IMG/VR virus record: IMGVR_UViG_3300049434_000014
Location: 1 to 64,000 of that record
Strand: one strand, 5' to 3'
DNA from: a virus
Length of the DNA: 64,000 nt
The notes beneath the pieces were generated by a model. It ran no database searches, was not told where the DNA came from, and was given only the letters and a program-made list of their open reading frames with translations. Shown here in pieces: positions 1-64,000 of the stretch; position 1 is the first letter of the stretch, and every line of letters starts with the position of its first letter. The translations under genes were made by a program, and so were the position numbers.

Positions 1-2
1 CT

Positions 3-245
3 GTGCGCCTTCCTGCCGTGCGGATGGACTGGGTGCGTCCGTTGGTGGTCAACGAGGATCTCCATCGCCCTCAGACGCTCGTACAGGTGTTGGCTCCTGC
101 ACTGGCTATCGCCTTGCCGCTGTTCGGGCTGCTGGTCTTTATGTGGTATCAGATGTTCCCCGAGGCTGTGATCTTGATTGTGTTCGTGTTCGCTTTGGCT
201 TCGGGCTTTTTCCGAGCGATAGGTAATAGGTTCCGTCGTGACTAG
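3..245 (+). CDS. membrane protein, probably 5'-truncated by window edge
   Basis: Two hydrophobic segments; overlaps next start codon. Confidence 0.55.
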   Translation: MRLPAVRMDWVRPLVVNEDLHRPQTLVQVLAPALAIALPLFGLLVFMWYQMFPEAVILIVFVFALASGFFRAIGNRFRRD

Positions 246-789
246 TGCGTTGAATTTTGCGGTGATTCTTCCTTCTCTGTTGGTCGCGCATAGTGTCGCT
301 GACCATTGGATGCAGACTTCTAAGCAGATTGCGAATAAGAGTTCTCGGGATTGGGCTGGCCGTCGAGCGTGTGCGTTGCACGTGTTCACCTACACGATTG
401 TCACAGCCGCAACGGTGGGTTTCGTCTGGGGAGTGTTCGGGCTGACCTTCTCGATCTGGGGTTTTCTTACGGGTCAGGTTGTGTCTGCGGTGACGCACTA
501 TTGGGCGGATCGTCGTTTCACTCTCGAGTGGCTCGCCGCGATGCTTGGTAAGTCTGAGTTTCATGATCTCGGAGTGCCTCGTAACGTACAGGCTATTCGA
601 GTTACGTTAAATAATGGCGGCGAAATAGTGAAGTTGTTTACGAAGTCTGATTGTGCTGTTAAGGATATTGAGGATCCGTTTTCGGTGTCCTGGGATAACC
701 CTTCGCTAGGGACAGGTAAGTACGTGTTAGACCAGTCGTGGCATTGGGCTTGCTTGTTTTTCGCTGCCGTCGCGACTGTACTGATCTAA
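238..789 (+). CDS. DUF3307-like membrane protein
   Basis: HxxADHWxQ, THYWADRR and LDQSWH motifs with TM helices. Confidence 0.7.
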   Translation: MTSALNFAVILPSLLVAHSVADHWMQTSKQIANKSSRDWAGRRACALHVFTYTIVTAATVGFVWGVFGLTFSIWGFLTGQVVSAVTHYWADRRFTLEWLAAMLGKSEFHDLGVPRNVQAIRVTLNNGGEIVKLFTKSDCAVKDIEDPFSVSWDNPSLGTGKYVLDQSWHWACLFFAAVATVLI

Positions 790-791
790 CG

Positions 792-800
792 GGGTAGGAC
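792..800 (+). promoter_or_regulatory. phage-type promoter element GGGTAGGAC (first of ~39 copies, see findings)
   Basis: T of TAG lies 11 nt before ATG 806; recurs in intergenic positions across the window. Confidence 0.7.
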
Positions 801-805
801 TCACT

Positions 806-1114
806 ATGGATACTTGGCTTGATCCTCAGTGGTTGATTCCTTATGCTGCGTGGTCTTTGGTTGGCGTATATCTTTTGTTCGTGTTGTACGCCGTCGTGTC
901 GAAGATTAACGATTTTCGTTTCTCTCGATGGGTTCGCGATGAGTCCGTTGAGATCAATGATGTTCATCAGCGTATGCGTTTGAACGCTGACAATTACGTT
1001 CCTGATGTAGATGAAGATTTTGAGCCTAACATCACTCTTGATGATGTCACTGCAGCTGCCATTCCTGCGCCTCGTATGCCTACGATGAGTTTGGTGGTCG
1101 ACGATGAAAGCTGA
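806..1114 (+). CDS. hypothetical membrane protein
   Basis: ORF with N-terminal TM helix. Confidence 0.65.
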   Translation: MDTWLDPQWLIPYAAWSLVGVYLLFVLYAVVSKINDFRFSRWVRDESVEINDVHQRMRLNADNYVPDVDEDFEPNITLDDVTAAAIPAPRMPTMSLVVDDES

Positions 1115-1391
1115 AGATATCGCTGAGATGTTTCATCTTTGCGAGGACGAAGAGTGGGAGACTGTCGCGGAGTGGTGTGGTGGACGGCTTGTTAATCATG
1201 AGGTCGGCGATTCGGGTGAGTTCGAGACGGAGTTGGTAATCCCTCGCCCTGGTCGCCCAGCTCTGTCGGGTCGTCTTGACGATCTTATTGTCCGCTTAGC
1301 GTCTGGTGAGTTTATTGTCTACGAGGTTAAGCAGGGACCTGAGTTTGGAGCTTGGCCACGGATAAGGGACTCGATCTTCAAGAGCGGGTAG
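1104..1391 (+). CDS. hypothetical protein
   Basis: ORF packed between neighbours; stop is the TAG of a GGGTAGGAC element. Confidence 0.65.
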   Translation: MKAEDIAEMFHLCEDEEWETVAEWCGGRLVNHEVGDSGEFETELVIPRPGRPALSGRLDDLIVRLASGEFIVYEVKQGPEFGAWPRIRDSIFKSG

Positions 1392-1427
1392 GACTCTAAC
1401 ACGATCTTCTTCTGTTAGGGGCCTACC

Positions 1428-1652
1428 ATGTGGACTTTGTTGTACCTACTTATCGGTGTCATTGTGGCTGTGTATGCTGCGCGGCCTGCCTGGCGTCGAG
1501 TATCTCCAGGGAAGCAGCGCACGCGGCTGTGGCAGGTGTGCGCGGTCATGGTGCTGGCATGGCCAGGAGTTGGCATTCTCGCCCTGTGTGATACCAAGTT
1601 GACTGTTCAGGAGTATGTCAATCAGTGGGTGTTTGAAGACAGCACGCAGTAA
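1428..1652 (+). CDS. small membrane protein
   Basis: Two hydrophobic segments; AGGGG upstream. Confidence 0.6.
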   Translation: MWTLLYLLIGVIVAVYAARPAWRRVSPGKQRTRLWQVCAVMVLAWPGVGILALCDTKLTVQEYVNQWVFEDSTQ

Positions 1653-1683
1653 TCACAGCACTACGGAGGGGGTATGATCTTTC

Positions 1684-3165
1684 GTGTCTGAACCCTCACG
1701 TGTAGTGCTATCGGCAATGTTTACCAACGATGTGACGTTGGTTGATGAAGTATCTAGGCTCATCTCTGAAGCGCATTTCATTGATCCTACGTTGCGTAGT
1801 TTGTTTCGTGGTGCACTGGCTTTCCGTTCCATTGCTGATGGTGTGTTGACGTCTACGGCTGTGTCGGATCTTGTGTCCGGCTCGGACGCGGGCACGGCTG
1901 CGTTGGTAGTGGAGACCTTTGAGGCGTTGGTCGCTTCGCCTGCTACGGCTGCGGATGCTCGGTGGGCGGTTTCTCGGCTGAGGGCGGATCGTGAGCATTG
2001 GCTTACGCAGACTGCGTTGGCTGATGCCACCGAGATTCTTTCCGGTTCGGTGGCCGACGACAAAGCCGATCGGGTGTGGGCTGGGCCAGCGGATGCTCGG
2101 GAGTGGGCGGCTGCTCGGATTGCTGAGATTGCTACGGAGACGTCTATTGATTCGTCTCCCGCTGGTGATGTGAGTAAAGAAGCACAGGATGTCATTGCTG
2201 CCTATGTCGCGGCTCGCGATGAGGATCGGTCCCGTCGTCCTCGGTTTGGTCTAGGGGTGCTTGACGAGGTCACTGGGGGCCTCGGACCGGGTGAGCTGGT
2301 CGTTGTCGGTGCTCCGTCAGGGCTTGGCAAGTCGCACACTTGTGTGCATCTTGCTTACGAGGCTGCGGTGCGTCAGGGGCTGTCAGTTTATTTCGCTACG
2401 TCGGAGACTGTTCGTTCGGTGGTGCGCAGTCGAATCATCGCACACCATTCTCGTCACGAGAACTTCACTGAGGAACGAGAGTCGTTAGGTCTTGCATTCG
2501 GTTTGGATTCATCTTTGATTTCGCGTGGCGGTCTCGACCAATCGCACATGCCGTTTTTCGCCCGTGTCGTTTCTGATTTCTCTGCGGTGTCTGGATCCTT
2601 GTGGTTAGCTCAGGTTCCGCATGGTCAGACGGTGTCGGTGTTGTCAGCGCAGGTCGACGCGCGTGCTCGAGCGCGTTCTGTGGATTTGGTGATCGTTGAT
2701 TACTTCGCTTTGTTTTCGGGCGGTAAGAGGTTCCCGTCGAGACGTGAAGAGCTTTCGGAGATTATTCTCGCGGGTAAGCATTTCGCGGTTGATCACGCTA
2801 AGGGACGCGGCGTGCCTGTTGTTACGCCGTGGCAGTTCAATCGACAGGCTAAAGAGGAGATGTTGCGGTCGGGCTCACTAGAGCTTGACGGGCTCGCTGA
2901 GACTGCTGAGATTGTCAATACTCCTGATATGGTTTTAGCGCTGGCTCCTGATGGCGCGCGTGAGGGACGGTTCGCCAATCTAAAGCTTGGTGTGTTGAAG
3001 AATCGTTCAGGTACTGTTCTTAAAGATGGCGATGAGATTGGGTTACGTGTCGACTATGCGACGTCGCATTTCGCTCAGCGGATGGGAGTCGACGTGAATG
3101 GCGCAGCATATGTTTCCAACGGGTCAGGCGATGTTGATAACGCGCTGGCTGCGTTGCTCGGGTAG
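1684..3165 (+). CDS. dnaB: DnaB-like replicative helicase
   Basis: Walker A GAPSGLGKS, Walker B LVIVDY, PWQFNR, KNRSG arginine-finger motif. Confidence 0.9.
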   Translation: MSEPSRVVLSAMFTNDVTLVDEVSRLISEAHFIDPTLRSLFRGALAFRSIADGVLTSTAVSDLVSGSDAGTAALVVETFEALVASPATAADARWAVSRLRADREHWLTQTALADATEILSGSVADDKADRVWAGPADAREWAAARIAEIATETSIDSSPAGDVSKEAQDVIAAYVAARDEDRSRRPRFGLGVLDEVTGGLGPGELVVVGAPSGLGKSHTCVHLAYEAAVRQGLSVYFATSETVRSVVRSRIIAHHSRHENFTEERESLGLAFGLDSSLISRGGLDQSHMPFFARVVSDFSAVSGSLWLAQVPHGQTVSVLSAQVDARARARSVDLVIVDYFALFSGGKRFPSRREELSEIILAGKHFAVDHAKGRGVPVVTPWQFNRQAKEEMLRSGSLELDGLAETAEIVNTPDMVLALAPDGAREGRFANLKLGVLKNRSGTVLKDGDEIGLRVDYATSHFAQRMGVDVNGAAYVSNGSGDVDNALAALLG

Positions 3166-3173
3166 GAGTAAGT

Positions 3174-3674
3174 ATGACTGTCGACTTGCAGGTTATCGCG
3201 GCGGATATTTGCCGCAACGTGGGGCGTGAGTTTCCCGCTTCCCGTGAAGACATGGTGTTGCGTGAGCTGGCTCATCTTATGGAAGAGGTAGTCGAGCTTG
3301 ACGAGGTTCTAGAAGAGGACCATCTCGCGGGTATTAAAGATGAGTTGGCCGACACTGTCCTTACTTGTTACGTCGTTGCTCATTATCTGCCTGAAGATGT
3401 CGGACCACATTTGGGTGTGGCTGTGCTTGCGGCAGCGGTCGGCTATCTCCCCGAGGCTCCCTACCGTCCTGCTGGCCGTGCGATGAAGGCGGGCAGGCGC
3501 TATCTCGGGATCGCGCGTAGGAGCGGGCCTGCAGCGGCTGTGTTGCTGCGTCTGGCTGAGGTGGTGGTCTCTTGTCACGCCGTGGCGCATCGCATAGGCA
3601 TCGACCTAAATGAAGCGATCTTGGAGAAGACTCGTGTCGTCTTCTCTCGCGGGTGGCGCGACCCTGCTGGGTAG
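3174..3674 (+). CDS. MazG-like nucleotide pyrophosphohydrolase
   Basis: EEVVEL...DELAD acidic motifs; GIDLNEAILEK tail. Confidence 0.7.
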   Translation: MTVDLQVIAADICRNVGREFPASREDMVLRELAHLMEEVVELDEVLEEDHLAGIKDELADTVLTCYVVAHYLPEDVGPHLGVAVLAAAVGYLPEAPYRPAGRAMKAGRRYLGIARRSGPAAAVLLRLAEVVVSCHAVAHRIGIDLNEAILEKTRVVFSRGWRDPAG

Positions 3675-3717
3675 GACTTGCTAGGTTGATACGAGTTTAA
3701 TCGTTGAGGGGCGTACC

Positions 3718-4485
3718 ATGTCTGTTCGGTTGGTGGTTGGCTCTACGGCGCTGCAGGCTTATCTTGAGTTGCCTCGCCCCCCTCGGGATCTGGATCTGTT
3801 TTCCACTGAGCCCGAGCAGGGTGCGGAGACTTGCTGGCATCCGTTGCTGACGGAGTGGCTTCCTGAAGGTACGAATCGGGTAGCAACACTCGATGAGCTG
3901 TATACCATTAAGGTTTCGCATGCTTACTGGGTGCTCAAGAATGGTTCCTGGACCAAGCATATGAATGATGTTGTCCGGATGAAGCGAGCGGGTGCGCAGC
4001 TCATTCCGTGGCTGCATGATCTGTTGTACAAAGTGTGCGAGGATTTGCATGGAAAGAAGAAGGTCGATCTCAACGCTGATGCTGCGGAGTTCTTTTCCGA
4101 TACAGTGAAGCGAGTTTATGATCACGATTCTATCCATGCCTCGATTGCTTATGGCGAGCGTCCGATGTATTTGGCCACGCTTAAAGAGGGATCGACAGTT
4201 GATGTGGATCTGACAAAGCTGTGGGCGCTTTCCTGGCCGGATTTGATTAAGTACTTCCGAGAGGAGACTTATGTAATCGCTTTGGAGAGGTTTCTCATTC
4301 CGAGAGTTACTACCTCTCCTGTCGGTGCGTATAAGAAAGCGCTGTGCAAGATGATTACCTCCCTCACTAAGGGACGCAGTGCTTTGTTTATTGTGGAGAA
4401 TTACGACGTGTTTCGTCGTCCCGATATCGATTATGTGGATCGGCATCGGGCAAATGCTCATAAGTTGATTCGACTGGAAGGCTAG
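3718..4485 (+). CDS. phage protein with nucleotidyltransferase-like N-terminus
   Basis: VVGSTAL...RDLDL (GS..DxD); YDHDSIH motif. Confidence 0.55.
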   Translation: MSVRLVVGSTALQAYLELPRPPRDLDLFSTEPEQGAETCWHPLLTEWLPEGTNRVATLDELYTIKVSHAYWVLKNGSWTKHMNDVVRMKRAGAQLIPWLHDLLYKVCEDLHGKKKVDLNADAAEFFSDTVKRVYDHDSIHASIAYGERPMYLATLKEGSTVDVDLTKLWALSWPDLIKYFREETYVIALERFLIPRVTTSPVGAYKKALCKMITSLTKGRSALFIVENYDVFRRPDIDYVDRHRANAHKLIRLEG

Positions 4486-4488
4486 AAA

Positions 4489-4818
4489 ATGTTTACTCTC
4501 CCTACTTCTGAGGTGTCCGATCTGCTCGAGAACCATACGGGTGATGGCTGGAGTTTCTGGGTTTGGTTTGGCAAGAATGATTCCGAGTTTGTTCCGGGTC
4601 TGGGCACCGTTAAGGTTGTGGATACTGTCGGCGGCTCTGAGGGCGACGGCGAGTATATGCACGTTGTCGTGGAGGTTGTCTCCGCTGACGGTTCTGTCGC
4701 CTATTTCAAGAAGACGGGCACTTACGACTCTTGGGATTCCAATGATTGGGATGGCGACCTCGAGCAGGTGCAGCCGGTATCGAAGACGATCACTGTTTAC
4801 GATCCCATTGCCGTCTAA
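4489..4818 (+). CDS. hypothetical acidic phage protein
   Basis: ORF with GGSEGDGE motif; GGAAGG upstream. Confidence 0.65.
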   Translation: MFTLPTSEVSDLLENHTGDGWSFWVWFGKNDSEFVPGLGTVKVVDTVGGSEGDGEYMHVVVEVVSADGSVAYFKKTGTYDSWDSNDWDGDLEQVQPVSKTITVYDPIAV

Positions 4819-5156
4819 TGTCTGGCGAGCGGGATTGGTTGTGTGACGTTTCTGTCGAGGAACTGAAGCGGCGCCTTCGTGCTGTTATGGGCGAATCGAT
4901 GGAGATCGAGTGCATTCTCGCGGACGCTCTCGGATATGGACGCGGCGAAGAGGATGGTCCGTGTCCGGGAGCGCCTGTCACTGGTGATCACACGGCTGTG
5001 ACGTTGGCTATGGAGGCTGCTGCGACGCTGCGTGCTGTGGGTTATGTCCGGCCTCCTGTCGTTGTGTCTGAGGCGCGTGAGCTTCGAGTGCCTGTGTCGG
5101 ATGAGTCTGGGTTCTTTCGTTTCATGCTTCCGTCTGAGACAGAATCGAGCGGGTAG
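4818..5156 (+). CDS. hypothetical protein
   Basis: ATG overlaps upstream TAA; ends at motif TAG. Confidence 0.55.
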   Translation: MSGERDWLCDVSVEELKRRLRAVMGESMEIECILADALGYGRGEEDGPCPGAPVTGDHTAVTLAMEAAATLRAVGYVRPPVVVSEARELRVPVSDESGFFRFMLPSETESSG

Positions 5157-5210
5157 GACTGAGACACGAAGCCCTTGAGGCTGTGTGCAATGAAGGGATC
5201 AGGGATCAAA

Positions 5211-5705
5211 ATGGCACGAGGTGCGATGCCGTGGACGGTGGCGATTGATAAGGCTATCGAAGATGGCGAATGGCATTCCGCAGTGGAGGTCATTGCTGCG
5301 GGTGCGGCTGAGGTTCCGCGTGAGCGGGCGTTGGAGGAAATGGGCGAGAGCCGCGCGACGACTGCTGATGAGGATCGGCGCGTTGACGCGGGTGCAAAGA
5401 CTCTGGCTCGTCAGGCGCTGATGGGAATGCGTCGTTTCGGCAAGGTCGAGTTCTCTCGGGATAAGAAAGAGGTTCGCAAGGTCACTGATCAGTCGGTGTC
5501 TCTTGGCGTACTCGCCGAGCGGGTCACTCATCTTGAGTTGCTGGTTGCTCAGCTGTCTGACAATATCGTGACTATCTCGAATGGAATGTTCCCGGCGTCT
5601 GCTCTTTCTCAGGCGCAGATGGATGAGGTTTTCGCACGGTCCTCTGGCGGCGATGTTGAGATTCAGTCTCCGGTTCAGACTGTGGATTCTGAGGTGTCGG
5701 AATGA
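5211..5705 (+). CDS. hypothetical protein
   Basis: ORF with AGGGA upstream. Confidence 0.65.
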   Translation: MARGAMPWTVAIDKAIEDGEWHSAVEVIAAGAAEVPRERALEEMGESRATTADEDRRVDAGAKTLARQALMGMRRFGKVEFSRDKKEVRKVTDQSVSLGVLAERVTHLELLVAQLSDNIVTISNGMFPASALSQAQMDEVFARSSGGDVEIQSPVQTVDSEVSE

Positions 5706-5983
5706 CCACGGCGACGAAGGATCGGCTGCACATTCATATTGGTGTCGGTCCGGTTGCTTCGCATGTGATCAATCGCGGGACGCTGGAAGATGCGCACGGT
5801 GAGGTGCATTTCCGTTCCCCTGACGACAAGTTCGTTGTCGCTTACAAGGATGGGAAGGTGTGGGCGCGTCGCGGTGGGTTCGGTGTTTCGGAGTCTCATT
5901 ACCGTGAGGCGTTCCGTTTCCTTACCCTGGTAGGTATTCCTGGATTCGTGCGGTTCTCGAAGAACCGTATCGGCAAGCCGTAG
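5702..5983 (+). CDS. hypothetical protein
   Basis: ATGA overlap with upstream gene. Confidence 0.6.
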   Translation: MTTATKDRLHIHIGVGPVASHVINRGTLEDAHGEVHFRSPDDKFVVAYKDGKVWARRGGFGVSESHYREAFRFLTLVGIPGFVRFSKNRIGKP

Positions 5984-5996
5984 GAGGTGTGTCCGG

Positions 5997-6506
5997 GTGC
6001 GGAGGCTGCATCGACCAGGCGATATAGGTCGAGCGGTTGCGTCAGTGCCGATCATCGATGTGCTTGCATCGTTGGGCGTCATAGTCGAGGCAGCTCCGCT
6101 TCCCGGCACCACCCAGAAGATCTGGTGTCCGTTCTCGGATCTTCATCCTGATGGTGGTCGTCAACGTGAGATGCGTCTTTATCCTGATGGTAAGGCGCAC
6201 TGCCATATATGCGTGAAGCAATACGATTCGGTGTCGATGGCTGCCCAGGCTTGGGGAGTCTCGCAGCGGATCGCGGCGCAGCGTCTGCTCGCGGGCCAGG
6301 AGGTCATCGCTGAACGCCAGGCGGTGCGGTCGCTGTATGTGGTCCGTGCTGGCGCTGTGGCTGCGCTGGGCGTGTGGGCGGATGCTCATGACGTGGATCG
6401 GTTCGGGCCTGGGTATCGGCGCTGTCTGGCGCTTGCTGACCACATTCAGGAGCCGGGGCACGTGAAGCTGTGGCTTGCTGCGAGTAAACAATTCCTACGA
6501 GGGTAG
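5997..6506 (+). CDS. primase-type CHC2 zinc-finger protein (no TOPRIM domain)
   Basis: CPFxxxH...HCHIC...D pattern; AGGAGG RBS. Confidence 0.7.
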   Translation: MRRLHRPGDIGRAVASVPIIDVLASLGVIVEAAPLPGTTQKIWCPFSDLHPDGGRQREMRLYPDGKAHCHICVKQYDSVSMAAQAWGVSQRIAAQRLLAGQEVIAERQAVRSLYVVRAGAVAALGVWADAHDVDRFGPGYRRCLALADHIQEPGHVKLWLAASKQFLRG

Positions 6507-6514
6507 GACTTCTT

Positions 6515-6727
6515 ATGCCTAATCCTGATTTGTCTGTGATCGCTTGTCCTGACTGCGGCACGATTGGATCTCTCGAGTTGAAGTCGAGGTTACATGCTCG
6601 CCCGATCGGATCCTTCTCGCTTGCGGGTCAGCAGATGAAGGTTTCTGCGGTGGCCGTGCCTGTCTTAGCGTGCTCTGCTGATGACTGTGAGTTTGTGAAA
6701 TACCCCAGCGGATGGAGCCTTGAGTAA
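6515..6727 (+). CDS. small Cys4 zinc-binding protein
   Basis: CPDC and CSADDC; start 11 nt after motif. Confidence 0.6.
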   Translation: MPNPDLSVIACPDCGTIGSLELKSRLHARPIGSFSLAGQQMKVSAVAVPVLACSADDCEFVKYPSGWSLE

Positions 6728-6987
6728 TCACGTACTCGAATGGCTGTCATCTGTCCGAGTTGTCGGCGTTGGGTTGTTTACTCTTAGCTCGCATCTCGGC
6801 TGAGCACGTTGTAAGTTAGCTTCCCGTTAGGTGGACGGCTTGAGTGTCTGGCGTCTCCAGCGTGGCGGTGCCGAATATTTTCTTACCTGGAGACATTGTT
6901 CGACGAGGCGGTCTGGGGTCCGGTCTGCTTGTGAGTCTTCCTCGGTAGGACAGCTCAACTGTTGCCTAAGAGGTTGGAGAGGTTGTT

Positions 6988-7329
6988 GTGGCTGCCCCTG
7001 TGATGGATGTTATCGCTCCGATTAATGATGCTGGTGTTGAGATTGGTCAACATAGTATCGAAGAGACGGTAGTCTGGGATGTGTACCGTGCGTTGTGCGG
7101 TGCACTTACTGGATCAGATCAACCTGAGATTTGGACGATGTTGACTCATCCGAATCTGAGAGCTTCAAGGTCGGGACACGAGACTGAAGACGAGTTGTTC
7201 CGCGCGTCTTTGTACTTGATCCTTGCTATCCGGGCTGAGGTTGCTGGGGATTCCCCGGCTGATTACCTCGCCGAAGCGCATGCCCTGATCGCTTCTGCGG
7301 TCGGGTTATCGGAGGTTCGACACTGGTGA
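6988..7329 (+). CDS. hypothetical protein
   Basis: GGAGAGG RBS. Confidence 0.6.
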   Translation: MAAPVMDVIAPINDAGVEIGQHSIEETVVWDVYRALCGALTGSDQPEIWTMLTHPNLRASRSGHETEDELFRASLYLILAIRAEVAGDSPADYLAEAHALIASAVGLSEVRHW

Positions 7330-7592
7330 TCCCCTGGAGTAGTAGACGAAGACGTCCGGAGCTTTCTGAAGCTGAACGCCAGCTGCTACTCCAAATTGAC
7401 GCTGGGGAGTTTTCTGATAGTGATTACTTAATGCTACGTAGGCTAGAAGATTTAGGTGTGGTGGAGATTCCTCGACAACGTACATGGCGACCGCGTCGTA
7501 TTAATATAACACATTTAGGTAGACGTGTTGTCGTTGGTATTCGTGGTCGATTATGGGTCGAGGAGAATGGGACGATGGGGGAGACTACGTGA
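7326..7592 (+). CDS. hypothetical protein, possible winged helix
   Basis: LRRLEDLGVV...ITHLGR pattern; GTGA overlaps. Confidence 0.5.
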   Translation: MIPWSSRRRRPELSEAERQLLLQIDAGEFSDSDYLMLRRLEDLGVVEIPRQRTWRPRRINITHLGRRVVVGIRGRLWVEENGTMGETT

Positions 7593-8260
7593 GGCTGTTA
7601 GGGTTGGTCCTGGGAGCGGCTGTCCTCGTAGCCGGGTGTGGACCTACCAATCATTATGAAACTCCCATCACTCCCACTCCACTTCCAGCCACGGCCTCTG
7701 CACCGATTCCTAATCCTTTACCGGTGACGGAGTCGTCGGCTCGCCCTGAGTCGCTTCTCGTTTCGAAGCCAGCTTATGACCGGAAAAAGTACTTTGGTGA
7801 TGGCTGGCGTATCGTTGAAGGTAATTGCGATACGAGAGAGATTGTTCTTTCGTATCAGGCAGTTGGTGAGCCTGTCGACAGAGATGGTGATGGTTGTAAG
7901 GATGATGCGGACATTCTTGATCCTTACACTAATACTGTGATTAATCCTCATCTCAGTCAGATCGACCATGTGCTCTCGCTGAAGCGCATGTGGGATGGCG
8001 GTGCGTGGAAGTGGTCGCAGCAGCAGCGTCTGGATGCTGCTCAGGATCGTAACAATCTCCTGGCCGTCTCGGGCGCGGGTCCTTATGGCAATGAGGCCAA
8101 GGGTGATCTCGGTCCGGACAAATGGCGTCCGCACGCTCAGTCCGGGTGGTGTCGCTACGCCACCGTCTATCGTTTCACGGCTACGAAGTATATGATCTAT
8201 CTCACTCCCAGTGAGGATGTTGCGTTGAGTGATATGTCTGCCACCTGTCCTCCTCGGTAG
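7589..8260 (+). CDS. DUF1524/HNH-family nuclease lipoprotein
   Basis: Lipobox LVAGC; IDHVLSL, W..GA..W, NLLAVS, N.AKGD..P..W.P motifs. Confidence 0.8.
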   Translation: MRLLGLVLGAAVLVAGCGPTNHYETPITPTPLPATASAPIPNPLPVTESSARPESLLVSKPAYDRKKYFGDGWRIVEGNCDTREIVLSYQAVGEPVDRDGDGCKDDADILDPYTNTVINPHLSQIDHVLSLKRMWDGGAWKWSQQQRLDAAQDRNNLLAVSGAGPYGNEAKGDLGPDKWRPHAQSGWCRYATVYRFTATKYMIYLTPSEDVALSDMSATCPPR

Positions 8261-8284
8261 GATTGAGTGACCTAGGGAGGAACG

Positions 8285-8854
8285 ATGGAGACTGCTGTGG
8301 ACAATAAGGAATCTTTGGAGAAGGTATTACTTCTTGAATACGAGCAACTGAAGAAGGAACAGGTATCTCGTATTCGAGTTCGTGACAATCTTCTCTATGC
8401 GACATTGGTTTCTTTAGCAGCCGTGTTGGCTGCTGTGATCAATGAGCATGGTCAGTTTAATTTCCTACTGCTACTACCACCTGTTAGTTTGATTCTGGGT
8501 TGGACGTATCTCATCAACGATGAGAAGATCTCGGCTGTCGGCAGTTACATTCGGGTGGTGCTGACTCCACGCGTTGAAGACGTAATCGGCGGTTATGATG
8601 TGTTCGGCTGGGAGACTGCACATCGTATTGATGCACGTAGGAGGTTGCGTAAGATCTTGCAACTAGTTGTTGACCTAATGGCGTTTTGTTTTCTCCCGCT
8701 GGCTGCTTTGGTGGCCTTCATGGTGCACGGCGATCGGGCTGCTCCGTTTGTGGTGATTTGGAGTGTGGAGCTGCTGGCGATTCTTGTTCTAACGAGTATG
8801 TTCGTTGTTTATTCTGAGTTGTGGACGGTTCGCGCACAGCCTGCTGTTCGGTAG
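8285..8854 (+). CDS. integral membrane protein
   Basis: Four TM helices; GGGAGG RBS. Confidence 0.7.
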   Translation: METAVDNKESLEKVLLLEYEQLKKEQVSRIRVRDNLLYATLVSLAAVLAAVINEHGQFNFLLLLPPVSLILGWTYLINDEKISAVGSYIRVVLTPRVEDVIGGYDVFGWETAHRIDARRRLRKILQLVVDLMAFCFLPLAALVAFMVHGDRAAPFVVIWSVELLAILVLTSMFVVYSELWTVRAQPAVR

Positions 8855-8872
8855 GATTGAGGAGGTGTTCGG

Positions 8873-9400
8873 GTGAACGCGGACGAGATTCCTCAAGACT
8901 TAATTGACATTCTTGATGCTCGTGCTGGTAAACAGCATAGTCGTCACGGTATCGTTGTTAAGACTTTAGCAGAAATCTTGACGCGTTTTGATGATCTAAG
9001 GATGGACTCAGTGGGTAGATACGTTATGAAGGCATCGAAGGATGATGACCTGTACGTTGAGTGGTCGACTGTTGTTGACGATGCTATCTTTGTCGGCTCT
9101 CGGGTTGAGATGCTCACTCATCTTGAGTATGAGGACGCGGGTCAGCATCCGGGGTTTGCTCCGCTGCCTGGTAATCGTGCCGAGGATCGTTTGACGCGTT
9201 GTGACGAGACGGGTACTTCTTATCGGCACAAGTGGCCTTCTGGTGGCGGCCCCGAGGGGTCGTGGGATGATTCCACTATTCAGATCGGTCAGGAGGGGAC
9301 GATCGCTCGCGACAAGCTCGGTGAGTATGCTCTTGCTATCAAACGAAACGACATGAGTGCACGCGATGCGTTGATTACTCAGTTTGTGTGGGATGACTGA
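8873..9400 (+). CDS. hypothetical protein
   Basis: GAGGAGG RBS. Confidence 0.65.
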   Translation: MNADEIPQDLIDILDARAGKQHSRHGIVVKTLAEILTRFDDLRMDSVGRYVMKASKDDDLYVEWSTVVDDAIFVGSRVEMLTHLEYEDAGQHPGFAPLPGNRAEDRLTRCDETGTSYRHKWPSGGGPEGSWDDSTIQIGQEGTIARDKLGEYALAIKRNDMSARDALITQFVWDD

Positions 9401-9660
9401 TGATCGGTCTCATGGATTTGACTGAAGGTGAGAGTTCCTTACTGGTCAGGATCGCTGAAGGTGTTTTGCTGGATGGTTTGTACTTGCCACGTCCGTATTG
9501 GCAGCCGTCTGGGCAAGCCCTAAACTCTTTGGACTATGACGATTATTGGTCTCTCATAGAGAAGGGTTTGATTGTTCCTATTCAGGATTCTTGTCATCAG
9601 GTTATGCCTACTCGGGATGCGGTGCAGCTGATCCGCTGGTTGCAGGAACTGGATTCCTAA
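9400..9660 (+). CDS. hypothetical protein
   Basis: TGATG coupling. Confidence 0.55.
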   Translation: MIGLMDLTEGESSLLVRIAEGVLLDGLYLPRPYWQPSGQALNSLDYDDYWSLIEKGLIVPIQDSCHQVMPTRDAVQLIRWLQELDS

Positions 9661-9983
9661 TGCCTAGGATTGACTTCTCTATGGTCGAGGTGTGTGTTGC
9701 CGGGTCCAAGGGGAAGACCTACGTGGTGGAGATCGTAGGTGGGATGCCGGTCTCGTGCTCGTGTCCTAACTATGAACACCGTGCAGGGCCTGACGGAACT
9801 ATGTGTAAGCACATGCGTATCCGATCTGGTCGTAGAGCCGTTGGAGTGACTAGGTGTGCGCTGTGTTCGGCATGGTTGTCTCCTGCTGAGATTGAGTCTC
9901 AACCTGAGCCAGAGACTCCGGACTCTGTGTATGATCAGGCGTTTGCCAGGGCGTGCGATGCATGTCGCCTCGTAGGGTCGTGA
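9660..9983 (+). CDS. SWIM zinc-finger protein
   Basis: CSC...CKH plus two CxxC pairs. Confidence 0.7.
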   Translation: MPRIDFSMVEVCVAGSKGKTYVVEIVGGMPVSCSCPNYEHRAGPDGTMCKHMRIRSGRRAVGVTRCALCSAWLSPAEIESQPEPETPDSVYDQAFARACDACRLVGS

Positions 9984-10112
9984 TTTGCTTTCACGGCGGT
10001 TAGAGGTAACATAGCTGTGCTATCCCGGCATGGTGTGCAGCAAGTGGTGGTGTTCGGGTAGTACCTTAATGTAAGTCAACTAATGTCGTTGTCGTCAAGT
10101 GTGAGGAGCAAC

Positions 10113-10538
10113 ATGGAGGTCAAGGGTTGGGCCGATCCTTCGGGTCGGCAGGCATCGAGCGGTGCTAATCAGGTCGTGGCAGACACCCTTCGGGCTGCAC
10201 CAATCGACCCTGAGACTGGTCTTCCGCACTGGGCGATCGTTGAAGAGCGATTGATTCCAGCTGATGCCGATGAGGCAAAGAATGTTCGGGCGAAGGCCAG
10301 TAACCGTGCGTCGCTGATCAAGCAGGGTCGTTTGAAGCCCTTCGCGGTTAAGGGCGTTTTCGATGCTGTCTCTCGTTCTGAGCGTCTTGAGAACGAAGAT
10401 GGCACGCCTGGTGAAGAGGTTGTGCGGGTCTACGCTCGCTACGGCGGCGAGGACCGGGAGAAGGAGCTTGTGGCTGAGGACAATGCTCGGCTTGAGGCTG
10501 AGAAGGCTGCGACTTCTGCGGTTCCTGCCAACGCGTAA
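10113..10538 (+). CDS. hypothetical protein
   Basis: GAGGAG RBS. Confidence 0.65.
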   Translation: MEVKGWADPSGRQASSGANQVVADTLRAAPIDPETGLPHWAIVEERLIPADADEAKNVRAKASNRASLIKQGRLKPFAVKGVFDAVSRSERLENEDGTPGEEVVRVYARYGGEDREKELVAEDNARLEAEKAATSAVPANA

Positions 10539-10547
10539 ACTGTCGAC

Positions 10548-11030
10548 ATGTCGACGGGAAACAGCGGAGGCATTGTGTCTGATCTTTTTCAGGCCGATGC
10601 CTCCGCTGTCGTTATTGGTGGGTGTCCTTTGTGTGCTGCTCCGGTCCTTTGGGCGTTCTCTGGCCGAGAGTCACCCGATCGGGTTCTGCTGGTGCCCGAT
10701 TCTGGTGTCAGGTTGTCGGTGGAGCCTGGTAGAACCGTGGTAGTAGCTTCGACCTCGGGCCGGTTGCAGTTAGCTGCTCCGTGGGTCTTTTGGTTGCATG
10801 TGTGTGACCCCAGAATCGTTACCAGCGAGATTGGGAGTTACACAGCAGACATTCTCGTGCATACTTGCCCCATCGATTCATGTCTTTCCCCTCCTGGTGA
10901 GCTGTGCGTCTCGCCTCGGTATGAGGTGTTGCCGAGGCCGCATGGCGCGAGGGTTGCTCTCGCAGCTGGTCGTCCCTGGAGCGACGAAGAGCTGATTAAT
11001 CCTGTGATGCAAGATCCTGATGAGGTATAG
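10548..11030 (+). CDS. hypothetical Cys/His-rich protein
   Basis: CPLC, HVC, CPIDSC..PGELC..H..R motifs. Confidence 0.55.
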   Translation: MSTGNSGGIVSDLFQADASAVVIGGCPLCAAPVLWAFSGRESPDRVLLVPDSGVRLSVEPGRTVVVASTSGRLQLAAPWVFWLHVCDPRIVTSEIGSYTADILVHTCPIDSCLSPPGELCVSPRYEVLPRPHGARVALAAGRPWSDEELINPVMQDPDEV

Positions 11031-11032
11031 AT

Positions 11033-11377
11033 ATGATGGGTCGCTGTAGCGCTTGCCCCTATGAGAGGGCTGTCGCTCACGTGTTCAAGCATCACCGGGT
11101 GTGTGAGGCTTTCGCTGCGCTGTATCAGTGTGACCCTGTGGCGGCTCTGGTCGACCCTGCCGTTGTCTACGCTGCCGCGCATCCTGCCGAGCCTGCTCCC
11201 GTGTTGGAGGCTCCCTCGGAACCGAAGCCTAAGAACCGACCTGTTCGCGCGGGTCGGCGTCCAGCTCCACCGCTTGCTCCCCCGGCGCCTCTACGCGTGT
11301 CTGGCCCGGTCACGGTGGAGTACTGGGCTTGGCAGCCTACGATGCTTGAAGAGCTACAGGCTGGCCAGAAAGTATAA
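11033..11377 (+). CDS. hypothetical protein with N-terminal Zn-binding motif
   Basis: CSAC..H...C; GAGG RBS. Confidence 0.55.
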   Translation: MMGRCSACPYERAVAHVFKHHRVCEAFAALYQCDPVAALVDPAVVYAAAHPAEPAPVLEAPSEPKPKNRPVRAGRRPAPPLAPPAPLRVSGPVTVEYWAWQPTMLEELQAGQKV

Positions 11378-11378
11378 C

Positions 11379-11407
11379 TTGCAAGGTCTACGAGGTCATG
11401 GTACGGT
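11379..11407 (+). promoter_or_regulatory. host housekeeping-sigma-type (early) promoter
   Basis: TTGCAA-17 bp-TACGGT with TG extension; same design as ten other promoters in the window. Confidence 0.75.
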
Positions 11408-11459
11408 TTGTCTTGTCAGCCACTCCAGCAGGGGGCGGCAAGGGCGAAGGGATCACAAG

Positions 11460-12284
11460 ATGTCGACTTCAGTAGTAATGGATTCAGATCACCGTACGGA
11501 TGGCAAGCGGTCAGTGAAGTTAGTGACTGTCCGTCCCGCGAGTCGCAACGGCGATGATGACAGCTTAGAGGAGATTTACGCCACCGAGAAGACTCCTAAC
11601 GCTGGCTCCGATGTGCTTGGCCGTCCGGTGGGCCACGTGGTGGCTCCTGAAGATCGGCTGCCGATCGTGACCGACTGGTCGGGGATGAAGGACTTTGTCA
11701 ACGCTCCCCCTTCCTATGATGTCTTTTACCGCCAGTACCTTTCTTACACTAAGTGGCTCGTGACTCGGTTCGGCGTTCCCGCATCGGATCTAGATGATGT
11801 CGTGATTGATATCATCATGCGCTTCATGGAGCGCGATTCGATTGGTGTGTTCTCCGGTGAATGGTCGACGCGTAGCGCTACGGGTAAGTCGAATTTCCGT
11901 TCCTACTACTCGAGGTTCGTTGTCACCTACGCCCGTGGCAAGAATCGTAACGTGCATAAGCACAATAGCCGCAATCTTTTGATCTGTGATGCTTCTGTTG
12001 ACGATGAGGGCAGCACGTCTTGGTTGGATGTTAATGCCCCTACTTCGTCATTCGAAGACGACGCTGTCGGCTCTATGGACTTCGATGGTCTGGTGTCGTC
12101 GCTGCGGGCCAAGGTCAAGCCTGAGCTGGCCGATGCTGTTGACGCTGTGGTTGAGATGTCGATGGGCGCACCGTCTATCAAGGTCGCCGAGTTGGCTCGC
12201 AAGCTTGGCGTCTCACAGCGGGTCGCCAATGATCAGCTTGCTGCGGTCCGTTCGGTCCTGGGCGATCTGGTCGGATCCCGGTAG
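11460..12284 (+). CDS. RNA polymerase sigma-factor-like protein
   Basis: Region-2-like FYRQY...DLDDVVIDI...NFRSYYSRFV; C-terminal HTH VAELARKLGVSQRVA. Confidence 0.65.
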   Translation: MSTSVVMDSDHRTDGKRSVKLVTVRPASRNGDDDSLEEIYATEKTPNAGSDVLGRPVGHVVAPEDRLPIVTDWSGMKDFVNAPPSYDVFYRQYLSYTKWLVTRFGVPASDLDDVVIDIIMRFMERDSIGVFSGEWSTRSATGKSNFRSYYSRFVVTYARGKNRNVHKHNSRNLLICDASVDDEGSTSWLDVNAPTSSFEDDAVGSMDFDGLVSSLRAKVKPELADAVDAVVEMSMGAPSIKVAELARKLGVSQRVANDQLAAVRSVLGDLVGSR

Positions 12285-12292
12285 GATCTTGC

Positions 12293-13159
12293 ATGGTTTG
12301 TCGCGAACCTAAGGGGCGACCCCAGTTTCTTTCGAGACTGGGGTCGCTTCCTGTATGTTCATTACTTCGTGCTCCGGCGTCTACGGGTAAGCGTACGACC
12401 GCTGAGTATCTCGCCGACCAGGCTGGTGTCCTTTCCATTGATCGGCGAATGATTCCGGCGCCTTATTGGAAAGACGAGACGTTCATTGAGCCCGAGTTGT
12501 CTGTGGAGATGGTTCGGGACATGATTGTGTGGGCGCGTACCGCGCCGCGCTCGCCAGCAGGCAAGGTCGCCATCATTCGCCTGGATCATGTCCGGGCTGA
12601 CGGGTCCTCCTGGCGGGCTTCGCCTCGGTGTGTCACGGCGCTGTTGAAGACCCTTGAGGAGCCTCCTGAGGGCGTGCGCTTCATCTTGCTGGCTAGTGGT
12701 CCGGTGGCCTCTACGATCGTCTCACGGGCTGTCTGTGTCTCAGCAGGGCTGTTACCTACTGAGGTGGTCGCTGAGATCCTCTACGAGGTCTCTGATCTCG
12801 ACCGCGCGGGTGCTGTTGAGGTCGCGTCGCTAGGACATGGCAGCGTCGCTGCAGCGTTGGCTGCGAAGGCTGGCGCGGTGGGTTCGCTTGAGGCAGTGTT
12901 AGGAGTGTTGGGCGATATCGCGTCTGCTGATCCTGAGGCTGCGTTTGCTCGAGCGCGGGAATGGACACATGCTCAGACGTCGTTGCTGTTGAGAGCTGCG
13001 CATGAACGTGTGACAGGAAAGTTCAGCTCATTCAGTGAGAGGGATTTATCCTCCCTGTCGTTGTCACAAGCTATGGCTGTGCTTAGTGTGGTGAGGAGAG
13101 TCGAGGGGGCACGACCTAGACTTGTATTGGGGGCGGTAGTTGCTGCTTTATCCAGCTGA
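12293..13159 (+). CDS. DNA polymerase III delta-prime-like clamp-loader subunit
   Basis: ALLKTLEEPP..VRFIL, TIVSR; degenerate Walker A APASTGKRT. Confidence 0.75.
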   Translation: MVCREPKGRPQFLSRLGSLPVCSLLRAPASTGKRTTAEYLADQAGVLSIDRRMIPAPYWKDETFIEPELSVEMVRDMIVWARTAPRSPAGKVAIIRLDHVRADGSSWRASPRCVTALLKTLEEPPEGVRFILLASGPVASTIVSRAVCVSAGLLPTEVVAEILYEVSDLDRAGAVEVASLGHGSVAAALAAKAGAVGSLEAVLGVLGDIASADPEAAFARAREWTHAQTSLLLRAAHERVTGKFSSFSERDLSSLSLSQAMAVLSVVRRVEGARPRLVLGAVVAALSS

Positions 13160-13185
13160 CCGTAAACATAAGTGAAGGAGTCGGG

Positions 13186-13590
13186 ATGGCTGTTGACGCA
13201 GCAACCTTGGAACGAATCAAGATGGTTAAGCAGGCTTTAGAGGCTGCTGTGACCGCTGCGCTTCCGCTTGCTGATTCTGATGTTACGTTTCGTGACCAGA
13301 TGGATGTGTTGGAGAAAGCAGCTCGCGAGGGTGATGTCAATCCTGTAGATTACCTAGATCGATACAAGAAGTTAGGTGAGACATCGTCTGTTCGTGATCT
13401 CGCAGACAAGGATTTTAAGTACGCACTGACTGTTCTTGGAGTGGACCCCAATAGCGATTACGGTCTGTCTGTTATTCTTTCGGCGTCGCAAACTGCCAAT
13501 CTAGTAGTAGCTCTGGCGCGGGTGTTGGGAATCTCGCCCGAGGAGGTTTGGCAGGGTTATCTCTTTAGGGACCAAGCCACCGAGGAATAA
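13186..13590 (+). CDS. hypothetical protein
   Basis: AAGGAG RBS. Confidence 0.65.
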   Translation: MAVDAATLERIKMVKQALEAAVTAALPLADSDVTFRDQMDVLEKAAREGDVNPVDYLDRYKKLGETSSVRDLADKDFKYALTVLGVDPNSDYGLSVILSASQTANLVVALARVLGISPEEVWQGYLFRDQATEE

Positions 13591-13591
13591 T

Positions 13592-13936
13592 ATGTCGTCT
13601 GGGGATCCGTCTGTGCCTGATATTAATACTGAATTAGAACAGGCTGCGGACGTTGAGAAATTAGATGCTGTTCGACGGATCAATCAGAGGAAGCTCGCTG
13701 AGATTCGTTCTCAGCGAGCTGACCTTGATCCGTTGGGTGTGTATACAAAGAGACTTGAGTTGTTCATTGGTTGTGTGTGGCCGGAGGGTTCTCCGTACCG
13801 AATCCTTTTCGAGCTTGAATACGAATCCCAGATGGCTCAGGTTCTTGATCAGGCTCTCGCGGAGATTCGTAAGGCTCGCCTTGCTGCAACCATCACTCCT
13901 CCCGATGGTTCAGGGCTGATCATTCCTAAAGGGTAG
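13592..13936 (+). CDS. hypothetical protein
   Basis: GAGGA RBS; ends at motif TAG. Confidence 0.65.
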   Translation: MSSGDPSVPDINTELEQAADVEKLDAVRRINQRKLAEIRSQRADLDPLGVYTKRLELFIGCVWPEGSPYRILFELEYESQMAQVLDQALAEIRKARLAATITPPDGSGLIIPKG

Positions 13937-13944
13937 TACCTGCT

Positions 13945-15039
13945 GTGCCTTCCGCATTGCAGTGGCTTACGAGTTCGACGAAGACCCTTCATCGCGTGTT
14001 TGACGTATTCGGACCGGACGCGACGCTACGTACCGACGTCGTGATTGAAATCGAGCGACGAGTCGCCGCGTCCGAGCGGGTGGCTCTGTCGGCTGCGGAA
14101 GTGTCCGATGACGAGATTTGGCGAGTGGTATCCACGTCGCCTCTCGCTGGCGTTGCGTCTCGACTCGTGGTCGTTTCATACGCTGATCGTATCAAGAAAT
14201 GGCACGGTCTTACGCATTTTATAAAGAACAAGGCTGCATACTCTGAGACGACGTTATTGCTTTTGTCTGAGCGTGCCGGGGCGGGTGTCCGGCAGCGTTC
14301 TACGAAGAAGGGCGGTCTTCCGGGTAAGTATGTTTGGGAGACTGTATTAACTGAGTGGGAAGATGCTGTCCGCTCCTACGCAGCAGGTTGTGCGATCTCG
14401 TGTACCACTCCGTCGATCGAGTTGCCGTCTACCGGCAACCGTGGCGGTGTGGGTGCGATGTCGTCGCTGGCGCGGTGGCTGTCGTTGCGTTTGGAGGTCT
14501 CTCAGCAGCAGGCTGAGTATCTGTGGTCTCGCACGGGTGAGCAGTCTTCGTTGGCTCGTGACGTGGTCGATCAGCTTCGGCTGTCTGGTATCCCCAGCGC
14601 ACGTTCTATTGGGATGACGGAGTTTCGTGCTGCGGTTAATGCGGTGTTGACTGCGCATGGTTCAGAGGATTTCGCCGAGCTTGTGCTGTTTGGCCGTAAA
14701 CAATTGGCATTGACTTCGCTGGCTGACCATTCTTTTTCGTCAGCAGACTGGTCTCGCATCATCGGGTATCTGTCGCAGCGTTTGGATTGGCTCGCGCCGT
14801 TGAATGTCGCGCTGGCAACTAATGAAAGACTAGATCAAGTGCAGCGACGGTTGGGTATTCACCGTAAGTACATTCTCCACTATGCACATCGTGAAGATCC
14901 TGCACATAACATTGCAAAGCATTATGACCGTGTGCGCGTGTTGCGTTGTCGTCAGTTACTTGCTGACTTAGATGCGAGTCTCGCAGCCGTTCCGGGCGTG
15001 CCTGCAGCGTTTGGCGAAGTACTCTTAGCGTCGTGGTAG
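13945..15039 (+). CDS. DNA polymerase III delta (HolA)-like protein
   Basis: N-terminal pattern (F.G.D..LR; SPL....RLVVV..AD) resembles HolA; sits between delta'-like gene and polymerase. Confidence 0.45.
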   Translation: MPSALQWLTSSTKTLHRVFDVFGPDATLRTDVVIEIERRVAASERVALSAAEVSDDEIWRVVSTSPLAGVASRLVVVSYADRIKKWHGLTHFIKNKAAYSETTLLLLSERAGAGVRQRSTKKGGLPGKYVWETVLTEWEDAVRSYAAGCAISCTTPSIELPSTGNRGGVGAMSSLARWLSLRLEVSQQQAEYLWSRTGEQSSLARDVVDQLRLSGIPSARSIGMTEFRAAVNAVLTAHGSEDFAELVLFGRKQLALTSLADHSFSSADWSRIIGYLSQRLDWLAPLNVALATNERLDQVQRRLGIHRKYILHYAHREDPAHNIAKHYDRVRVLRCRQLLADLDASLAAVPGVPAAFGEVLLASW

Positions 15040-15048
15040 GACCGTGCC

Positions 15049-15240
15049 ATGTCTCGCCAGGGTAGTCGCGCTCGTCGGCTGGTGAGGTGCGTCCGTTGTG
15101 GACAGATGGTTTCTAAAGATACAGCTCAGCTGGGCTCTATCGGCTGGGTAGGAGGATCTTGTCTGGCATCGGAGTTGTCCAGGGCTCGTAATGAGACTCC
15201 GAATACTGGGGCAAGCGAGATCATTGTAGGGGAGGATTAA
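15049..15240 (+). CDS. small Cys-containing protein
   Basis: CVRC; start 12 nt after motif. Confidence 0.5.
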   Translation: MSRQGSRARRLVRCVRCGQMVSKDTAQLGSIGWVGGSCLASELSRARNETPNTGASEIIVGED

Positions 15241-15243
15241 TCT

Positions 15244-17271
15244 GTGGCTGTTGATTGTGGACTATTGGTCGATCTTAAGCAGATTGAGCGGTTGTATTCT
15301 CGACTTGCCACAATCGAAGACGGCTTCGGTTTTGACATTGAAGGCGGATACGATGGTCCGGCTCGGGAGAAGTTCTCATTGCATCCCGAGACTGCCACCC
15401 TTGCGGGTGTGTCTGTATCTGGGGATCCTTCGTGGGCTCGGTATACTGCGACGAAGTGGCGCGGCGGTGCAATGTCTGATCGGGTTAAGCTCGAGTACAT
15501 TCGTTTGCTGGCCGTGCTGCTCGGTTCGGGTAAGGGAATTGCACATAACTCGAAGTTCGAATTGACTCATCTTGCTCGGGAATTTCGCGATTACTTGTCG
15601 TCATCGGAGTTGCGTGAGGCTGGCCTCGAGCCTAACGGTTATTTCCCTATTTTCTCAGACTCGATGATTGAGGCTTACCTGTTAGGTGAGTTCCGTTCTC
15701 ATGGTTTGAAGTACTTGACTGAACTAGTGTTTGGTTACAAGCAAGCTGCTATCACTGACTTGTTCCCTCCTATGACGGAGAAGCAACAGAAGTCACTTCG
15801 GTTCACTGAGTTGGATTTGACTCCTGCTGTTATTTCATATGCTTGCGACGATGCTGCGTTTTCTCTCGCTTTGTCACATAGGCATCGTCCTCGTGTCGCG
15901 GGCAAGCTTCTCTATCGAGTGGAGATGGCGATCGTGCCCATCGTCGCTCAGATGGAGGACTACGGTGTTCAGTTCGACTGGGCTTCGATGGCTCGGGTTG
16001 AGGCTGAAGCGGAGCGGTTTGCTACCGCCATGCGTACAGAGATCATGCATGACTTGTCTATTACTTTGGACAAGCCTATTGACATTAACCTCAACTCGTC
16101 AGCACAAGTTTACGATGTTCTTTATAACCAGTTGAATCTTCGCACTACTAGAATGACGAAAGGTAGTGCGAAGACTCCTCCCAAGATGAGTACTGACGAG
16201 AAGGCGCTTGCTGGCTTAGCTAAGAAGCATGGTGCGGTGCGTCGCATCTTGGAGTACCGCGAGCTTAAGAAGTTGAACAGTTCATACCTCACGAAGTATC
16301 CACGTGATTTTGATTATGCTAAGGATGGTCGTACTCACCCCAGTCACGAGCAGACACGTATTGTCTCAGGTCGATTTGCTGTTTCGAGTCCTGGGTATCA
16401 ACAACTCCCGAAGAAGTATCGCTATGTGTTGTCCTCTGGCGCGGAGTTTAATCTAAAGTTCCGTGACTTCGTGATGGCTGGACCAGGCCATTACTTCATT
16501 GGATTTGACTACGCGCAGATTGAGTTGCGTGTAATTGCAGGGTTCTCACAAGAGCCTGCGATGCTTAAGGCATTCAACGAGGGTATAGATATTCACAAGA
16601 TGACCGGTTCGTTGTTGTTCGGTGTGCCTATGGATGATGTCACTGATGATCAGCGTGGTGTCGGCAAGACCCAGAACTTCGCTGTGAGCTTCGGTCAGGG
16701 TGTGAAGGGCATTGCTGATCGTCTCGGGATCTCTGTCGAGGAAGCAAAGATCTACTTTGATAAGTACTTTGATACGTTTGCGTCACTGAAATCGTGGATC
16801 AACAAGCAGACGATGGAGGGTGTGGCTAACGGTTATACGATTTCGAAGTTTGGGCGCAAGCACCCTATCTGGGAGCTGGAGTCGGAGTCGTCTGCAATCC
16901 GTGGCACGGGTGAGCGTTTGTGTGTGAACGCCCCAGTGCAGGGCTCTGCAGCGGATCTGATGAAGATCGCGATGGTCCGGGCGCAGCGCAGGCTTAAAGA
17001 AGCTGGGCTGGCTGATCGGGTTCATCTGATCATGAACATCCACGATGCTCTGGTGTGGGAAGCGGAGCTGGGTGTCTCGCCTCAGACAATCATCGATATT
17101 GTGCATCCTGAGGTCTGTCTTGACATCGAAGACTGGCCGCGTATTGAGGCTGAGTGGGAAGTCGGTTTGCGTTGGGGTTCGATGACCAAGCTTTCACTTG
17201 ATGCAAATAACAAGATCGTCGTGCCTAAACGTGAGACTGTTCAGGAGCCTCAGCTTGCGATGGCTGGGTAG
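15244..17271 (+). CDS. polA: family A DNA polymerase with 3'-5' exonuclease domain
   Basis: ExoI DIE, HNSKFE, YACDDA; motif A DYAQIELR; motif B R..GK..NF; NAPVQGSAAD; motif C IHDAL. Confidence 0.95.
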   Translation: MAVDCGLLVDLKQIERLYSRLATIEDGFGFDIEGGYDGPAREKFSLHPETATLAGVSVSGDPSWARYTATKWRGGAMSDRVKLEYIRLLAVLLGSGKGIAHNSKFELTHLAREFRDYLSSSELREAGLEPNGYFPIFSDSMIEAYLLGEFRSHGLKYLTELVFGYKQAAITDLFPPMTEKQQKSLRFTELDLTPAVISYACDDAAFSLALSHRHRPRVAGKLLYRVEMAIVPIVAQMEDYGVQFDWASMARVEAEAERFATAMRTEIMHDLSITLDKPIDINLNSSAQVYDVLYNQLNLRTTRMTKGSAKTPPKMSTDEKALAGLAKKHGAVRRILEYRELKKLNSSYLTKYPRDFDYAKDGRTHPSHEQTRIVSGRFAVSSPGYQQLPKKYRYVLSSGAEFNLKFRDFVMAGPGHYFIGFDYAQIELRVIAGFSQEPAMLKAFNEGIDIHKMTGSLLFGVPMDDVTDDQRGVGKTQNFAVSFGQGVKGIADRLGISVEEAKIYFDKYFDTFASLKSWINKQTMEGVANGYTISKFGRKHPIWELESESSAIRGTGERLCVNAPVQGSAADLMKIAMVRAQRRLKEAGLADRVHLIMNIHDALVWEAELGVSPQTIIDIVHPEVCLDIEDWPRIEAEWEVGLRWGSMTKLSLDANNKIVVPKRETVQEPQLAMAG

Positions 17272-17279
17272 TATTGGTT

Positions 17280-17516
17280 ATGAGTTCAGTTTCGTATACA
17301 CCACTCGAGATGAGAGAGTGGCTTCAGTCTGAAGACGTTGAAGTTGTTTCAGATACTCCCCCGTATGATCGTTTTGTGATTCTTGAGTGCGGTCGTTGGT
17401 TTCTCGAACGTGTCCCTTCGTTTAGGACTCATGGGTTTCCTGGACCTCGGGACCGAAAGTGTCCAGATTCAGACAAGGATCGTTGCAGAGTTCTGATGTA
17501 TGTTCCGTGTCGGTAA
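17280..17516 (+). CDS. hypothetical protein
   Basis: Start 11 nt after GGGTAGTAT. Confidence 0.5.
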   Translation: MSSVSYTPLEMREWLQSEDVEVVSDTPPYDRFVILECGRWFLERVPSFRTHGFPGPRDRKCPDSDKDRCRVLMYVPCR

Positions 17517-17532
17517 TCGGGTAGTACTGAGC

Positions 17533-17943
17533 ATGACTACTGAGCAACCCAAGACGGTATATCCTGTCCTCTGGAATGATAGACATGCTGATCCAGATGT
17601 GTACGTGTTCGCTAATGCCGACGATGCTGTTCGGTGGGCGAAGTCGAAGGTTCGTGAGCTGGAGCCTTCAGAGCTAGACGAAGAGTTGACTCCATCCATG
17701 GCGGCTGCGGGATGGCTCTATTACGGTCGTTACTCTCTTGAGGGTGACTACATTCGGGTTACGTCTGCTGAGGTTAAGGAATCTTTTGTAGAAGTTACTG
17801 ACGCGATGATCGACGCTGCTGCTGAGGTTTTGGGTAGCGCTGTCAGTGCTGATACTGAGTATTCTCTTACTCGGGAGCTGAGTCGTAGGGATTACCGAGA
17901 CATGATTGAGGCGGCTTTGAAGACTCAGGGAGGTAACACATGA
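17533..17943 (+). CDS. hypothetical protein
   Basis: Start 11 nt after GGGTAGTAC. Confidence 0.65.
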   Translation: MTTEQPKTVYPVLWNDRHADPDVYVFANADDAVRWAKSKVRELEPSELDEELTPSMAAAGWLYYGRYSLEGDYIRVTSAEVKESFVEVTDAMIDAAAEVLGSAVSADTEYSLTRELSRRDYRDMIEAALKTQGGNT

Positions 17944-18269
17944 TTGTTATGGAGGGCGAGTCCTTCGAGCTGACTGACGGTAAGTGGCTGAAGCTTGAGT
18001 TGTCTGTTAATGACACTGACCTTGAGCGTCAACTTGTCGACTGGGATATTCCAGATGCACTTGCAGCTGTACCCCTTCTGCCTGGCTCACTAGTTTACGA
18101 CATTCTCTCTGTGCTGGCGCAGCGGTTGCTCACCGCGCGGGCTTATGCGTCTGGTGGTTATACGAATGAAGAGGCACGGATGCGTCTAGGCGAGCTTAAT
18201 GCGCGTGCGAATAAACAATACGAAAAGGTGCAGTCTTTGATACACCTTTCGGAGCAGAAGAGTGGCTGA
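17940..18269 (+). CDS. hypothetical protein
   Basis: GGAGG RBS, ATGA overlap. Confidence 0.65.
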   Translation: MIVMEGESFELTDGKWLKLELSVNDTDLERQLVDWDIPDALAAVPLLPGSLVYDILSVLAQRLLTARAYASGGYTNEEARMRLGELNARANKQYEKVQSLIHLSEQKSG

Positions 18270-18765
18270 CATTATCGATCTCGCCTCGGATCTGGATCGC
18301 CTGATCGAGGAGGCGCTACGGCTGCGTCAGAGCGAAGCTCTGCCCTCGATCGATCAGGGGCCTGCTGAGGTACTGGCGCAGCTCGCTCTGGTCCGTACGA
18401 GGCTAGACAGGCTTGAAGAGCTGTTGTCTATCGCGGTGCGGTTCCGTGGTCGCATTCGAGAAGCGCTCAAGGCGGCGAACGCGTCGGTCGAGGATCGCTG
18501 GGCTGAGGTCGTCTCGGCTCCTAGCCGTCGTCCTCGCGCGGGCTCGGACGGGTGGTCCGGGTCAGCGCCACGTGAGCGATATGCCGAAGCTGATTTAGCT
18601 ACGTTAGATCAGAAGCGTGTACAGCGTCGTGTAGAGAAGTCTTCTGATTTGGCTAACGATGCAGTTGACTTGATTAGACAAGCTCATCGTGGATTGGATT
18701 CTACGCGTCTTGACTTGCATTTGATCCTGCGTGCGATGAGTGTCGAATCCTTTCTTGAGCGGTGA
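18262..18765 (+). CDS. coiled-coil protein, possible recombination mediator
   Basis: Helical; next to SSB; function inferred from context only. Confidence 0.5.
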   Translation: MADIIDLASDLDRLIEEALRLRQSEALPSIDQGPAEVLAQLALVRTRLDRLEELLSIAVRFRGRIREALKAANASVEDRWAEVVSAPSRRPRAGSDGWSGSAPRERYAEADLATLDQKRVQRRVEKSSDLANDAVDLIRQAHRGLDSTRLDLHLILRAMSVESFLER

Positions 18766-18881
18766 GTCTGTCGGGGCTATTCGGTAGGACTGAACAGCAC
18801 AATCCGCTCGGGAGTGTGCAAGCGACGTTGGCCACACAGTGATGGTGGTTGTCGCACCTAACAAGAGAGAATGAGAGAAAA

Positions 18882-19880
18882 ATGCCTCAGACTACGTTCC
18901 ATACGGACAATGTTCGGACTTCAGCTACTGGGTTTCCGAAGCTGAAGCTTGATCACGGACAGATTGTTCGACTGGTTTGTATTGAGCAAGGCCCCACTTT
19001 TGAGTGGGTGCATCAGCTGCAGAAGCCTCGCAAGTCTCCGGTCACCGGTAAGGCTGTTATGGTGACGCGGAAGCGTAAGAGTGGCGAGGAGTATCAGGAT
19101 TACGATCAGGAATTCGTGGGTGCACCTATCTGTCTGGGTGACCCTGATATCCTGGCTGAGAAGGGCGTCGACCCGGATCACTGCCCGCTGTGTGAGGCTT
19201 CTACGGGTGATGAGGCTTTCCGTGGGCCGCAGCGTCGGTTCGCTATCCACGTTCTGAAGTACTCGACTAAGACCGGCTCCGGTACTATCACCGAACCGTT
19301 TAGTGTTGAGACTTTGGTGTGGGTGCTTAGTGATAATCGTTTCTCTGCGTTGGCTTCCATCTTCACGGAGCACGCTCCTGACGGTGAGCAGCCTGATCCG
19401 CGCAAGGTTGACCTCGTACTGGGACCGTGCACGAATGCGAGTTTCCAGAACTACGAGATCAAGGCGGGTGCGAAGTGCGAGATGCTGCAGTCGCAGGAGC
19501 GCTTGCAGCGGGCGATGACCACCTATCAGGAAAACCACGCTCCGGATCTCACCCCTTACTGCGGGCGTGTGACCGAGCGTCGGTGGATTGAGCAGATGAT
19601 CGAGGAGATTCAGGAACGCTACGCCGAGATCCGCGCGGGTGGTGCTCCGGTTTCCATTCCTGATGTGTCGACTACGTTGGATTCTTCGCTGTTGGATTCG
19701 ACTCCGTCTACGGTCTCTCCTACTAGCTCCACTCCGAAGACTTCTGCAGCTACGGCTGAGTTGGCGACGGCTGTGGAGACGGTGGTAACGGCGGATGAGG
19801 CTCCTGCTCAGGAGGCGGATCCTAAGGGTGAAGACACTTCATTCGAAGATCTGCTCGCGTCGCTTACCCCTTCGAAGTAA
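18882..19880 (+). CDS. gp32-like single-stranded DNA-binding protein
   Basis: H..C..CPLC Zn site, low-complexity linker, acidic C-terminus (EDTSFEDLLASL); precedes RusA and RecA. Confidence 0.65.
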   Translation: MPQTTFHTDNVRTSATGFPKLKLDHGQIVRLVCIEQGPTFEWVHQLQKPRKSPVTGKAVMVTRKRKSGEEYQDYDQEFVGAPICLGDPDILAEKGVDPDHCPLCEASTGDEAFRGPQRRFAIHVLKYSTKTGSGTITEPFSVETLVWVLSDNRFSALASIFTEHAPDGEQPDPRKVDLVLGPCTNASFQNYEIKAGAKCEMLQSQERLQRAMTTYQENHAPDLTPYCGRVTERRWIEQMIEEIQERYAEIRAGGAPVSIPDVSTTLDSSLLDSTPSTVSPTSSTPKTSAATAELATAVETVVTADEAPAQEADPKGEDTSFEDLLASLTPSK

Positions 19881-19906
19881 ATGACTGAGAGCGATCGGGT
19901 CGAGAA

Positions 19907-20458
19907 ATGACTAGTTCACTAGCGTGGCGGGATCTTCCCGATCCGGTCGCTCTCATTCGGGATTGCTGGCCTCGCCCAGCTGCGCATTTCGAGATCGTGG
20001 TCGTGGGGATGCCTGCTCCACAGGGTTCCAAGGTTCCGATGGGTCGTAATAATGCTGGTCGGATCCTTATGCGGGAATCATCTAAGGCTGTGGCTCCGTG
20101 GCGGGAGTCTGTGGAGCGGGCAACCCTTCGTTTGATTTCACCGGATGGTGAGGGTCGTACGATTTATCCTGGTTTTCCGTTGAAGGGTCCGCTGGTTGCG
20201 GAGATGGTTTTCACCATGCCTAAGCCAGCGGCTGCTTCTAAGCGGAGACGGTCCTGGCCTGCAACAGCGCGAAATGACACCAGTAAGCTTACGAGATCTA
20301 CTGAAGACGCTTTGAAGATCGCTCAGGCGATTAAAGACGATGGACTGATTGTCGAGTACGTAAGGTTGGCCAAGGTCTTTCCTAGTGAAGATCGAGACGC
20401 GCTTGCCGTGACGGGCGCTGTGATTCGCATCTGGTCAGTGGATCTACTGACGGAATAG
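19907..20458 (+). CDS. rusA: RusA-family Holliday junction resolvase
   Basis: PAPQGSK; DTSKLTRSTEDAL...DD motif. Confidence 0.8.
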   Translation: MTSSLAWRDLPDPVALIRDCWPRPAAHFEIVVVGMPAPQGSKVPMGRNNAGRILMRESSKAVAPWRESVERATLRLISPDGEGRTIYPGFPLKGPLVAEMVFTMPKPAAASKRRRSWPATARNDTSKLTRSTEDALKIAQAIKDDGLIVEYVRLAKVFPSEDRDALAVTGAVIRIWSVDLLTE

Positions 20459-20485
20459 CTCGGGCGCCGGGTATGTTTGGAGTAG

Positions 20486-20562
20486 GCACGGTCGGTGTGT
20501 TCGACACCATTCGCTCCTTGATCCCGGCGAATTGGTAGTGACACATCGGCCGTGTTCTTTTT
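20486..20562 (+). terminator. long hairpin with U-tract upstream of recA
   Basis: GCACGGTCGGTGTGT/ACACATCGGCCGTGT stem followed by TCTTTTT. Confidence 0.55.
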
Positions 20563-20574
20563 GTAGGAGGAATT

Positions 20575-21846
20575 GTGGCGACTGCTACTCTTGATGATAT
20601 CCTCAGTAAAGCTTACGAAGATGCTGGTCTCGAAGAGGCTGACGTTTTATCGGATAAGGGCTACATTCCTTCAGGCAATCTTGCTCTCGACTTCATTCTG
20701 GGCGGGCAGGGGTTCCCTCGAGGCCGCTCCATTGAGCTTTACGGATTGTCCCAGTCTGGTAAGACAACTACGGCTGCGATGGTCGCTGCTCAAGCGCAGA
20801 AACTCGGGCTACGGGTTCTGTACCTAGACTTTGAGCAGGCACTGGATGAGCCGTATCTTAACGCGCTGGGCGTTAACACGCGGGATCGTCGGCTGTTCGT
20901 GCCCTTCCCTGCGTCCTCGCTCGAGCACGGCGCGGAGGTGGCGACTCAGGTGGCCAGGACGGGCGATGTGGGGCTGATCGTCTTTGACAGCGTGCCCGCC
21001 ATGGTTCCGCGTTCGTCTGCAGAAGAAGACAAGGACTCGCGGACGCTGGCGATGGAGCGGGCTCGGCTGTTGGGCAACCTGCTCGCCAAGCTCAATCCCA
21101 TTCTGGCTAAGACTGGCACGTGTGCCATTTTCATTAACCACATTCGTGATGTTATTGAGACTGGTCCTACGCGTCCTGGTATGCCTAAACGAACCACCAC
21201 TCCAGGTGGCACGGCGCTGAAGTTTTATTCATCGGTGCGTGTGAAGTTCTCTGTCGTGAAGACATGGAAAGCCGATCGTGAAGATCCGTTGACTGGTGAG
21301 AGAGTTTCTGATGCACACTCTGTCACTTCAAAGGCAGAGGTGACGAAGAATAAGCTTGCGGCTCCTTATCAGACTGCTGAGTTGTATTTGGTGTTGGGTA
21401 AGGGATTCAATCAGACGTGGTCTGCGATGCAGGTGTTGGTTGGGAACAAGGTTGTCAAGAAAGCCGGTGCTTACTTCCAGTTCCCACAAGATCTTTACCA
21501 TGCCAACATGACTACGGGCGCTAAGGGTCCGTCCATGCAGGGGTTGCAATCTGTACTTGATTTGGCTGAGTCTTTCCCGGAGTGGGGCGAGTTGTTGGTG
21601 TCTCGCGCTCTTGCTGTCTTGCCTTCGGAGAAGGTGACGATTGCTCTGCCGGATCTCGAGTCGGGTGGGGAGGTTCCTACTCCGTCTGATGAAGACATCA
21701 GCCTAGTTGGCGAACCTTCACCTCAGGAGCCTGTTGTCTCGGATCCCGAGCCAACGGTTCAGTTGCCTGTTCCTGCACCGCCCGTGGTGTCGGGGAATGG
21801 ACAGACAATTCGGTTCCTTCGTCCTCCTAGCGGTGTGAGCCGGTAG
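20575..21846 (+). CDS. recA: RecA recombinase with Pro-rich C-terminal extension
   Basis: ELYGLSQSGKTT, IVFDSV, IFINHIR, TTPGGTALKFYSSVR, KNK. Confidence 0.95.
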   Translation: MATATLDDILSKAYEDAGLEEADVLSDKGYIPSGNLALDFILGGQGFPRGRSIELYGLSQSGKTTTAAMVAAQAQKLGLRVLYLDFEQALDEPYLNALGVNTRDRRLFVPFPASSLEHGAEVATQVARTGDVGLIVFDSVPAMVPRSSAEEDKDSRTLAMERARLLGNLLAKLNPILAKTGTCAIFINHIRDVIETGPTRPGMPKRTTTPGGTALKFYSSVRVKFSVVKTWKADREDPLTGERVSDAHSVTSKAEVTKNKLAAPYQTAELYLVLGKGFNQTWSAMQVLVGNKVVKKAGAYFQFPQDLYHANMTTGAKGPSMQGLQSVLDLAESFPEWGELLVSRALAVLPSEKVTIALPDLESGGEVPTPSDEDISLVGEPSPQEPVVSDPEPTVQLPVPAPPVVSGNGQTIRFLRPPSGVSR

Positions 21847-21900
21847 GACTTGGTGTGGTTATGTTGAAGACAAGTAGTCTTCCCAACGAGAGAGGTTGCC

Positions 21901-23079
21901 GTGACTACTGCTGCTCTGCCTGACGTGATGAATCTGAGCGGTCGGGGTGCTCCCGTCACCGTTCAAGACATGCTTGATCGAGACAAACTGATTCCTGTGG
22001 AGCGTGGCATTCAGCTTCTGCAGACGACTGAGCCTCTGGCGTTTGTGGACTTCCAGACCGGTCCGTCACTTCGGTTCCGGCTCGAAGACGAGTGGAACAA
22101 AGATGTTGAAGGTATGCATGGTACTGAGCCTGTCGACGCGTGGGTGAACATTCAGCATGGTCAGAATGACGGAACTGAATACCGTCTCTCCCTTGATGCT
22201 GTTCGCGAGGCCACCAAGCAGTTTGGTATGTCTGCGAAGTACATTGAGAAGGCCCCCGGTTTCCTTACCGCTGATGCGCTGAACTACTGGTATCGCTCTG
22301 GTTTGGATAAGGAGCTTCGCCTGATGGTTGTTGGCGAGGATCAGCTCGGGATGGCGATCACTCGCGGGACGGTGCAGCCGTTCTCGAACCTTGATCTGCT
22401 CGAGCGGGCCATCGCGACGATCAACTCTCGTTATCCGGGTCTGGACATTTACCTGGATGCATCGAAGATGTCTCACTCGCTGCGTAAGACTTTCATGCAG
22501 CTTGTGGTTCCGGCACTCGGTCGCGAGATGAACGATACTGGCGAGGCAAATGATCAGTGGTGGGGCGGCGTTCAGCTTTCCAATAGCCTTACTGCTGAGA
22601 TCCAGACGGGCGTTAGTGGTTTCATGTATCGGATGTTGTGCACCAATGGCATGATCGATGTGTCGGCTTCAGCGGATTCGTGGTCTCGACGCTCTGGCGG
22701 ACAGGAATCCGAAGAGGTTTACGCGTGGGCACAGGAAGCTGTCGATAATGTTCTCGGCGGCCTGGAGTCCTCTTTCGATCAGGTACAGGCTCTGACTAAT
22801 ATGCCACTCGAAGGCGAGGTTGGGGCTGCGGCTCGCGACGTTTTCGAGCAGCACCGGGTGCCGATGCGGGCTCGGGAGCGCATCATCAATGAGCTTGTCG
22901 AGACTGACAACCTCACGATGTACGGATTGATGAATGCAATCACCGCTGCAGCGAATGGTGATGTTCGTCCCGAGGAGCAGCAGTTGCTGATGTCGGTCGG
23001 CGGCGAGATCGTTCAGCACGCTGAGCGTTGCGATGCTTGCCATCGCATTTTGCCTGAGGGTCTGGTCATCTCCGAGTAA
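21901..23079 (+). CDS. DUF932-like protein
   Basis: LSNS...YRMLCTNGMI and TMYGLMNAIT motifs. Confidence 0.6.
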   Translation: MTTAALPDVMNLSGRGAPVTVQDMLDRDKLIPVERGIQLLQTTEPLAFVDFQTGPSLRFRLEDEWNKDVEGMHGTEPVDAWVNIQHGQNDGTEYRLSLDAVREATKQFGMSAKYIEKAPGFLTADALNYWYRSGLDKELRLMVVGEDQLGMAITRGTVQPFSNLDLLERAIATINSRYPGLDIYLDASKMSHSLRKTFMQLVVPALGREMNDTGEANDQWWGGVQLSNSLTAEIQTGVSGFMYRMLCTNGMIDVSASADSWSRRSGGQESEEVYAWAQEAVDNVLGGLESSFDQVQALTNMPLEGEVGAAARDVFEQHRVPMRARERIINELVETDNLTMYGLMNAITAAANGDVRPEEQQLLMSVGGEIVQHAERCDACHRILPEGLVISE

Positions 23080-23094
23080 TACATGTCAGTTCCC

Positions 23095-23130
23095 AACAGG
23101 GAGCATGCCCTTCCGGGTGTGCTCCCTGTT
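23095..23130 (+). terminator. 16-bp hairpin after DUF932-like gene
   Basis: AACAGGGAGCATGCCC-TTCC-GGGTGTGCTCCCTGTT. Confidence 0.65.
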
Positions 23131-23430
23131 GCTATTCCTGGGTAGGACTGATCTGACTTGGAAAATTGAAGGGGGATGAAGTCTTGAGTAATGACTCCAG
23201 TTCCGTGGGGCGAGGAGAGGTTGCAGTTAATGATATGCGTGCACGGATTGAAGCAGGATGGACCTTTGATCAGCTTTGGGACCGCTTTGCGTTTGCTGTG
23301 GCTGGAGCGGGGTTTACGTACGACTACGCATGCACTCGATTGGAGACTCATTCTGAAGTCGACAATTTCGACACCGCATACCAAGTTGCTTGAGCATCGT
23401 CTTCATGTAATAGAGATTGATTAAGGAAGG

Positions 23431-24228
23431 GTGATTGTGAACTGGCCCCGGTTGCGCGAACGAGCACCGTGGATCGCTCGCGATGTGTTGTGGGGCGGGC
23501 AGGGTGTCGTCCTCACCACCGTGAGTGCGTATTACTCGCTGAAGTGGGCGCTGGCGCACGGGTTTCCTTCGGTGATAGCGGGATCGCTGTTCGTGGCTCT
23601 GGAGCTGTCTGCTCTGTTGGGCCTGGTGGTGACGGCGCACCCTCGTGATCAGCGCGCTCACGGGCATGCTGTGGCTTTGGTGATCGGGTCTGCTGCGTTG
23701 GCTGCAATCGTCAACGGGCTGCAGCACGCTATGGATCGTGGATTGGTTTCTGTAACCACTCCAGGTGTCCTTCTCACGGGATCGGTAGTACCGATCATGC
23801 TCGCTTGGTCATCGCACGTTGCTCGTGGGATGGCTTCTCGACCTAGTCGCGAACAGGCGAGTGTTTTAGAACCGGTGGTGTTGGATTCTCAGCCGATTTT
23901 TCCTGAGGTTGTACTTGCCGAGTCAATCTCTGTCGGATCTGATGTCCCGCTGTTTCCCACCGTTTCTGCTCCGGAGCCAACTCCCGTAGATAAGATCGAG
24001 ACTTCAAATGAGGAGATGTCTCCAGCGGAGTATCTGCTCAATGCGTGGCGTTTCGGTAGGAGAGTTGAAGCACAAGAGCTTTACGCTCAATTCCCGAATC
24101 GGAGACGAGAATCACTGAGATCGGTGATGTCTACCACGCGGAAGAAGAACCCCGAGCTGGAGCCTCCGGTTCGGATCGTAAAGGAGGGCCAGAATGGCAG
24201 GGACGCAGAGCGCGGGCAAGCTGGCTGA
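23431..24228 (+). CDS. DUF2637/Spd-like multi-TM spread protein
   Basis: Four N-terminal TM helices (S.....A...G, AAIVNGLQH, VVPIML), Pro-rich linker; directly upstream of traA/traB-like genes. Confidence 0.55.
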   Translation: MIVNWPRLRERAPWIARDVLWGGQGVVLTTVSAYYSLKWALAHGFPSVIAGSLFVALELSALLGLVVTAHPRDQRAHGHAVALVIGSAALAAIVNGLQHAMDRGLVSVTTPGVLLTGSVVPIMLAWSSHVARGMASRPSREQASVLEPVVLDSQPIFPEVVLAESISVGSDVPLFPTVSAPEPTPVDKIETSNEEMSPAEYLLNAWRFGRRVEAQELYAQFPNRRRESLRSVMSTTRKKNPELEPPVRIVKEGQNGRDAERGQAG

Positions 24229-24622
24229 GATTGGCCAGTTTGACTTCATGGAGGAAGACGACTACCGAAACTGGACTAAGGCTGTCCTCGACTTGCAGAA
24301 GAATCTCATACGAGAGTTGGAGATTTCTCGTATGAACTTGAAGAGTCTTCTGGAGCACACTCCCACCGCTACTGATGGTAAGTCCATCAAGAATATCGGT
24401 GCGAGTAAGCGTGCTGCGCGGGCGACTGATGCGAAGTTGGGTCGTGCGTCTCAGGCCATGGCTACGTCGATGGGCCAGATCCGGGGTGCGTTTGCTGCTT
24501 TCGAGAAGAACTACCTCGGTGAGGTGCCTGCAGCTAAGGGTGGTAGCGCTAATCAGGGTATGCGCCTGAATCGCAATCAGCGTACGCGACGTACCTCCAC
24601 CAATTCGAATTCCACTCCGTAG
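24194..24622 (+). CDS. actinomycete plasmid TraA-like protein
   Basis: F..EDD.R.W...L..ELE....L..LL; RAAR....KL.RA...A.F...Y pattern; upstream of traB. Confidence 0.6.
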   Translation: MAGTQSAGKLAEIGQFDFMEEDDYRNWTKAVLDLQKNLIRELEISRMNLKSLLEHTPTATDGKSIKNIGASKRAARATDAKLGRASQAMATSMGQIRGAFAAFEKNYLGEVPAAKGGSANQGMRLNRNQRTRRTSTNSNSTP

Positions 24623-24648
24623 TACTAGAGAAAGGTATGTGAGCAGCA

Positions 24649-26925
24649 GTGGGCCAGACGGCAAGTAAGATTCGGTCGGGTGCGTCAGCGGCTCGGTCGA
24701 GGCGTAAGTCTGCGTCTACTGCTGCGCATACCGAAGCACAGAATGCACTGTATGTGGCCCCGTGGGCTGTGTTGGTGCTGATCGGGATCCTCGGGTCGAT
24801 CCTGCATGTGATGTGGGGCGGTTCGTCGTGGGAGTTGCTGGCTGATCTCGGGATGGCCCTTGCGACTGCCTGTGTGGCCTACGCCGGGTATCTAAACACT
24901 CGGGCGCGTACTTCTCTCGCCTTGGGTCATACGATGGCTACGATCGTTCTGACGGGCGGTTGGCTGATTCTGTGCTCAGCTACGGGTCTGGTGCATCTTG
25001 AGGCGGTGTCGTGGGCGTGGTGGCGGATGCCGATGCCCTCGCGTCCTACGCTTGATCTGTACGTGTTGGGCGGCATCTCGCTGTGCGTGGCTTGGAATAT
25101 GCGCCAGGGTGTGCACGCCAAGGAGGCTAGGGACCGCGCCGCGCTCGGTGATGTGATGGACGAATGGGGCGAGGCCGGCCATCCGGGTGTGCGCGGCAAG
25201 CTGAAGAACAAGAATGAGTACTTTGACGAGGGCACGCTAATCATACCTCGTGGCGATACTTTGCAATCATTGCAGAGCAGCATTAAAGCTATTGAGTCCG
25301 CTCACGATTGGCCTCCAGGTTCTCTTACCTTGCTTCCTAAGGGGCGCGGGGTGTCGTCTCGGTTGGTGACGGCTCGTAGGATGAAGCGTGACCCGCTAGC
25401 TGACGCTGTGCACTGGACTGGTGTAGAGACGAAGCCTAAGCTCAATTTGTTTAGTCCCATTAAAGAAGGGATGCGAGCTGACGGCGTTGTCTCTGAGCTT
25501 TACGTTGCGACGTCTACTGGTACGAAGCACTGGCTTGTTCAGGGAATGAGTGGTTCCGGTAAGACTTCTGGACAGGCTCCAATACTTCTCGAGTGCGCGA
25601 ATCGCGGAGCTGTCCAGATCGTTCTGGATACTGTTTCTGCTATTCAGATGTTCGGCTCGCTGGCTCCTGCTCTGCAGTGGTTGATCCCCGACAACGGGTT
25701 GGCCAACGCGGTGCTTAAGCGACTGGCTGATGTGGTGTTGACGGCACGGATGGAGCAGCTGGCTCGTGAGCGCAAGATGGTCTGGGATCCGTCTTCGAGT
25801 TTGAAGCTGTTGCGGATCCACATTGAGGAGGCGTGGGATCTTCTTGATGCTGATGAGCTGATGGCTATCGCGGTGACGGCTCGTAAGGCTGGTGTGCAGC
25901 TTCTCATCTCGCTGCAGCGCGCTTCGCACGATCAGCTGAACACGACGGTTCGTGAGCAGTTGGGTACGCGGTTGTGTTACGGGTTGGGCGGTCAGTTCGG
26001 AACGATGATCCTCGATGATGAGGTTCTTGATGCTGGCGCTAATCCGGTGCAGTGGAAAGACGAGCAGCCTGGGATGCATTATCTGACTCGCGGCGGTTTG
26101 TCGATCTCGGAGAAGGCAACGCCTACGCGTTCGTTCTTTGATGGTGGCAGGGTGAAGTTTGCTGACGTCGCGGAACAGGTCGCACCACGCATCTCTGAGA
26201 TGGATGAGATTACGGCTAACGCGTTCGGTCAGTTGTGGGTGCAGCGGATTGCTCCGGTGGATCTGGTTGCACAAGCTCAGGGTGTTCCGGCTCCACGGAG
26301 CAGCAGCGGATTGCTTGTGCCAGCGTCGGCTGTTGCTGCGCCTACCCCAACGCATCCGGCTCGCCAGATGGCCACGGTGGGTGTTGCTGGTGGTGCAGCT
26401 TTGCGGGTTGTCTCAGCGATGCTTGATGACGATGATCCGGATGACGTTGATCCGGATGGCGTTGATGGTGTGGACCTTACGGGTATTAATGATGAGATTG
26501 ATGAACTAGGTGAGGAGGAATTGACGGTGTGCATTAGTCAAGATGGGAGGGTGGTGACGTTCTCGGGCGACGGGCTCCCTGATGAGCACATCGTTTATAC
26601 CGATATCCTTCCTGCTGAAGACGAGGATGCTGAGTTTGACGATCCTGATCTCCCGATCTCGGATCGTCCTGATGGGCGTCCTCCGCTGAAGTTGGGTGAT
26701 GGTACGAAGATCCCACGTGAGCATTTGACGCTTGCGATGGAGCAGAAGCTCGCGGAGATACTTGCTTCAAGTCAGTCAATCATTAATGGTACTGACTTCA
26801 TCGATGTCATCACTGCGTCCGGGTGGGCACGTTCGAATATGTATAAGTACTTCGAGCAGTGGACGCAAGAAGCGAAGTTGCACAAGCTCGGTGATAACAG
26901 CGGATGGTTGATTGTTCGTAGCTAG
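24649..26925 (+). CDS. traB: TraB-like FtsK/SpoIIIE-family DNA translocase (Streptomyces plasmid type)
   Basis: N-terminal TM helices ending DLYVLGGISLCVAWNMR; Walker A GMSGSGKT; Walker B IHIEEA; RKAG..L.ISLQR; acidic linker; C-terminal wHTH-like region. Confidence 0.85.
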   Translation: MGQTASKIRSGASAARSRRKSASTAAHTEAQNALYVAPWAVLVLIGILGSILHVMWGGSSWELLADLGMALATACVAYAGYLNTRARTSLALGHTMATIVLTGGWLILCSATGLVHLEAVSWAWWRMPMPSRPTLDLYVLGGISLCVAWNMRQGVHAKEARDRAALGDVMDEWGEAGHPGVRGKLKNKNEYFDEGTLIIPRGDTLQSLQSSIKAIESAHDWPPGSLTLLPKGRGVSSRLVTARRMKRDPLADAVHWTGVETKPKLNLFSPIKEGMRADGVVSELYVATSTGTKHWLVQGMSGSGKTSGQAPILLECANRGAVQIVLDTVSAIQMFGSLAPALQWLIPDNGLANAVLKRLADVVLTARMEQLARERKMVWDPSSSLKLLRIHIEEAWDLLDADELMAIAVTARKAGVQLLISLQRASHDQLNTTVREQLGTRLCYGLGGQFGTMILDDEVLDAGANPVQWKDEQPGMHYLTRGGLSISEKATPTRSFFDGGRVKFADVAEQVAPRISEMDEITANAFGQLWVQRIAPVDLVAQAQGVPAPRSSSGLLVPASAVAAPTPTHPARQMATVGVAGGAALRVVSAMLDDDDPDDVDPDGVDGVDLTGINDEIDELGEEELTVCISQDGRVVTFSGDGLPDEHIVYTDILPAEDEDAEFDDPDLPISDRPDGRPPLKLGDGTKIPREHLTLAMEQKLAEILASSQSIINGTDFIDVITASGWARSNMYKYFEQWTQEAKLHKLGDNSGWLIVRS

Positions 26926-26938
26926 TTTTCCAAACGAA

Positions 26939-26970
26939 AGCCGGACATGGGGCGGTTGACCTGTCCGGCT
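26939..26970 (+). terminator. hairpin after traB
   Basis: AGCCGGACA...TGTCCGGCT. Confidence 0.5.
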
Positions 26971-27117
26971 ATCGTCTGTCAAGGCGCTTGCATGAACGTG
27001 CAAACAGATCATGAATCGGGAGCTGTGACAGTAACAATCAGGGTTTGAGTGGGTGGGTAGGAATTGGTGTGTATCCGGTATGACTACGTCGCTATTCCAT
27101 CCTCCCTAGGAGTTTTC

Positions 27118-27237
27118 ATGTTAACTCAAATTCTCTCTGTCGCCACGTACGTCCTCCCTCTCGGGACAGCTGTTTGCCAGTGTGTTGCTGCCTGGCTTCG
27201 ACGTTCTGATAGGCCGAAGAAACGGGTAGTACGGTGA
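27118..27237 (+). CDS. 39-aa hydrophobic peptide
   Basis: TAGGAG RBS; MLTQILSVATYVLPLGTAVCQCVAAWLRRSDRPKKRVVR. Confidence 0.45.
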   Translation: MLTQILSVATYVLPLGTAVCQCVAAWLRRSDRPKKRVVR

Positions 27238-27846
27238 GTGACGAAACCTAAGCCTTTTGATACCTCTTTGTGCGGTACCCACTCAGGTGCTAAACGACAC
27301 TATCGGTTTGGACAGAAACCTTGTGATCCTTGTCGTGTAGCACATAACGAATATACACGTAAGCACATGTCTTCTAAGACTGTAAATATTAGATCTAAGA
27401 GATGTTGTACCTGTGAAAAGATGAAGTTGATTGATCAATTTACACTTCGTCGTGATGTTTATACTAGTACTTGTATAGAGTGTTCTGATAAGAGTAAGGT
27501 TGGTAGTAGAGCACGTTGGTTACTAAAACGATATGGCCTTACTGAGGAAGAGTTTGAGGATATTTTAATTGCTCAAGACTATAAATGCGGTTTGTGTAGA
27601 CGTGCGTTTTCTGAAGACTTCAAGCCTCATGTTGATCATGATCATCGCACTTTAGTGGTTCGTGGCGCTCTGTGCGCGGGCTGCAACAGTGCTCTTGGTC
27701 GTTTGGGAGATGATGAGGCTGGTCTTCAAGCAGCACTTGATTATGTACTTTTTTCTGTACGAGGTCGCTTAATAAACCCGTCTGTGACGGCGTCTAGTTT
27801 CGCTCTGTCACCCCTAGTCGAGGGTTGTGACAGCGTGACAACGTGA
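27238..27846 (+). CDS. endonuclease VII-domain protein (homing-endonuclease-like)
   Basis: YGLT..EF...Q...C..C; HVDHDH...VRGALCAGCN..LG; AT-richer than neighbours. Confidence 0.85.
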   Translation: MTKPKPFDTSLCGTHSGAKRHYRFGQKPCDPCRVAHNEYTRKHMSSKTVNIRSKRCCTCEKMKLIDQFTLRRDVYTSTCIECSDKSKVGSRARWLLKRYGLTEEEFEDILIAQDYKCGLCRRAFSEDFKPHVDHDHRTLVVRGALCAGCNSALGRLGDDEAGLQAALDYVLFSVRGRLINPSVTASSFALSPLVEGCDSVTT

Positions 27847-28028
27847 TCTTGTTTCGCGTCTCGTCAAAGATCATGCTGTCATGACAAGTTTGATCTTGTG
27901 ACAGCCTGTCATAGGGCCTCTGACCTGCGTGTGACACCGTGACAGCAAAGTAGCGCTGTCACGGCGGGATATCGCCTTGACCTGGGAGACTAAATCTGTC
28001 ACGGCCAGGGCGCCACAGGCTCTGACAG
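27783..28028. repeat. cluster of ~13 TGACA/TGACG-core (YGTGACAN-type) repeats in both orientations
   Basis: Copies at 27783, 27805, 27826, 27834, 27876 (palindromic pair), 27897, 27906, 27930, 27938, 27956, 27996, 28022. Confidence 0.8.
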
Positions 28029-28105
28029 TTGCGCTAAGAGGGGCGGTAGGACGATGCAGGCCGCTGCATGGCGGCTGCCGCCAGCTGGAGGGCTGTGACG
28101 CTGAA

Positions 28106-28978
28106 ATGATGGGCCGCACGCATGTGAAGTTCGGTGCCGTGCTGGCTCTGGGCGTCGCAGCGGCGGCGTCTCAGGTAGCGGGTGTGCTGTATGCACCAGA
28201 TATATTACTGGCTGTGTGCGAGGCGTCTGGCTTCGCTCTGCTGCCTGACATTGACTCGCGCAGCGCGCTGGCCACCAAGGCTTTCCCTCCTGTGACGCTG
28301 CCGCTGCATCATATTGTGACATGGATTCATCGCATGATTTATGCTGCGACTCGACGTGCTCACGATGAGCCGTCACGCACGGGCGGTCGGCTGAAGCCTC
28401 GGGTGAAGCGTGTTTTCGGATCGGCTCGAGTCGCTCAGGCTGTGTTTGGCGTCTCGCGCGGGTGGCGGTCTGCGCATCGCGGTATCACGCACTCGATCAT
28501 AACAGCATTCATTTGCTCAGCAGTATTGGTCGGACTGTCCTACTTCAGTCCGTGGCTACCGGTTGTGGTCATTCTCGCGGGCGTGCTGTTAGGGGGTGCT
28601 CTGGTATTTGCCGTACCGATCTTGATTATATATTCGATTGCTGCACTGGTGTCGTTTGGTTATGAGGGCATCCTTCCGCATTTAGTAGACATGGCTCCGT
28701 TGTGGGGATCGGCCATGTTCATTGGTTTGGTGTCTCACGATCTCGGTGATGGTTGTACGACGCACGGTGCTCCGCTTTGGGCACCTATCACTTGGGAGGA
28801 CTATCGCGCACCGATGCATTTCGGGACAAACGATTGGTTCGAGAAGAACGTCCTGAAGTGGATCTTTTACGTGATGATGGCTTACTTTATCGGTGTGCTT
28901 GTCTCGACGTGGTACCCCGATCTCCTGCCCGCCATCCTGCGTCTGGTGGTCGGCTTGCTGAGCGGGTTCACCGGGTAG
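28106..28978 (+). CDS. YdjM/DUF457-like membrane metal-dependent hydrolase
   Basis: MMGRTH, LLPDID, HRGITHS, SHDLGD..T..GAPL motifs. Confidence 0.85.
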   Translation: MMGRTHVKFGAVLALGVAAAASQVAGVLYAPDILLAVCEASGFALLPDIDSRSALATKAFPPVTLPLHHIVTWIHRMIYAATRRAHDEPSRTGGRLKPRVKRVFGSARVAQAVFGVSRGWRSAHRGITHSIITAFICSAVLVGLSYFSPWLPVVVILAGVLLGGALVFAVPILIIYSIAALVSFGYEGILPHLVDMAPLWGSAMFIGLVSHDLGDGCTTHGAPLWAPITWEDYRAPMHFGTNDWFEKNVLKWIFYVMMAYFIGVLVSTWYPDLLPAILRLVVGLLSGFTG

Positions 28979-29002
28979 GACTAGCTAACGTGATTCATTA
29001 GA

Positions 29003-29203
29003 ATGGAGTATGACATGGGTCTACCAACAGTTTTGTTTCTGATTTTCATGGTGCTCAAGTTGACGCATACCATCACGTGGTCGTGGTGGTGGGTATTCGC
29101 TCCCGTCCTCATCGACGCCGGGATAGGTTTCGTGCTCATCACGTTCCGGGTGGAGATTCTTGCTTGGATGAGGCGTCGCGTGACTCAAAAGTGGCGGCCG
29201 TGA
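29003..29203 (+). CDS. small membrane protein (LKL...I.WSWWWV..P family)
   Basis: Trp-rich TM motif. Confidence 0.7.
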   Translation: MEYDMGLPTVLFLIFMVLKLTHTITWSWWWVFAPVLIDAGIGFVLITFRVEILAWMRRRVTQKWRP

Positions 29204-29367
29204 TGGGAGGGATGGCAGCGCTTATGCTGCTGTTCGTCTGGCTCAAGGTTGGACACGTGTTCGACCTGTCTTGGTGGTGGATCTTGACTCCACCTCTGGT
29301 GTGTCTAGCTGATGGTTTCTGGACTGGGATGTTCGATGAGTGGAATAAGTCCAGGTACCGGCTCTAG
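29203..29367 (+). CDS. small membrane protein, paralogue of upstream gene
   Basis: LKVGHVFDLSWWWILTP. Confidence 0.6.
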   Translation: MGGMAALMLLFVWLKVGHVFDLSWWWILTPPLVCLADGFWTGMFDEWNKSRYRL

Positions 29368-29389
29368 TAAAGATTCATGGTCTGCAGAC

Positions 29390-29455
29390 TTGCAAGGTGT
29401 GCAGGGTCATGGTACGGTTCTTCTACAAGGTCAATGAACACCCGATCAAGGGAGC
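29390..29455 (+). promoter_or_regulatory. early promoter plus conserved leader/RBS
   Basis: TTGCAA-17-TACGGT; CTACAAG; CACCCGATCAAGGGAGC. Confidence 0.8.
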
Positions 29456-29460
29456 AAGTC

Positions 29461-30090
29461 ATGCCACATGCAGTGCGTCGCACCGTAGTCGCCAAGGACT
29501 TACAAGACGGTGATCTCATCGGAACGGTTGATGGTTCTGATAATCACTTGCTGTGTGGTTCTATGATTGACGGTCGTGTGAGTGATAAAACCAAGTTGGC
29601 TCACTTTCAGGTTCGCGGCTGGCCCAAGGTTATGACGCTTCCGCGCACCACTCCTGTTCTCGTTTCTCGCATGGAGCCCACCGACGAAGAGAGAGCTGTC
29701 GAGCGTCGTTCGTACATGCTTTCTTCTATCGTTTCGATGATTGCTACTGCTGAGCCTGAAATGGATTCGGCTCGTGAGAAGTTGCTAGCTGACTTGAAGT
29801 ATCGTCCAGACTATCACTACAACGCTTACGAGGATTTCATCGAGGCTCAGGTGCGTTTCACTCTTTGGGAAGACGTGAGGAAGACTGCGCTGGGAATCGC
29901 GGAACGCGATAGTGCGGAACCTGACTACATCGCGGCTACGAGGATCGTTCGTGATGAGGTGCTGGAGACTTTGGTTGAGGCTCGCCACGCGTCTCGGAGC
30001 ACATCGGTGATGATCAATGCCACTGAAGACGTGATTCTCGAGGCAAAGAGTCGCTGGCTTCGTCGCCTGAAGTACACGCTAGCTGACTGA
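29461..30090 (+). CDS. hypothetical early protein
   Basis: ATG after conserved leader. Confidence 0.7.
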   Translation: MPHAVRRTVVAKDLQDGDLIGTVDGSDNHLLCGSMIDGRVSDKTKLAHFQVRGWPKVMTLPRTTPVLVSRMEPTDEERAVERRSYMLSSIVSMIATAEPEMDSAREKLLADLKYRPDYHYNAYEDFIEAQVRFTLWEDVRKTALGIAERDSAEPDYIAATRIVRDEVLETLVEARHASRSTSVMINATEDVILEAKSRWLRRLKYTLAD

Positions 30091-30094
30091 TCTT

Positions 30095-30138
30095 GTGACC
30101 GCTCCGAGCCTTTCGCGGGCGAGTCTCGGAGCGGTCAC
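30095..30138 (+). terminator. hairpin terminator
   Basis: GTGACCGCTCCGAG...CTCGGAGCGGTCAC. Confidence 0.7.
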
Positions 30139-30155
30139 TTCCCCCGGAGGTTGTG

Positions 30156-30242
30156 ATGATGTTTGTTTACGGTCTTTTGACAGGTGGCGTTAGCATTCTC
30201 GTATTGGATTTGTTGATGGACAAATACTTTGGAGGATGGTGA
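30156..30242 (+). CDS. 28-aa membrane peptide
   Basis: GGAGG RBS; TGATG-coupled to next ORF. Confidence 0.5.
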   Translation: MMFVYGLLTGGVSILVLDLLMDKYFGGW

Positions 30243-30319
30243 TGATTTGGATCGCTTACAGTTTGGTGTCATTTGTTGCACTGTCTTTAACGATAGAGAT
30301 TTTTAGAAGGTGGTTTTGA
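30242..30319 (+). CDS. 25-aa membrane peptide
   Basis: GGAGG upstream; TGATG coupling at both ends. Confidence 0.5.
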   Translation: MIWIAYSLVSFVALSLTIEIFRRWF

Positions 30320-30564
30320 TGGCTGAGTTAAGTTTGGATGACGACATAGAGCGCGAGTATGCTATATGGGTTCGGCAGTCTATCGGTAGTGGGTGGAGCC
30401 GGTTTTCACGGTTTTCTGTTGACTTCAATTACTTACGGGAAATCTTGATCCGCATGGCAACGGAGAGTCCTAATGTTGACTGGGCGATCCTGTTTGGACC
30501 TAAGGCTTCAGATGGTCTTTACCCCGACACCACGATGGCCGTGATTCCGGCGTTGCACGGGTAG
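30319..30564 (+). CDS. hypothetical protein
   Basis: TGATG coupling; ends at motif TAG. Confidence 0.55.
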   Translation: MAELSLDDDIEREYAIWVRQSIGSGWSRFSRFSVDFNYLREILIRMATESPNVDWAILFGPKASDGLYPDTTMAVIPALHG

Positions 30565-30572
30565 GACTGATC

Positions 30573-30712
30573 ACAACTAAATCTTGACAGCGACCGAGGG
30601 TACTGTGGCGGCTCCCCTCGATCACGCTGTCAGCGCTGGGCAGGACGCGTCGCGAAGTGTCCAGCACTGAGGGTGGTCTGAGCCTTGATCGGTCAGGTTC
30701 AGACCACCCTCT
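30573..30712 (+). ncRNA. putative three-hairpin small RNA
   Basis: Begins 11 nt after motif T (30562); three consecutive stems; no plausible + strand ORF. Confidence 0.5.
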
Positions 30713-30733
30713 CAAAATTCATGGTCTGCAGGG

Positions 30734-30801
30734 TTGCGATGTCTTGTACGTGCATGGTATAGTTCTACTACAAGTTCAAGGAATCACCCGATAAAGGGAG
30801 C
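30734..30801 (+). promoter_or_regulatory. early promoter plus conserved leader/RBS
   Basis: TTGCGA-18-TATAGT; CTACTACAAGTTCA; CACCCGATAAAGGGAGC. Confidence 0.8.
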
Positions 30802-30806
30802 CAGTC

Positions 30807-31364
30807 ATGCGCACCACCGCACTCGCCAGGAACACCGCCACCCCCGCTCAGAATGACTACGTCAAGAACTTGCTTGCTCGCCTGGATGCTGTGAACGCCA
30901 GGCTCGACGCGAGCCAACGTGATGGTCTCGGTCTTCGTGAAGAGTTCCGTGGTGTGTGGATGCGGGGGAACTTCAGCCGTCAGTTTGCTTCGCAGACGAT
31001 CGCTGAGTTGCTCGCTCTGGTTTCCTCGCTCGAGGGCAAGGTTGCTAAGCCTGCTGTCGCGATCTCTGTCCCTGATGGCCGCTACGCGGTCCGTACGGAC
31101 GCCGAGGATGAGCACTACGCCTTCTACCGCGTGTGGAATGGTGACCGGGCGACGCTGGTCTTCTTGATGGTCTCGGATAACGAGATGCGGGTTAGCCGCG
31201 ACATGGCTCGCACGATCCTTGCCAAGATCGATTCTGTTGGTTCTCTGGAAGCTGCCAAGGCTTACGGGCGCGAGATCGGCGTCTGTGGTGTCTGTAACAG
31301 GACGCTTACGAATCCTGATTCGATCAATGCTGGTATTGGTCCTGTTTGCGCTGGCAAGTTCTGA
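30807..31364 (+). CDS. DUF6011-like protein
   Basis: C-terminal CGVCNRTLTNPDSINAGIGPVC. Confidence 0.75.
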   Translation: MRTTALARNTATPAQNDYVKNLLARLDAVNARLDASQRDGLGLREEFRGVWMRGNFSRQFASQTIAELLALVSSLEGKVAKPAVAISVPDGRYAVRTDAEDEHYAFYRVWNGDRATLVFLMVSDNEMRVSRDMARTILAKIDSVGSLEAAKAYGREIGVCGVCNRTLTNPDSINAGIGPVCAGKF

Positions 31365-31373
31365 TCGGTTGGT

Positions 31374-31401
31374 AGGTGGCTCACCACGCCGGGGGCCACC
31401 T
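31374..31401 (+). terminator. hairpin terminator
   Basis: AGGTGGCTC...GGGCCACCT. Confidence 0.55.
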
Positions 31402-31420
31402 CCCTTTCGGAGGGGTTGTT

Positions 31421-31495
31421 ATGATTCATTACTGGCCTACGATTGCGTTCATTATTTTACTGGCGATCCTTTCTCTCTGGAGACGCTTCGGGTAG
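31421..31495 (+). CDS. 24-aa membrane peptide
   Basis: GGAGG RBS; MIHYWPTIAFIILLAILSLWRRFG; stop is motif TAG. Confidence 0.5.
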   Translation: MIHYWPTIAFIILLAILSLWRRFG

Positions 31496-31527
31496 GACTT
31501 GTCAAGTTCTGATCTGTGATATGAGGA

Positions 31528-32019
31528 GTGTGTGTTGTGTTTACAGAGTTGCCTCACGTTTTTCTAGGTGGAGAGTGTGGTAAGTCTACGTACCGACAAA
31601 GAATTGCTATCCCACGACTTAGGGAAGCGGGCATTACGTTTTTCAATCCTCAGGTTGCTGTAGGAGACTGGCACCACGGATTGATCGAGCTTGAGGCCGT
31701 TGCCAAAGACAATGCTGTTCAGATCTTGATTGTCATTGGTGGCGCCACTCGCGCTGGCGCTTCTATCCTCGAGGCTGAGGAATATGTTTGTTACGGGAGC
31801 TTTGTACATCTCGTAATAGATAACATGCCTGACGGAACTGTCATTGATGGGCACGTTATTACTGGACGTGAGTTGGAAGACGTTAACAGAATGCGTGAGT
31901 ACTTGCGTAGTGTGGTTAAGCGACGTCGTCCTCACCTTCCTATTCACAATACTGTTGATGATGCTGTTACTGCCATCATTAAGATTGCGGCTGCGTATGG
32001 GTTTGGAGGTGGGTCATGA
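31528..32019 (+). CDS. nucleoside 2-deoxyribosyltransferase-like protein
   Basis: VFLGG.C..ST.R..IAIP.L...GITFFNPQV..W....IE.E. Confidence 0.7.
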   Translation: MCVVFTELPHVFLGGECGKSTYRQRIAIPRLREAGITFFNPQVAVGDWHHGLIELEAVAKDNAVQILIVIGGATRAGASILEAEEYVCYGSFVHLVIDNMPDGTVIDGHVITGRELEDVNRMREYLRSVVKRRRPHLPIHNTVDDAVTAIIKIAAAYGFGGGS

Positions 32020-32345
32020 CAAAGGTTTGGCAGATGCCTGATGGCACGGTGCGTGTTCTCTACGCTCCTGAAGATGAAGAGATCGCTCGCGCTGAGCGCG
32101 CGGGTGGCGTTGAGATGAGGGCGGTCCGTCCAGCTCGCCCAGCGCGGGAATTTCTCAAGGCGTTGGGCCACAGCGATGCGGACATGGCGCTCGCCATCCG
32201 GGCTGGCGTTCGTGCTGAGGACTTCAACGTCTCGCCTGGCACGCGACGAGCCTTCGAAGACTGCTTCGTTTTGTATCGGGCTTATCACCGGGCGTTCTCG
32301 GACTTCTGGTCTATCGCCAACGCTGCGCATACGGATGACAGGTAG
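32016..32345 (+). CDS. hypothetical protein
   Basis: GGAGG RBS, ATGA overlap. Confidence 0.6.
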   Translation: MTKVWQMPDGTVRVLYAPEDEEIARAERAGGVEMRAVRPARPAREFLKALGHSDADMALAIRAGVRAEDFNVSPGTRRAFEDCFVLYRAYHRAFSDFWSIANAAHTDDR

Positions 32346-32354
32346 AATTATAGT

Positions 32355-32418
32355 TTGACGTGCTTGCAGGGTCATGGTACGGTTCTACTACAAGTTCAGC
32401 CAACCCGATCAAGGGAGC
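32355..32418 (+). promoter_or_regulatory. early promoter plus conserved leader/RBS
   Basis: TTGACG-17-TACGGT; CTACTACAAGTTCA; AACCCGATCAAGGGAGC. Confidence 0.85.
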
Positions 32419-32423
32419 CTCAA

Positions 32424-32969
32424 ATGTCAGTCACGTTCGCACCCCAGTACTTTGATGGTGACGTCGCTGGCTACGAGGTTATCTGTGATGGTTGTGTTGT
32501 CGCGGAGGCGGATTCCTACGTCGAGGCCAAGCGGTTTGCTGGCTTGCACGAGAAGGTTTGCCGTGGAGAGTGTGTCGGCGTCGGGCCGGAGATTCGTGAG
32601 ATCACTGACGTTCCGTCTGTGAATCTGAACAACTCTAATGCGCACTTCATTCTTGACTTGCTCGGTTCGCTCCCTGAGGGCGATGACGGGTTGGATCGTG
32701 GTCCGTTTGATTGTGGCGACATGTCCGGCGAGTGCTCTGCCGAGAGTTTCCTAGGTCGGGTACTGTTGGCTCAGGCTTTGGGTGGCTCAGATGTGGGCAG
32801 GCCAGCTTCTGTGCTGGATCAGGATTCTGAGCTGCGTCCAGGTTGGGTGGGCGGTGCGCGGGTGATCGATTGTGGTCGGCCTGAGGGCTATGCCGACGAG
32901 CGGTTGGCTCAGCTGGCTGTGGTTGCGGAGTGGGCCATGCGTGCGGGACGCTCTGTTACGTGGGCTTAG
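32424..32969 (+). CDS. hypothetical early protein
   Basis: ATG after conserved leader. Confidence 0.7.
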   Translation: MSVTFAPQYFDGDVAGYEVICDGCVVAEADSYVEAKRFAGLHEKVCRGECVGVGPEIREITDVPSVNLNNSNAHFILDLLGSLPEGDDGLDRGPFDCGDMSGECSAESFLGRVLLAQALGGSDVGRPASVLDQDSELRPGWVGGARVIDCGRPEGYADERLAQLAVVAEWAMRAGRSVTWA

Positions 32970-33024
32970 TTGGGTATGACCAACTAGAGACTATTTTTTA
33001 CTCCCCTTGGAGGGGTGATTCGCT

Positions 33025-33834
33025 ATGTCCAGATCGACAGTTTTAGATCCTGCCAAGCGTGTGATGATGGTTCTGCTTTCCATCGCGATGATGCTTGGCG
33101 TTGGCGCTTCACTGGCTTCGTGCTCGAGCGACGATGATGCACAGACTGTTGCTCCGTCTGCGTTTGTTTCCCCAGCTGACGGTAAGACTTACTGTCGTTG
33201 GGTAAATATCCGCAGTGAGTGTGAGGGTTCTCCGTATCCGGCAGCGGTTTATCCAATGCCGCAGGATCAGCCGGTCCGCGATCCTGGTATGTCTGCTATG
33301 GACTTCCTGGTACTGAATGCTTTGTTCCAGGATAGTTTGATGTATCATTCCTACTACTACCGTCCGTGGTATTACAATAATTACATTGGTCCGGCGTGGT
33401 CTCGCCACCCGGGTTATGTCGAGTATGGTTATGGACATCGTCCAGTCACTCGAATCACCACGGTGAACAATTACAACACCACGATCAATCACGTTAATAC
33501 GAAGTATGGGTCACAGGAAAGGTCTGCCGAATCTAAGGCTGTTTACAAGACTGCCAACGGCAAGACGTATAAGGGAAATACGGTTCCCTCTAATGCTTTC
33601 AAGGGTACCAACGTTCCTGTCAACTCTCCTGCAGCTAAGAATGCTCCAACCAAGGCGACTACGCCTTCTAATACGACTCCTTCTGGGAAGAAGATTAACA
33701 GCGGTTCCAGTACTCCCTCAGGCAAGTCGTATTCAGGTTCTAGTTCGTCTAGTCGTTCCAGCGGTTCTAGTTCGTCTAGCAGCTCTAGTCGTTCCAGCGG
33801 CGGTTCTAGTTCGTCGTCTCGGTCAGGGAAGTAG
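33025..33834 (+). CDS. lipoprotein with Ser/Gly-rich disordered C-terminus
   Basis: Lipobox LASC; Tyr-rich middle; SSSSRSSG repeats. Confidence 0.7.
   Translation: MSRSTVLDPAKRVMMVLLSIAMMLGVGASLASCSSDDDAQTVAPSAFVSPADGKTYCRWVNIRSECEGSPYPAAVYPMPQDQPVRDPGMSAMDFLVLNALFQDSLMYHSYYYRPWYYNNYIGPAWSRHPGYVEYGYGHRPVTRITTVNNYNTTINHVNTKYGSQERSAESKAVYKTANGKTYKGNTVPSNAFKGTNVPVNSPAAKNAPTKATTPSNTTPSGKKINSGSSTPSGKSYSGSSSSSRSSGSSSSSSSSRSSGGSSSSSRSGK
33738..33820 (+). repeat. coding tandem repeats (TCTAGTTCGTC x3, AGTCGTTCCAGCGG x2)
   Basis: Directly visible; encodes Ser-rich tail. Confidence 0.7.
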
Positions 33835-33839
33835 CCGTC

Positions 33840-34376
33840 ATGGCTCTGCCATATTCGATCTGTGGGTTGCTTGCTGAAGAGGGTGTCGAACCCTACGCCT
33901 GGCAGACAGGATTCTATTGGCAAGATTTGGTTGAGCCTGATCCTGCGGTTGCTGTGGAGTTTGTTGAGCACGAGATGGACAGGGAAGGTTTGGATGTTGG
34001 CCACACGTTAGTCACCTTCCTTGCCGCTCGTGTGCATTCTGGAAACATACAAAGATGTGATGGCATTCCTAATGCCGACTTCGAGGTGGATGGAGACGAG
34101 GAGTTTCGTCTCCATCCCGAGCCGTCCCTTCACACTGTGTGCGGGATGATTTATCCCACGGGTAAGCCTTATTGCGATTTGTGGATGTCACATGGGCCAC
34201 GTGTCGCTTACGTTGATGCTTGGCAGTGCATTCGAGATGAAGGACAAACGTTGTTAGTCGCTTGTGTACATACTGGCGACGAGACTGAAGATGGCTTACA
34301 GTTTGATTTCGCTCTGCCTGCAATCAAGAATGCAGACGAGATGGAGCAGGTTCTTAAGGAGATATGGACGCCATGA
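33840..34376 (+). CDS. hypothetical protein with internal duplication
   Basis: YSICG..PY..VHSG and HTVCG..PY..VHTG halves. Confidence 0.6.
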   Translation: MALPYSICGLLAEEGVEPYAWQTGFYWQDLVEPDPAVAVEFVEHEMDREGLDVGHTLVTFLAARVHSGNIQRCDGIPNADFEVDGDEEFRLHPEPSLHTVCGMIYPTGKPYCDLWMSHGPRVAYVDAWQCIRDEGQTLLVACVHTGDETEDGLQFDFALPAIKNADEMEQVLKEIWTP

Positions 34377-34585
34377 TTTCTGCAACTACACCTAAGACCA
34401 AGTCTCTTGCTGAGACACGACAAATGGTTTCTTTCATGTTTGTTGTTTCGATGGTTGGTTTCTTTATTCTTGGCGTTTGTGCTTTCTTGAAATCAGATGC
34501 ATGGGCTTTGGTTATGTTGGGTTCGGCATCCATGATTGCTTTGTGTTTCGGGTTGCTCATCTGGGCTCAGGACACGCTCAAGTAA
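34373..34585 (+). CDS. small membrane protein
   Basis: Two TM helices. Confidence 0.6.
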   Translation: MISATTPKTKSLAETRQMVSFMFVVSMVGFFILGVCAFLKSDAWALVMLGSASMIALCFGLLIWAQDTLK

Positions 34586-34604
34586 AGATTCATGGTCTGA
34601 TGAC

Positions 34605-34670
34605 TTGACCTGTTTGCATGGTCATGGTATGGTTCTACTACAAGTTCACGAACCACCCGATCAAGGGAGC
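34605..34670 (+). promoter_or_regulatory. early promoter plus conserved leader/RBS
   Basis: TTGACC-17-TATGGT; CTACTACAAGTTCA; CACCCGATCAAGGGAGC. Confidence 0.85.
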
Positions 34671-34677
34671 AGGAATC

Positions 34678-35658
34678 ATGGCCAGTCGTACCGCCACTCG
34701 CAAGCCGCGTCAGACTGACGAGGAGCGCGATGCGAAGGTTGCCGCACTGAAGGCTCAGCTGGACGAGACGGTTGCCTCGCTCGACAGCGAGGAGCGGTGG
34801 GAAGAAATGCTCCGCACCGTGGCTCAGTTCGGGACTAAGTATTCCTGGGGTAACCAGCTTCTGATCATGGCTCAGGCCGCTCAGCGCAACTTCGATCCCC
34901 AGCTGGTCATGGGGTTCAGTGCCTGGAAAGCCAAGGGTCGGATGGTTATCAAGGGCCAGACTGGAATCAAGATCTGGGCTCCTAACTTCCGCTACCCGAC
35001 CGAGGCTGAGATCGCTCGCGCCGCCGCTGAGGGCAAGCCGGTGCGTCGCGACTCTGAGGGTCGCCCAGCGAAGATCCTGGTTGGCTATCGCATTGAGCAC
35101 GTCTTCGATGTCTGCCAGACGGAGGGTGCTGAGGTTGAGATCCCGGCTCCCGTCATTGAGCGGATCCGCATCCGGGTGAGTGGTCCTTCCCCTGAGTTGC
35201 TGACTGGTGACGATGTCTCGGGTGCGTGGGATGCGGTGCAGGGCCTCATTGAGGCGCACGGCTACCGGGTCGAGCGCGGCTCGTGTGTCGGTGCGAACGG
35301 CTACACCGATCCTCGCACGATGGTTGTCAAGGTCCGTGACGATGTCTCTCCTGCTCAGGCGTTGAAGACCTTGATTCATGAGCTGGCGCACATTGAGTGC
35401 CTGCACGTTGAGGACATGACGTCCTACCTGCTCCACCAGGGTCGCCAGGAAACCGAGGCTGAGTCGGTTGCGTACGTTGTCTGCGGTGCGTTAGGACTCG
35501 ACTCAGGGGCCTACTCGGCCCCTTACGTGCGGGGATGGTCGAACGGTGATGCCACCGTGCTGGCCGCTGCAGCTGAGCTTGTGATCCGCTCTGCGGGTCG
35601 GATCCTTAAGGGCCTCGAGGCTGCTGGCGTCGAGGAGCGCGAGCTAGTCGCTGCCTGA
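34678..35658 (+). CDS. ArdC-like protein (ssDNA-binding N-domain plus zincin-like domain)
   Basis: YSWGNQLLI, GF..WK..GR.V.KG, VFDV.QT.G; HELAH...EAESVAY. Confidence 0.8.
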   Translation: MASRTATRKPRQTDEERDAKVAALKAQLDETVASLDSEERWEEMLRTVAQFGTKYSWGNQLLIMAQAAQRNFDPQLVMGFSAWKAKGRMVIKGQTGIKIWAPNFRYPTEAEIARAAAEGKPVRRDSEGRPAKILVGYRIEHVFDVCQTEGAEVEIPAPVIERIRIRVSGPSPELLTGDDVSGAWDAVQGLIEAHGYRVERGSCVGANGYTDPRTMVVKVRDDVSPAQALKTLIHELAHIECLHVEDMTSYLLHQGRQETEAESVAYVVCGALGLDSGAYSAPYVRGWSNGDATVLAAAAELVIRSAGRILKGLEAAGVEERELVAA

Positions 35659-35674
35659 CCGGTAGGACTGAAGT

Positions 35675-35713
35675 GGAGGATCCCAGCTCTCGACGCGGGC
35701 GCTGGGATCCTCC
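35675..35713 (+). terminator. hairpin
   Basis: GGAGGATCCCAGC...GCTGGGATCCTCC. Confidence 0.65.
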
Positions 35714-35728
35714 CTCCAATTTACCTAC

Positions 35729-35794
35729 TTGTATGGTTTGCAGGGTTATGGTAGTGTTTCATTACAAGGTCAAGTTACACCCGATCAAGGGAGC
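35729..35794 (+). promoter_or_regulatory. early promoter plus conserved leader/RBS
   Basis: TTGTAT-17-TAGTGT; TACAAG; CACCCGATCAAGGGAGC. Confidence 0.75.
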
Positions 35795-35799
35795 GTTCG

Positions 35800-36003
35800 A
35801 TGTATGAGGCGACAGGCAATATGAACAATGTAGCCGCTCTGTCTGAGGCTGAGCTGGCCATCGAGCTGGCGGGAGCCAAGGCTCGATTGAAGTGGGCTCG
35901 CGAGAATCGCATCCCTCAGTCGTCGGACTTCTATTACATGGCCAAGACCGGAATTCGTATTTTCAGTGACGAGACGCGTGCGCGTAGTTTGGTCGGTGTG
36001 TGA
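35800..36003 (+). CDS. hypothetical early protein
   Basis: ATG after conserved leader. Confidence 0.65.
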   Translation: MYEATGNMNNVAALSEAELAIELAGAKARLKWARENRIPQSSDFYYMAKTGIRIFSDETRARSLVGV

Positions 36004-36953
36004 TGGGTAAGCCTCGCCCGATCGATACTTTCAGACATGAGTTGACAAGTGCTATTGCTGAGCAGTTCGAATCGCTTTCGCATCCTGTTGACCGTGAGGT
36101 GCTTAAGGGTGTTATTCGACGCATCACTGATGCTTGGCGTGTGGAACGGGAAGATTCTATGTCTTCCATTCCTGGCGAAGAGGGTAAAGTCTGGGGATAC
36201 GAGTTTGAGGTCACGCTGCCGTGGCGTCCTGAGTCTGAGCAAGAGACTGAGGCTCGTGAGGCCCGCTGGGCGGCTATGGTTTGGGATCCTGAGGATGGGC
36301 CTCCTATGCCGGGTGTGACGATGCTTCAGTTGCTACGTCAAGATACGTGGTGGATGTATCATCCGAAGCCTTACTGGGAGGGTTCGTCTCCCTTGCTGTC
36401 TGTGCGTGTTGAAAACATGACGCATTCTCATCGGATGGCTGTATTGGCGTGGCTGCGCTCTCGCGCGAATGAGTTGCACGCTCAGGTTGCTGGCGAGTTG
36501 TTGGGTGCTCCCGATGACGTGTGGTCGTCTTACGATGTGGAGCTTCCGGAGGAATGGCTCGAAGAGCAAGAGCTTGTTTGGGCTTTGGATCGCTGGACCA
36601 CTCCGTGGGCTGAGTCTCCATTGACGTGGAAGCCAATTACTGAGGCTCCGTGTGATGGCACCGTTATTATGGCTGCGGATATGCAGGCTAACGATGCATT
36701 TCGTATAAAGTGGGATTCATACTGGCGTGGATGGATCATTGTTGATGATGGTCCTCTGTACGGTACTCCACCTTCTTGTGTTATCTATAGGTGGCGTGAT
36801 CTTCGTGAGGATGAGAAACCTGCTCCTGTTCTCGCTTGCGAGCATTACGGATATGATGAGACTGATTGTGGTTCATGTGGAGCTGTTTGGTATCCGTGCG
36901 ATCACGGCGGTGTGCATGGTTCCGCTGAGTGTTCTGCTTGTGATCAGGAATAG
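36000..36953 (+). CDS. hypothetical Trp-rich protein with C-terminal Cys motifs
   Basis: Long ORF overlapping upstream stop. Confidence 0.65.
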   Translation: MMGKPRPIDTFRHELTSAIAEQFESLSHPVDREVLKGVIRRITDAWRVEREDSMSSIPGEEGKVWGYEFEVTLPWRPESEQETEAREARWAAMVWDPEDGPPMPGVTMLQLLRQDTWWMYHPKPYWEGSSPLLSVRVENMTHSHRMAVLAWLRSRANELHAQVAGELLGAPDDVWSSYDVELPEEWLEEQELVWALDRWTTPWAESPLTWKPITEAPCDGTVIMAADMQANDAFRIKWDSYWRGWIIVDDGPLYGTPPSCVIYRWRDLREDEKPAPVLACEHYGYDETDCGSCGAVWYPCDHGGVHGSAECSACDQE

Positions 36954-37069
36954 ACGATGTTTGATTGGCTGTTCATAGAGATACCGTGGTGGTGGCTAAT
37001 CATCGCAGGTTTGGGCAGTTGGGTGGTCGGAGCTGTACTCACTTTTTGTTTATTCACGAGGCGGTAGAA

Positions 37070-37390
37070 ATGCCTAGGACCGTAGACGGGATTGTCGAGG
37101 CTCATCGCATTGCGGGTCAGCGTCGTGCGGAGGGTCGTCGGGTATGGGATCTGACGCTGGATGTGTCGGTGTGGTGGGGCAATGAGGAGATGTCTTTCGA
37201 GCAGCGTCGAGACGCGATTGTTCGGAAGATTCGTAAGTCTTCGTGGCCAAAGCACAATGAAGAGGTTGATGAGCTATTGGACGAGCTTTCCGAGGTGGAA
37301 ACCGAAGAGGCGTTTAATAAGGTTTGGGATGATCTGTATGACATCGCAGATCTTGATTCGGAGTATCGTGTTTGGATTAGGGTTCGGTAG
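37070..37390 (+). CDS. hypothetical protein
   Basis: GAGG RBS; ends at motif TAG. Confidence 0.6.
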   Translation: MPRTVDGIVEAHRIAGQRRAEGRRVWDLTLDVSVWWGNEEMSFEQRRDAIVRKIRKSSWPKHNEEVDELLDELSEVETEEAFNKVWDDLYDIADLDSEYRVWIRVR

Positions 37391-37398
37391 GATTGGTC

Positions 37399-37800
37399 AT
37401 GGGATATAACAGTCGGTTACGCGGACGGATTGAGATCGATCCTCCGTTGACGTGGTCCGAGGTTCTTGACACGGGATTTGATCCTGAGCGCGCGGAGCAG
37501 GATGATAGACTGATTATGATTGAGGTCGAGACTGAGACTCACGATGTTGAGGAAGGTATCCTTACGTTGAAGAGAGGGGTTGCCATTGTTCCAATCACAG
37601 ATGAAGATTTGCGAGCTTACTCTTTTGATGTCGATCTTAAGGGTTTGATTGAGCATCCTGTGTTTCATACTCACACGCTGTCCGGCTGTATAGTCCGGAT
37701 AGGTGAAAACCAGGGAGACGTGGAGCGGATTAATAGTCTTGGCTGGTCTGAGAAAGCTAAGCTTCGCTGGCCGGACGGCACCCTGGTAGAGGACTTCTAA
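37399..37800 (+). CDS. hypothetical actinophage protein
   Basis: MGY....G.I.I.PPL.W.E pattern; start 11 nt after motif. Confidence 0.65.
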   Translation: MGYNSRLRGRIEIDPPLTWSEVLDTGFDPERAEQDDRLIMIEVETETHDVEEGILTLKRGVAIVPITDEDLRAYSFDVDLKGLIEHPVFHTHTLSGCIVRIGENQGDVERINSLGWSEKAKLRWPDGTLVEDF

Positions 37801-37837
37801 CCATCCGAATACCTCCTATGAGATAAGGGGAGGTACG

Positions 37838-38254
37838 ATGGCAGGCTGTTCTCTCAATAAGAGTAGCAAGCATAATTGGATTGAGAATGAGGGCGGTCTG
37901 CCGGAATACATTTGTGAGATAGCTCGCGCTATCGCACGTGGTGGTAAGGATTTGGAGTCTGCGATTCCCATTGCTATCTCACGATGTAAGGTGTGGGCAT
38001 CCGGTAAGGGTGTGAACAAAAAGACTCAGGCTAAGGCTGCGGGCGCCGTGGCTGAGTGGGAGAGAAAGAAAGCCTCCGCGAAGGCTAAGAAGACTTCGAA
38101 GGTCGCTGCTTCTGTGATCGATCTGTCTGAGGTCGAAGACGAGAAGCTATCGAGGGGTGAAGAGGTTTTGCTGGTGCTGTCTGTACGGGGCTACGATCCC
38201 CATCCTGGGCTTGTGCGAGTGCTGGCGCGGGTTGGTGGGAGGTCTGGTGTCTGA
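37838..38254 (+). CDS. hypothetical protein
   Basis: GGGGAGG RBS; NWIE..GGLP.YI motif. Confidence 0.65.
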   Translation: MAGCSLNKSSKHNWIENEGGLPEYICEIARAIARGGKDLESAIPIAISRCKVWASGKGVNKKTQAKAAGAVAEWERKKASAKAKKTSKVAASVIDLSEVEDEKLSRGEEVLLVLSVRGYDPHPGLVRVLARVGGRSGV

Positions 38255-38888
38255 TCTCGGACGGTTGGTCTCTGAGGCTCCTGTGGATCCTCCTGAGATC
38301 GATCGCATCCTCACGCAGTTTCGAGGTGACTTAGCTTTCGATGTTGGCGCCAACATTGGGCGCACCGTCGACGTGTTGGCTAAGCAGTTCTCTCGGGTGA
38401 TTGCTTTGGAGCCTTCCGAGGAATCTTTCGACGTGCTCTCCTCACGGTGTGCTCATCTGGAGAATGTGCTGTGTCTTCCGCACGCGGTCTCTGATCGCTG
38501 CGACGACATCGAGCTGGTTGTGTGCACAGACAAGATCACGACTGGTCAGCTGGTAACGGAAAGCTGGCCTGAGTGGGGACGCCAGATTGAGCTTCGTCGT
38601 GTTCCTGCAGTGACTATTGATGCAATGTCTGATACGTTTGACGATCCTGATTTCATTAAGGTCGACGTTGAAGGGCATGAAGTCCTAGTAATCCAGGGTG
38701 GAATGCGAGCCATTCCTCGGTCTCGCCCAGCTTTGTACATTGAAGTACATCGTGAATCGTTAGGTAAAACGCTTTACGATATGCTGAGTCCTCTCTATCC
38801 TGACTTGCATGCTGTTCGGCATCCTCACTATGGAGTCAATGACTGGGGACATGCCAATCATTACTGGCTAGTTGCTTCACATGGCTGA
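38247..38888 (+). CDS. FkbM-family methyltransferase
   Basis: FDVGANIG, ALEP, FIKVDVEGHE..V..G. Confidence 0.85.
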   Translation: MSDLGRLVSEAPVDPPEIDRILTQFRGDLAFDVGANIGRTVDVLAKQFSRVIALEPSEESFDVLSSRCAHLENVLCLPHAVSDRCDDIELVVCTDKITTGQLVTESWPEWGRQIELRRVPAVTIDAMSDTFDDPDFIKVDVEGHEVLVIQGGMRAIPRSRPALYIEVHRESLGKTLYDMLSPLYPDLHAVRHPHYGVNDWGHANHYWLVASHG

Positions 38889-39261
38889 GTTGTCATTGTT
38901 TGACAAGTTTGCCACTCAGGTCAGTACTTATGTTTCACGGGCGTGGTTCTTTGCCGCTTGCGTGATTACTGTATTGCTTTGGGCACCGTCGTTCTATTTG
39001 TTTAGTAATGTCGATACGTGGCAACTGATTATTAATACGCTCACTACCATTGTGACTTTCCTTCTGGTAGCTCTTTTGCAGAACACGCAAAAGCGAGCGG
39101 ACGCGTCGACGCAGATCAAGCTAAACGCCATCGCTGCGGGCCTAGACGAGGTGATGGGTCAGTTCGTCTCGGATCCTCGCGTGTCGATCTCACAGGATGC
39201 TCGAGCTGCTCTGCGTGCGTCGGTAGGGCTTGAGGATCGACAGGGTTCGCAAGAGTGTTGA
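38881..39261 (+). CDS. low-affinity iron permease-family protein
   Basis: DTWQLIINTLTTIVTFLLVALLQNTQ. Confidence 0.85.
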   Translation: MAELSLFDKFATQVSTYVSRAWFFAACVITVLLWAPSFYLFSNVDTWQLIINTLTTIVTFLLVALLQNTQKRADASTQIKLNAIAAGLDEVMGQFVSDPRVSISQDARAALRASVGLEDRQGSQEC

Positions 39262-39277
39262 CTGGGTAGTATTATAT

Positions 39278-39454
39278 ATGCCTACTCTTATAGAGGTTCT
39301 TAAAGTTTCTGCTCAGTTTGTCTTGTGCTTAGTTGGGTTCGCTTTGGTCTTTGGGGCGGCTGGTCTCGCGCTTTCCTTTTTTCTCCAACATCTAGCTACT
39401 CAGCCTTACTACCCTGATCGTGTCCTGCATTGCATAAATGATGTGTGTAAGTAA
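39278..39454 (+). CDS. small membrane protein
   Basis: Start 11 nt after GGGTAGTAT; TM helix. Confidence 0.55.
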   Translation: MPTLIEVLKVSAQFVLCLVGFALVFGAAGLALSFFLQHLATQPYYPDRVLHCINDVCK

Positions 39455-39460
39455 CTACCC

Positions 39461-39510
39461 ATAAGGGTGAACGTACGAGCTTGCATGTCGTACTTCCTGC
39501 ATGGTAGTTT
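39461..39510 (+). promoter_or_regulatory. early promoter in 34-bp direct repeat (copy 1)
   Basis: ATAAGGGTGAACGTACGAGC-TTGCAT-18-TAGTTT; ATG 6 nt downstream. Confidence 0.75.
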
Positions 39511-39516
39511 ACCTAC

Positions 39517-39897
39517 ATGACATCCACCGTGAACGTTCACCAGGCCGACCTTGAGGCCAGGTTCTGTCCCTCCCGCTTCCAGATGGCCACCGCTGCAGCG
39601 ATGCTGGCTGCGAATCCCGGTGCGCACTCTGTTGTCGTGCCGATCGCTCTGCCTGGGAAGGATCCGGGTTGGTGGGAAGCTGGCCAGGCCGTCGAGTACC
39701 CTCCCGGCTACTTCCTGGCCATCACGAATGACTGGGATGGTCCTGAGTCCTACGCTGCCGCGCGCAACGAGGCCGAGGCTGTCTCGGAACGGCACATGGT
39801 TGCCGTGACCGGCACGACTGCTTACGCGTCGATTCGTCCTGATGGCACGTTCGCTGTCTACGAGGGTTCGTGTGTGTCGAGTCTCCGCAAGCGGTAG
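39517..39897 (+). CDS. hypothetical early protein (leaderless)
   Basis: No RBS; ATG at predicted +1. Confidence 0.65.
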   Translation: MTSTVNVHQADLEARFCPSRFQMATAAAMLAANPGAHSVVVPIALPGKDPGWWEAGQAVEYPPGYFLAITNDWDGPESYAAARNEAEAVSERHMVAVTGTTAYASIRPDGTFAVYEGSCVSSLRKR

Positions 39898-39913
39898 GTC
39901 TGTGCTTGAGCGG

Positions 39914-39938
39914 CGCGAGAGCGATGGCAGCTCTCGCG
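39914..39938 (+). terminator. hairpin
   Basis: CGCGAGAGC...GCTCTCGCG. Confidence 0.5.
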
Positions 39939-39969
39939 TCGTTCTCGTATGTCACCTGTAAGGGTACCT

Positions 39970-40018
39970 ATAAGGGTGAACGTACGAGCTTGCATGTTGT
40001 ACTAGCCCGTGCTATCTT
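39970..40018 (+). promoter_or_regulatory. early promoter in 34-bp direct repeat (copy 2)
   Basis: Same repeat with one mismatch; TTGCAT-17-TATCTT; ATG 6 nt downstream. Confidence 0.75.
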
Positions 40019-40024
40019 ATGTAC

Positions 40025-40345
40025 ATGAGAACGAACGAAGCCACCGCAACAGCGGCCAACCTCGAACGTATGGCTCGCCAGCGTCAGATGGCTCAGAGCA
40101 TGGGCTTCCTGGCTCCGCAGGGTCGTGATGGCAACCTCAGGCACGTCAGTGATCTGGCTGAGCTGTCTGTTACCGATCCTGAGGTGTCGTGGCGGCTGTC
40201 TCTGAAAGAGGCTCGCACCGCTCGGTTCTCGGGCAAGCTGAGTACCTACACGATCGAGACTGGCTCCATTGAGTTGTCAAATCTGACTGACGGTCAGTTC
40301 AGCGCGATCTTGATGGGTGCGCTCACGGCGCTTGGCATCTGGTAG
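40025..40345 (+). CDS. hypothetical early protein (leaderless)
   Basis: ATG at predicted +1; ends at motif TAG. Confidence 0.65.
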   Translation: MRTNEATATAANLERMARQRQMAQSMGFLAPQGRDGNLRHVSDLAELSVTDPEVSWRLSLKEARTARFSGKLSTYTIETGSIELSNLTDGQFSAILMGALTALGIW

Positions 40346-40382
40346 GACGTCGTTGACAAGGGGATCAACCCAGGAGGTTGTT

Positions 40383-40973
40383 ATGTATCTGAACATGCTT
40401 CGCTACCGGCTTATGGCCTATCCAGGCCCCGTTCGGGGGCACTTGACTCTTGGAGATCCTTCTGCGGTTGAGTTTGTGACGAGTAGGTTGGAGTCGGTTC
40501 TCCCGAATACGTACCGCTTCCATAAAGAATGTGGTCTCACTGTACTGAAGTGGGATTTCATTGAACAGACGAAACCGACTTTGTTTCAGTTGACGAGTGA
40601 GTTGTTGACTGACGCGAGCAATGAGATTGAGATTAAATCTACGTCAGGATTTGATCTGCTTGCCTCTGTCATCGCTCGTGGAACTGTTCACGGACATTAC
40701 GGGAACACGTATTGGGGTCGTGAATACGAAACTCTGCACCTTTTGTTATGCGGTATTGATTGGTCGGAGCGTCCTCGGGTGGAGTCGAACACTTGGACGA
40801 ATTTCGTAGGAACGTTTGCTGAGAATGATGATCGGCAAGAGGTGCTTTCGACGCAGTTGCATTGCCGTTGTATCGAGCAGGTCGAAGTGGAGTTTGGACT
40901 TGAGCCTCCGTCGCTGGCTCAGATGATCTGCGCACTGGGCGCGGGTGAGTTGGAGCGAATCTTCGATGTCTAG
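40383..40973 (+). CDS. hypothetical protein
   Basis: AGGAGG RBS. Confidence 0.65.
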   Translation: MYLNMLRYRLMAYPGPVRGHLTLGDPSAVEFVTSRLESVLPNTYRFHKECGLTVLKWDFIEQTKPTLFQLTSELLTDASNEIEIKSTSGFDLLASVIARGTVHGHYGNTYWGREYETLHLLLCGIDWSERPRVESNTWTNFVGTFAENDDRQEVLSTQLHCRCIEQVEVEFGLEPPSLAQMICALGAGELERIFDV

Positions 40974-41226
40974 ACCGCGTCCTGGTGGTGAACGCAGAGG
41001 GAGCGCGTCTGATCGACGTGCTCGCAAGGTATGGATGTTATTTACCTGGGGTGACGGTGAGAGCTGTCGCTGCGTTCACTGCGGGAAGCGGTTGTGTTTC
41101 GAGACGGTCGAGTCTGATCGGATTGTTCCAGGCGGTAGTTACCGTCGTGACAATATTCAGCCAGCCTGTCGACGTTGCAATGCTGCGCGAAGCAACCGGG
41201 TAGACTGGTGTTTTGCAGGAAGTTGA
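40966..41226 (+). CDS. small HNH-type endonuclease
   Basis: CVHCG...DRIVPGGSY..DNIQPAC..CN..R. Confidence 0.75.
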   Translation: MSRPRPGGERRGSASDRRARKVWMLFTWGDGESCRCVHCGKRLCFETVESDRIVPGGSYRRDNIQPACRRCNAARSNRVDWCFAGS

Positions 41227-41231
41227 GTAAA

Positions 41232-41255
41232 TCCCGTGCGGAACCTCGCGCGGGA
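41232..41255 (+). terminator. hairpin
   Basis: TCCCGTGCG...CGCGCGGGA. Confidence 0.5.
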
Positions 41256-41272
41256 CGGTAGGACTGTCATAC

Positions 41273-41343
41273 GGGTGGTGTGCTGAAGGATCGGGGTACT
41301 TCTCCGATAAGACAATCCTGATCCGCTTTAGTTGCCATCACCT
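41273..41343 (+). ncRNA. Y-RNA-like RNA 1 (short type)
   Basis: Ends pair (GGGTGGTG/CATCACCT); GTGCTGAAGG...TACTTC...AGTTGCC; inner stem GGATCGGG/CCTGATCC; upstream of TROVE. Confidence 0.7.
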
Positions 41344-41352
41344 CACCGCTTT

Positions 41353-41430
41353 GGGTGAGTGCGTGCTGCAGGCGCGGAGTTCTTCAATTGGTGAAAACAA
41401 CGCTGCGCCGTCAAGTTGCCGCACTCACCT
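41353..41430 (+). ncRNA. Y-RNA-like RNA 2 (short type)
   Basis: GGGTGAGTGCG/CGCACTCACCT stem; GTGCTGCAGG...TTCTTC...AGTTGCC; inner stem GGCGCGG/CTGCGCC. Confidence 0.7.
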
Positions 41431-41434
41431 TTTT

Positions 41435-41568
41435 AGTGACGTGCTGAAGGAGCGGCCTACTTCGGATAAATCACTGGTCTCAAAAATCGGTGATGAGTTG
41501 GGTTCGATATCCCAACAACCCAGCGGGCGACTGCTGGGATTAGGCTGAGCCACATGGTTGCCGTCACT
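41435..41568 (+). ncRNA. Y-RNA-like RNA 3 (YrlA-like, tRNA-like domain)
   Basis: AGTGACG/CGTCACT stem; GTGCTGAAGG...TACTTC...GGTTGCC; T-arm-like GTTGGG-TTCGATAT-CCCAAC; CTCAAAA loop hairpin. Confidence 0.75.
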
Positions 41569-41589
41569 TCCTACAAGGAGATGAATCCA

Positions 41590-43278
41590 ATGTCTAAGTT
41601 CGAGAGCACGCTGCGTAATCGTGGTTTGACGTCTGCAATCACTACGTTGGACGGTTCTGACCTTTCTACTTATAATGGCGCTCCTGGCTTTGAGCGCGAT
41701 GCGCAGAGCGAGTTGCTGTTGCTCGCCTCGCAGTTCATGGTCAATGAAAAGACTTACTACGAGAATGATGTCGATCGTCGGACTCGTTTCAACATGCTTA
41801 TTTGGATCTGTGCTGTTGAGGCTGAAGACTGGACGGTCGACTTCCTGCGTTGGCTGCGCTGTGATGCCAACATCCGTTCCGCGTCTATCGCGGGTGCGTG
41901 CGAGTTTGTGCATGGCCGTTGGTTCGTCAACGACGAGCTGGCTATGCGCTCTAAGCCGCTGCGTAAGTTCAATGCCTCCCTAGGACGCCAGGTCGCCGAT
42001 CTGGTCTGTCAGCGTGGCGATGAGCCTGCAGAGCTGCTGGCCTACTGGGTGTCGACCTACGGCAAGCCGATCCCTGCTGCGATCCGTCGTGGCGCGGGTG
42101 ATGCTGCAACGCGTCTGTACACTGAGTTCAATGCTGGCAAGTACGATGGTAATCGTCGTGCCTTCCGTATGGGAGACTTGCTGCAGTTGTCTCGCCCTTG
42201 CCCCACGTCGCCTGCTCAGAGCGGTTTGTTCAAGGGTCTTATTGCCGACCGTCTGGGAATCACTGAGGATACGCATCCTGATTTGAAGATGCGTTTAATG
42301 CGTGAGGCTCTGTTTTCGTACCCAGTCGAGATTCGTCGTGACTTTGTGAAGGCTTCTGTTGCACGAGCGTCGGAGGCATTTAAGGCAGCTGGTTTCGTGT
42401 GGGAAGATGTCGCGGGTTGGCTGCAGGGTCCGATGGATAAGACTGCGTGGGAAGCGTGCGTCCCGATCATGGGTGTGTTCGCTCTGCTGCGGAATCTGCG
42501 CAACTTTGACGAGGTCGGTGTTTCTGATGAGGTGGTACAGAAGGTCTGTGAAAAGATCTCGGAGACTGAGGCCGTATGTCGTGCTCGGGTGTTCCCAATG
42601 CGGTTCCTATCTGCGTACCGTGCGGCTCCGTCGCTTCGTTGGAGTTGGGCTTTGGAGCGTGGCATGGCCGCGTCGTTGTCGCTCTTGCCGACTCTACGAG
42701 GCCGGTCGCTACTTCTGATTGATTCATCGGATTCGATGTATGAGTCAATCTCTGAGGATTCGGAGTTGATGTTCTCAGACAATGCGAAGGCGTTTGGTCT
42801 CGCGCTGGCGAAGCGGATCCTCGAGTCTGGTCGTGGTGACTCGGTTGACGTGGTGTCGTTTTCCTCGACTCCAACCTGGGGACCGAAGATGGGCGCGGTT
42901 CCGTCAAGGGTCTTCACTCCTCGTTTGGGCGAGTCGGTGTTGGCGGCTCTCGCTCGGTGGGAGAATGAGGGTTTGGATTTGCGGTGGGGCACGGACACGA
43001 TTGGTGCGGTGAATCGTCATTACCATTCGCACGATCGAGTCATTGTCTTGACTGATGCACAGGCTGATGACCATCCGGCTGAGCATGTGTTCGCTGCGAT
43101 TCCAGATCGTGTCCCGTGCTATACGTACAATCTGGTCGGCTACCGGGCTGGCCATGCTCCGTCCGGTGTCAAGAATCGTCACGAGCTTTCGGGCTTGAGC
43201 GATGCTTCTTTCACCATCATGTCTGCGCTCGAGGCTCATGGGTCCGGGCGCTGGCCGTGGGAGCATGCTGTCGCGTGA
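41590..43278 (+). CDS. rsr: TROVE-domain RNA-binding protein (Ro60/Rsr) with vWA-like C-terminus
   Basis: GAPGF.RDA.SELLLLA...E.TYYE; R.DEPAE.LAY; ALLRNLRNFD; DSSDSM MIDAS-like; GTD, LTD.Q; AAGGAG RBS. Confidence 0.9.
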   Translation: MSKFESTLRNRGLTSAITTLDGSDLSTYNGAPGFERDAQSELLLLASQFMVNEKTYYENDVDRRTRFNMLIWICAVEAEDWTVDFLRWLRCDANIRSASIAGACEFVHGRWFVNDELAMRSKPLRKFNASLGRQVADLVCQRGDEPAELLAYWVSTYGKPIPAAIRRGAGDAATRLYTEFNAGKYDGNRRAFRMGDLLQLSRPCPTSPAQSGLFKGLIADRLGITEDTHPDLKMRLMREALFSYPVEIRRDFVKASVARASEAFKAAGFVWEDVAGWLQGPMDKTAWEACVPIMGVFALLRNLRNFDEVGVSDEVVQKVCEKISETEAVCRARVFPMRFLSAYRAAPSLRWSWALERGMAASLSLLPTLRGRSLLLIDSSDSMYESISEDSELMFSDNAKAFGLALAKRILESGRGDSVDVVSFSSTPTWGPKMGAVPSRVFTPRLGESVLAALARWENEGLDLRWGTDTIGAVNRHYHSHDRVIVLTDAQADDHPAEHVFAAIPDRVPCYTYNLVGYRAGHAPSGVKNRHELSGLSDASFTIMSALEAHGSGRWPWEHAVA

Positions 43279-43309
43279 GCGCTTGAGTCGGAGACGGTAG
43301 GACAATAAC

Positions 43310-44410
43310 ATGCTCTCCCATCTCCGACTTACCAACTTTCAATCTCACCGTAATACCGATCTTGAGTTGGGTCGTTTTACGGTCATTGTCGGTCCGTCCA
43401 GTTCCGGCAAGTCTGCGGTTGCCAGAGCTTTACGGGTGCTCGTTTCGAATTCACGGGGCACTTCCTATGTGAGCCATGGGGCACGCTCTGCTCGCATTGA
43501 GGGTGCGTTTGCTCAGTTTGAAGGTGACCCGCTCGACGGGCAGATGCGTATTGCCGTTGAGCGCGGCGCGGGTAAGTCTGTTTATGAATTGCAGATTGCT
43601 GGTGACGATGAAGTCCACACTTTTACAAAGTGTGGCACCAATGTCCCTGATATGGTTTCTGCAGCTCATGATCTCGGCGATGACGAGATGTGGCTCGCTG
43701 GTCAGTTTGATCGCCCATTCTTGCTTGACGAGAATGGTAGTCACATTGCTCGCGTACTAGGTGATCTCACTAATGTGAGTATGATTTTCGCCGCTGTCCG
43801 GGAATGCAATCGTCGGGCGTCTGGTGCGAAGACTCGTTTCACAAGTCGTCAAGCTGATCTCGAGAAAGTTCGAGAGGCTATTCAGGAATACGTAGACTTG
43901 CCTGGCAAGCTCGCGGCGTGTGCTGCAGCGGAAGCGGCTGTAGTCAGAGTTTCTGAGTTAGATCAGCGTCGGATTTTGCTTCGAATGATTTGTGAAGATG
44001 CCGAGCGTTCACATAAACGCGCTGTGCATGCGCGTTTGCAATTGCGTCCTGTCCCTCGCATAGAGTCGCTGGTCACTGCAGAAAGTCGCAGGTCGCGATT
44101 GGCTGAGCTTGTGCGTACCGTGGAGGACGTAGCGGTGCGTCGATCCGCTATTCGTCTCGTATCCGTTCCTGATGTTTCTCCCTTAACCGCACTCGCCGCT
44201 AGTCGTACACATTTGCGTACTGTGTTAACAGAATTGGGCCAGGCCGAAGTTTCCAGACGTCAAGCCATTGAGTTGGCCGAGCGGGCTCGCACGGCTGCAG
44301 AGGAGGCCCGCGATCGTCTGGGTCAGGCATTGACTGATGCAGGCATGTGTCCGACATGTGGTGCATCCTCTGAGCACGCTCGCCTCGATCATGTAGTGAG
44401 CGTTTCCTAA
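43310..44410 (+). CDS. SbcC/Rad50-like ATPase, N-terminal half ending at Zn hook
   Basis: NFQSH, Walker A GPSSSGKS, Q-loop GQFD.PFLL, coiled coil, terminal CPTCG. Confidence 0.8.
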   Translation: MLSHLRLTNFQSHRNTDLELGRFTVIVGPSSSGKSAVARALRVLVSNSRGTSYVSHGARSARIEGAFAQFEGDPLDGQMRIAVERGAGKSVYELQIAGDDEVHTFTKCGTNVPDMVSAAHDLGDDEMWLAGQFDRPFLLDENGSHIARVLGDLTNVSMIFAAVRECNRRASGAKTRFTSRQADLEKVREAIQEYVDLPGKLAACAAAEAAVVRVSELDQRRILLRMICEDAERSHKRAVHARLQLRPVPRIESLVTAESRRSRLAELVRTVEDVAVRRSAIRLVSVPDVSPLTALAASRTHLRTVLTELGQAEVSRRQAIELAERARTAAEEARDRLGQALTDAGMCPTCGASSEHARLDHVVSVS

Positions 44411-44434
44411 GAGGAATGACGTTTCACGTAAGAG

Positions 44435-44899
44435 GTGAGATTTGTGGCTGAAATCTGTGTGTTTTTTAACGAAGATGGGATGGTGGTTGGGCCAGAATGG
44501 TCCGTAGACAGAGCGAATCGTTTAGTGCGTGAGATGCGTAAAGCATCCCCAGCTCCGGGTGATTCAGATTTGTTAGTTCTAGCACGATGGATTCATGAAT
44601 TGTTTGAAGAACGACCACAGTCTCGTTACTGGCCTACGATGGCTCGTTATGAAGGTGATCGGTCAATCTACAGGGCATTGATTGATTTATGTTCTTGGGA
44701 AGAGATAGACGCTTTGTATCGTGCGGAGCCTGAGGACGTGCTTGCCGCGTCGAACATGGTTCGGTGGGTGCTGCGGTTGCCCCAGCAATCTTCTGTGTTG
44801 GTGGTCTTCAAATCGCTACCTCCCACCGCTGCTCTGGTGGAGGTACCTCAGCAGTGCTTTGGCCGGTCTCCTGAACGGAGGCTCGCTTCAGCCGGGTAG
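44435..44899 (+). CDS. hypothetical protein
   Basis: ORF between sbcC-like and sbcD-like genes; ends at motif TAG. Confidence 0.55.
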   Translation: MRFVAEICVFFNEDGMVVGPEWSVDRANRLVREMRKASPAPGDSDLLVLARWIHELFEERPQSRYWPTMARYEGDRSIYRALIDLCSWEEIDALYRAEPEDVLAASNMVRWVLRLPQQSSVLVVFKSLPPTAALVEVPQQCFGRSPERRLASAG

Positions 44900-44907
44900 G
44901 ACTGTGT

Positions 44908-45882
44908 GTGACTGAGATTCTTTGTGTAGGTGATCTCCACCTATCCGACCGTGCGCCTTCGAATTGCACTGACTCTTACAACGATGATTTGTTCACCATG
45001 TTGTGGGAGATTGTGGAGCTGGCCAGGTCGAATGAGTATGATGCAATCGTTTTCGCTGGAGATCTCTTTCATCTGAAGCAAGCGAATCGTACATCACATT
45101 CTACTGTTCAACGAATGATTGAAGTTGTACAGGCTTCTCCGTGCGATGTCTATTTTGTGATAGGTAATCACGACATCCAGCATGATCGGGTGGAGTCGAT
45201 TTATGAGACTCAGCCGTTTGGTGTAGTGCTTAAAGCTGGTGCACATCTGTTGGATGGGCATGCTTCTGGACTACCGCTTTATGGTGTCTCGTGGCAGCAA
45301 CACTGGGATCGTGATTGTTCAGGTGAGTTTGAGCGTTGGCGTGAGATGGATACTGATTACGCCATGCATTCTTTGCTGGTGACGCATTCCCCTATCTATC
45401 CTCCTGGGCAGGAGTTGCCGTGGGAGAACATCCCGGCTTCGACTATTGCTAAGTGGATGGGCAATGTAGGGCACTGTTATTACGGCCATGTGCACGATTT
45501 GCATGGTACGTTTTATGTTGATGGTGTGACATTCTGCAATCAAGGCGCGCTGTCTCGCGGGTCGTTGCATGAGAGCGATCTGACTAGGCGTCCTGCTGTT
45601 ACGGTGTGGCGCTCGGATGTTATGGGGCCTGCAGCGTTTGAACGTATTGAGTTGAAGACTGCCAAGCCTGTTGACGAGGTCTTCCGTCTTGCCGCTGCAG
45701 CGGAGCGCGCAGGCTATGCGGGCCGCCTCGAGGCGTTTTTGGCTGCGGTGGGTTCTAGCTCTGTTGAGATTGCTAGCATTGAATCGGTACTAGCTAATGT
45801 TCGATCGATGGACTTGCCTGACGCTGTGATTGGTCTTGCCGAAGAAGTGTTAACGCTTGCGAGTCATGGAGAGTTGAAGTGA
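44908..45882 (+). CDS. SbcD/Mre11-like metallophosphoesterase nuclease
   Basis: GDLH, AGDLF, GNHD, TH, GHVH motifs. Confidence 0.85.
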   Translation: MTEILCVGDLHLSDRAPSNCTDSYNDDLFTMLWEIVELARSNEYDAIVFAGDLFHLKQANRTSHSTVQRMIEVVQASPCDVYFVIGNHDIQHDRVESIYETQPFGVVLKAGAHLLDGHASGLPLYGVSWQQHWDRDCSGEFERWREMDTDYAMHSLLVTHSPIYPPGQELPWENIPASTIAKWMGNVGHCYYGHVHDLHGTFYVDGVTFCNQGALSRGSLHESDLTRRPAVTVWRSDVMGPAAFERIELKTAKPVDEVFRLAAAAERAGYAGRLEAFLAAVGSSSVEIASIESVLANVRSMDLPDAVIGLAEEVLTLASHGELK

Positions 45883-46094
45883 CAAAGGCTAAAGACAATC
45901 TCGTGACTGCGGTCGCTGAAGCGTTGGCTTCTACCGCGATGCGTACAAAGGAAAATGATTTCCAGTCACATCAGTTTCGGTTCTACTCACTTCCCCATGA
46001 TGCACGCTTTCAGCATGTGGAGCGGGCAAAGACTATTGTTGATCGTCTTCTGATGGAGGGTGCTGTTCAGCTTCCTGTGGAGACTTCAGCATGA
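45879..46094 (+). CDS. hypothetical protein
   Basis: Overlaps both neighbours (GTGA/ATGA). Confidence 0.55.
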   Translation: MTKAKDNLVTAVAEALASTAMRTKENDFQSHQFRFYSLPHDARFQHVERAKTIVDRLLMEGAVQLPVETSA

Positions 46095-47284
46095 TCTCAA
46101 CAGACAATCCAGTCACGCTGTTGCATGGTGCTGTTGAAGACGCGCTTGCTTTCATTCCTGACAATAGCGTTGATGCTGTTGTGACTGATCCTCCTTATGC
46201 TTTGAGTATGGGTGGTGGAACAAGTCACTGGGATACGTATTCAGCTAAAGAGTTTGCTGCGTGGTGTGAGTTGTGGTCGACGGAGTGTCTGCGTATCGCT
46301 AAGCCGGGTTCGTGGATGCTCGCTGCGTCGTCGGCGCGGACGTCGCATCGGCTGCGCCAAGGCATGGAGGATGCGGGCTGGGCCATCATTGACGAGATCG
46401 ACTGGATCTATCCTGTCTCGCTGCACCGGGCTATTGATCTCCCGACTCGCCTTGCTCTGGCCAACGCTGATCCTGCGTTGATCGAGTCGATGGTGGGCAG
46501 GTCGACGTCGATCAAGTCGCGTCGTGAGCCGTTTGTGTTGGCGCGTGCGCCTCTCGAGCGGTCTTTGCTGAACACGGTGACCACCTACGGCACTGCGACG
46601 CTTGACGTTGATTCTACGGCCTCTGAGTCGGGTTCCTGGCCATGCAACGTGGTGTTCTCGCACCACGAGGAGTGCACCAAGGACGGGCGCTGCATCCCTG
46701 GCTGTCCTGTGGCTGATCTCGGAATCAATGCTCCGTTGTTTCCTGCGTTCTACTGGTGCGATAAGCCATCGACGGGCGAGCGACCTAAGGTCGAAGTAGA
46801 GATTGGTGAGGGAACGGGTAAGCTTTCAACGATTGGTGAGGTTCGTCGTTGGAAGTGCAAAGTGTGTCAGGCTGTTACGCATTCGTATATGAAGAAGGGT
46901 TCTACCTATTCATCTGTCCCACATAAGGTTTGTTCTCACTACGATGAGGATCCCGCTAATTATGTACCATTGAAGCAGAATGATTACGTTTCGGAGATCT
47001 CTCATAACACGGTTAAGCCTCTGAACCTGATGAGGTGGTTCATCCGTCTGGTCTCGAAGCCTGGGGATACGATCTTGGAACCGTTTTTAGGGAGCGGAAC
47101 CACAGCTGAGGCTGCTGTGATTGAACGTCGCAGGGTCATCGGTGTTGAACGTGATGCCTCATCGGTAGAACTAACTAGGTCACGGCTACGTCGAGTGCAG
47201 TGCTCGCGGCTGGACAGGGTTGTGCTGAGGGAGGCTGACAATGGACGTGAAGTACCCGGAGATCGAGGTACAGCTGTCGGGTGA
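46091..47284 (+). CDS. N6-A/N4-C DNA methyltransferase (beta class)
   Basis: TDPPY before H.TVKP..LM and EPFLGSGTT. Confidence 0.9.
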   Translation: MISTDNPVTLLHGAVEDALAFIPDNSVDAVVTDPPYALSMGGGTSHWDTYSAKEFAAWCELWSTECLRIAKPGSWMLAASSARTSHRLRQGMEDAGWAIIDEIDWIYPVSLHRAIDLPTRLALANADPALIESMVGRSTSIKSRREPFVLARAPLERSLLNTVTTYGTATLDVDSTASESGSWPCNVVFSHHEECTKDGRCIPGCPVADLGINAPLFPAFYWCDKPSTGERPKVEVEIGEGTGKLSTIGEVRRWKCKVCQAVTHSYMKKGSTYSSVPHKVCSHYDEDPANYVPLKQNDYVSEISHNTVKPLNLMRWFIRLVSKPGDTILEPFLGSGTTAEAAVIERRRVIGVERDASSVELTRSRLRRVQCSRLDRVVLREADNGREVPGDRGTAVG

Positions 47285-47441
47285 AGACGGCAATGCCATG
47301 ATGATTATTGGCAGCGTTCGACGTTCTCTGCGTCGGGCTGGTGTTTCAAATGATGAGATCGAAGCGTTTTCCAACGAGGCTTTGTCTGGTGATTATGACA
47401 ATGTTCTCCAGACATGTATGCGATGGGTGTCGGTGAGTTAA
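47241..47441 (+). CDS. conserved small phage protein
   Basis: L.GEDGNA..I...V.R.LR.AG...SGDYD.VL.TC..WV; GGGAGG RBS. Confidence 0.7.
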   Translation: MDVKYPEIEVQLSGEDGNAMMIIGSVRRSLRRAGVSNDEIEAFSNEALSGDYDNVLQTCMRWVSVS

Positions 47442-47611
47442 TGTTGTCCTACGAGGATTGTTTATACTGGGCTGATCATCATCTTGGAGATGCACGTAGT
47501 TTGTATGGAGACTCACATGAACGTGCGCTTCGTATGGCGTCTGTGTGGGCTCAGTTAGCTCAGGCTGCAGCTATTAGAGGTTTTGCTGAGGTTGTTAAGG
47601 AGAAAGAGTGA
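47441..47611 (+). CDS. hypothetical protein
   Basis: TAATG coupling. Confidence 0.5.
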   Translation: MLSYEDCLYWADHHLGDARSLYGDSHERALRMASVWAQLAQAAAIRGFAEVVKEKE

Positions 47612-48399
47612 CGTTGGCTCTTGAGATTGAGCCTGATGAGAGCGGGGTGTATTGGATTACACCCCGCTCTCAGTGTTATAAGTTTTGTGAGATTTGTGAT
47701 GGAAGAATTACTGGTTATCCAGGCACTCTTAAGAGTCGAAAGTATTGTACTCGTATTTGCGGTGGTGTTGGAAGAAGTCGTATAGGAGCTACGGACAAGA
47801 CATGTTCATCTTGTAAAGTTACCAAGCCTTTGTCTGCATTCAGTAAGAATGCATCGTCTAAAGGTGATGGTTGTTACAGTGTTTGTCGTGTTTGCGTGTA
47901 TGAGCGGAATACTTCGAGACTTGTTGAGCTTGCTCCGTTAGGACATCGCACTTGTAAAGTATGTAATGAGATAAAGCCTTTGTCTGAGTTTTTAACTGCT
48001 ACTGATGCACGCCTTCGTCCTGTTACGTGTGAGTTGTGCGCACGACCACAAATGCTAGCTAAACATGCAGCTTACTATGCTGCGAATGCAGAACGTGAGT
48101 GTGCGAAGAATCGAGCACGTTACGCAGCTAACCCAATGCCTGTACTGGTTCGATCACGTGCGCATAGACTTGGCATAACAGAGAAAGAATACAATCGTAT
48201 ACTTCTGGCTCAGAACGGCGTGTGCAGTCTCTGTGGGCTTCCAGAGCGTGCTATGAGAAACGGTGAGCTTCTGAGTTTGGCTGTAGATCACTGTCATGAA
48301 ACTGACGTAATTCGAGGTCTTCTCTGTCTTTCTTGTAATACCATGCTAGGCAAGGTTGAGGCGTTAGGGGTTGAGAAGATATATGATTACCTCAACTGA
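47608..48399 (+). CDS. endonuclease VII-domain protein with multiple Zn fingers
   Basis: K.C..C...KP.S.F twice; LAVDHCHET..IRGLLC..CN..LG; AT-richer. Confidence 0.85.
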   Translation: MTLALEIEPDESGVYWITPRSQCYKFCEICDGRITGYPGTLKSRKYCTRICGGVGRSRIGATDKTCSSCKVTKPLSAFSKNASSKGDGCYSVCRVCVYERNTSRLVELAPLGHRTCKVCNEIKPLSEFLTATDARLRPVTCELCARPQMLAKHAAYYAANAERECAKNRARYAANPMPVLVRSRAHRLGITEKEYNRILLAQNGVCSLCGLPERAMRNGELLSLAVDHCHETDVIRGLLCLSCNTMLGKVEALGVEKIYDYLN

Positions 48400-49270
48400 T
48401 GCTGAATGTGCTTCTGAGTTACATCGACTCAAAATCTCATGGAGTCAATTACAGGCTCATACCATTTGTAAGCAGCGTGCGATGCTTCAGCGTCGTGGTG
48501 GTCGCTCTCCGGTCACTGATATCCGTAACTTCTTTCACGGCACAGTTTGTGATCGGGTAATGCGGGCGTGGCTGGAGAGCGACGCTCAGCTCGCGGGCCA
48601 GATGCCTCAAATGGTTGATGACTATATGGAGCGCTGTCTGGATGAGGCAAAGGAAAACGGCGAGGGTGTTGTTCGGTGGAAGTCTCGCTCGGACAAGAAA
48701 GAAGTAGCTATTTTTTGTAAGGCGCTTCTGACTCGCCTTGAGCCGATGCTGCAGCGGCTTGTACTTCCTTATGAATACCAGCCTGAGTTGCGGTTTAAGG
48801 TACCGATTCGTATTCCGTATCTTGACGGTCATCCTGCTGAGATTGATTTGGTTGGCGGGATTGATATCGCGGTGCGTCGCTCTGTGAATCCGGCCAGGTG
48901 GTTTGCTTATGACCTCAAGGCCACTCGCAATCCTGACTATGTGCGCAAGACTTTAGGTCAGGGGATTTTCTATGACATTGCGATGCTCGCAATGTTTGGG
49001 AAGAGTCCAGAGGAGTTTGCTTTCCTACAACCTGCCGTTGACTCGAATCCCATCGTTCCTATCCGGGTATCCAATGATGATCGTGTTTCCATGCTGGCTC
49101 GGATCAAAGAAGTTGCTCACGATCGCTGGCGTGGTGATGATGCACCAACTAAGAATGTCTCAGCGTGTTCGTGGTGTCCGGTAAAGTTTTCGTGCATTCG
49201 TTTCTCGCCACAGGCTTCTGTTTTTACCCCCGTGCGTGGCCGTAGCGCCGCGCTCCGCTCGGCTGGGTAG
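48383..49270 (+). CDS. PD-(D/E)XK RecB/Cas4-like exonuclease
   Basis: SWS.L..H..C; PE; GGID; YDLKA; C-terminal CSWC.....C. Confidence 0.8.
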   Translation: MITSTDAECASELHRLKISWSQLQAHTICKQRAMLQRRGGRSPVTDIRNFFHGTVCDRVMRAWLESDAQLAGQMPQMVDDYMERCLDEAKENGEGVVRWKSRSDKKEVAIFCKALLTRLEPMLQRLVLPYEYQPELRFKVPIRIPYLDGHPAEIDLVGGIDIAVRRSVNPARWFAYDLKATRNPDYVRKTLGQGIFYDIAMLAMFGKSPEEFAFLQPAVDSNPIVPIRVSNDDRVSMLARIKEVAHDRWRGDDAPTKNVSACSWCPVKFSCIRFSPQASVFTPVRGRSAALRSAG

Positions 49271-49278
49271 GACTTACT

Positions 49279-49545
49279 ATGACTGACGTTTCCACACGAG
49301 ATTTGTCTGCTGAGGTTGCTGCTGCGTCTGCTGATGTGGAGCGGTTGAAGACGGCTCAAATGCGAGCTGAGGCTGCCGCTGAGGCTGCCGACGCCGAGTA
49401 TGCGCGGGCTTTGGCAAAGCTGAAGGATGAGTTCGATGTTGACACGGTAGAGAGCGCTGCTGTTCTCTTGCGAGAGCTAGATGGTCGTGTGAATGCTGAG
49501 TTGGATATCGTGCAAGCCAAGCTAGCTGAGGCGAATGGGTCATGA
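49279..49545 (+). CDS. small coiled-coil protein
   Basis: Start 11 nt after motif; Ala/Glu-rich helix. Confidence 0.65.
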   Translation: MTDVSTRDLSAEVAAASADVERLKTAQMRAEAAAEAADAEYARALAKLKDEFDVDTVESAAVLLRELDGRVNAELDIVQAKLAEANGS

Positions 49546-49757
49546 GTGAAATTTTGTGCACTAGACATTGGATTGCAGATTGCGATTCTTTAGACTTTGG
49601 TGTTGCTGCTACTGAATCTGTTCCTGGGCAATTTGATGGTATACCTCATGAGTCGTATGAGGCGTCTTGTGTTGTTAGTTCCCACGGCAGGCATACTATG
49701 TATCCTGTGTCTAAGCAGCAGTACGATGACATCATGGCAGATGATATTGATGGCTAA
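49542..49757 (+). CDS. hypothetical protein
   Basis: ATGA overlap. Confidence 0.5.
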   Translation: MSEILCTRHWIADCDSLDFGVAATESVPGQFDGIPHESYEASCVVSSHGRHTMYPVSKQQYDDIMADDIDG

Positions 49758-49995
49758 TTACTCGCAGCGAACAATAACCACTACTGTTGTCGAGTTTTCT
49801 ATCCCGCTTACGATTGGTTTCGGCGCTTGTTGGGTTGAGGTAACGAAAGCCATTCGCGCAGCTCATACTGAGTTGTGGGATCTCGGCAGGGTAGAGCACG
49901 GTAGAGATGCCCCTGATGATGTGATTCGTCTTACCACTGGTGACGATGAAATCATTGTTTTCTACGAACGGCATAGGGTCGAGACTAATGAGTAA
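49750..49995 (+). CDS. hypothetical protein
   Basis: Overlapping operon arrangement. Confidence 0.55.
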   Translation: MANYSQRTITTTVVEFSIPLTIGFGACWVEVTKAIRAAHTELWDLGRVEHGRDAPDDVIRLTTGDDEIIVFYERHRVETNE

Positions 49996-50158
49996 ATACT
50001 GTGAGTGCACTGGTAGTGCACGCGAGCGTGGCTTTACGAATATCGGACCTAAGGATTCTCCGTGGTGGGTGTGTTCCGGGTGTATGTTGCCCACTCGCGC
50101 ATACGCTATGGCCATGCTCCACCCGTTAAAGCAGGAGCCTACTTATAATGAGCGATGA
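49988..50158 (+). CDS. small Cys-containing protein
   Basis: CEC...WWVC..C..PT. Confidence 0.5.
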   Translation: MSKYCECTGSARERGFTNIGPKDSPWWVCSGCMLPTRAYAMAMLHPLKQEPTYNER

Positions 50159-51482
50159 TGCAGGTATGCAGATGCTTGCTGATCTCGGCATTGCTCTGCA
50201 GGACCCTTCGCTGACTGAGATTAGTTCTGTGGGTGGCACAGAGATCTCTGATGAGCAGTTGCTTGATCCTGTCGCCGAGCCTGACTCTCCTCCTATCTTT
50301 ACGTTGCAGCGTATGGTTTTCGCTTCGATGATGAAGCAGGTAATGCAGGTGGTTCCGCTGCGTGACTTCTACCCTCAGCTTAAGAACGTGTTGATTGAGG
50401 TCACTGATGGTCGGCTGTCCTTGACGGGCTCGGACTCGACGTCGTCTGTGGTGTCTTCGACTACGGCTGTTCGTGTGGATAATCCTGGCCGTGTGTTGGT
50501 GGGCGCTAATCGCTTCGCTGCGGTGATTGCTCGAGCTGCGGGTGCGGAGGTCACCATTCGGTGTGAGGGTGCGTCTGTGCTCATCTCATCGGGCGCGGCG
50601 TCGTGGTCGCTGCGGGTGGCGTCTGTTCAGGACTATCCTCCGTTGCCTGATCTCGGAGATATCTCCTGGTACGATGTTGACCGGTCTGCGTTTGCTCGCG
50701 CGATCGGCGGCACTCGTTATGCTGCTTCTAAAGACGATAACAAAGATCACATCATGCAGCTTGATATTGCTGGCGGTGTTGTGACGGCAACGGATGATCA
50801 GCGTTTCGCTCAGGTCCGGGAGAGTTTGCCTGTTGAGTTCGGGTGTCAGCTTCCTGCGTCTGGTGCGGATCTGTTGATTAAGATGCTTGAAAACAATGAT
50901 GCTGCACAGTTCCGTATGGCTGATACGGACTTTCACATTGTTGCAGAGATTGGTCCTGTGCATGCTCCTGACCGTGTAATCATTGCTCATTTGATGCGTC
51001 CGTTCCCTCCGGAAGCTCGGACGGCTCTCGCTGCTCCGCAGGCCGACAATCGTGATGTCCTCACGGTGGCTGCTGACGATCTGATCGAGGTGTTGCGCCG
51101 CGCTGCTCCTACGGCTGATGAGGAGACGGCAGCGGTCGCTCTGCGGATCGGTTCGCCTGAGCCTGGCAAAGTGACGGTCGCCTCGCGCAATCGCTACGGC
51201 GATTTGAGCACTGAGGTGATTGAGGCTGCGTTCGTCGTCGCTGGCTCGGAGCGGGTCGCTGAGGCGCGCACGGTGGTGGTGAGCCACGTTCATCTGCTCC
51301 AAGCCGTCAGGGCGTCTGTGGAGGCGTCTCCGTTGGGCGACGAGGAGGCTGGCGCTGGGATGGTTCAGCTCTTGCTTGGCCAGCCTCGGTCGCGCTCCCG
51401 TCCTGCGTACGTGATGGTCACCGACGCCGGTAGGACCGTGCAGGCCGTGCTCTCGCAGGTCCGTTCGGACTGGATATCTTGA
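50148..51482 (+). CDS. dnaN: DNA polymerase III beta sliding clamp-like protein
   Basis: P.L.NVLIE....L.LTGSD; DYP.LP; YAASKD; ATD..R.A; AGGAG RBS. Confidence 0.8.
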   Translation: MSDDAGMQMLADLGIALQDPSLTEISSVGGTEISDEQLLDPVAEPDSPPIFTLQRMVFASMMKQVMQVVPLRDFYPQLKNVLIEVTDGRLSLTGSDSTSSVVSSTTAVRVDNPGRVLVGANRFAAVIARAAGAEVTIRCEGASVLISSGAASWSLRVASVQDYPPLPDLGDISWYDVDRSAFARAIGGTRYAASKDDNKDHIMQLDIAGGVVTATDDQRFAQVRESLPVEFGCQLPASGADLLIKMLENNDAAQFRMADTDFHIVAEIGPVHAPDRVIIAHLMRPFPPEARTALAAPQADNRDVLTVAADDLIEVLRRAAPTADEETAAVALRIGSPEPGKVTVASRNRYGDLSTEVIEAAFVVAGSERVAEARTVVVSHVHLLQAVRASVEASPLGDEEAGAGMVQLLLGQPRSRSRPAYVMVTDAGRTVQAVLSQVRSDWIS

Positions 51483-51537
51483 CATGGTTTCATGGTCATG
51501 CTATGTTGACATGACATGCAGGATCCGTTAAAGGAGG
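51479..51537 (+). promoter_or_regulatory. early promoter plus TCCGTTAAAGGAGG leader
   Basis: TTGACA-17-TATGTT with TG extension. Confidence 0.75.
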
Positions 51538-51541
51538 CAGG

Positions 51542-51802
51542 ATGTTTAGACCGAAGCGTTATTGGTTTCAGAGTGAAGACGGTACTTACTATCGTAATGG
51601 TCCGTTGGTTATAGCGGAGATGGATGATTATTGGTATCGTCCACGTTTATACGCTGAACTAGAGCAAGAGTTGCGTGATATTCGACGTGTTGGAGTCACC
51701 ACTAAGACTGAGTTAGAAGATGGTGATGTCGTTGCACGACGTTTGCCGTTTTCTGTGTCTCATCCTCACATGCCGGATCTTTCTCGTTTTTTAGATAAGT
51801 GA
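51542..51802 (+). CDS. hypothetical early protein
   Basis: AAGGAGG RBS. Confidence 0.65.
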   Translation: MFRPKRYWFQSEDGTYYRNGPLVIAEMDDYWYRPRLYAELEQELRDIRRVGVTTKTELEDGDVVARRLPFSVSHPHMPDLSRFLDK

Positions 51803-51830
51803 TCATACAGTTCCGTTAAAGGAGGCAGGG

Positions 51831-52139
51831 ATGTATCCGCATCAGGTTGCTGGCTTAGGGATGATGTCTAGACAGCTCGGTGATGCTCTCCGGATGTCTG
51901 TGGAGCAAGAGCGTCAGGCCGCACGTATGCGTCAGATGATTGATGCTTCGCTTCGTCCGCGTCGTACTGTTCGTATTACCTATTTCCGTGGTGCTGATTT
52001 GTATTACGTGAATCTCGTTATAGGTGATGACGTGATCAGCAATACTGTCGGCACTAACAATGAGGATACTGCCGAAGAAATGGCAGATCGGTTCTCCAGG
52101 TACTACGGTGTCGACATTACTCGAAAGGATGTTCCTTAA
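51831..52139 (+). CDS. hypothetical protein
   Basis: Repeat of TCCGTTAAAGGAGGCAGG leader. Confidence 0.65.
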   Translation: MYPHQVAGLGMMSRQLGDALRMSVEQERQAARMRQMIDASLRPRRTVRITYFRGADLYYVNLVIGDDVISNTVGTNNEDTAEEMADRFSRYYGVDITRKDVP

Positions 52140-52453
52140 TGACTGCACCCATGCGTCACGTGTGGGTGATGACTCGGGATCGTAATCGTAACTATCGTCA
52201 CGCGACGTGGGTTGCTGCGACTCCCTTGGCCATGACTCAAATGGCGGATTCTTTGAGTAGGGCGATGGGTATCCGTCGTGCTGCTGCTATCAATCAAGGT
52301 GTCGAGTCGTGGACCGACACGGGTGCGCCTAAGATCATTTTCGCTGTGGACGAGGGAATCGATATTGGTTCTCTTGCCGACGAGATTGTTCGGCATGGTA
52401 AGGCTGCTGGTGTCGAGTTACGTATCGAGCATGCTTCCGAGGATGGATTGTGA
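52139..52453 (+). CDS. hypothetical protein
   Basis: TAATG coupling. Confidence 0.55.
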   Translation: MTAPMRHVWVMTRDRNRNYRHATWVAATPLAMTQMADSLSRAMGIRRAAAINQGVESWTDTGAPKIIFAVDEGIDIGSLADEIVRHGKAAGVELRIEHASEDGL

Positions 52454-52899
52454 GTAACATTGGAATCACCGGTACAAGGTTTGGTCTTGCGATACCGCAA
52501 TCTAAGAGATTATTTGAAGTTCTTAGGCGCCTTTTTGTACCTGATTCTGTTTTACATCATGGTGACTGTAAAGGAGTGGATGAGCAAGGCGCGGCTTTAG
52601 CTCGAGCGATGGGTTATGAGCTTTGTTCACATCCACCGAGCGACGATAAGTTACGAGCGTTTGTGCCGTCACGGTTTTTGATGTGGCCGTTGCCTTACAT
52701 GGAGCGTAATCGCGCGATCGTTTTGCAGTCGAGCGTGCTTGTTGCTTGTCCTGACAGCCAGGTGGAGACTCTGCGGTCGGGAACGTGGTCTACGGTGCGC
52801 ATCGCACGCGAGCTGGTACTACCTGTGGTGCTGGTGTTCCCTGACGGGCGAGCCTCGCTGGAAGTTGGCAACTTGCAAGCTGAGGTACCGGTATGCTAG
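52450..52899 (+). CDS. SLOG/YspA-like nucleotide-binding protein
   Basis: GITGTR; LHHGDC.GVD; RN..IV; SGTW.T. Confidence 0.7.
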   Translation: MSNIGITGTRFGLAIPQSKRLFEVLRRLFVPDSVLHHGDCKGVDEQGAALARAMGYELCSHPPSDDKLRAFVPSRFLMWPLPYMERNRAIVLQSSVLVACPDSQVETLRSGTWSTVRIARELVLPVVLVFPDGRASLEVGNLQAEVPVC

Positions 52900-52902
52900 T
52901 TT
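52873..52902 (+). promoter_or_regulatory. early promoter
   Basis: TTGCAA-18-TAGTTT with TG extension. Confidence 0.6.
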
Positions 52903-52942
52903 GTGTTCACGTTCAACGGAGATAAATCCAAGGAGGATGACC

Positions 52943-54835
52943 ATGGCTATTCAGCCATTTGTCACGAGGGAACAAGCCGCAGCCCTTCGAGCTGCGCAGT
53001 CTGGCTCTAGGCTCGGCAACTCACCGGGGTTGGGCAATGGTCGTGGTGGAAGCGCTCAGATGGCGTTTGCTCCCACCCAGGAGCAGGAAGCTATCCGCGA
53101 CGGGTATCGTACTGGCCAAGACATTGTGATTCGCGCCCTCGCGGGTACTGGTAAGACTACGTCGCTGGAGATGCTTGCTCGCGACGATCTTCTCAAGCGG
53201 ATGACTTATGTTGCTTTCAACCGCTCTATTGCCGACGAGGCCAGTCGGCGTTTCCCTTCCAACGTCACCGCAAAGACTATGCATTCTTTCGCGTTTGGTG
53301 CGGTGGGTCGCCATTTTGCTGATCGGCTGAATGGTCCGCGTGTGGAGGCTTGGAAGGTCGCAAACATCCTCGGGATCCCTGAGCGTTTTGAGTTCGGTGC
53401 GTTCTCGCTCCGCTCGCATCAGCTTGCTCGGCTGGTCATGGAGGCTGTCTCGCGGTTTTGTCATTCTGATGCTTCCGAGCCCAGTGCAAGCAATATCCCC
53501 AAGGTTCCGGGGTTGGCTTCGGACGATGCGCGTCGGGAGTTGACTCGGATGCTTTATCCGTTCGTCGTGCGGGCGTGGGAGGATCTGTCTGCGCATCAAG
53601 GTCAGCTTCGTTTCTCGCACGATATTTACCTTAAGCTGTGGGCGATGACTGATCCTCAGTTGCCCGGTGATGTTGTGCTGGCCGATGAGGCTCAAGACTT
53701 CGATCCGGTGATTAAGCAGATCGTTAGCAATCAACGGAATGCACAGCTCATCTACGTGGGCGATAGCAATCAGCAGATCTATGAGTGGAGGGGTGCGGTC
53801 GACGCTCTTGCTTCCATTCCCAACGCGTTGTCTTTCCCGCTGCAGAAGTCGTTTCGTTTCGGGCCGGTCATCGCAGCTGAGGCTAATCGGATTCTCGAGG
53901 TGCTGGGCTCGCCTCTGCGTTTGGAGGGACATGAGCCTGTTGACTCAAAGCTGGCATTCCTTCTGGATCGTGGTGCTGCAGATTGCGTATTGACTCGAAC
54001 CAATGCCGAGGCTATCGCACGCCTGATGAATGCTCAGATGGATGGCGTGCGGGCTGGGTTGGTCGGCGGAACGGCTCAGGTCGAGGCTCTCGCTAAGGCT
54101 GCTCTGGATTTGTCGGAAGGTCGCAAGACTACGCATCCTGAGTTGGTTGCTTTCAATTCGTGGAATCAGGTTCGGGAGTATGCCGCCGAGGATCCTGATG
54201 CCAAGGAGATCCAGGTGCTGGTTAAGCTGGTCGATCGACATGGCCCTTACGCGCTCCTGGAGGCCGTGCAGCGGGCTGTTCCTGAGCAGTCTGCGGACTT
54301 GCTCCTGTCAACGGCTCACAAGGGCAAAGGCAGGGAATGGAACCGTGTCCTGATCGCTGGTGACTTCTCTGATCCTCGTGATGAGGATACGGGTGAGTGG
54401 GTTCCCGGTGAGCTTCGTCTTGCCTACGTTGCGGTGACGCGGGCGAAGAAGTTTCTCGATTGTTCCAATCTTTCCTGGCTAACTGAGCTGGCGCATTTCA
54501 ATCGGAATGAAGACGATCCTCAGCGGTATTTCTTGACTCCTGAGGAGGTCCCTGAGCGTGAGGTTATTGAGGTCGCGGCTGACTCGGCTCCTTCCGAGCA
54601 GGTCATTCCTGATCCTGAAGACGCGACTCGCTTGATGTTCCGAGGGACGAAGTATGATCCTGAATTGGTAGTTGCTCAGCGCACGCTCCCTCGCAGTAAG
54701 TATTACGGTATTTACTGTGGGCACGAGAAAGTGCGTGTTGTGCTCGCCACCGCTCAGGCGTTGGCTGTTGCTGAACGGTTCGGATTGACGGTAAGTCAGG
54801 CAGCCCGCGAACGGGTCGCTGAGCTTGCCGGGTAG
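52943..54835 (+). CDS. UvrD/Rep-family SF1 helicase
   Basis: ALAGTGKTT, AFN, DEAQD, VGD..QQIY.WRGA, SFRFG, STAHKGKGREW, RLAYVAVTRA. Confidence 0.9.
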   Translation: MAIQPFVTREQAAALRAAQSGSRLGNSPGLGNGRGGSAQMAFAPTQEQEAIRDGYRTGQDIVIRALAGTGKTTSLEMLARDDLLKRMTYVAFNRSIADEASRRFPSNVTAKTMHSFAFGAVGRHFADRLNGPRVEAWKVANILGIPERFEFGAFSLRSHQLARLVMEAVSRFCHSDASEPSASNIPKVPGLASDDARRELTRMLYPFVVRAWEDLSAHQGQLRFSHDIYLKLWAMTDPQLPGDVVLADEAQDFDPVIKQIVSNQRNAQLIYVGDSNQQIYEWRGAVDALASIPNALSFPLQKSFRFGPVIAAEANRILEVLGSPLRLEGHEPVDSKLAFLLDRGAADCVLTRTNAEAIARLMNAQMDGVRAGLVGGTAQVEALAKAALDLSEGRKTTHPELVAFNSWNQVREYAAEDPDAKEIQVLVKLVDRHGPYALLEAVQRAVPEQSADLLLSTAHKGKGREWNRVLIAGDFSDPRDEDTGEWVPGELRLAYVAVTRAKKFLDCSNLSWLTELAHFNRNEDDPQRYFLTPEEVPEREVIEVAADSAPSEQVIPDPEDATRLMFRGTKYDPELVVAQRTLPRSKYYGIYCGHEKVRVVLATAQALAVAERFGLTVSQAARERVAELAG

Positions 54836-54844
54836 AATAAGAGT

Positions 54845-54884
54845 GCGGGGGTCGGGTTCCTACCAGATGCGCACCGGCCCCCGC
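54845..54884 (+). other. hairpin at predicted 5' end of tRNA transcript (or helicase terminator)
   Basis: GCGGGGGTCGG...CCGGCCCCCGC; begins 12 nt after T of GGGTAGAAT. Confidence 0.55.
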
Positions 54885-54898
54885 TGATAACTAAATAT

Positions 54899-54970
54899 GC
54901 GTCGGTAGCTCAGAGGAAGAGCAGCTGCCTCTTAAGCAGCGGGTCGGGATATCGTAATTCCCTCGACGCA
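54899..54970 (+). tRNA. tRNA-Lys(CTT), atypical T-loop, no encoded CCA
   Basis: GCGTCGG/TCGACGC acceptor, GCTC/GAGC D-stem, GCTGC-CTCTTAA-GCAGC anticodon arm. Confidence 0.85.
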
Positions 54971-54971
54971 C

Positions 54972-55096
54972 GGGAGACCTGGACATGTCCTACCCCATAC
55001 TAAACTGATCCCGTGAGATATTGGGCCGATCCATGGTTCCTCTCTACACGTTCTGATGCTTAGGGTTGATCGCACGATTGGCCCTAAGCATCAGGA
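54972..55096 (+). ncRNA. pseudoknot+hairpin RNA module A
   Basis: GAC-CT-GGACA-T-GTC...ACTAAAC-TGATCC-CGTG...CACG then ~22-bp hairpin 55051-55096. Confidence 0.55.
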
Positions 55097-55103
55097 AATG
55101 CAA

Positions 55104-55179
55104 GCCTCGATAGCTCAGCCTGGACGAGAGCAGATGCCTTTTAAGCATCGGGTCGTTGGTTCAAATCCAACTCGGGGTA
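55104..55179 (+). tRNA. tRNA-Lys(TTT), no encoded CCA
   Basis: GCCTCGA/TCGGGGT acceptor, GATGC-CTTTTAA-GCATC, GTTGG-TTCAAAT-CCAAC. Confidence 0.95.
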
Positions 55180-55390
55180 CGTGAAATTATATAGAACCCC
55201 TTCTGAGGTGCAATCCGCGCAGTTACGTTTTCGCTGGAGTTCTGAGAAAGCAGCTAGAGTTATTTCCCGACATCGGGAATACTATATTCCAGTTGTAGAT
55301 TTTGTTAAACCTAATTGGTTCCCGTTGGCAACACTCAGTTTGAGTGTAGTTACGAATTGTGTAACAATTTTAGTTGCTTTGCTGATAAAA

Positions 55391-55545
55391 TAAACTGTAT
55401 TGGTGACCAGGCACATGTCACTGATTCCTTCACCGGGTCTACTAAACTGTACCCGTGCTGCCAAGTCCCTTCCTCGGACATCGCCAAGCACGTTAAATGG
55501 TTATGCCTCCTCGGTAAGGCGCCTTACCGAGGAGGTAACATAAAT
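55391..55545 (+). ncRNA. pseudoknot+hairpin RNA module B
   Basis: GTGAC-CA-GGCACA-T-GTCAC...ACTAAAC-TGTACC-CGTG...CACG-TTAAA then perfect 14-bp hairpin. Confidence 0.6.
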
Positions 55546-55664
55546 TAAACTGTATTGGGGGACCTGGAGTAAGTCCGCTAAACTACTCCCGTGTTTTGCA
55601 CGTTAAACAGTTCCCGACAGGATCGTTATGGAGGGTGCACCTTTCGGATGATCCTGTCGGGAAC
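55546..55664 (+). ncRNA. pseudoknot+hairpin RNA module C
   Basis: GGAC-CT-GGAGTA-A-GTCC-GCTAAAC-TACTCC-CGTG-TTTTG-CACG-TTAAA then GTTCCCGACAGGATC/GATCCTGTCGGGAAC hairpin. Confidence 0.65.
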
Positions 55665-55912
55665 GCTAATGACGAATACTAATCTCGGTCGTCGGGAGTC
55701 AAGGCTGTCTTTCGCAGATCCACGGGTATTAGTCATCACCGGAGAGTTAAGGTTCGTTCGGCCGGTTTTTATTGCGATACTTCCTTACCGGCTGCATCTT
55801 CATCTTGATGAACGTTCCTGCTCCCGACGACCTTCGACTTGACATGCATGGTCGTGTATGGTTGGGTAGTACTAGACAAGGTTGCAAGGTCGAGCGAGAA
55901 GGCGGTAAAGCC

Positions 55913-57139
55913 ATGCAGGTTACGGAGTTGTTCTCCAATGAGGCGCTTGGGGAGATGGTTGCTGCGGGTTATGTGCGTATGCAGCGGCATCCTCGTTTCC
56001 ACGATGGCGTCCCTTACGTCATCTTCAATTACACGGAGACCGCTGCTTACGAGCGTGTGTGGAATCCGGTCACTGAGGTGTGTCGTGGCTTGATTGTGAA
56101 CAACGCGACGCTCGAGGTTGTCGCACGTCCGTTCCGTAAGTTCTTTAATTACGGTGAGCCTGGCTCTCCTGTTCTCCATATGGATGAGGGTGCGGACGTC
56201 TATGACAAACTAGACGGCTCGCTCGGCATTCTTTACCAGCTTCCTGATGGCGAATATGCGATTGCCACGCGCGGTTCGTTTGATTCCGAGCAGGCTCGCC
56301 ACGCCACAAAGGTGTGGCAGGATCGCTACGCGGGCAAGTTCACTCCCTATCCTGGCGGCACTTATCTGTTTGAGATCATCTATCGTGCCAATCGCATTGT
56401 CTGCGACTATGGGGACATGGACGATCTCGTGTTGCTCGGTGCTGTCGACATTGAGACTGGTGTTTCTTTTACGCCTCACGAGGGTGAGGCGATTGGTGAG
56501 TGGCCTGGCCCTAAGGCTGAGATGTTTCAGTACTGGTCGCTGGCAGCTGCTCTGGCAGCGCCTCCCCGTCCGGGTAAGGAGGGCTTCGTCCTTCGGCGTT
56601 GGCATTCCGAGGATCGCATTAAGATCAAGCAGGATGATTACGTTGCGTTGCACCGGATCATTACGAATTGCACGGCGCGTCGGATCTGGGAATACCTCGC
56701 GGTGTTCGCTTGCCAACCTTATGCGACAACGGGCGTTGAGTTCTTAGTGCGTAAGTTGATGATGGGTCCTGCTGACATTAATCGGATCCTCGCGGTTGGC
56801 TCTAACTGGCTGGAGACTTTCCTGGTTGGTACTCCGGAGGAGTTTCGTGATTGGGTGCAGGACAAGGTGTGGGAATTCCTTAGGGCTCGCACGTCGCGTT
56901 TGCAGGATCTGGAGTTGTCTTTGCATCTGATGTTGGCTACAGCGGATGTCCCTCGCTCTGCGGTCGGCGGTCCGTCTCGTGAAGAGGCTAAGGCGTTCGC
57001 CGCAGCGGGTCGGTCTCATCCTGATTTTCAGCTGCTTATGACCATGCTTCGTGGCCATGAGATCGAGTCGACTATTTGGCGTGAGCTGCGCCCTGCCCAC
57101 GAGCTTCCTTACCGGGCAGTGGATGAGTCTGTGGCTTAG
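55913..57139 (+). CDS. T4 Rnl1-family RNA ligase
   Basis: CRGLI, RPF.KFFN, motif I KLDGSLG, ATRGSF, FEII, EGFV, KIK. Confidence 0.9.
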   Translation: MQVTELFSNEALGEMVAAGYVRMQRHPRFHDGVPYVIFNYTETAAYERVWNPVTEVCRGLIVNNATLEVVARPFRKFFNYGEPGSPVLHMDEGADVYDKLDGSLGILYQLPDGEYAIATRGSFDSEQARHATKVWQDRYAGKFTPYPGGTYLFEIIYRANRIVCDYGDMDDLVLLGAVDIETGVSFTPHEGEAIGEWPGPKAEMFQYWSLAAALAAPPRPGKEGFVLRRWHSEDRIKIKQDDYVALHRIITNCTARRIWEYLAVFACQPYATTGVEFLVRKLMMGPADINRILAVGSNWLETFLVGTPEEFRDWVQDKVWEFLRARTSRLQDLELSLHLMLATADVPRSAVGGPSREEAKAFAAAGRSHPDFQLLMTMLRGHEIESTIWRELRPAHELPYRAVDESVA

Positions 57140-57545
57140 GGGATCGGTGACGGGTGGAGCGTCGCTCAGGCGCTCTGCCCCTCGCTGTCTTTCCCCATGG
57201 TTTGGCCACAGAAATACCAATCACGATTACCAGCAATGCTAATCCTATTGACTTCGCTTCTACGCTTTGTATGTTAAGTATTGTTAGTGTTGCTCCTGCC
57301 GCAGCAATACCTAGTGAGATTGTGCATTTCACTGCAATCCACCAGTGTTTGGTTATTCCCCACGGTGTTCCTAGTGTTAGAATGAATCCTGTTAGTAGCG
57401 TTGTTGACACAACAGGAATGAGAAGAATGTACGTGACGTTGTTGTTTAGTTGAACGAGTTGTCGAGTCGTTAGGGATTCACTCAAAGCAATGTAAATTGA
57501 GACAGTGAGGATTCCCAACCACGCCGATGCGAATACTATGTGCAC
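57072..57545 (-). CDS. DUF2269-like membrane protein (start uncertain)
   Basis: H..FASAWLG, GTPWGI.KHWWI.VK, ISVAKPWG; only convincing minus-strand gene. Confidence 0.65.
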   Translation of the reverse strand: MHIVFASAWLGILTVSIYIALSESLTTRQLVQLNNNVTYILLIPVVSTTLLTGFILTLGTPWGITKHWWIAVKCTISLGIAAAGATLTILNIQSVEAKSIGLALLVIVIGISVAKPWGKTARGRAPERRSTRHRSPKPQTHPLPGKEARGQGAAHAK

Positions 57546-57678
57546 TGTTAATAGTGCTGTTCTGATGCGGCGTGGAAGTTTTGGTTTGGCGAGAGGCCCG
57601 AGAATGTGAGCAGCTCATACCTGCAGAGCGTGACTTGTCAAGTGCGCAGCGTGGTCGCAAGTTTCGGGTAGGACTGTG

Positions 57679-57730
57679 TTGCATGGTTGTACGGCTTATG
57701 GTACGGTTGTACCAGTTCCGTTAAAGGAGG
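57679..57730 (+). promoter_or_regulatory. early promoter plus TCCGTTAAAGGAGG leader
   Basis: TTGCAT-17-TACGGT with TG extension. Confidence 0.8.
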
Positions 57731-57734
57731 AAGC

Positions 57735-58001
57735 ATGAATACTCGTAAAGCTCGTGATCCGAAGGTTGATCCGTCTCGCCAGGACAACGATCGAGCCCTT
57801 GCTGCAGCCATGCTCGCAGTCTGGGATGAAGACACAATTAAAGCTGTGTTGAGTGCTGTTCGTTCTGACGCGCGGTTGGGTGAGGCGTTCAGCGATCGGT
57901 ACGATGTTCCGGCAATCAGGCGCAATGTTTGCCGTTTGAATATGGTTGACTCGTTTTTGAGTGGTGTGCTTGAGGCTAGTGTCTTCCTGCGTCAGGATTG
58001 A
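57735..58001 (+). CDS. hypothetical early protein
   Basis: AAGGAGG RBS. Confidence 0.65.
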   Translation: MNTRKARDPKVDPSRQDNDRALAAAMLAVWDEDTIKAVLSAVRSDARLGEAFSDRYDVPAIRRNVCRLNMVDSFLSGVLEASVFLRQD

Positions 58002-58028
58002 GTTTTCTTACGTGGTGTTTCGTGTGGT

Positions 58029-58445
58029 ATGAATGTCTTTCCTAGCACCTATCAGGAAGGGCATTTAACGGACATGAAGGTTATTGACATCACGAGCATT
58101 CCGCGCAAGTGGCTCTCTTGTCGTGCGTGGCAGCATGCCTGGGATCACGGGCCTGCTCCGCTGCAAGAGGATCGAAGTGTGCAGCCGGTGGTGTGGGTGA
58201 CTCGCGCACATTGTGTGTCGTGTGCAACGAAGCGGTGGCGCTATTTCCGGGTGGGAGATGCTTTACCTATTAGTGGATGGGATTACGAGCATCCTGCAGA
58301 TTGGCGTTGGGCTATGCATGGTGTGACGCAAATGGAGGCCCGCGCGGAGCTTGCTCGCCGAGACATTGCTGGCGAAAAAGAGGGTAATAAGATTGCCTCG
58401 ATTCGCAAGACTGTAAAGAAGACTTCACGGGCTATCGCTGGGTAG
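58029..58445 (+). CDS. hypothetical protein with Cys/His motifs
   Basis: CR...H.W...C..C; ends at motif TAG. Confidence 0.6.
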   Translation: MNVFPSTYQEGHLTDMKVIDITSIPRKWLSCRAWQHAWDHGPAPLQEDRSVQPVVWVTRAHCVSCATKRWRYFRVGDALPISGWDYEHPADWRWAMHGVTQMEARAELARRDIAGEKEGNKIASIRKTVKKTSRAIAG

Positions 58446-58481
58446 GACCACAGCGACCCCACCGATAAAGGGAGCTGTGAG

Positions 58482-59516
58482 ATGCACGAGGATATGGTGT
58501 CTGCGATGCAGCCGGTCGAGGCTGATGTCGAGTCTTTGCCTGACTTCCCTACTGAGTTGATCCTGACGCGTGGCCTTCCCGGTTGCGGTAAGACAACGTG
58601 GGCTCGCTTGATTCTGGAAGTGGAGCGCTCCAAGGGTCGACGGATTGTTCGGGTTAATCGCGATGACTTGCGTCGCATGGCTTTGCCTTCCGGGTATGGC
58701 AAGCCTGACTTCGCGACGGAAAAGGAGATCTCTGCGATTCGGGATGCCGCGCTCGAGCATTGGTTGTCGGCTGGCGTTTCGGTCATTGTTGATGACACCA
58801 ATCTTCGTATGCGTTTTGCTCGTGATCTGGCTGATCTCGCGGAGCGGTTGGGTGTGGAGTTGGTTGTCGTTGACTTCTTTGAAGTCGATCTCGACACTTG
58901 CCTTGCACGCAATGAGGATCGTCATGGTACTGAAAGCTACGTGCCTCCGTGGGTGATCAAAGATATGTATGGTCGTTACCTGGCTGGCTCTAAGCCGGGT
59001 CCTGTTCTCCCTCGCCCGACAGCGTGGCAGTCTGCGGTCGTGCCTTACGAGCCTGTTTACGGTGCTCCTGAGATTGCGCTGGTTGATCTCGACGGCACGG
59101 TTGCTTTGCTCAATGGGCGAGGTGCTTACGATGAGTCTTGCGTTTCAGAAGACTTGCCCAATCACCCAGTGATTGAAGCTGTGCAGGCAATGGCTGGTCT
59201 CGGTCGGTGGGAACGAATGAGTCAACATGATCGGACGATCGGTTTGGTATTCATGTCTGGTCGTACTGAGGCGTGTCGTGTGAGTACTACTGATTGGCTT
59301 TCCACGCATCTCGGTATTGCTCCCGAAGATGTCGTGTTGCACATGCGCGATATCGGCGATCAGCGTCCTGACCGTGAGGTAAAGTTGGAGCTGTTCAATA
59401 AGCACATTCGTCATCGGTTCGAGGTTCGTTGCGTTTTTGATGATCGTGTGAGCGTTGTTGAATTGTGGCGCCAGCTCGGGCTAGTGTGTTTCCAGGTGGC
59501 TGATGGGAAATTCTAA
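58482..59516 (+). CDS. polynucleotide 5'-kinase/3'-phosphatase (T4 PseT-like)
   Basis: GLPGCGKTT, NRDDLR, VDDTN; HAD DLDGT, SGR, FDDR. Confidence 0.9.
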   Translation: MHEDMVSAMQPVEADVESLPDFPTELILTRGLPGCGKTTWARLILEVERSKGRRIVRVNRDDLRRMALPSGYGKPDFATEKEISAIRDAALEHWLSAGVSVIVDDTNLRMRFARDLADLAERLGVELVVVDFFEVDLDTCLARNEDRHGTESYVPPWVIKDMYGRYLAGSKPGPVLPRPTAWQSAVVPYEPVYGAPEIALVDLDGTVALLNGRGAYDESCVSEDLPNHPVIEAVQAMAGLGRWERMSQHDRTIGLVFMSGRTEACRVSTTDWLSTHLGIAPEDVVLHMRDIGDQRPDREVKLELFNKHIRHRFEVRCVFDDRVSVVELWRQLGLVCFQVADGKF

Positions 59517-59736
59517 GGGAAGGACAGCCAGCTTGGATCTGATGACGGCTTCGATTGGTATTGTCAGAGATGAGCTAGACGATCCTCCTAAGGCAGCTAT
59601 GGTGTTGGCTCGAATGGCTAAGCGTGCGAAGGTGAAGCCTTCTGACGATGAGCTGTTAGAGTTGTTCAACATGCTGGGTCTTGACATCAATGATGTACCT
59701 CGCCGACCTCCAACAGAGGAGGGTGTTTCGTTGTAG
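59503..59736 (+). CDS. hypothetical protein
   Basis: Overlaps PNKP stop. Confidence 0.55.
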   Translation: MGNSKGRTASLDLMTASIGIVRDELDDPPKAAMVLARMAKRAKVKPSDDELLELFNMLGLDINDVPRRPPTEEGVSL

Positions 59737-59785
59737 CGCGGCGGTTGCGCGGCAACGTGAGTTGGAGCGTCGAAGTTCTGAGTTG

Positions 59786-60184
59786 ATGTTTGATCTAGAA
59801 CAGCCCGCGATCGGCGGCACTTTCTTTGAAGAGGAGTGTGCGCTGATTGCGGGCTGTTTGCCGTCGTCATGGCGTGCGATGGTGTCTCGCCACGGTGCTC
59901 CCCCTTCCCGTGGCTTTTGTTCTGAGACAGGCCGTCGTGTCTGGGATGCTCCTGAGGTCTTGCGTTGGCAGGCGTCGCGTCCGGGCTCAGGCAACTGGTC
60001 GCGCGGGCATGCCCGTTCCCAGCCTTCTACGCGGTTACGGGCCTATGCTTTGGGCAACGAGCCTGCCTGGCGCCTACCTACTCCTCGCGTCCGTACGCGG
60101 GCTTCTAGGCCGCGTCGACGTCCATGGTTGACCCCACGCGTTCCTTCTCTGTCTAGCCGGGTGGCGTCGAATACTGAGGAGTGA
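59786..60184 (+). CDS. AlpA/excisionase-like HTH protein
   Basis: A...G...SSWR..V.R..AP.....R.W...EV..W..SRPG.G pattern. Confidence 0.5.
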   Translation: MFDLEQPAIGGTFFEEECALIAGCLPSSWRAMVSRHGAPPSRGFCSETGRRVWDAPEVLRWQASRPGSGNWSRGHARSQPSTRLRAYALGNEPAWRLPTPRVRTRASRPRRRPWLTPRVPSLSSRVASNTEE

Positions 60185-60212
60185 GTGACGCACGCGCAGG
60201 GTGGTGTGTGTC

Positions 60213-60560
60213 ATGACCGTGCTCGTGATACCGGCTGGCACGACGTGGGCATGGGCCTTCCCTATTACTAATCCCAGCGGCGGTCCGGTGGATCTGACCG
60301 GCTGGTCTGCTCGCGCTCAGGTTCGTGCGAATAAATGGGTTCGTGACTTGCCTGTCCTTCATGAATGGACAACTGCCGGTCCTTCACCCAATGCGTCATT
60401 AGCTGATTCGCAGCTCATTCTCATTGTTGATGGCGCGACTTCATCTGCCTGGACGTGGTGGGCTGGCGTTTATGACATTGAGCTGACTGATGATACTGGT
60501 CGTGTCGCTCGTTTGGATCAAGACGATGTATTAGTCACTCCTGAGGTGACTCATGACTAG
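60213..60560 (+). CDS. virion-associated (baseplate/tail adaptor-like) protein
   Basis: G.T....PVDLTGWSARAQVR...GVYDIEL pattern typical of tail modules. Confidence 0.6.
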   Translation: MTVLVIPAGTTWAWAFPITNPSGGPVDLTGWSARAQVRANKWVRDLPVLHEWTTAGPSPNASLADSQLILIVDGATSSAWTWWAGVYDIELTDDTGRVARLDQDDVLVTPEVTHD

Positions 60561-61023
60561 TCCTCCGTCTGTGATTGAGTTTGTAAAGGTCGGCGGTCCA
60601 CACGTTGTGAGTTTCGTTGTGGAAGGATCGCCGCTATCTCTTGATTGGGTGCATCACGAGCCTCCTGTGTTCGTTGGCGACCCTCCTCCTGCTCCTGAGG
60701 TGCTGTCTTTGGACGCGCTCACGGACGTCGACGGGGCAGCGCTTGCCCCGGTCGGTGATGTGCTTGCGAAGGCTTCTGACGGCCAATGGCGTCCGGTCGC
60801 TCCGTTGGTTGGAGCTGCTCCGGAGAGCTTTCGCTTTAACCAGCTCATCCCTGCAGCGGTGTGGACGATTAGCCACAATCTCGGTCGTTTCCCAGTGACG
60901 GTCACATTACATAGTGCTGACTTGTCTGTTGAATATGATGAGTTTCTTGTTCAGCATTTAAGCATTAATTCATTGCGAGTGTCGATGGATACTCCTACTG
61001 CCGGTGCTGCGCTACTGATTTAA
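60553..61023 (+). CDS. virion structural protein
   Basis: LDALTDVD, W.I.HNLGR.P.V motif. Confidence 0.6.
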   Translation: MTSPPSVIEFVKVGGPHVVSFVVEGSPLSLDWVHHEPPVFVGDPPPAPEVLSLDALTDVDGAALAPVGDVLAKASDGQWRPVAPLVGAAPESFRFNQLIPAAVWTISHNLGRFPVTVTLHSADLSVEYDEFLVQHLSINSLRVSMDTPTAGAALLI

Positions 61024-61033
61024 GGAGTATTCA

Positions 61034-61930
61034 GTGACTGCTGGACCGAAGGCCATCAGCCATAAGGATATGGGTGGCCTCCAGATTAAGAATCTGGCTG
61101 ACGGCACCTTATCGACTGACGGTTACACCAAAGGTCAGGGTGACACTGCTTATACGAATGCAATCTCGCGAGCCAATCATACGGGTACGCAGCTTGCTGC
61201 CACTATCTCTGACTTTGATACTCAGGTTCGGACGTCTCGCCTGGATCAGATGTCTGCGCCGACTGGTGCATTGTCTGTTAACAACCAGCGGATCACCAAT
61301 GCTGGCTCAGCGACAACGGATACGGATGCTGCGCAATGGGGTCAGGTTAAAGACCTGATCTCTGGTCTGCGTAAGACTGACGTCCGCATTGTCACCACGA
61401 CTAACGATACGCTGAATGGTCTTGCTGCTCGGGATGGCATTACTCCTATCGCTGGCGATCGTGTGTTGGCTACAGGTCAGACTGCTGCTACGGCAAATGG
61501 TATTTATGTCGCCGCTGCGGGTGCGTGGTCTCGAGCCACAGATGCTGATGTGGCAGCGGAATTTGCTACTCAATGGTTGGTGACGGTTCGTGAAGGAACT
61601 GTCAATGGTGATACGTTGTGGCAGCATAACACTGATGGTGTTGTGACGCTTGGCACCACTTCTCTTGTGTTCAATAAGATTGGTCCTATCTCAGCCCCAT
61701 CTGCCACGGGTTATACAACTACTTCTCCTGTTGTCACGGCTGGCGGAACGTGGACAGTCACACATAATCTAGGTTCTCGTTATGTGTTGGCTCAGGTTGC
61801 ACGAGTCGCTTCTCCGTATGACATTGTCGATGTTCGTATGGAACGAACCACCACCAATACTGTTTCTGTGCTTCCTGATGTTGCGATGGCGAGTGGTGAG
61901 TACGAGATAATGGTTCAGAAGGTTGCCTGA
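61034..61930 (+). CDS. tail-fibre-like structural protein
   Basis: RANHTGTQ.A.TISDF; GDRVL..GQT....NGIY.....W.RATDAD; THNLG. Confidence 0.7.
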   Translation: MTAGPKAISHKDMGGLQIKNLADGTLSTDGYTKGQGDTAYTNAISRANHTGTQLAATISDFDTQVRTSRLDQMSAPTGALSVNNQRITNAGSATTDTDAAQWGQVKDLISGLRKTDVRIVTTTNDTLNGLAARDGITPIAGDRVLATGQTAATANGIYVAAAGAWSRATDADVAAEFATQWLVTVREGTVNGDTLWQHNTDGVVTLGTTSLVFNKIGPISAPSATGYTTTSPVVTAGGTWTVTHNLGSRYVLAQVARVASPYDIVDVRMERTTTNTVSVLPDVAMASGEYEIMVQKVA

Positions 61931-61951
61931 TTCCTGTAAGGAGATAGTGAC

Positions 61952-62098
61952 ATGGGGCTCATTGTTGGCTTGTTAGTGCTATGGCTGATTCTTGTCATCG
62001 TCGGATTTACGGTGAAGACACTGCTTTGGCTTGCAATTATCGGTGCAGTGTTGTTTGTCATCACTGGAGTCTTTGGCGCCATGCATTCTCGACACTAA
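61952..62098 (+). CDS. 48-aa hydrophobic membrane protein
   Basis: AAGGAG RBS; MGLIVGLLVLWLILVIVGFTVKTLLWLAIIGAVLFVITGVFGAMHSRH. Confidence 0.7.
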   Translation: MGLIVGLLVLWLILVIVGFTVKTLLWLAIIGAVLFVITGVFGAMHSRH

Positions 62099-62106
62099 GG
62101 TAGTTT

Positions 62107-64000
62107 GTGGGTACGGTTAATGCTTTATCTCGGACGCAGTCAGGTGCGTCGCCTTCTGCTGCGTCCGATTCGGTTCGTAATGATGACACTCGCGTAGTTG
62201 GTGCTGAGCAGGTTGCGAATAAGGGAGCTTCGAACGGATATCCTCCGCTTGTAGCTGGTGTCGTTCCACATGCGTATTATCAATACGCGACTGGATCCAC
62301 TGACGGCTCCATCGTTCTCTCGGGTGCGCTAGGTGGAACAGCGACATCGCCCACCGTTCCCAGCCTTGCGGGCGGATCGACTAGTGGAATCTTAACGAAG
62401 AATAGCGGCACTGATTACGATACGGCGTGGAAGACACCCACTCAGGCCACCGCTCTATTTGATTTGGCGACTAACTCCCTTAAGGGATTGATGGCGCCTG
62501 CTGATAAGAAGCGCACGGTTCAGTTCTATGATGCGGTTGCTGACTTTGGGTTCGTCGGCGATCTGTATACTACATTAGGCACAACAGCGGTCACCGGCAC
62601 CGCTATGACTGACTCGACTAACCCTTTCACGGCTGCTGATGTTGGTAAGCGTGTCGCTATTCCGAAGGCTGGTGCGGGTACCTCGCCCAACCAGGCAATG
62701 CTCATCACCACCATCGCTGCGTTTGTGTCGTCTAATCAGGTTACGTTAACGGTTGGCGCTACGAATGCTGTGACTGCTGCGAGTGTGCATTACGGCACGG
62801 ATAACTCGGTTGCTGAAGCTCTGATGGTTTCGACCATCAATGGTCAGGTGTGGTCGGGCGCGCGGATCATCTTTGGTCGTAGCTCAACGAATAGATATGG
62901 CTTCCAGACTAACTGGCTGTTCAACAAAACTGTGCAAATTGAAGGTATCGGCGGTGGGCATACTGCTGATGCTGGTGCTTGGCAGACCATCGGCGGCACA
63001 TGTCTTGTGTGGTGGGGCAGTTCGTCTGATGGTGGTGTCGCCTTTCAGGCTGCTATCACGTTCGCTCCCACGGGTGCGCAAGCGCTTAAGCGGGTGGCGT
63101 TAAAGCACATCTGGATGGATTGCAACAACAATGGACAGAACCAGGCGTTGTATGCATTGAAGTTGGTGTCTTGTCACGGACATCAGCTGGAAGACTTTTA
63201 TGTGCAGGATGCTTTGGCTCAGGCCGTTTGGATGGATATTGGAACGACGCCGACCGAAGCGAAAGACTGCACTCGCTTTAGTCATCGCACCATGTGCTTT
63301 CGTCAATTGGATAACACTGCTGGTTTTACTTCTACACCAACGACAACAACTTCAGCATTGACGTGGTCAACGACTGGCCAGTCAATGGTGCTCGCCGCAG
63401 CTAATAATCTACGTACTGCTGGCTATGTGTGGGTCGAGTCAAACCTTGGATATCCCGTGCTTGTGCGATATACGGGCGGTGGAGGCACGACGACGCTCAC
63501 TGGGTGCACGGTGTCTGCAGAAGATGTCATTAATGCCCCAGCGTCTTACTCAGGGGCATTTGTTGTGGAAGCCTCACCGGGCAACGGTGGTGCGTATAAG
63601 CTTAATGGCGCTGTTGGTGCTGATACGTGTTGTGGTGTGATTGATGTTTGTCACATCTCTCATGGTACGACGTGGGGTCCGGCTGCCATTGAGTTTATGA
63701 ACTCAGACTCCATTGTGATTCGTCAGCCTTTCATCAATGGTGGCAACAACACTACTGAGACTGGTGGTAATAGACAACGTAAGCCTGGCATTCGGTTCAA
63801 TGGTTCTAATACGAACTCCGGGCTCGCGGCTCGTAACAATATCATTTATGACGGTGACCCTGCTGGTTTAAGTACTGGCGGTGGCATTAGTTCTATGGGT
63901 GTCAACAATGCAGCTGCTGCATTGTCATTCCCTGCAGGTCCTAACAAATGGTACAACATGCAGATGGGTAATGGCGCACCCATTCCCACTGTTGAAGGTA
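62107..64000 (+). CDS. tail spike/fibre protein, probable beta-helix; runs off window
   Basis: Open frame from GTG 62107; LSGALGGTA.SPTVP, GLM..ADK, AVADFGFVGD motifs; Gly/Thr/Asn-rich. Confidence 0.7.
   Translation, partial: MGTVNALSRTQSGASPSAASDSVRNDDTRVVGAEQVANKGASNGYPPLVAGVVPHAYYQYATGSTDGSIVLSGALGGTATSPTVPSLAGGSTSGILTKNSGTDYDTAWKTPTQATALFDLATNSLKGLMAPADKKRTVQFYDAVADFGFVGDLYTTLGTTAVTGTAMTDSTNPFTAADVGKRVAIPKAGAGTSPNQAMLITTIAAFVSSNQVTLTVGATNAVTAASVHYGTDNSVAEALMVSTINGQVWSGARIIFGRSSTNRYGFQTNWLFNKTVQIEGIGGGHTADAGAWQTIGGTCLVWWGSSSDGGVAFQAAITFAPTGAQALKRVALKHIWMDCNNNGQNQALYALKLVSCHGHQLEDFYVQDALAQAVWMDIGTTPTEAKDCTRFSHRTMCFRQLDNTAGFTSTPTTTTSALTWSTTGQSMVLAAANNLRTAGYVWVESNLGYPVLVRYTGGGGTTTLTGCTVSAEDVINAPASYSGAFVVEASPGNGGAYKLNGAVGADTCCGVIDVCHISHGTTWGPAAIEFMNSDSIVIRQPFINGGNNTTETGGNRQRKPGIRFNGSNTNSGLAARNNIIYDGDPAGLSTGGGISSMGVNNAAAALSFPAGPNKWYNMQMGNGAPIPTVEG

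Follow-up and report, generated by a model that had tools for sequence, protein, structure and literature searches.

A strict GGTAGKAY element at gene junctions of an uncultured actinobacterial phage, a probable -10-only promoter for many leaderless mRNAs

Results

An uncultured 153-kb actinobacterial phage (G000) carries, at about 70 gene junctions, a strict element of 9–11 bases with the consensus sGGTAGKAYt. In the window, the whole 64,000-nt stretch of this phage that was analysed, GGTAGKAY matches exactly 38 times, 35 on the + strand and three on the - strand, whereas 100 dinucleotide shuffles gave 3.65 matches on average and 11 at most. The sites are listed here with two associated features (distances run from the T of the motif; SD, Shine-Dalgarno; G001 and G002 are two distant relatives).

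793..800, +: GGTAGGAC; intergenic, ATG 806 at 11 nt
1387..1394, +: GGTAGGAC; TAG is the stop of 1104-1391, following start 1428
1671..1678, +: variant GGTATGAT; GTG 1684 (DnaB-like helicase) at 11 nt
3161..3168, +: variant GGTAGGAG, possibly a plain SD; TAG is the stop of 1684-3165, ATG 3174 at 11 nt
3670..3677, +: GGTAGGAC; TAG is the stop of 3174-3674, start 3718 with its own SD
5152..5159, +: GGTAGGAC; TAG is the stop of 4746-5156
6502..6509, +: GGTAGGAC; TAG ends 5997-6506, ATG 6515 at 11 nt
6944..6951, +: GGTAGGAC; intergenic, GTG 6988 with its own SD
8256..8263, +: GGTAGGAT; TAG is the stop of 7553-8260, GGGAGGA ahead of ATG 8285
8850..8857, +: GGTAGGAT; TAG is the stop of 8285-8854, GAGGAGG ahead of GTG 8873
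10057..10064, +: GGTAGTAC; ends a 422-nt gap, first in the gene run containing the sigma-like gene
11460..12284, +: sigma-1, a 274-aa ECF-type sigma-like protein, candidate motif reader
12280..12287, +: GGTAGGAT; TAG is the sigma-1 stop, ATG 12293 (clamp-loader-like) at 11 nt
13932..13939, +: GGTAGTAC, without SD core; TAG ends 13592-13936, GTG 13945 at 11 nt
15035..15042, +: GGTAGGAC; TAG is the stop of 13945-15039, ATG 15049 at 12 nt
17267..17274, +: GGTAGTAT; TAG ends the DNA pol I gene (15244-17271), ATG 17280 at 11 nt; motif also at this junction in G001
17520..17527, +: GGTAGTAC; ATG 17533 at 11 nt
18783..18790, +: GGTAGGAC; intergenic, 18849 gene after a long leader
21842..21849, +: GGTAGGAC; TAG is the stop of RecA (20575-21846); motif also at the orthologous G002 junction
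23141..23148, +: GGTAGGAC; immediately past a -32.7 kcal/mol hairpin, a terminator-promoter layout
23784..23791, +: GGTAGTAC; within ORF 23431-24228, in-frame ATG 23797 at 11 nt (internal start or mis-called gene)
27225..27232, +: GGTAGTAC; intergenic, GTG 27238 (endonuclease VII) at 11 nt
28045..28052, +: GGTAGGAC; ATG 28106, with its own SD, is the probable true start
28974..28981, +: GGTAGGAC; TAG is the stop of 27977-28978
30560..30567, +: GGTAGGAC; TAG is the stop of 30310-30564, then a structured gene-free 236 nt (z -4.06)
31491..31498, +: GGTAGGAC; intergenic, GTG 31528
35661..35668, +: GGTAGGAC; right after 34618-35658, start 35800 with its own SD
37386..37393, +: GGTAGGAT; TAG is the stop of 36965-37390, ATG 37399 at 11 nt
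39265..39272, +: GGTAGTAT; ATG 39278 at 11 nt
40341..40348, +: GGTAGGAC; TAG is the stop of 40019-40345
41257..41264, +: GGTAGGAC; structured non-coding RNA candidate 11–12 nt downstream
41268..41553, +: structured RNA candidate with T-arm-like GGTTCGAT (z -5.85), upstream of the Ro/TROVE gene 41554-43278; a candidate non-coding unit served by the motif
43296..43303, +: GGTAGGAC; ATG 43310 (exonuclease) at 12 nt; kept at the G002 orthologue
44895..44902, +: GGTAGGAC; TAG is the stop of 44435-44899, GTG 44908 at 11 nt; kept at the G002 orthologue
49266..49273, +: GGTAGGAC; TAG is the stop of 48371-49270, ATG 49279 at 11 nt
51429..51436, +: GGTAGGAC; final 54 nt of the sliding-clamp-like gene 50148-51482, gene 51542 next
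54831..54838, +: variant GGTAGAAT; TAG ends the UvrD-like helicase gene, tRNA-Lys 54899 downstream
55865..55872, +: GGTAGTAC; RNA ligase gene (ATG 55913) downstream
57667..57674, +: GGTAGGAC; intergenic
58441..58448, +: GGTAGGAC; TAG is the stop of 58029-58445, ATG 58482 (polynucleotide kinase) with its own SD

These counts bear out an earlier note on this DNA, which had described a genome-wide element at gene junctions. The whole-genome count for which it called gives 69 copies on the + strand and five on the - strand; instead of the strand symmetry that it had named as speaking against a promoter, the - strand copies (three in the window, five in the genome) are as few as chance would give. 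No 8-mer of the whole genome is more over-represented than GGTAGGAC (z 22.5). The coordinates previously listed for the exact motif are right, each given at the N one base upstream, but six entries are one-mismatch variants (3160, 24617, 27055, 32340, 39892 and 54830) and the exact copies at 23784 and 51429 were missing. As had been noted, most copies have C as the last hexamer base (59 of 69); at position 8 of the motif C prevails over G (42 vs 12), and 19 of the 69 copies are GTAGTA variants, which contain no SD core. The TAG of the motif is the in-frame stop of the preceding gene at 17 window sites and at 25 of 69 sites genome-wide. The structural module (107–139 kb) contains zero copies.

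A start codon lies 11–12 nt past the T at 34 of the 69 sites (11 nt, n = 25; 12 nt, n = 9), comprising 27 ATG and seven GTG codons and no TTG. The starts previously placed at this distance, from 806 to 49279, all recur in the list above and are joined by 23797; that at 3174 keeps its spacing (11 nt) but follows the variant GGTAGGAG rather than the exact motif, and the close window sites include six GTAGTA variants, not five. The base preceding the start codon (-1) is a pyrimidine at 32 of the 34 close sites, compared with 56 of 102 SD-led control starts (55%; p = 1.8e-5), and it tracks the position of the start codon, not that of the motif. Of the 35 sites that lack an adjacent start, 31 show a pyrimidine-purine (YR) step equally far past the T (background 0.51; p = 2.4e-6); these distal sites mostly have a downstream start with its own GGAGG-type SD. 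The leaderless spacing is held by 13 of the 19 GTAGTA variants, and the TAG doubles as the upstream stop at 15 of the 34 close sites. In the commoner form, the AGGA sits 7–8 nt before the start, the exact register of the GGAGG cores in this genome, so it could act as an SD at 21 of these 34 sites. The variant GGTAGGAG, with the same spacing in seven cases, resembles a plain SD, and TAGGAT, TAGTAT, TATGAT and TAGAAT variants are also found at the spacing of the motif.

No shared -35 element is present, as the earlier note had it: between -47 and -5 the information content is close to zero, and no k-mer is left after correction. E. coli-type promoters are not enriched, and no other host-type or candidate early promoter class is visible in the phage. 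Five sites lie directly past terminator-like hairpins (-28 to -38 kcal/mol). Copies are located upstream of a tRNA cluster, of tRNA-Lys and of the structured RNA beside the Ro gene, the last reproducing the start-type spacing claimed for non-coding units, and immediately after the tRNAs at 96575 and 97076. Neither an integrase nor a resolvase was found in the phage.

Motif and spacing are kept in the two distant relatives, of 50% and 61% GC. G001 has 21 coding-strand and three opposite copies, with a start exactly 12 nt away in 12, and G002 has 29 and four, with a start at 11–12 nt in 15; the last hexamer base is C in 21 of 21 G001 copies, and T is the final base in half of the G002 copies. 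The motif is identical across phages of 50, 54 and 61% GC and is absent from the syntenic Microbacterium phage Magritte. Conservation at orthologous junctions is weak (6/25 vs 3/70 for G002; 1/14 vs 3/52 for G001). A second leaderless class, TGCTAnnnT, stands alongside the motif in each relative, so GGTAGKAY and TGCTAnnnT are distinct signals.

Sigma-1, present in the phage and both relatives, is predicted to fold as an ECF-type sigma factor. All of its best Foldseek matches listed from the PDB are sigma factors, mostly ECF (TM 0.63 for the sigma-2 domain), with the gp36 structure 9m7y_F among the fold matches, and Sigma70_r2 is matched weakly by 10 of 23 homologues. A second, FliA-like sigma is encoded at 144489-145262 (144.5 kb) and matches a separate promoter class, TAACGTTT-N11-CGATAT.

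Discussion

The element sGGTAGKAYt probably represents the -10 region of a promoter class that is specific to the phage, lacks a -35 and serves non-structural (early/middle) genes and several RNA genes. Promoter activity is our inference; what the sequence shows directly is a motif biased towards one strand and towards junctions, with a fixed spacing, a start-site signature and conservation in relatives. In this model the TA of the motif is where RNA polymerase would melt the DNA, and transcription would begin 11–12 nt past the T on a purine preceded by a pyrimidine. At about half of the sites this initiating purine would be the first base of the start codon (A or G), and a leaderless mRNA is predicted there; the remaining sites would yield a leader of 20–300 nt with its own GGAGG-type ribosome site, or a leader that is itself a non-coding RNA. 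The proposal that the promoter often gives leaderless mRNAs is supported by all sequence tests run, namely the fixed spacing, the YR signature, the lack of TTG, the hairpin and RNA-gene context, the relatives and the sigma-like protein. The TAG within the element often terminates the upstream gene, which saves space, and in read-through transcripts the AGGA of the commoner form, in SD register, could double as a ribosome site. The class had been proposed as middle/late; as the structural (late) module is devoid of copies, early/middle is the better assignment.

Which factor reads the motif is less clear. The sigma-1 protein, suggested previously, is indeed sigma-like, but it is just one of several options because the genome encodes the second, FliA-like sigma. 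To our knowledge, no sigma-70 group 1 promoter resembles the motif in having C as its last hexamer base, and ECF sigmas normally need a -35 element, so neither of the two obvious readers fits cleanly. Our rough and tentative estimate gives the ECF-like sigma-1 about an even chance and host sigma A a little under a third, leaving the rest to the FliA-like sigma or another factor. Motif copies precede both sigma genes, and the phage shows no further host-type class, which poses a bootstrapping problem if a phage sigma is required.

In an alternative reading, to which we give a minor but real chance, the promoter is genuine but is read by the host housekeeping sigma A holoenzyme, and the phage sigmas would serve other classes. 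The position of both sigma genes behind motif copies and the lack of another candidate early promoter favour it. Actinobacterial sigma A, with RbpA and CarD, commonly uses -10-only GnTAnnnT promoters, and the G at -14, the TA at -12/-11, the four TA-containing variants at the same spacing and the T-ending half of the G002 copies all agree with such an extended -10. However, sigma A needs a near-invariant T at -7, where C prevails in the phage and is universal in G001; the nine fixed bases are far stricter than host TANNNT, the host-like TGCTAnnnT class is separate in both relatives, and the motif is the same in phages of differing GC content yet missing from Magritte.

It is improbable that the element acts in RNA as a ribosome-binding or translational-coupling signal, combining an upstream stop with an AGGA SD core. 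The AGGA register, the TAG stops, the GGTAGGAG variants and the start-associated sequences (SAS) of cluster K mycobacteriophages (GGGATAGGAGCCC; PMC3203893), likewise with a TAGGA core in one orientation at non-structural genes only, would fit. Against this, the SD-less GTAGTA copies most often stand at 11–12 nt, C beats the better-pairing G at position 8, and neither the GG ahead of TAG nor the C that follows is able to base-pair with the 3' end of 16S rRNA. Roughly one copy in two stands 20–400 nt from a start with its own SD or precedes tRNAs and other RNAs; the YR signature extends to sites without a start codon, TTG starts are lacking, and the TAG is a stop at fewer than half of the close sites.

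Still less credible is a host or phage endoribonuclease that binds GGUAGKAY and cuts polycistronic RNA 11–12 nt downstream at the Y/R step to yield monocistronic mRNAs that are leaderless, as well as RNA precursors. A measured cut would equally fit the fixed distance to the YR step, copies immediately past tRNAs suit it, and the phage encodes RNA repair enzymes (RNA ligase, polynucleotide kinase and a Ro-like protein), but there would be little RNA to process past the strong terminator-like hairpins, no candidate nuclease was found, and the TA-centred, -10-like composition with G at -14 and the two phage sigma genes are left unexplained. The least credible reading is an asymmetric site for a DNA-binding regulator that would block or modulate transcription, as stoperators do in cluster A mycobacteriophages. 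It accommodates many asymmetric copies in one orientation relative to transcription in short intergenic spaces overlapping stops and starts, but stoperators have neither a fixed start-codon distance nor a YR signature, the element is just 9–11 bp, and a lysogeny repressor system is unlikely because integrase and resolvase are lacking.

Among known systems, transcription start site maps of Mycobacterium and Streptomyces describe housekeeping -10-only TANNNT promoters with G at -14 and leaderless mRNAs. The phage-specific promoter class proposed here resembles them in the TA 11–12 nt before a purine start, the G two bases upstream, the lack of a -35 and the leaderless ATG and GTG genes, but differs in its last hexamer base (C in 86%), its nine nearly fixed positions and its travelling with a phage lineage across 50–61% GC. 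T4 late promoters (TATAAATA) are read by gp55. The middle/late promoters of phiEco32 are AATGTA centred at -11.5 and read by the phage sigma gp36 (PMC12276001). Common to both and to the present class are one short element near -10, no conserved -35, many copies and a divergent phage sigma. Here, in contrast, the sequence is GGTAGKAY rather than AATGTA or TATAAATA, the host is actinobacterial rather than enterobacterial, the copies serve non-structural genes and spare the structural module, about half of the sites are predicted to be leaderless, the element doubles as an upstream stop codon, and the class is known from sequence alone.

The SAS of cluster K phages resembles GGTAGKAY in its TAGGA core, in occurring in one orientation and only at non-structural genes, a few bases ahead of starts, in sometimes containing an upstream stop and in having conserved flanks unable to pair with 16S rRNA. 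It is, however, 13 bp long with an AGGAG core, 11–19 copies per genome and a variable 3–7 bp spacer (PMC3203893), and its function was still untested in PMC12699233, whereas the core here is 8–11 bp, lacks an SD core in 19 of 69 copies, keeps a fixed spacing, lies far from starts in half of the cases and has no ESAS-type inverted repeats. Stoperators, in the passages of PMC3203893 that describe them, are likewise many oriented asymmetric sites at gene junctions, but they are repressor sites of temperate phages, unlike the start-site geometry in a phage with no integrase seen here. The most likely reading is that the element is a promoter specific to the phage from which many messages would begin exactly at the start codon, a strategy already known and clearly exemplified anew here.

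Genome and lineage

The window covers the initial 64 kb of a complete IMG/VR virus record of 153,455 bp (hereafter G000) with a GC content of 53.8%. Nearly all of the roughly 243 genes of G000 are on the + strand. With only 127 bp, its terminal repeat does not suffice to place the genome ends, and position 1 is therefore arbitrary. The window encodes replication and recombination proteins (a DnaB-like helicase, DNA polymerase I, RecA, clamp and clamp-loader-like proteins and a UvrD-like helicase), together with an exonuclease, a methyltransferase, an RNA ligase, a polynucleotide kinase, a Ro/TROVE protein and two tRNA-Lys. The structural genes lie further downstream:

107-139 kb of G000: structural module (endolysin, terminase, portal, protease, major head, tape measure, minor tail)

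Domain searches of the complete G000 genome found neither Phage_integrase nor Resolvase, and the lineage is probably lytic. A megablast search with 12 kb against GenBank phages returned no match. Among named phages, Microbacterium phage Magritte comes closest, with a shared gene order and a PolA of 37% identity; since this similarity is only distant, G000 represents a new lineage of large actinobacterial phages. Of the 243 + strand genes, 92 (38%) end in TAG, about half of them in a GGGTAG context, and the palindrome GCTGCAGC is strongly over-represented in G000, with 29 copies on each strand.

A strand-specific element at gene junctions

In the window, the motif GGTAGKAY (forms GGTAGGAC and GGTAGTAC) has 35 copies on the + strand and 3 on the - strand, where shuffled sequences give 3.65; G000 as a whole has 69 and 5, respectively. 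GGTAGGAC is the top over-represented 8-mer of the genome (42 copies versus 3.0 expected; 3 on the opposite strand). Ranking k-mers by a maximal-order Markov model was of no help, as the motif's own sub-words are enriched. Other enriched 8-mers (TGAGGCTG, TCCTGATG and more) were rejected as signals, being codon-usage words within genes.

The gene-junction placement that the earlier note proposed for an NGGTAG(G/T)A(C/T) element extends to the whole genome: the TAG is the in-frame stop of the upstream gene in 25 of the 69 copies and 29 copies are intergenic. Copies were not equally frequent within genes and on both strands, since the 15 nominally intragenic ones lie nearly all at the extreme start or end of an ORF and only 5 copies are on the - strand. 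Sixty-five of the 69 fall within 1-106 kb, among replication, nucleotide and RNA metabolism and small genes, and none falls among the terminase, portal, capsid and tail genes at 107-139 kb. The motif is thus confined to one functional gene class (non-structural), as are phage-sigma-specific promoters; the middle/late class once suggested becomes an early/middle one.

The logo reads y-S-G-G-T-A-G-K-A-Y-t, with information limited to -4 to +6 around the T of the TA (hereafter T). A shared -35 had been reported missing, and this was borne out by zero information from -47 to -5 and by the lack of any 4- to 6-mer enriched after correction in the -35 zone. TA is present in 69/69 copies, as fixed by the search pattern, and is retained in functional-looking variants too; taken as a class, one-mismatch variants have no clear strand bias and only some look functional. 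The last hexamer position (-7) is C in 59 and T in 10 of the 69 copies, in agreement with the predominance of C noted before and unlike the host TANNNT. Generic TANNNT at leaderless spacing was not above control in G000, and E. coli-type promoters and terminators showed no enrichment. A variant with C for G at position 5, GGTACGAY, is found at G000 positions 92111, 107006 and 148207 (segments L029:8111, L030:3006 and L032:4207), at or near the heads of five-base-periodic non-coding arrays, and may be the promoter form that serves them.

Spacing and start-site signature

An ATG (27) or GTG (7) that begins an ORF of 40 codons or more lies exactly 11-12 nt after T at 34 of the 69 sites (11 nt in 25, 12 nt in 9), so the spacing first seen in the window holds genome-wide; by arithmetic, chance would give about 0.2. 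No TTG was found at this leaderless spacing (0/34). The base preceding the start codon is a pyrimidine in 32 of these 34 close sites versus 56 of 102 starts led by a canonical GGAGG-type Shine-Dalgarno (SD) sequence (p 1.8e-5), and at the 12-nt sites the pyrimidine shifts together with the start codon, not with the motif. Where no start is adjacent, a pyrimidine-purine (YR) step stands at the same distance in 31 of 35 sites (background 0.51, p 2.4e-6), which brings the sites with either a start codon or a YR step 11-12 nt after T to 65/69. Bacterial RNA polymerase classically prefers to start on a purine (+1) preceded by a pyrimidine (-1), and group 1 sigma-70-family promoters start transcription at a purine 6-8 nt past the hexamer. 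Such a step has no known role in ribosome binding, and the signature is the strongest in-silico argument for a transcription start at T+11/12. One copy, at window position 23784, lies inside ORF 23431-24228 with an in-frame ATG at 23797, 11 nt after T; it may be an internal promoter that yields a shorter product of 143 aa, or else the ORF of 265 aa has been called too long.

Promoter or translational signal

Taken together, sequence statistics and comparative data make the promoter reading of the motif well supported. That the element acts purely on RNA, as a ribosome-binding signal, is improbable, although the AGGA of the commoner form is placed 7-8 nt before the start, like the GGAGG cores of G000. 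These four nucleotides are in the correct SD register in 50 of the 69 copies, and could therefore act as an SD on read-through RNA; seven GGTAGGAG variants with identical spacing may even be plain SDs. However, the other 19 copies are of the GTAGTA type and have no SD core, yet leaderless spacing is found in 13 of these 19 versus 21 of the 50 GGA copies, which bears out what had been claimed for such variants. At position 8, C is preferred over the better-pairing G (GGTAGGAC 42, GGTAGGAG 12), the conserved GG..C flanks do not pair with the 16S rRNA 3' end, and most genes 20-80 nt downstream of a copy have a GGAGG-type site of their own. Moreover, copies are found ahead of RNA genes, namely the 95.4-kb tRNA cluster and, as a variant at 54831, a tRNA-Lys, and ahead of a strongly structured 286-nt stretch just upstream of the Ro gene. 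Five copies stand a few bases past GC-rich hairpins with perfect stems (-28 to -38 kcal/mol), in the layout of a terminator followed by a promoter.

The structured stretch itself (window 41268-41553, z -5.85) is gene-free, contains a T-arm-like GGTTCGAT hairpin and directly adjoins the 5' side of the gene for the Ro/TROVE protein (41554-43278), for which it is a candidate partner RNA of the Y-RNA/YrlA-like type. No Rfam family was matched when the RNA ahead of the Ro gene was scanned.

At its fullest, the promoter reading would make the 9-bp element the stop of the upstream gene, the sole promoter element of an ECF-like phage sigma with transcription starting on the start codon, and a fallback SD on read-through RNA. 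This combination is offered tentatively, as a possibility on the doubtful side. The sigma so proposed would need no -35, in which it would differ from known ECF sigmas.

Candidate sigma factors

Two predicted sigma factors are encoded by G000:

11460-12284, + strand: sigma-1, ECF-type sigma-like protein, 274 aa
144489-145262 of G000 (segment L032:489-1262): sigma-2, FliA/group-3-like sigma, 257 aa

Homologues of sigma-1 have 240-290 aa, and for this reason the start at 11460 is preferred and the longer one at 11061 taken as wrong; some homologues are labelled 'sigma24' by JGI. Pfam and PHROG scans of the 407-aa ORF 11061-12284 found nothing, sigma-1 itself gave no Pfam Sigma70_r2 or r4 hit, its family profile gave only noise against PDB sequences, and tblastn against 50,697 phages gave no match. 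Sigma70_r2 was matched weakly, below the cut-off, by 10 of 23 homologues (best E 0.0011). The AlphaFold model is of moderate confidence (pLDDT 70.7). Among the best PDB matches listed, Foldseek returned only sigma factors, mostly ECF, headed by sigma E, sigma L and sigma H (prob 0.99-1.00); the sigma-2 domain superposes on 4lup_C with a TM of 0.63 and an rmsd of 3.4 A, and C-terminal HTH helices are modelled. As modelled, sigma-1 has the layout of ECF (group 4) factors, with sigma-2 and sigma-4 domains and no sigma-3. Its closer homologues lie on contigs of 150 kb (P0002) and 100 kb (P0019). A minimal ATG-TAA frame (window 10059-10074), 10 nt after the T of the 10057 motif, precedes the 10083 gene, which leads to the sigma-1 gene.

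The sigma-2 protein has counterparts of 52-61% identity in the distant relatives G001 and G002 and a weakly conserved one in Magritte, gp47; its gene lies just ahead of a 3.7-kb gene-free pentamer array. Both factors are present in G001 and G002 and, much diverged, in Magritte, where they correspond to gp47 and gp60, both with no annotation beyond 'DNA binding protein'. A Pfam Sigma70_r4 search of G000 was negative; so was a search for a T7-type RNAP, which is uninformative because control genomes gave no match either. A second element, TAACGTTT-N11-nnCGATAT(ACCTAGTGTAAGG), has 8-11 copies in G000, on the + strand only and ahead of small genes, two of them 20 nt behind a GGTAGGAC copy (tandem promoters):

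67103-73050 of G000 (segment L028:3103-9050) and 86092 (segment L029:2092), + strand: TAACGTTT-N11-nnCGATAT copies

Because it is close to the FliA/sigma-28 consensus TAAAGTTT-N11-GCCGATAA (PMC7286023), this class is probably that of sigma-2. With sigma-2 so assigned, sigma-1 or the host sigma A is left for GGTAGKAY. Against sigma A counts the C at the last hexamer position. An ECF sigma recognizes a bipartite promoter with an AAC-type -35 and a CGT-type -10, and a promoter without -35 is unusual for it; no such bipartite form is seen at the GGTAGKAY sites, which have no -35. Motif copies also stand ahead of both sigma genes of G000, and no other early promoter can be seen in the genome. Since neither sigma-1 nor sigma A is a clean fit, the reader can only be given as chances: roughly even for sigma-1, distinctly lower for sigma A and lower again for another factor.

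The motif in related phages

The comparison covered G001 (segments L041-L050), G002 (L033-L040) and Magritte (OR553905.1; L053-L059). G001, a 186-kb IMG/VR contig of about 60% GC that is also binned in a Ca. Nanopelagicales MAG, has a PolA 58% identical to that of G000. It contains 21 coding-strand and 3 opposite copies of the motif, all GGGTAGGAC, with C at the last hexamer position in 21/21 and an ATG or GTG exactly 12 nt after T in 12. G002, a 146-kb contig of 50% GC, has 29 coding-strand and 4 opposite copies, with T at the last hexamer position in 14/29 and a start at 11-12 nt in 15. Scans of metagenomes and genome contigs added only one 1.8-kb fragment and the MAG-binned copy of G001. 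At orthologous junctions, the motif recurs in G002 in 6 of 25 orthologues of motif-led genes versus 3 of 70 other genes, and in G001 in 1 of 14 versus 3 of 52; judged by these junctions, motif positions turn over among the relatives.

A second clustered class, TGCTAnnnT-N6-ATGACGAACACC, has 40 copies in G001 and 23 in G002 and is absent from G000. Its small genes all open with ATGACGAACACC (Met-Thr-Asn-Thr), 12 nt after a TGCTAnnnT-type -10 element:

L041:7600-8000 (G001), - strand: example cluster of the TGCTAnnnT class

With its conserved 5' coding tag, the class resembles an extended -10 promoter of host type that serves leaderless genes. As it occurs beside the motif in G001 and G002, GGTAGGAC and TANNNT-type signals are distinct coexisting classes. 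Magritte lacks GGTAGKAY (1 and 3 copies on the two strands). It has a strand-specific junction motif of its own, sCGATATCCCTG (11 copies, 0 on the opposite strand), which is sigma-28-like at -10 and lies mostly in the structural region, 0-5 nt before ATG, as well as a composite TTAGCGCGT...TGCAATAAT element with 8-14 copies.

Implications and comparison with known systems

If confirmed, the motif would be a promoter that combines high specificity with a length of only about 10 bp, with candidate cognate sigmas, from uncultured large actinobacterial phages, and a possible orthogonal expression part for Actinobacteria. It would also provide a natural data set of about 35 leaderless genes that share one promoter type, and fix the start codons of about 35 genes that ordinary gene callers would misplace. 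In such phages, a stretch of 16 bases would hold stop codon, promoter and start codon together.

Of the elements described so far, the one that most resembles the motif in sequence and layout is the start-associated sequence (SAS) of cluster K mycobacteriophages, a 13-bp GGGATAGGAGCCC with at most 2 mismatches, virtually always 3-7 bp before a start codon (PMC3203893), whose function has so far been a matter of proposal (PMC3203893, PMC12699233). In sequence, only the TAGGA core is common to both, the consensus here being sGGTAGKAYt instead of GGGATAGGAGCCC. A start follows within 5-6 nt at 34 of the 69 copies, whereas the others are 18-400 nt off or precede RNA genes. The motif nevertheless suggests a promoter reading for SAS, which, if one element does serve as stop, promoter and fallback SD in G000, may be promoters of the same kind. 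Cluster A stoperators are repressor sites of temperate phages, unlike G000 with its lack of integrase and resolvase domains. Compared with the group 1 sigma-70 -10 element, the motif has the T at -12 and the A at -11 and lacks the T at -7.

T4 late promoters are single -10-centred elements read by a phage sigma, and leaderless mRNAs from -10-only promoters are established in Actinobacteria. The AATGTA promoters of phiEco32 likewise have a single -10-centred element, read by the phage sigma gp36 (PMC12276001). Like the phiEco32 middle/late and T4 late promoters, the motif is one element near -10 with no conserved -35, and like those phages G000 encodes predicted sigmas of its own (sigma-1 and sigma-2). 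Single-element phage-sigma promoters and actinobacterial leaderless mRNAs are thus both already known, and the GGTAGKAY element would be a further example of that kind.

Follow-up and report, generated by a model that had tools for sequence, protein, structure and literature searches.

An actinomycete plasmid-type traA-traB gene pair and a clt-like repeat array in a 153-kb tailed phage genome

The locus and its genomic setting

The block at 23140-28060 of the 64,000-nt stretch analysed here (the window) carries a small ORF, a multi-TM protein gene, a TraA-like gene and a TraB-like gene, with a repeat array and a YdjM-family membrane protein gene on the far side of traB (Table 1). RecA is encoded upstream at 20575-21846, in agreement with the earlier placement of the module beside recA, and the surroundings are replication and recombination genes (polA, RusA, RecA). 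Pfam and PHROG searches of the small ORF returned no match; its orthologues in the related contigs L026 and L027 occupy the matching position and are 70-72 aa long. The Endonuclease VII-family gene is missing from the equivalent position in L026, L027 and L028.

Table 1. Coordinates of the features at the locus, with the evidence for each
Feature	Position	Strand	Details	Evidence
Hairpin I1	23094..23131	+	17-nt arms, 4-nt loop; after the 392-aa gene ahead of the block	Inverted repeat, 88% complementary
GGGTAGGA motif	23140..23147	+	Exact copy of genome-wide motif; earlier called a phage promoter	Motif count
Small ORF	23184..23393	+	First gene of the block; 69 aa from TTG 23184 or 75 aa from TTG 23166	ORF list
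Membrane protein	23431..24228	+	265 aa; possible divergent DUF2637/Spd analogue	Hydropathy, alignment
TraA-like protein	24194..24622	+	142 aa	NCBIfam plasmid_TraA, E 2.9e-4
TraB-like protein	24649..26925	+	758 aa; membrane-anchored FtsK-type dsDNA translocase	Profile, alignment, structure prediction
Hairpin I3	26931..26978	+	17-nt arms; directly past the traB-like stop	Inverted repeat, 88% complementary
Endonuclease VII family	27238..27846	+	Between traB and array; outside the module	Pfam Endonuclease_7, E 2.7e-19
clt-like array	27784..28002		Nine GTGAC cores, some in each orientation, and further degenerate copies	Consensus cYGTGACAR
YdjM-family membrane protein	28055..28978	+	Likely ATG start at 28055; frame open from 27977	Pfam YdjM, E 2.4e-16

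The contig is a complete, circularly assembled tailed phage genome of 153 kb and about 54% GC. Capsid (HK97-type) and terminase genes, which the preliminary description wished to see confirmed on the traB contig, are both present and are accompanied by portal and 1872-aa tape measure genes; the phage also encodes its own polymerase, RecA, RNR and tRNAs. A search of the genome for integrase, resolvase, ParA/ParB and protelomerase genes found none, and a GntR (TraR/KorA-type) repressor gene, i.e. a kil-kor repressor, was likewise not found; the earlier suggestion of a phage-plasmid is therefore unsupported. With no ParA/ParB, integrase or protelomerase found, the phage looks virulent. Its host is presumably an actinobacterium, and the nearest isolate is Microbacterium phage Magritte, which has a unicellular Microbacterium host and from which the module is missing.

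Hairpin I1 probably marks the upstream boundary of the transcription unit, where it may act as a terminator. The motifs at 23140 and 24617 had been taken for phage promoters, and the first is indeed an instance of a real, strand-biased motif: with one mismatch allowed, GGGTAGGA turns up 70 times in the window where 32 matches would be expected, and genome-wide GGTAG[GT]A occurs in 84 copies on the plus strand and 13 on the minus strand. A start codon follows 6-7 nt after 36 of the 84 copies and in 33 of them the TAG doubles as the upstream stop codon, so that a ribosome-binding or coupling element would suit the motif at least as well as the promoter role. At 24617 stands a variant with two mismatches, which overlaps the traA-like stop codon.

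The TraB-like translocase and its partners

Residues 34-756 of the TraB-like protein align with positions 8-633 of the 639 in the NCBIfam plasmid_TraB profile NF041214 (E 5.1e-63), with a score of 213.6 bits that is far under the equivalog cut-off of 800, which places the protein in the plasmid TraB family in the broad sense, as a distant, full-length member. Identity to TraB from 57 plasmids, mostly from Streptomyces, is 25-30% (29% over 545 aa for pSN22 TraB, E 4e-40). Pfam FtsK_SpoIIIE gave no match at E 0.01 and a sequence search of the PDB reached E 0.29 only; with plasmid_TraB as its best family, the protein sides with plasmid TraB and not with housekeeping FtsK, a comparison that the preliminary description had proposed.

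The domain architecture bears out the earlier claim of a full-length TraB. Hydropathy puts TM segments within residues 30-117 and the AF2 model has four helices spanning residues 22-165; the motor carries Walker A (GMSGSGKT, 299-306), Walker B (HIEEAW, 391-396) and SLQRAS (421-426), all of which are kept in 11 relatives. In a Foldseek comparison with the PDB, the predicted motor scores best against FtsK motor domains (6t8b, E 5e-13). An acidic disordered linker (residues 546-680) precedes the C-terminal winged helix (residues 690-758); for the last 84 aa the predicted fold is helix-helix-helix-strand-strand (pLDDT 87), with matches among winged-helix DNA-binding domains.

The TraA-like assignment has also held, as the profile match is joined by an hhalign probability of 96.4% (E 1.4e-9) between the phage TraA-like alignment and TraA of pSN22/pJV1, and by matches of the orthologues to Pfam PF28214 'TraA-like' in the JGI precomputed annotation. 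Together these data support a genuine and intact traA-traB pair. The Spd/DUF2637-like label of the gene upstream fared less evenly: the protein is multi-TM, since hydropathy shows three to four hydrophobic segments within its N-terminal half, and it has a conserved basic C-terminal domain, but DUF2637/Spd HMMs did not match it and hhalign against a plasmid DUF2637 protein was null. A possible link to DUF2637 is suggested by a language-model look-up (nearest atlas cluster DUF2637, score 0.91) and by gene position, since plasmid NZ_CP108216.1 (DUF2637-traA-traB-clt) has a membrane protein gene ahead of traA, as does the phage. No recognisable SpdA or SpdB was found, and homologues of SpdB2, SpdB3 and Spd79 were undetected.

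The record is metagenome-assembled and a 127-bp overlap at the contig termini is an assembler signature, both of which would fit a chimeric assembly; a recently inserted plasmid or AICE, or a decaying functionless relic, would likewise make the module a passenger. Against these readings, neither GC nor strand skew changes across the block, no flanking att-like direct repeats were found around the module and the genome has no detected integrase. At least five contigs, independent of one another and drawn from different samples, share the module synteny: the order RusA-RecA-391aa-70aa-multiTM-TraA-TraB...YdjM is repeated in independent JGI and Logan contigs, and its core, multiTM-TraA-TraB...YdjM, in L028 and the IMG/VR contig L008. 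The phage TraB clade (15 rows, 100% SH-aLRT support) spans 38-85% identity with invariant Walker motifs, which marks it as old and under constraint, and one homologue has an intein placed directly after the P-loop GSGK. The module thus survived the proposed check for a chimera or att-flanked insertion; both are rejected, and the artefact or passenger reading as a whole is largely refuted and extremely improbable. The traA-traB pair is an old, conserved part of the phage genome. YdjM orthologues come after traB in L026, L027, L028 and L008, and the YdjM gene may be functionally linked to the module.

A clt-like repeat array behind traB

The array downstream of traB does not figure in the preliminary description. 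Nine GTGAC cores fall within 250 bp, where the mean is 0.61 (about 0.6 expected; Poisson 1.8e-8), and the next-best window anywhere in the 153-kb genome holds four, making the array unique; a further single repeat copy lies apart from it at 27024-27031. In all seven of the related loci examined, the traB stop is followed at a distance of 2-941 bp by the strongest GTGAC cluster, and arrays of the cYGTGACAR type stand 3' of traB in L026, L027, L028, L008, L009 and L023. L023 keeps its array though its TraB is 27% identical and no YdjM gene lies beside the array.

The array also precedes the downstream genes and could accordingly be an operator or origin. It might then have nothing to do with TraB, serving as regulator operators, as a promoter for the downstream membrane-protein genes or as replication iterons; its intergenic position directly upstream of the next genes, the presence of repeats in both orientations, which is common for operators, and its location inside a replication gene block all agree with such a role. 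However, the array stays behind traB even in L023, L009 and L028, which have a different downstream gene, and it begins only 2 bp (L028) or 27 bp (L023) past the traB stop, just as clt lies directly 3' of the traB stop in pSN22 and NZ_CP108216. Different recognition helices also go with different repeats: a Tyr in the putative helix ...R..(V/I/L/M)Y(K/P)... is common to 7/7 GTGACA-array phages, whereas R or S takes its place in the four TraBs whose repeats are of other kinds, a correlation confounded by phylogeny, and other TraB clades have arrays of other motifs (GGTTACA, CGCTACC, CGGACAG). An array unrelated to TraB is on this evidence unlikely, and the repeats make it more plausible that TraB and clt work as a pair.

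Comparison with known systems and possible roles

In Streptomyces plasmids, a TraA-TraB pump moves double-stranded DNA between cells. The rolling-circle plasmids pSN22 and pJV1 (traR-traA-traB-clt-spd) resemble the phage in having the TraA gene directly upstream of a three-part TraB, and repeats follow in each case, with six CCGCACA copies after traA-traB in pSN22, eight after traB in NZ_CP108216 and the array 3' of traB in the phage. The pJV1 clt consists of nine 9-bp CCGCACA[C/G][C/G] repeats (PMC3583192). These are direct, as in all plasmid clt examined, whereas the phage repeat is cYGTGACAR in mixed orientation; the phage also lacks the GntR TraR/KorA repressor and recognisable SpdA/SpdB of these plasmids, which are small replicons in contrast to a 153-kb tailed phage. 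A similar repeat word is that of pWTY27, whose FtsK-like Tra protein (TraA) was footprinted on a clt of four 7-bp TGACACC repeats beside tra (PMC3583192). This word and the phage's GTGACA[C/G] overlap, with GTGACACC in several of the phage copies, a likeness drawn on the repeat word. pWTY27 differs in being a small plasmid of the theta type whose repeats are all direct. The mechanistic model is pSVH1, whose TraB forms a hexameric membrane pore with a C-terminal winged helix reading 8-bp repeats (Vogelmann et al. 2011; PMC4447253) and joins Spd membrane proteins in a multiprotein complex for spread across cross-walls (PMC4447253); the phage differs from it in repeat word and in its undetected Spd homologues.

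Given the broad family membership, domain architecture, intact catalytic motifs, conserved array and conservation across the phage lineage, we give even odds that the block represents the actinomycete plasmid traA-traB-clt DNA-transfer system in a phage-resident form. DNA binding, pumping direction, expression timing and biological role would then be as follows. By analogy with pSVH1, the TraB-like protein would form a hexameric channel, its winged helix would dock on about nine cYGTGACAR repeats of the phage's own dsDNA, and ATP hydrolysis would drive the docked DNA across a membrane or septum, assisted by the TraA-like protein and possibly by the multi-TM and YdjM-like membrane proteins. The pump would be made during productive infection, since neither genes for lysogeny or plasmid maintenance nor a kil-kor repressor were detected. 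Its most likely role would be to pass replicating phage genomes virion-free into neighbouring connected compartments or cells, and with such a pump and a matching repeat array the phage may additionally spread without virus particles. If the host is unicellular, as is the Microbacterium of the nearest cultured relative, intramycelial spread would be inapplicable.

Chromosomal FtsK/SpoIIIE shares with the phage TraB the motor fold, Walker A/B, QR(P/A)S and a C-terminal sequence-reading winged helix, and the pump could instead read the array to move or rescue phage DNA across septa that are closing in division or sporulation. Phage genomes would then arrive in daughter cells or spores, as a carrier state, and no lateral transfer would take place. 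The FtsK fold, a winged helix that is sequence-specific and accompanied by a localised array, and the neighbouring polA, RusA and RecA genes are consistent with this housekeeping role. FtsK-type guidance, however, works with dispersed, skewed motifs (the polar KOPS/SRS) and the phage has a single local array; moreover, the protein groups with conjugative TraB by profile and its partner TraA is a plasmid transfer protein. There is accordingly only a small chance that this role is the right one.

Unregulated TraB is toxic (Kil) and causes growth retardation, seen as pocks. Produced with no TraR repressor alongside, the phage TraB might serve to arrest or permeabilise the host envelope, or to exclude or expel competing plasmid or phage DNA. 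The absence of a GntR repressor and the membrane proteins on both sides of traB are compatible with host manipulation, as is the report that traB-traR is a kil-kor pair in which unregulated traB is not tolerated (PMC4447253). Yet a pure Kil function would need neither a conserved winged helix nor a conserved, cognate-looking array in the phage's DNA across lineages 27-85% identical, and the ATPase motifs are strictly conserved, which makes this role quite improbable.

The idea of a phage with a plasmid transfer system is itself not new. Thoma et al. (2015) already report SpdB2 homologues on actinophages (PMC4447253), and the plasmid-phage pZL12/phiZL12 (Zhong et al. 2010, J Bacteriol 192:3747, as cited in PMC4487206 and PMC3583192) has a main tra gene plus two neighbouring genes needed for transfer, according to the account in PMC3583192. 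As summarised in PMC4487206, pZL12 and its relative pSLE1 are plasmid prophages of about 86-90 kb with 69% GC and ParA/ParB, from which the present phage (153 kb, about 54% GC, no ParA/ParB) is set apart by these descriptions rather than by sequence. By the same accounts, in pZL12 as in the phage a single replicon combines genes for the virion with a conjugal transfer locus of actinomycete type.

The TraB-like protein and its neighbours

Four co-oriented ORFs, encoding 69-75, 265, 142 and 758 aa, lie between two hairpins. The 758-aa protein matches the NCBIfam profile plasmid_TraB (NF041214) with E 5.1e-63 and 213.6 bits, residues 34-756 aligning with positions 8-633 of the 639 in the profile. 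The curated equivalog cut-off of NF041214 is 800 bits, of which the phage protein falls well short, so that it belongs to the TraB family in the wider sense, as a distant member and not an equivalog. No match to Pfam FtsK_SpoIIIE (PF01580) was found at E 0.01, and phmmer comparison with FtsK from the PDB gave E 0.29. A housekeeping FtsK/SpoIIIE identity is ruled out by the absent PF01580 match together with the strong plasmid_TraB match, and the assignment as a full-length, plasmid-type TraB in the preliminary description is upheld. By tblastn against PLSDB, 57 plasmids were matched at 25-30% identity, pJV1 and pSN22 among them; 44 are Streptomyces plasmids and the others include those of Nonomuraea, Amycolatopsis, Thermobispora and Streptosporangium. 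Seven Apilactobacillus plasmids also match in this search, which is unexpected for a Firmicute among actinomycete plasmids. Identity to pSN22 TraB is 29% across 545 residues, a stretch that begins in the TM region and takes in the motor.

TM segments are present in the N-terminal region, according to hydropathy and the predicted model. The motifs GMSGSGKT (Walker A), HIEEAW (EE-type Walker B) and SLQRAS vary little or not at all across an alignment of 11 close relatives, and line up with GMTGSGKT, FEEA and SMQRAS of pSN22 TraB. The motor is confident in the AlphaFold model, its best PDB matches being FtsK motor domains, with TcpA and EccC next in rank. Folded alone, the last 84 residues (pLDDT 87) form an H-H-H-b-b winged helix of three helices and two strands, which matches wHTH DNA-binding domains of the GntR, IscR and IclR types at TM 0.5-0.59. 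The database gene call (P0001) is 663 aa and begins at an internal Met; residues 19-95, which contain the first TM helices, are conserved in all relatives, supporting the longer ORF from a GTG start. In one homologue (P0011, 1280 aa, from a 67-kb contig) a LAGLIDADG intein of ~445 aa sits directly behind the Walker A GSGK, a site typical of constrained, functional ATPases, and ATPases seem to be a target of inteins in this lineage of phages. The RecA encoded next to TraB in an 84-kb Logan contig (L027, 791 aa) has a faint precomputed LAGLIDADG match that could be an intein. In the 104-kb IMG/VR contig L009 the TraB-like gene is broken into two ORFs that overlap (275 and 492 aa), reflecting a frameshift or a sequencing error.

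The traA-like gene is directly upstream of traB, with 26 nt from its end to the traB start. Its 142-aa product matches plasmid_TraA (NF041213) weakly, at 21 bits and E 2.9e-4, and misses the curated cut-off of 80 bits; hhalign against TraA of pSN22, pJV1 and NZ_CP108216 gives a probability of 96.4% (E 1.4e-9, 91 columns). JGI precomputed annotation assigns PF28214 ('TraA-like') to its orthologues in L026, a 150-kb JGI contig (E<=1e-5), and weakly in L027. Judged by these sequence comparisons, the protein is a TraA homologue. The 265-aa protein encoded beside traA-traB has three to four hydrophobic segments by hydropathy. DUF2637 (PF10935)/Spd was not detected in it by Pfam to E 10, two hhalign runs gave a probability of ~1%, and a genome-wide search of the phage for PF10935 was also negative; its orthologue in the 20-kb JGI contig L028 alone reaches E 0.13 against DUF2637. 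In the Atlas language-model look-up the DUF2637 cluster was the nearest neighbour (score 0.91, 198 of 256 features shared), and the Streptomyces plasmid NZ_CP108216 has the same order, DUF2637-traA-traB. The Spd/DUF2637 label is plausible, the language-model neighbour being a lead and not proof. The proposed spd-traA-traB trio thus stands for TraA and TraB, by profile homology, but its Spd member drew no HMM or hhalign match.

A repeat array behind traB

A genome-wide scan for clustered k-mers revealed nine GTGAC cores, in both orientations, in a single cluster downstream of traB. The genome mean is 0.61 cores per 250 bp (Poisson 1.8e-8) and the runner-up window holds four. The preliminary description overlooked this array, which resembles clt, the repeat cluster in cis that is read by plasmid TraB. 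The consensus, from 49 instances, is cYGTGACAR. Immediately behind traB, where a clt was also sought, there is a single GTGACAG copy, and the array sits beyond an endonuclease VII-family gene. This gene is not at the same position in L026 (83% identical), L027 or L028 and is therefore an insertion, one resembling a mobile endonuclease of the homing type.

The array is kept 3' of traB in seven of seven related loci. In L023, an IMG/VR contig whose TraB is just 27% identical, 13 cores begin 27 bp past the traB stop. Since a different downstream gene is present in L023, L009 and L028, the array follows traB and not the next gene. An array unrelated to TraB, a reading that does not exclude the others considered here, is improbable beside this conserved placement. 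Other TraB clades have arrays with other words, and the seven GTGACA-array TraBs have in common a Tyr of the putative recognition helix, which four others lack, a pattern confounded by common descent. The plasmids nearest to the phage protein offer a similar arrangement: six CCGCACA repeats lie directly 3' of traB in pSN22 and eight in NZ_CP108216, while the clt of pJV1 consists of nine 9-bp repeats, CCGCACA[C/G][C/G] (PMC3583192). The clt repeat of pWTY27, TGACACC, which was footprinted by the pWTY27 Tra protein (PMC3583192), overlaps the phage repeat word. As a repeat cluster in cis next to traB, the array is clt-like and a candidate for the cognate clt.

Positions of the module, the repeat arrays and associated features
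Feature	Locus	Position	Detail
Overlapping contig ends	G000 (whole record)	1-127; 153329-153455	127 bp
Upstream hairpin	Window	23094-23131	
Multi-TM ORF	Window	23431-24228 (+)	265 aa
TraA-like ORF	Window	24194-24622 (+)	142 aa
TraB-like ORF	Window	24649-26925 (+)	758 aa, GTG at 24649
Stretch behind traB	Window	26926-27237	
Downstream hairpin	Window	26931-26978	
Endonuclease VII-family gene	Window	27238-27846	between traB and array
clt-like array	Window	27784-28002	
GGTAG[GT]A, example copies	Window	3160, 12279, 21841, 28973	
Array start	L026	106 bp behind traB stop	
Array start	L027	78 bp behind traB stop	
Array start	L028	2 bp behind traB stop	
Array start	L008	941 bp behind traB stop	
Array start	L009	457 bp behind traB stop	
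recA, neighbour of traB	L027	2654-5029	
Split TraB-like gene	L009	7947-10222	
Second plasmid array	L030	656-715	
Second plasmid array	L031	7740-7796	
Second plasmid array	L029	2898-2936	

The phage genome and the origin of the block

The IMG/VR record, of which the window is bases 1-64000, is 153,455 bp long with a CheckV completeness of 100%. Its ends overlap exactly, and this 'direct terminal repeat' is most likely the assembler k-mer (k=127) on a circular or circularly permuted assembly rather than the physical phage ends. GC content is 50-57% all along the genome, GC skew is constantly positive and nearly all genes are on the + strand. The closed contig that carries the module also encodes, by PHROG, TerL (a weak match), a portal, a head protease/MuF protein, an HK97-type MCP and a 1872-aa tape measure, as well as a ribonucleotide reductase; with capsid and terminase both found, the placement of the module inside a tailed phage is borne out. 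The record is a complete siphovirus-type genome (Caudoviricetes), neither plasmid nor fragment. Among cultured phages, Microbacterium phage Magritte (133 kb; capsid protein 58% and DNA polymerase 37% identical) is the closest, so the host is taken to be some actinobacterium. The alternative that the element is a phage-plasmid found no backing, as a genome search covering protelomerase, ParA, ParB, resolvase, large serine recombinase and tyrosine integrase returned none. A GntR domain, as expected of a TraR/KorA-type repressor (the kil-kor partner of traB), is likewise absent from the whole 153-kb genome.

The order RusA-RecA-391aa-70aa-multiTM-TraA-TraB...YdjM recurs in L026 (TraB 83% identical) and L027 (56%), and its core, multiTM-TraA-TraB...YdjM, in L028 (39%) and in the 146-kb IMG/VR contig L008 (42%). 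No att-like repeats were found flanking the block. Chimeric assembly and recent plasmid insertion, either of which would have undone the module as first described, are rejected on the even GC, the lack of such repeats and the synteny in other contigs; the block is a genuine part of the phage, and that the module is an artefact or a passenger is nearly excluded. Magritte has the same polymerase-RecA-gp76 backbone and lacks TraB, indicating that the block is specific to the metagenomic lineage. Neither megablast nor tblastn matched the module to any of 50,697 phage records, so the TraB clade is in no cultured phage of that collection.

In a maximum-likelihood tree the phage TraBs form a clade of 15 rows on a long stem (SH-aLRT 100%). 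The pSN22/pJV1 group lies outside it, as does a second clade, made up of 14 viral contigs. In the second deep clade (L010-L022, L024 and L025), several members, such as L010, L011 and L015-L017, carry CGGACAG/CGGACAC arrays of up to 12 copies, which sit ~1-2 kb upstream of traB and not downstream. The search for related loci yielded 18 viral contigs with an alignment as query and none with a single protein, and a scan of genome contigs for relatives found none. Among 1.84 billion representatives, a profile search returned 313 clusters at E<=1e-30; the two sister groups inspected lie in phage-like or mobile-element contexts and have TraA immediately in front of TraB.

Expression and a possible role in infection

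The motif GGTAG[GT]A, previously read as a phage-type promoter, is real and strand-biased, with 84 copies on the + strand and 13 on the - strand genome-wide. A start codon follows 6-7 nt later in 36 of the 84 + copies, and in 33 its TAG terminates the preceding ORF, so that it may be a ribosome-binding or stop-coupling element, rather than or besides a promoter, a reading that fits at least as well. Of the two copies ascribed to the module, that at 23140 lies behind a hairpin with no start codon at the 6-7 nt spacing, and that at 24617 is a variant with two mismatches. A scan for sigma-70 promoters and terminators over 19.5-30.5 kb did no better than shuffles. Expression of the module within the phage programme therefore rests on its context, and on that basis is likely.

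From the observed family, architecture, motifs, array and conservation, we infer how the TraB-like pump would bind DNA, its direction and timing, and its biological role. TraB would form a membrane hexamer, as modelled on pSVH1 (PMC4447253 and work cited there), whose winged helices would dock on the repeat array of phage dsDNA and which would pump this DNA across a membrane or septum, assisted by TraA and perhaps by neighbouring membrane proteins. The full proposal, including virion-free spread of the phage genome through the TraA/TraB/array pump, is given about even chances. A pump that clears septa or loads phage DNA into spores is considered unlikely. Plasmid traB is toxic without traR (PMC4447253); set beside this toxicity, Kil-type host manipulation by TraB is conceivable and quite unlikely, and a traB without its repressor fits a gene meant for expression in productive infection. 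A more far-reaching version of virion-free spread is put forward tentatively, as a possibility that is rather doubtful: a large (~150 kb), apparently virulent actinophage lineage would run, in the regular lytic programme, a TraA/TraB pump of plasmid origin together with a clt-like array of its own, driving replicating genomes into adjacent cells or compartments of the host, such that one adsorption seeds several infected units in a conjugation-like, capsid-free spread.

The concept has precedents, such as the plasmid-phage pZL12 as portrayed in papers that cite its description, and Thoma et al. observed in passing that SpdB2 homologues on actinophages might help phage DNA to spread (PMC4447253). 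No paper on TraB in virulent phages was found in the literature searched. What is new is that the phage is large, with neither lysogeny nor plasmid functions detected and without a repressor, and that its TraB falls in a distinct, deep subclade to which a distinct repeat word is common. The same absences, including that of a kil-kor repressor, separate this phage from pZL12 as those papers portray it, and the pump would thus work in productive infection.

If what the pump moves is the DNA of the phage itself, it would provide a bacterial virus with a second, particle-free spreading route, comparable to the cell-to-cell movement of plant viruses, and would change the view of plaque growth, burst size and infection containment in filamentous actinomycetes. 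Phage TraA, TraB and the array might also serve as a DNA-transfer tool for actinomycetes, and the set of a single motor, a small partner and a site of 220 bp makes a compact test system for how TraB-type winged helices read repeats. Away from clt, pSN22, NZ_CP108216 and pJV1 each carry 4-6 CACGTGAC repeats in another tight array; the repeat word includes the phage core GTGAC.
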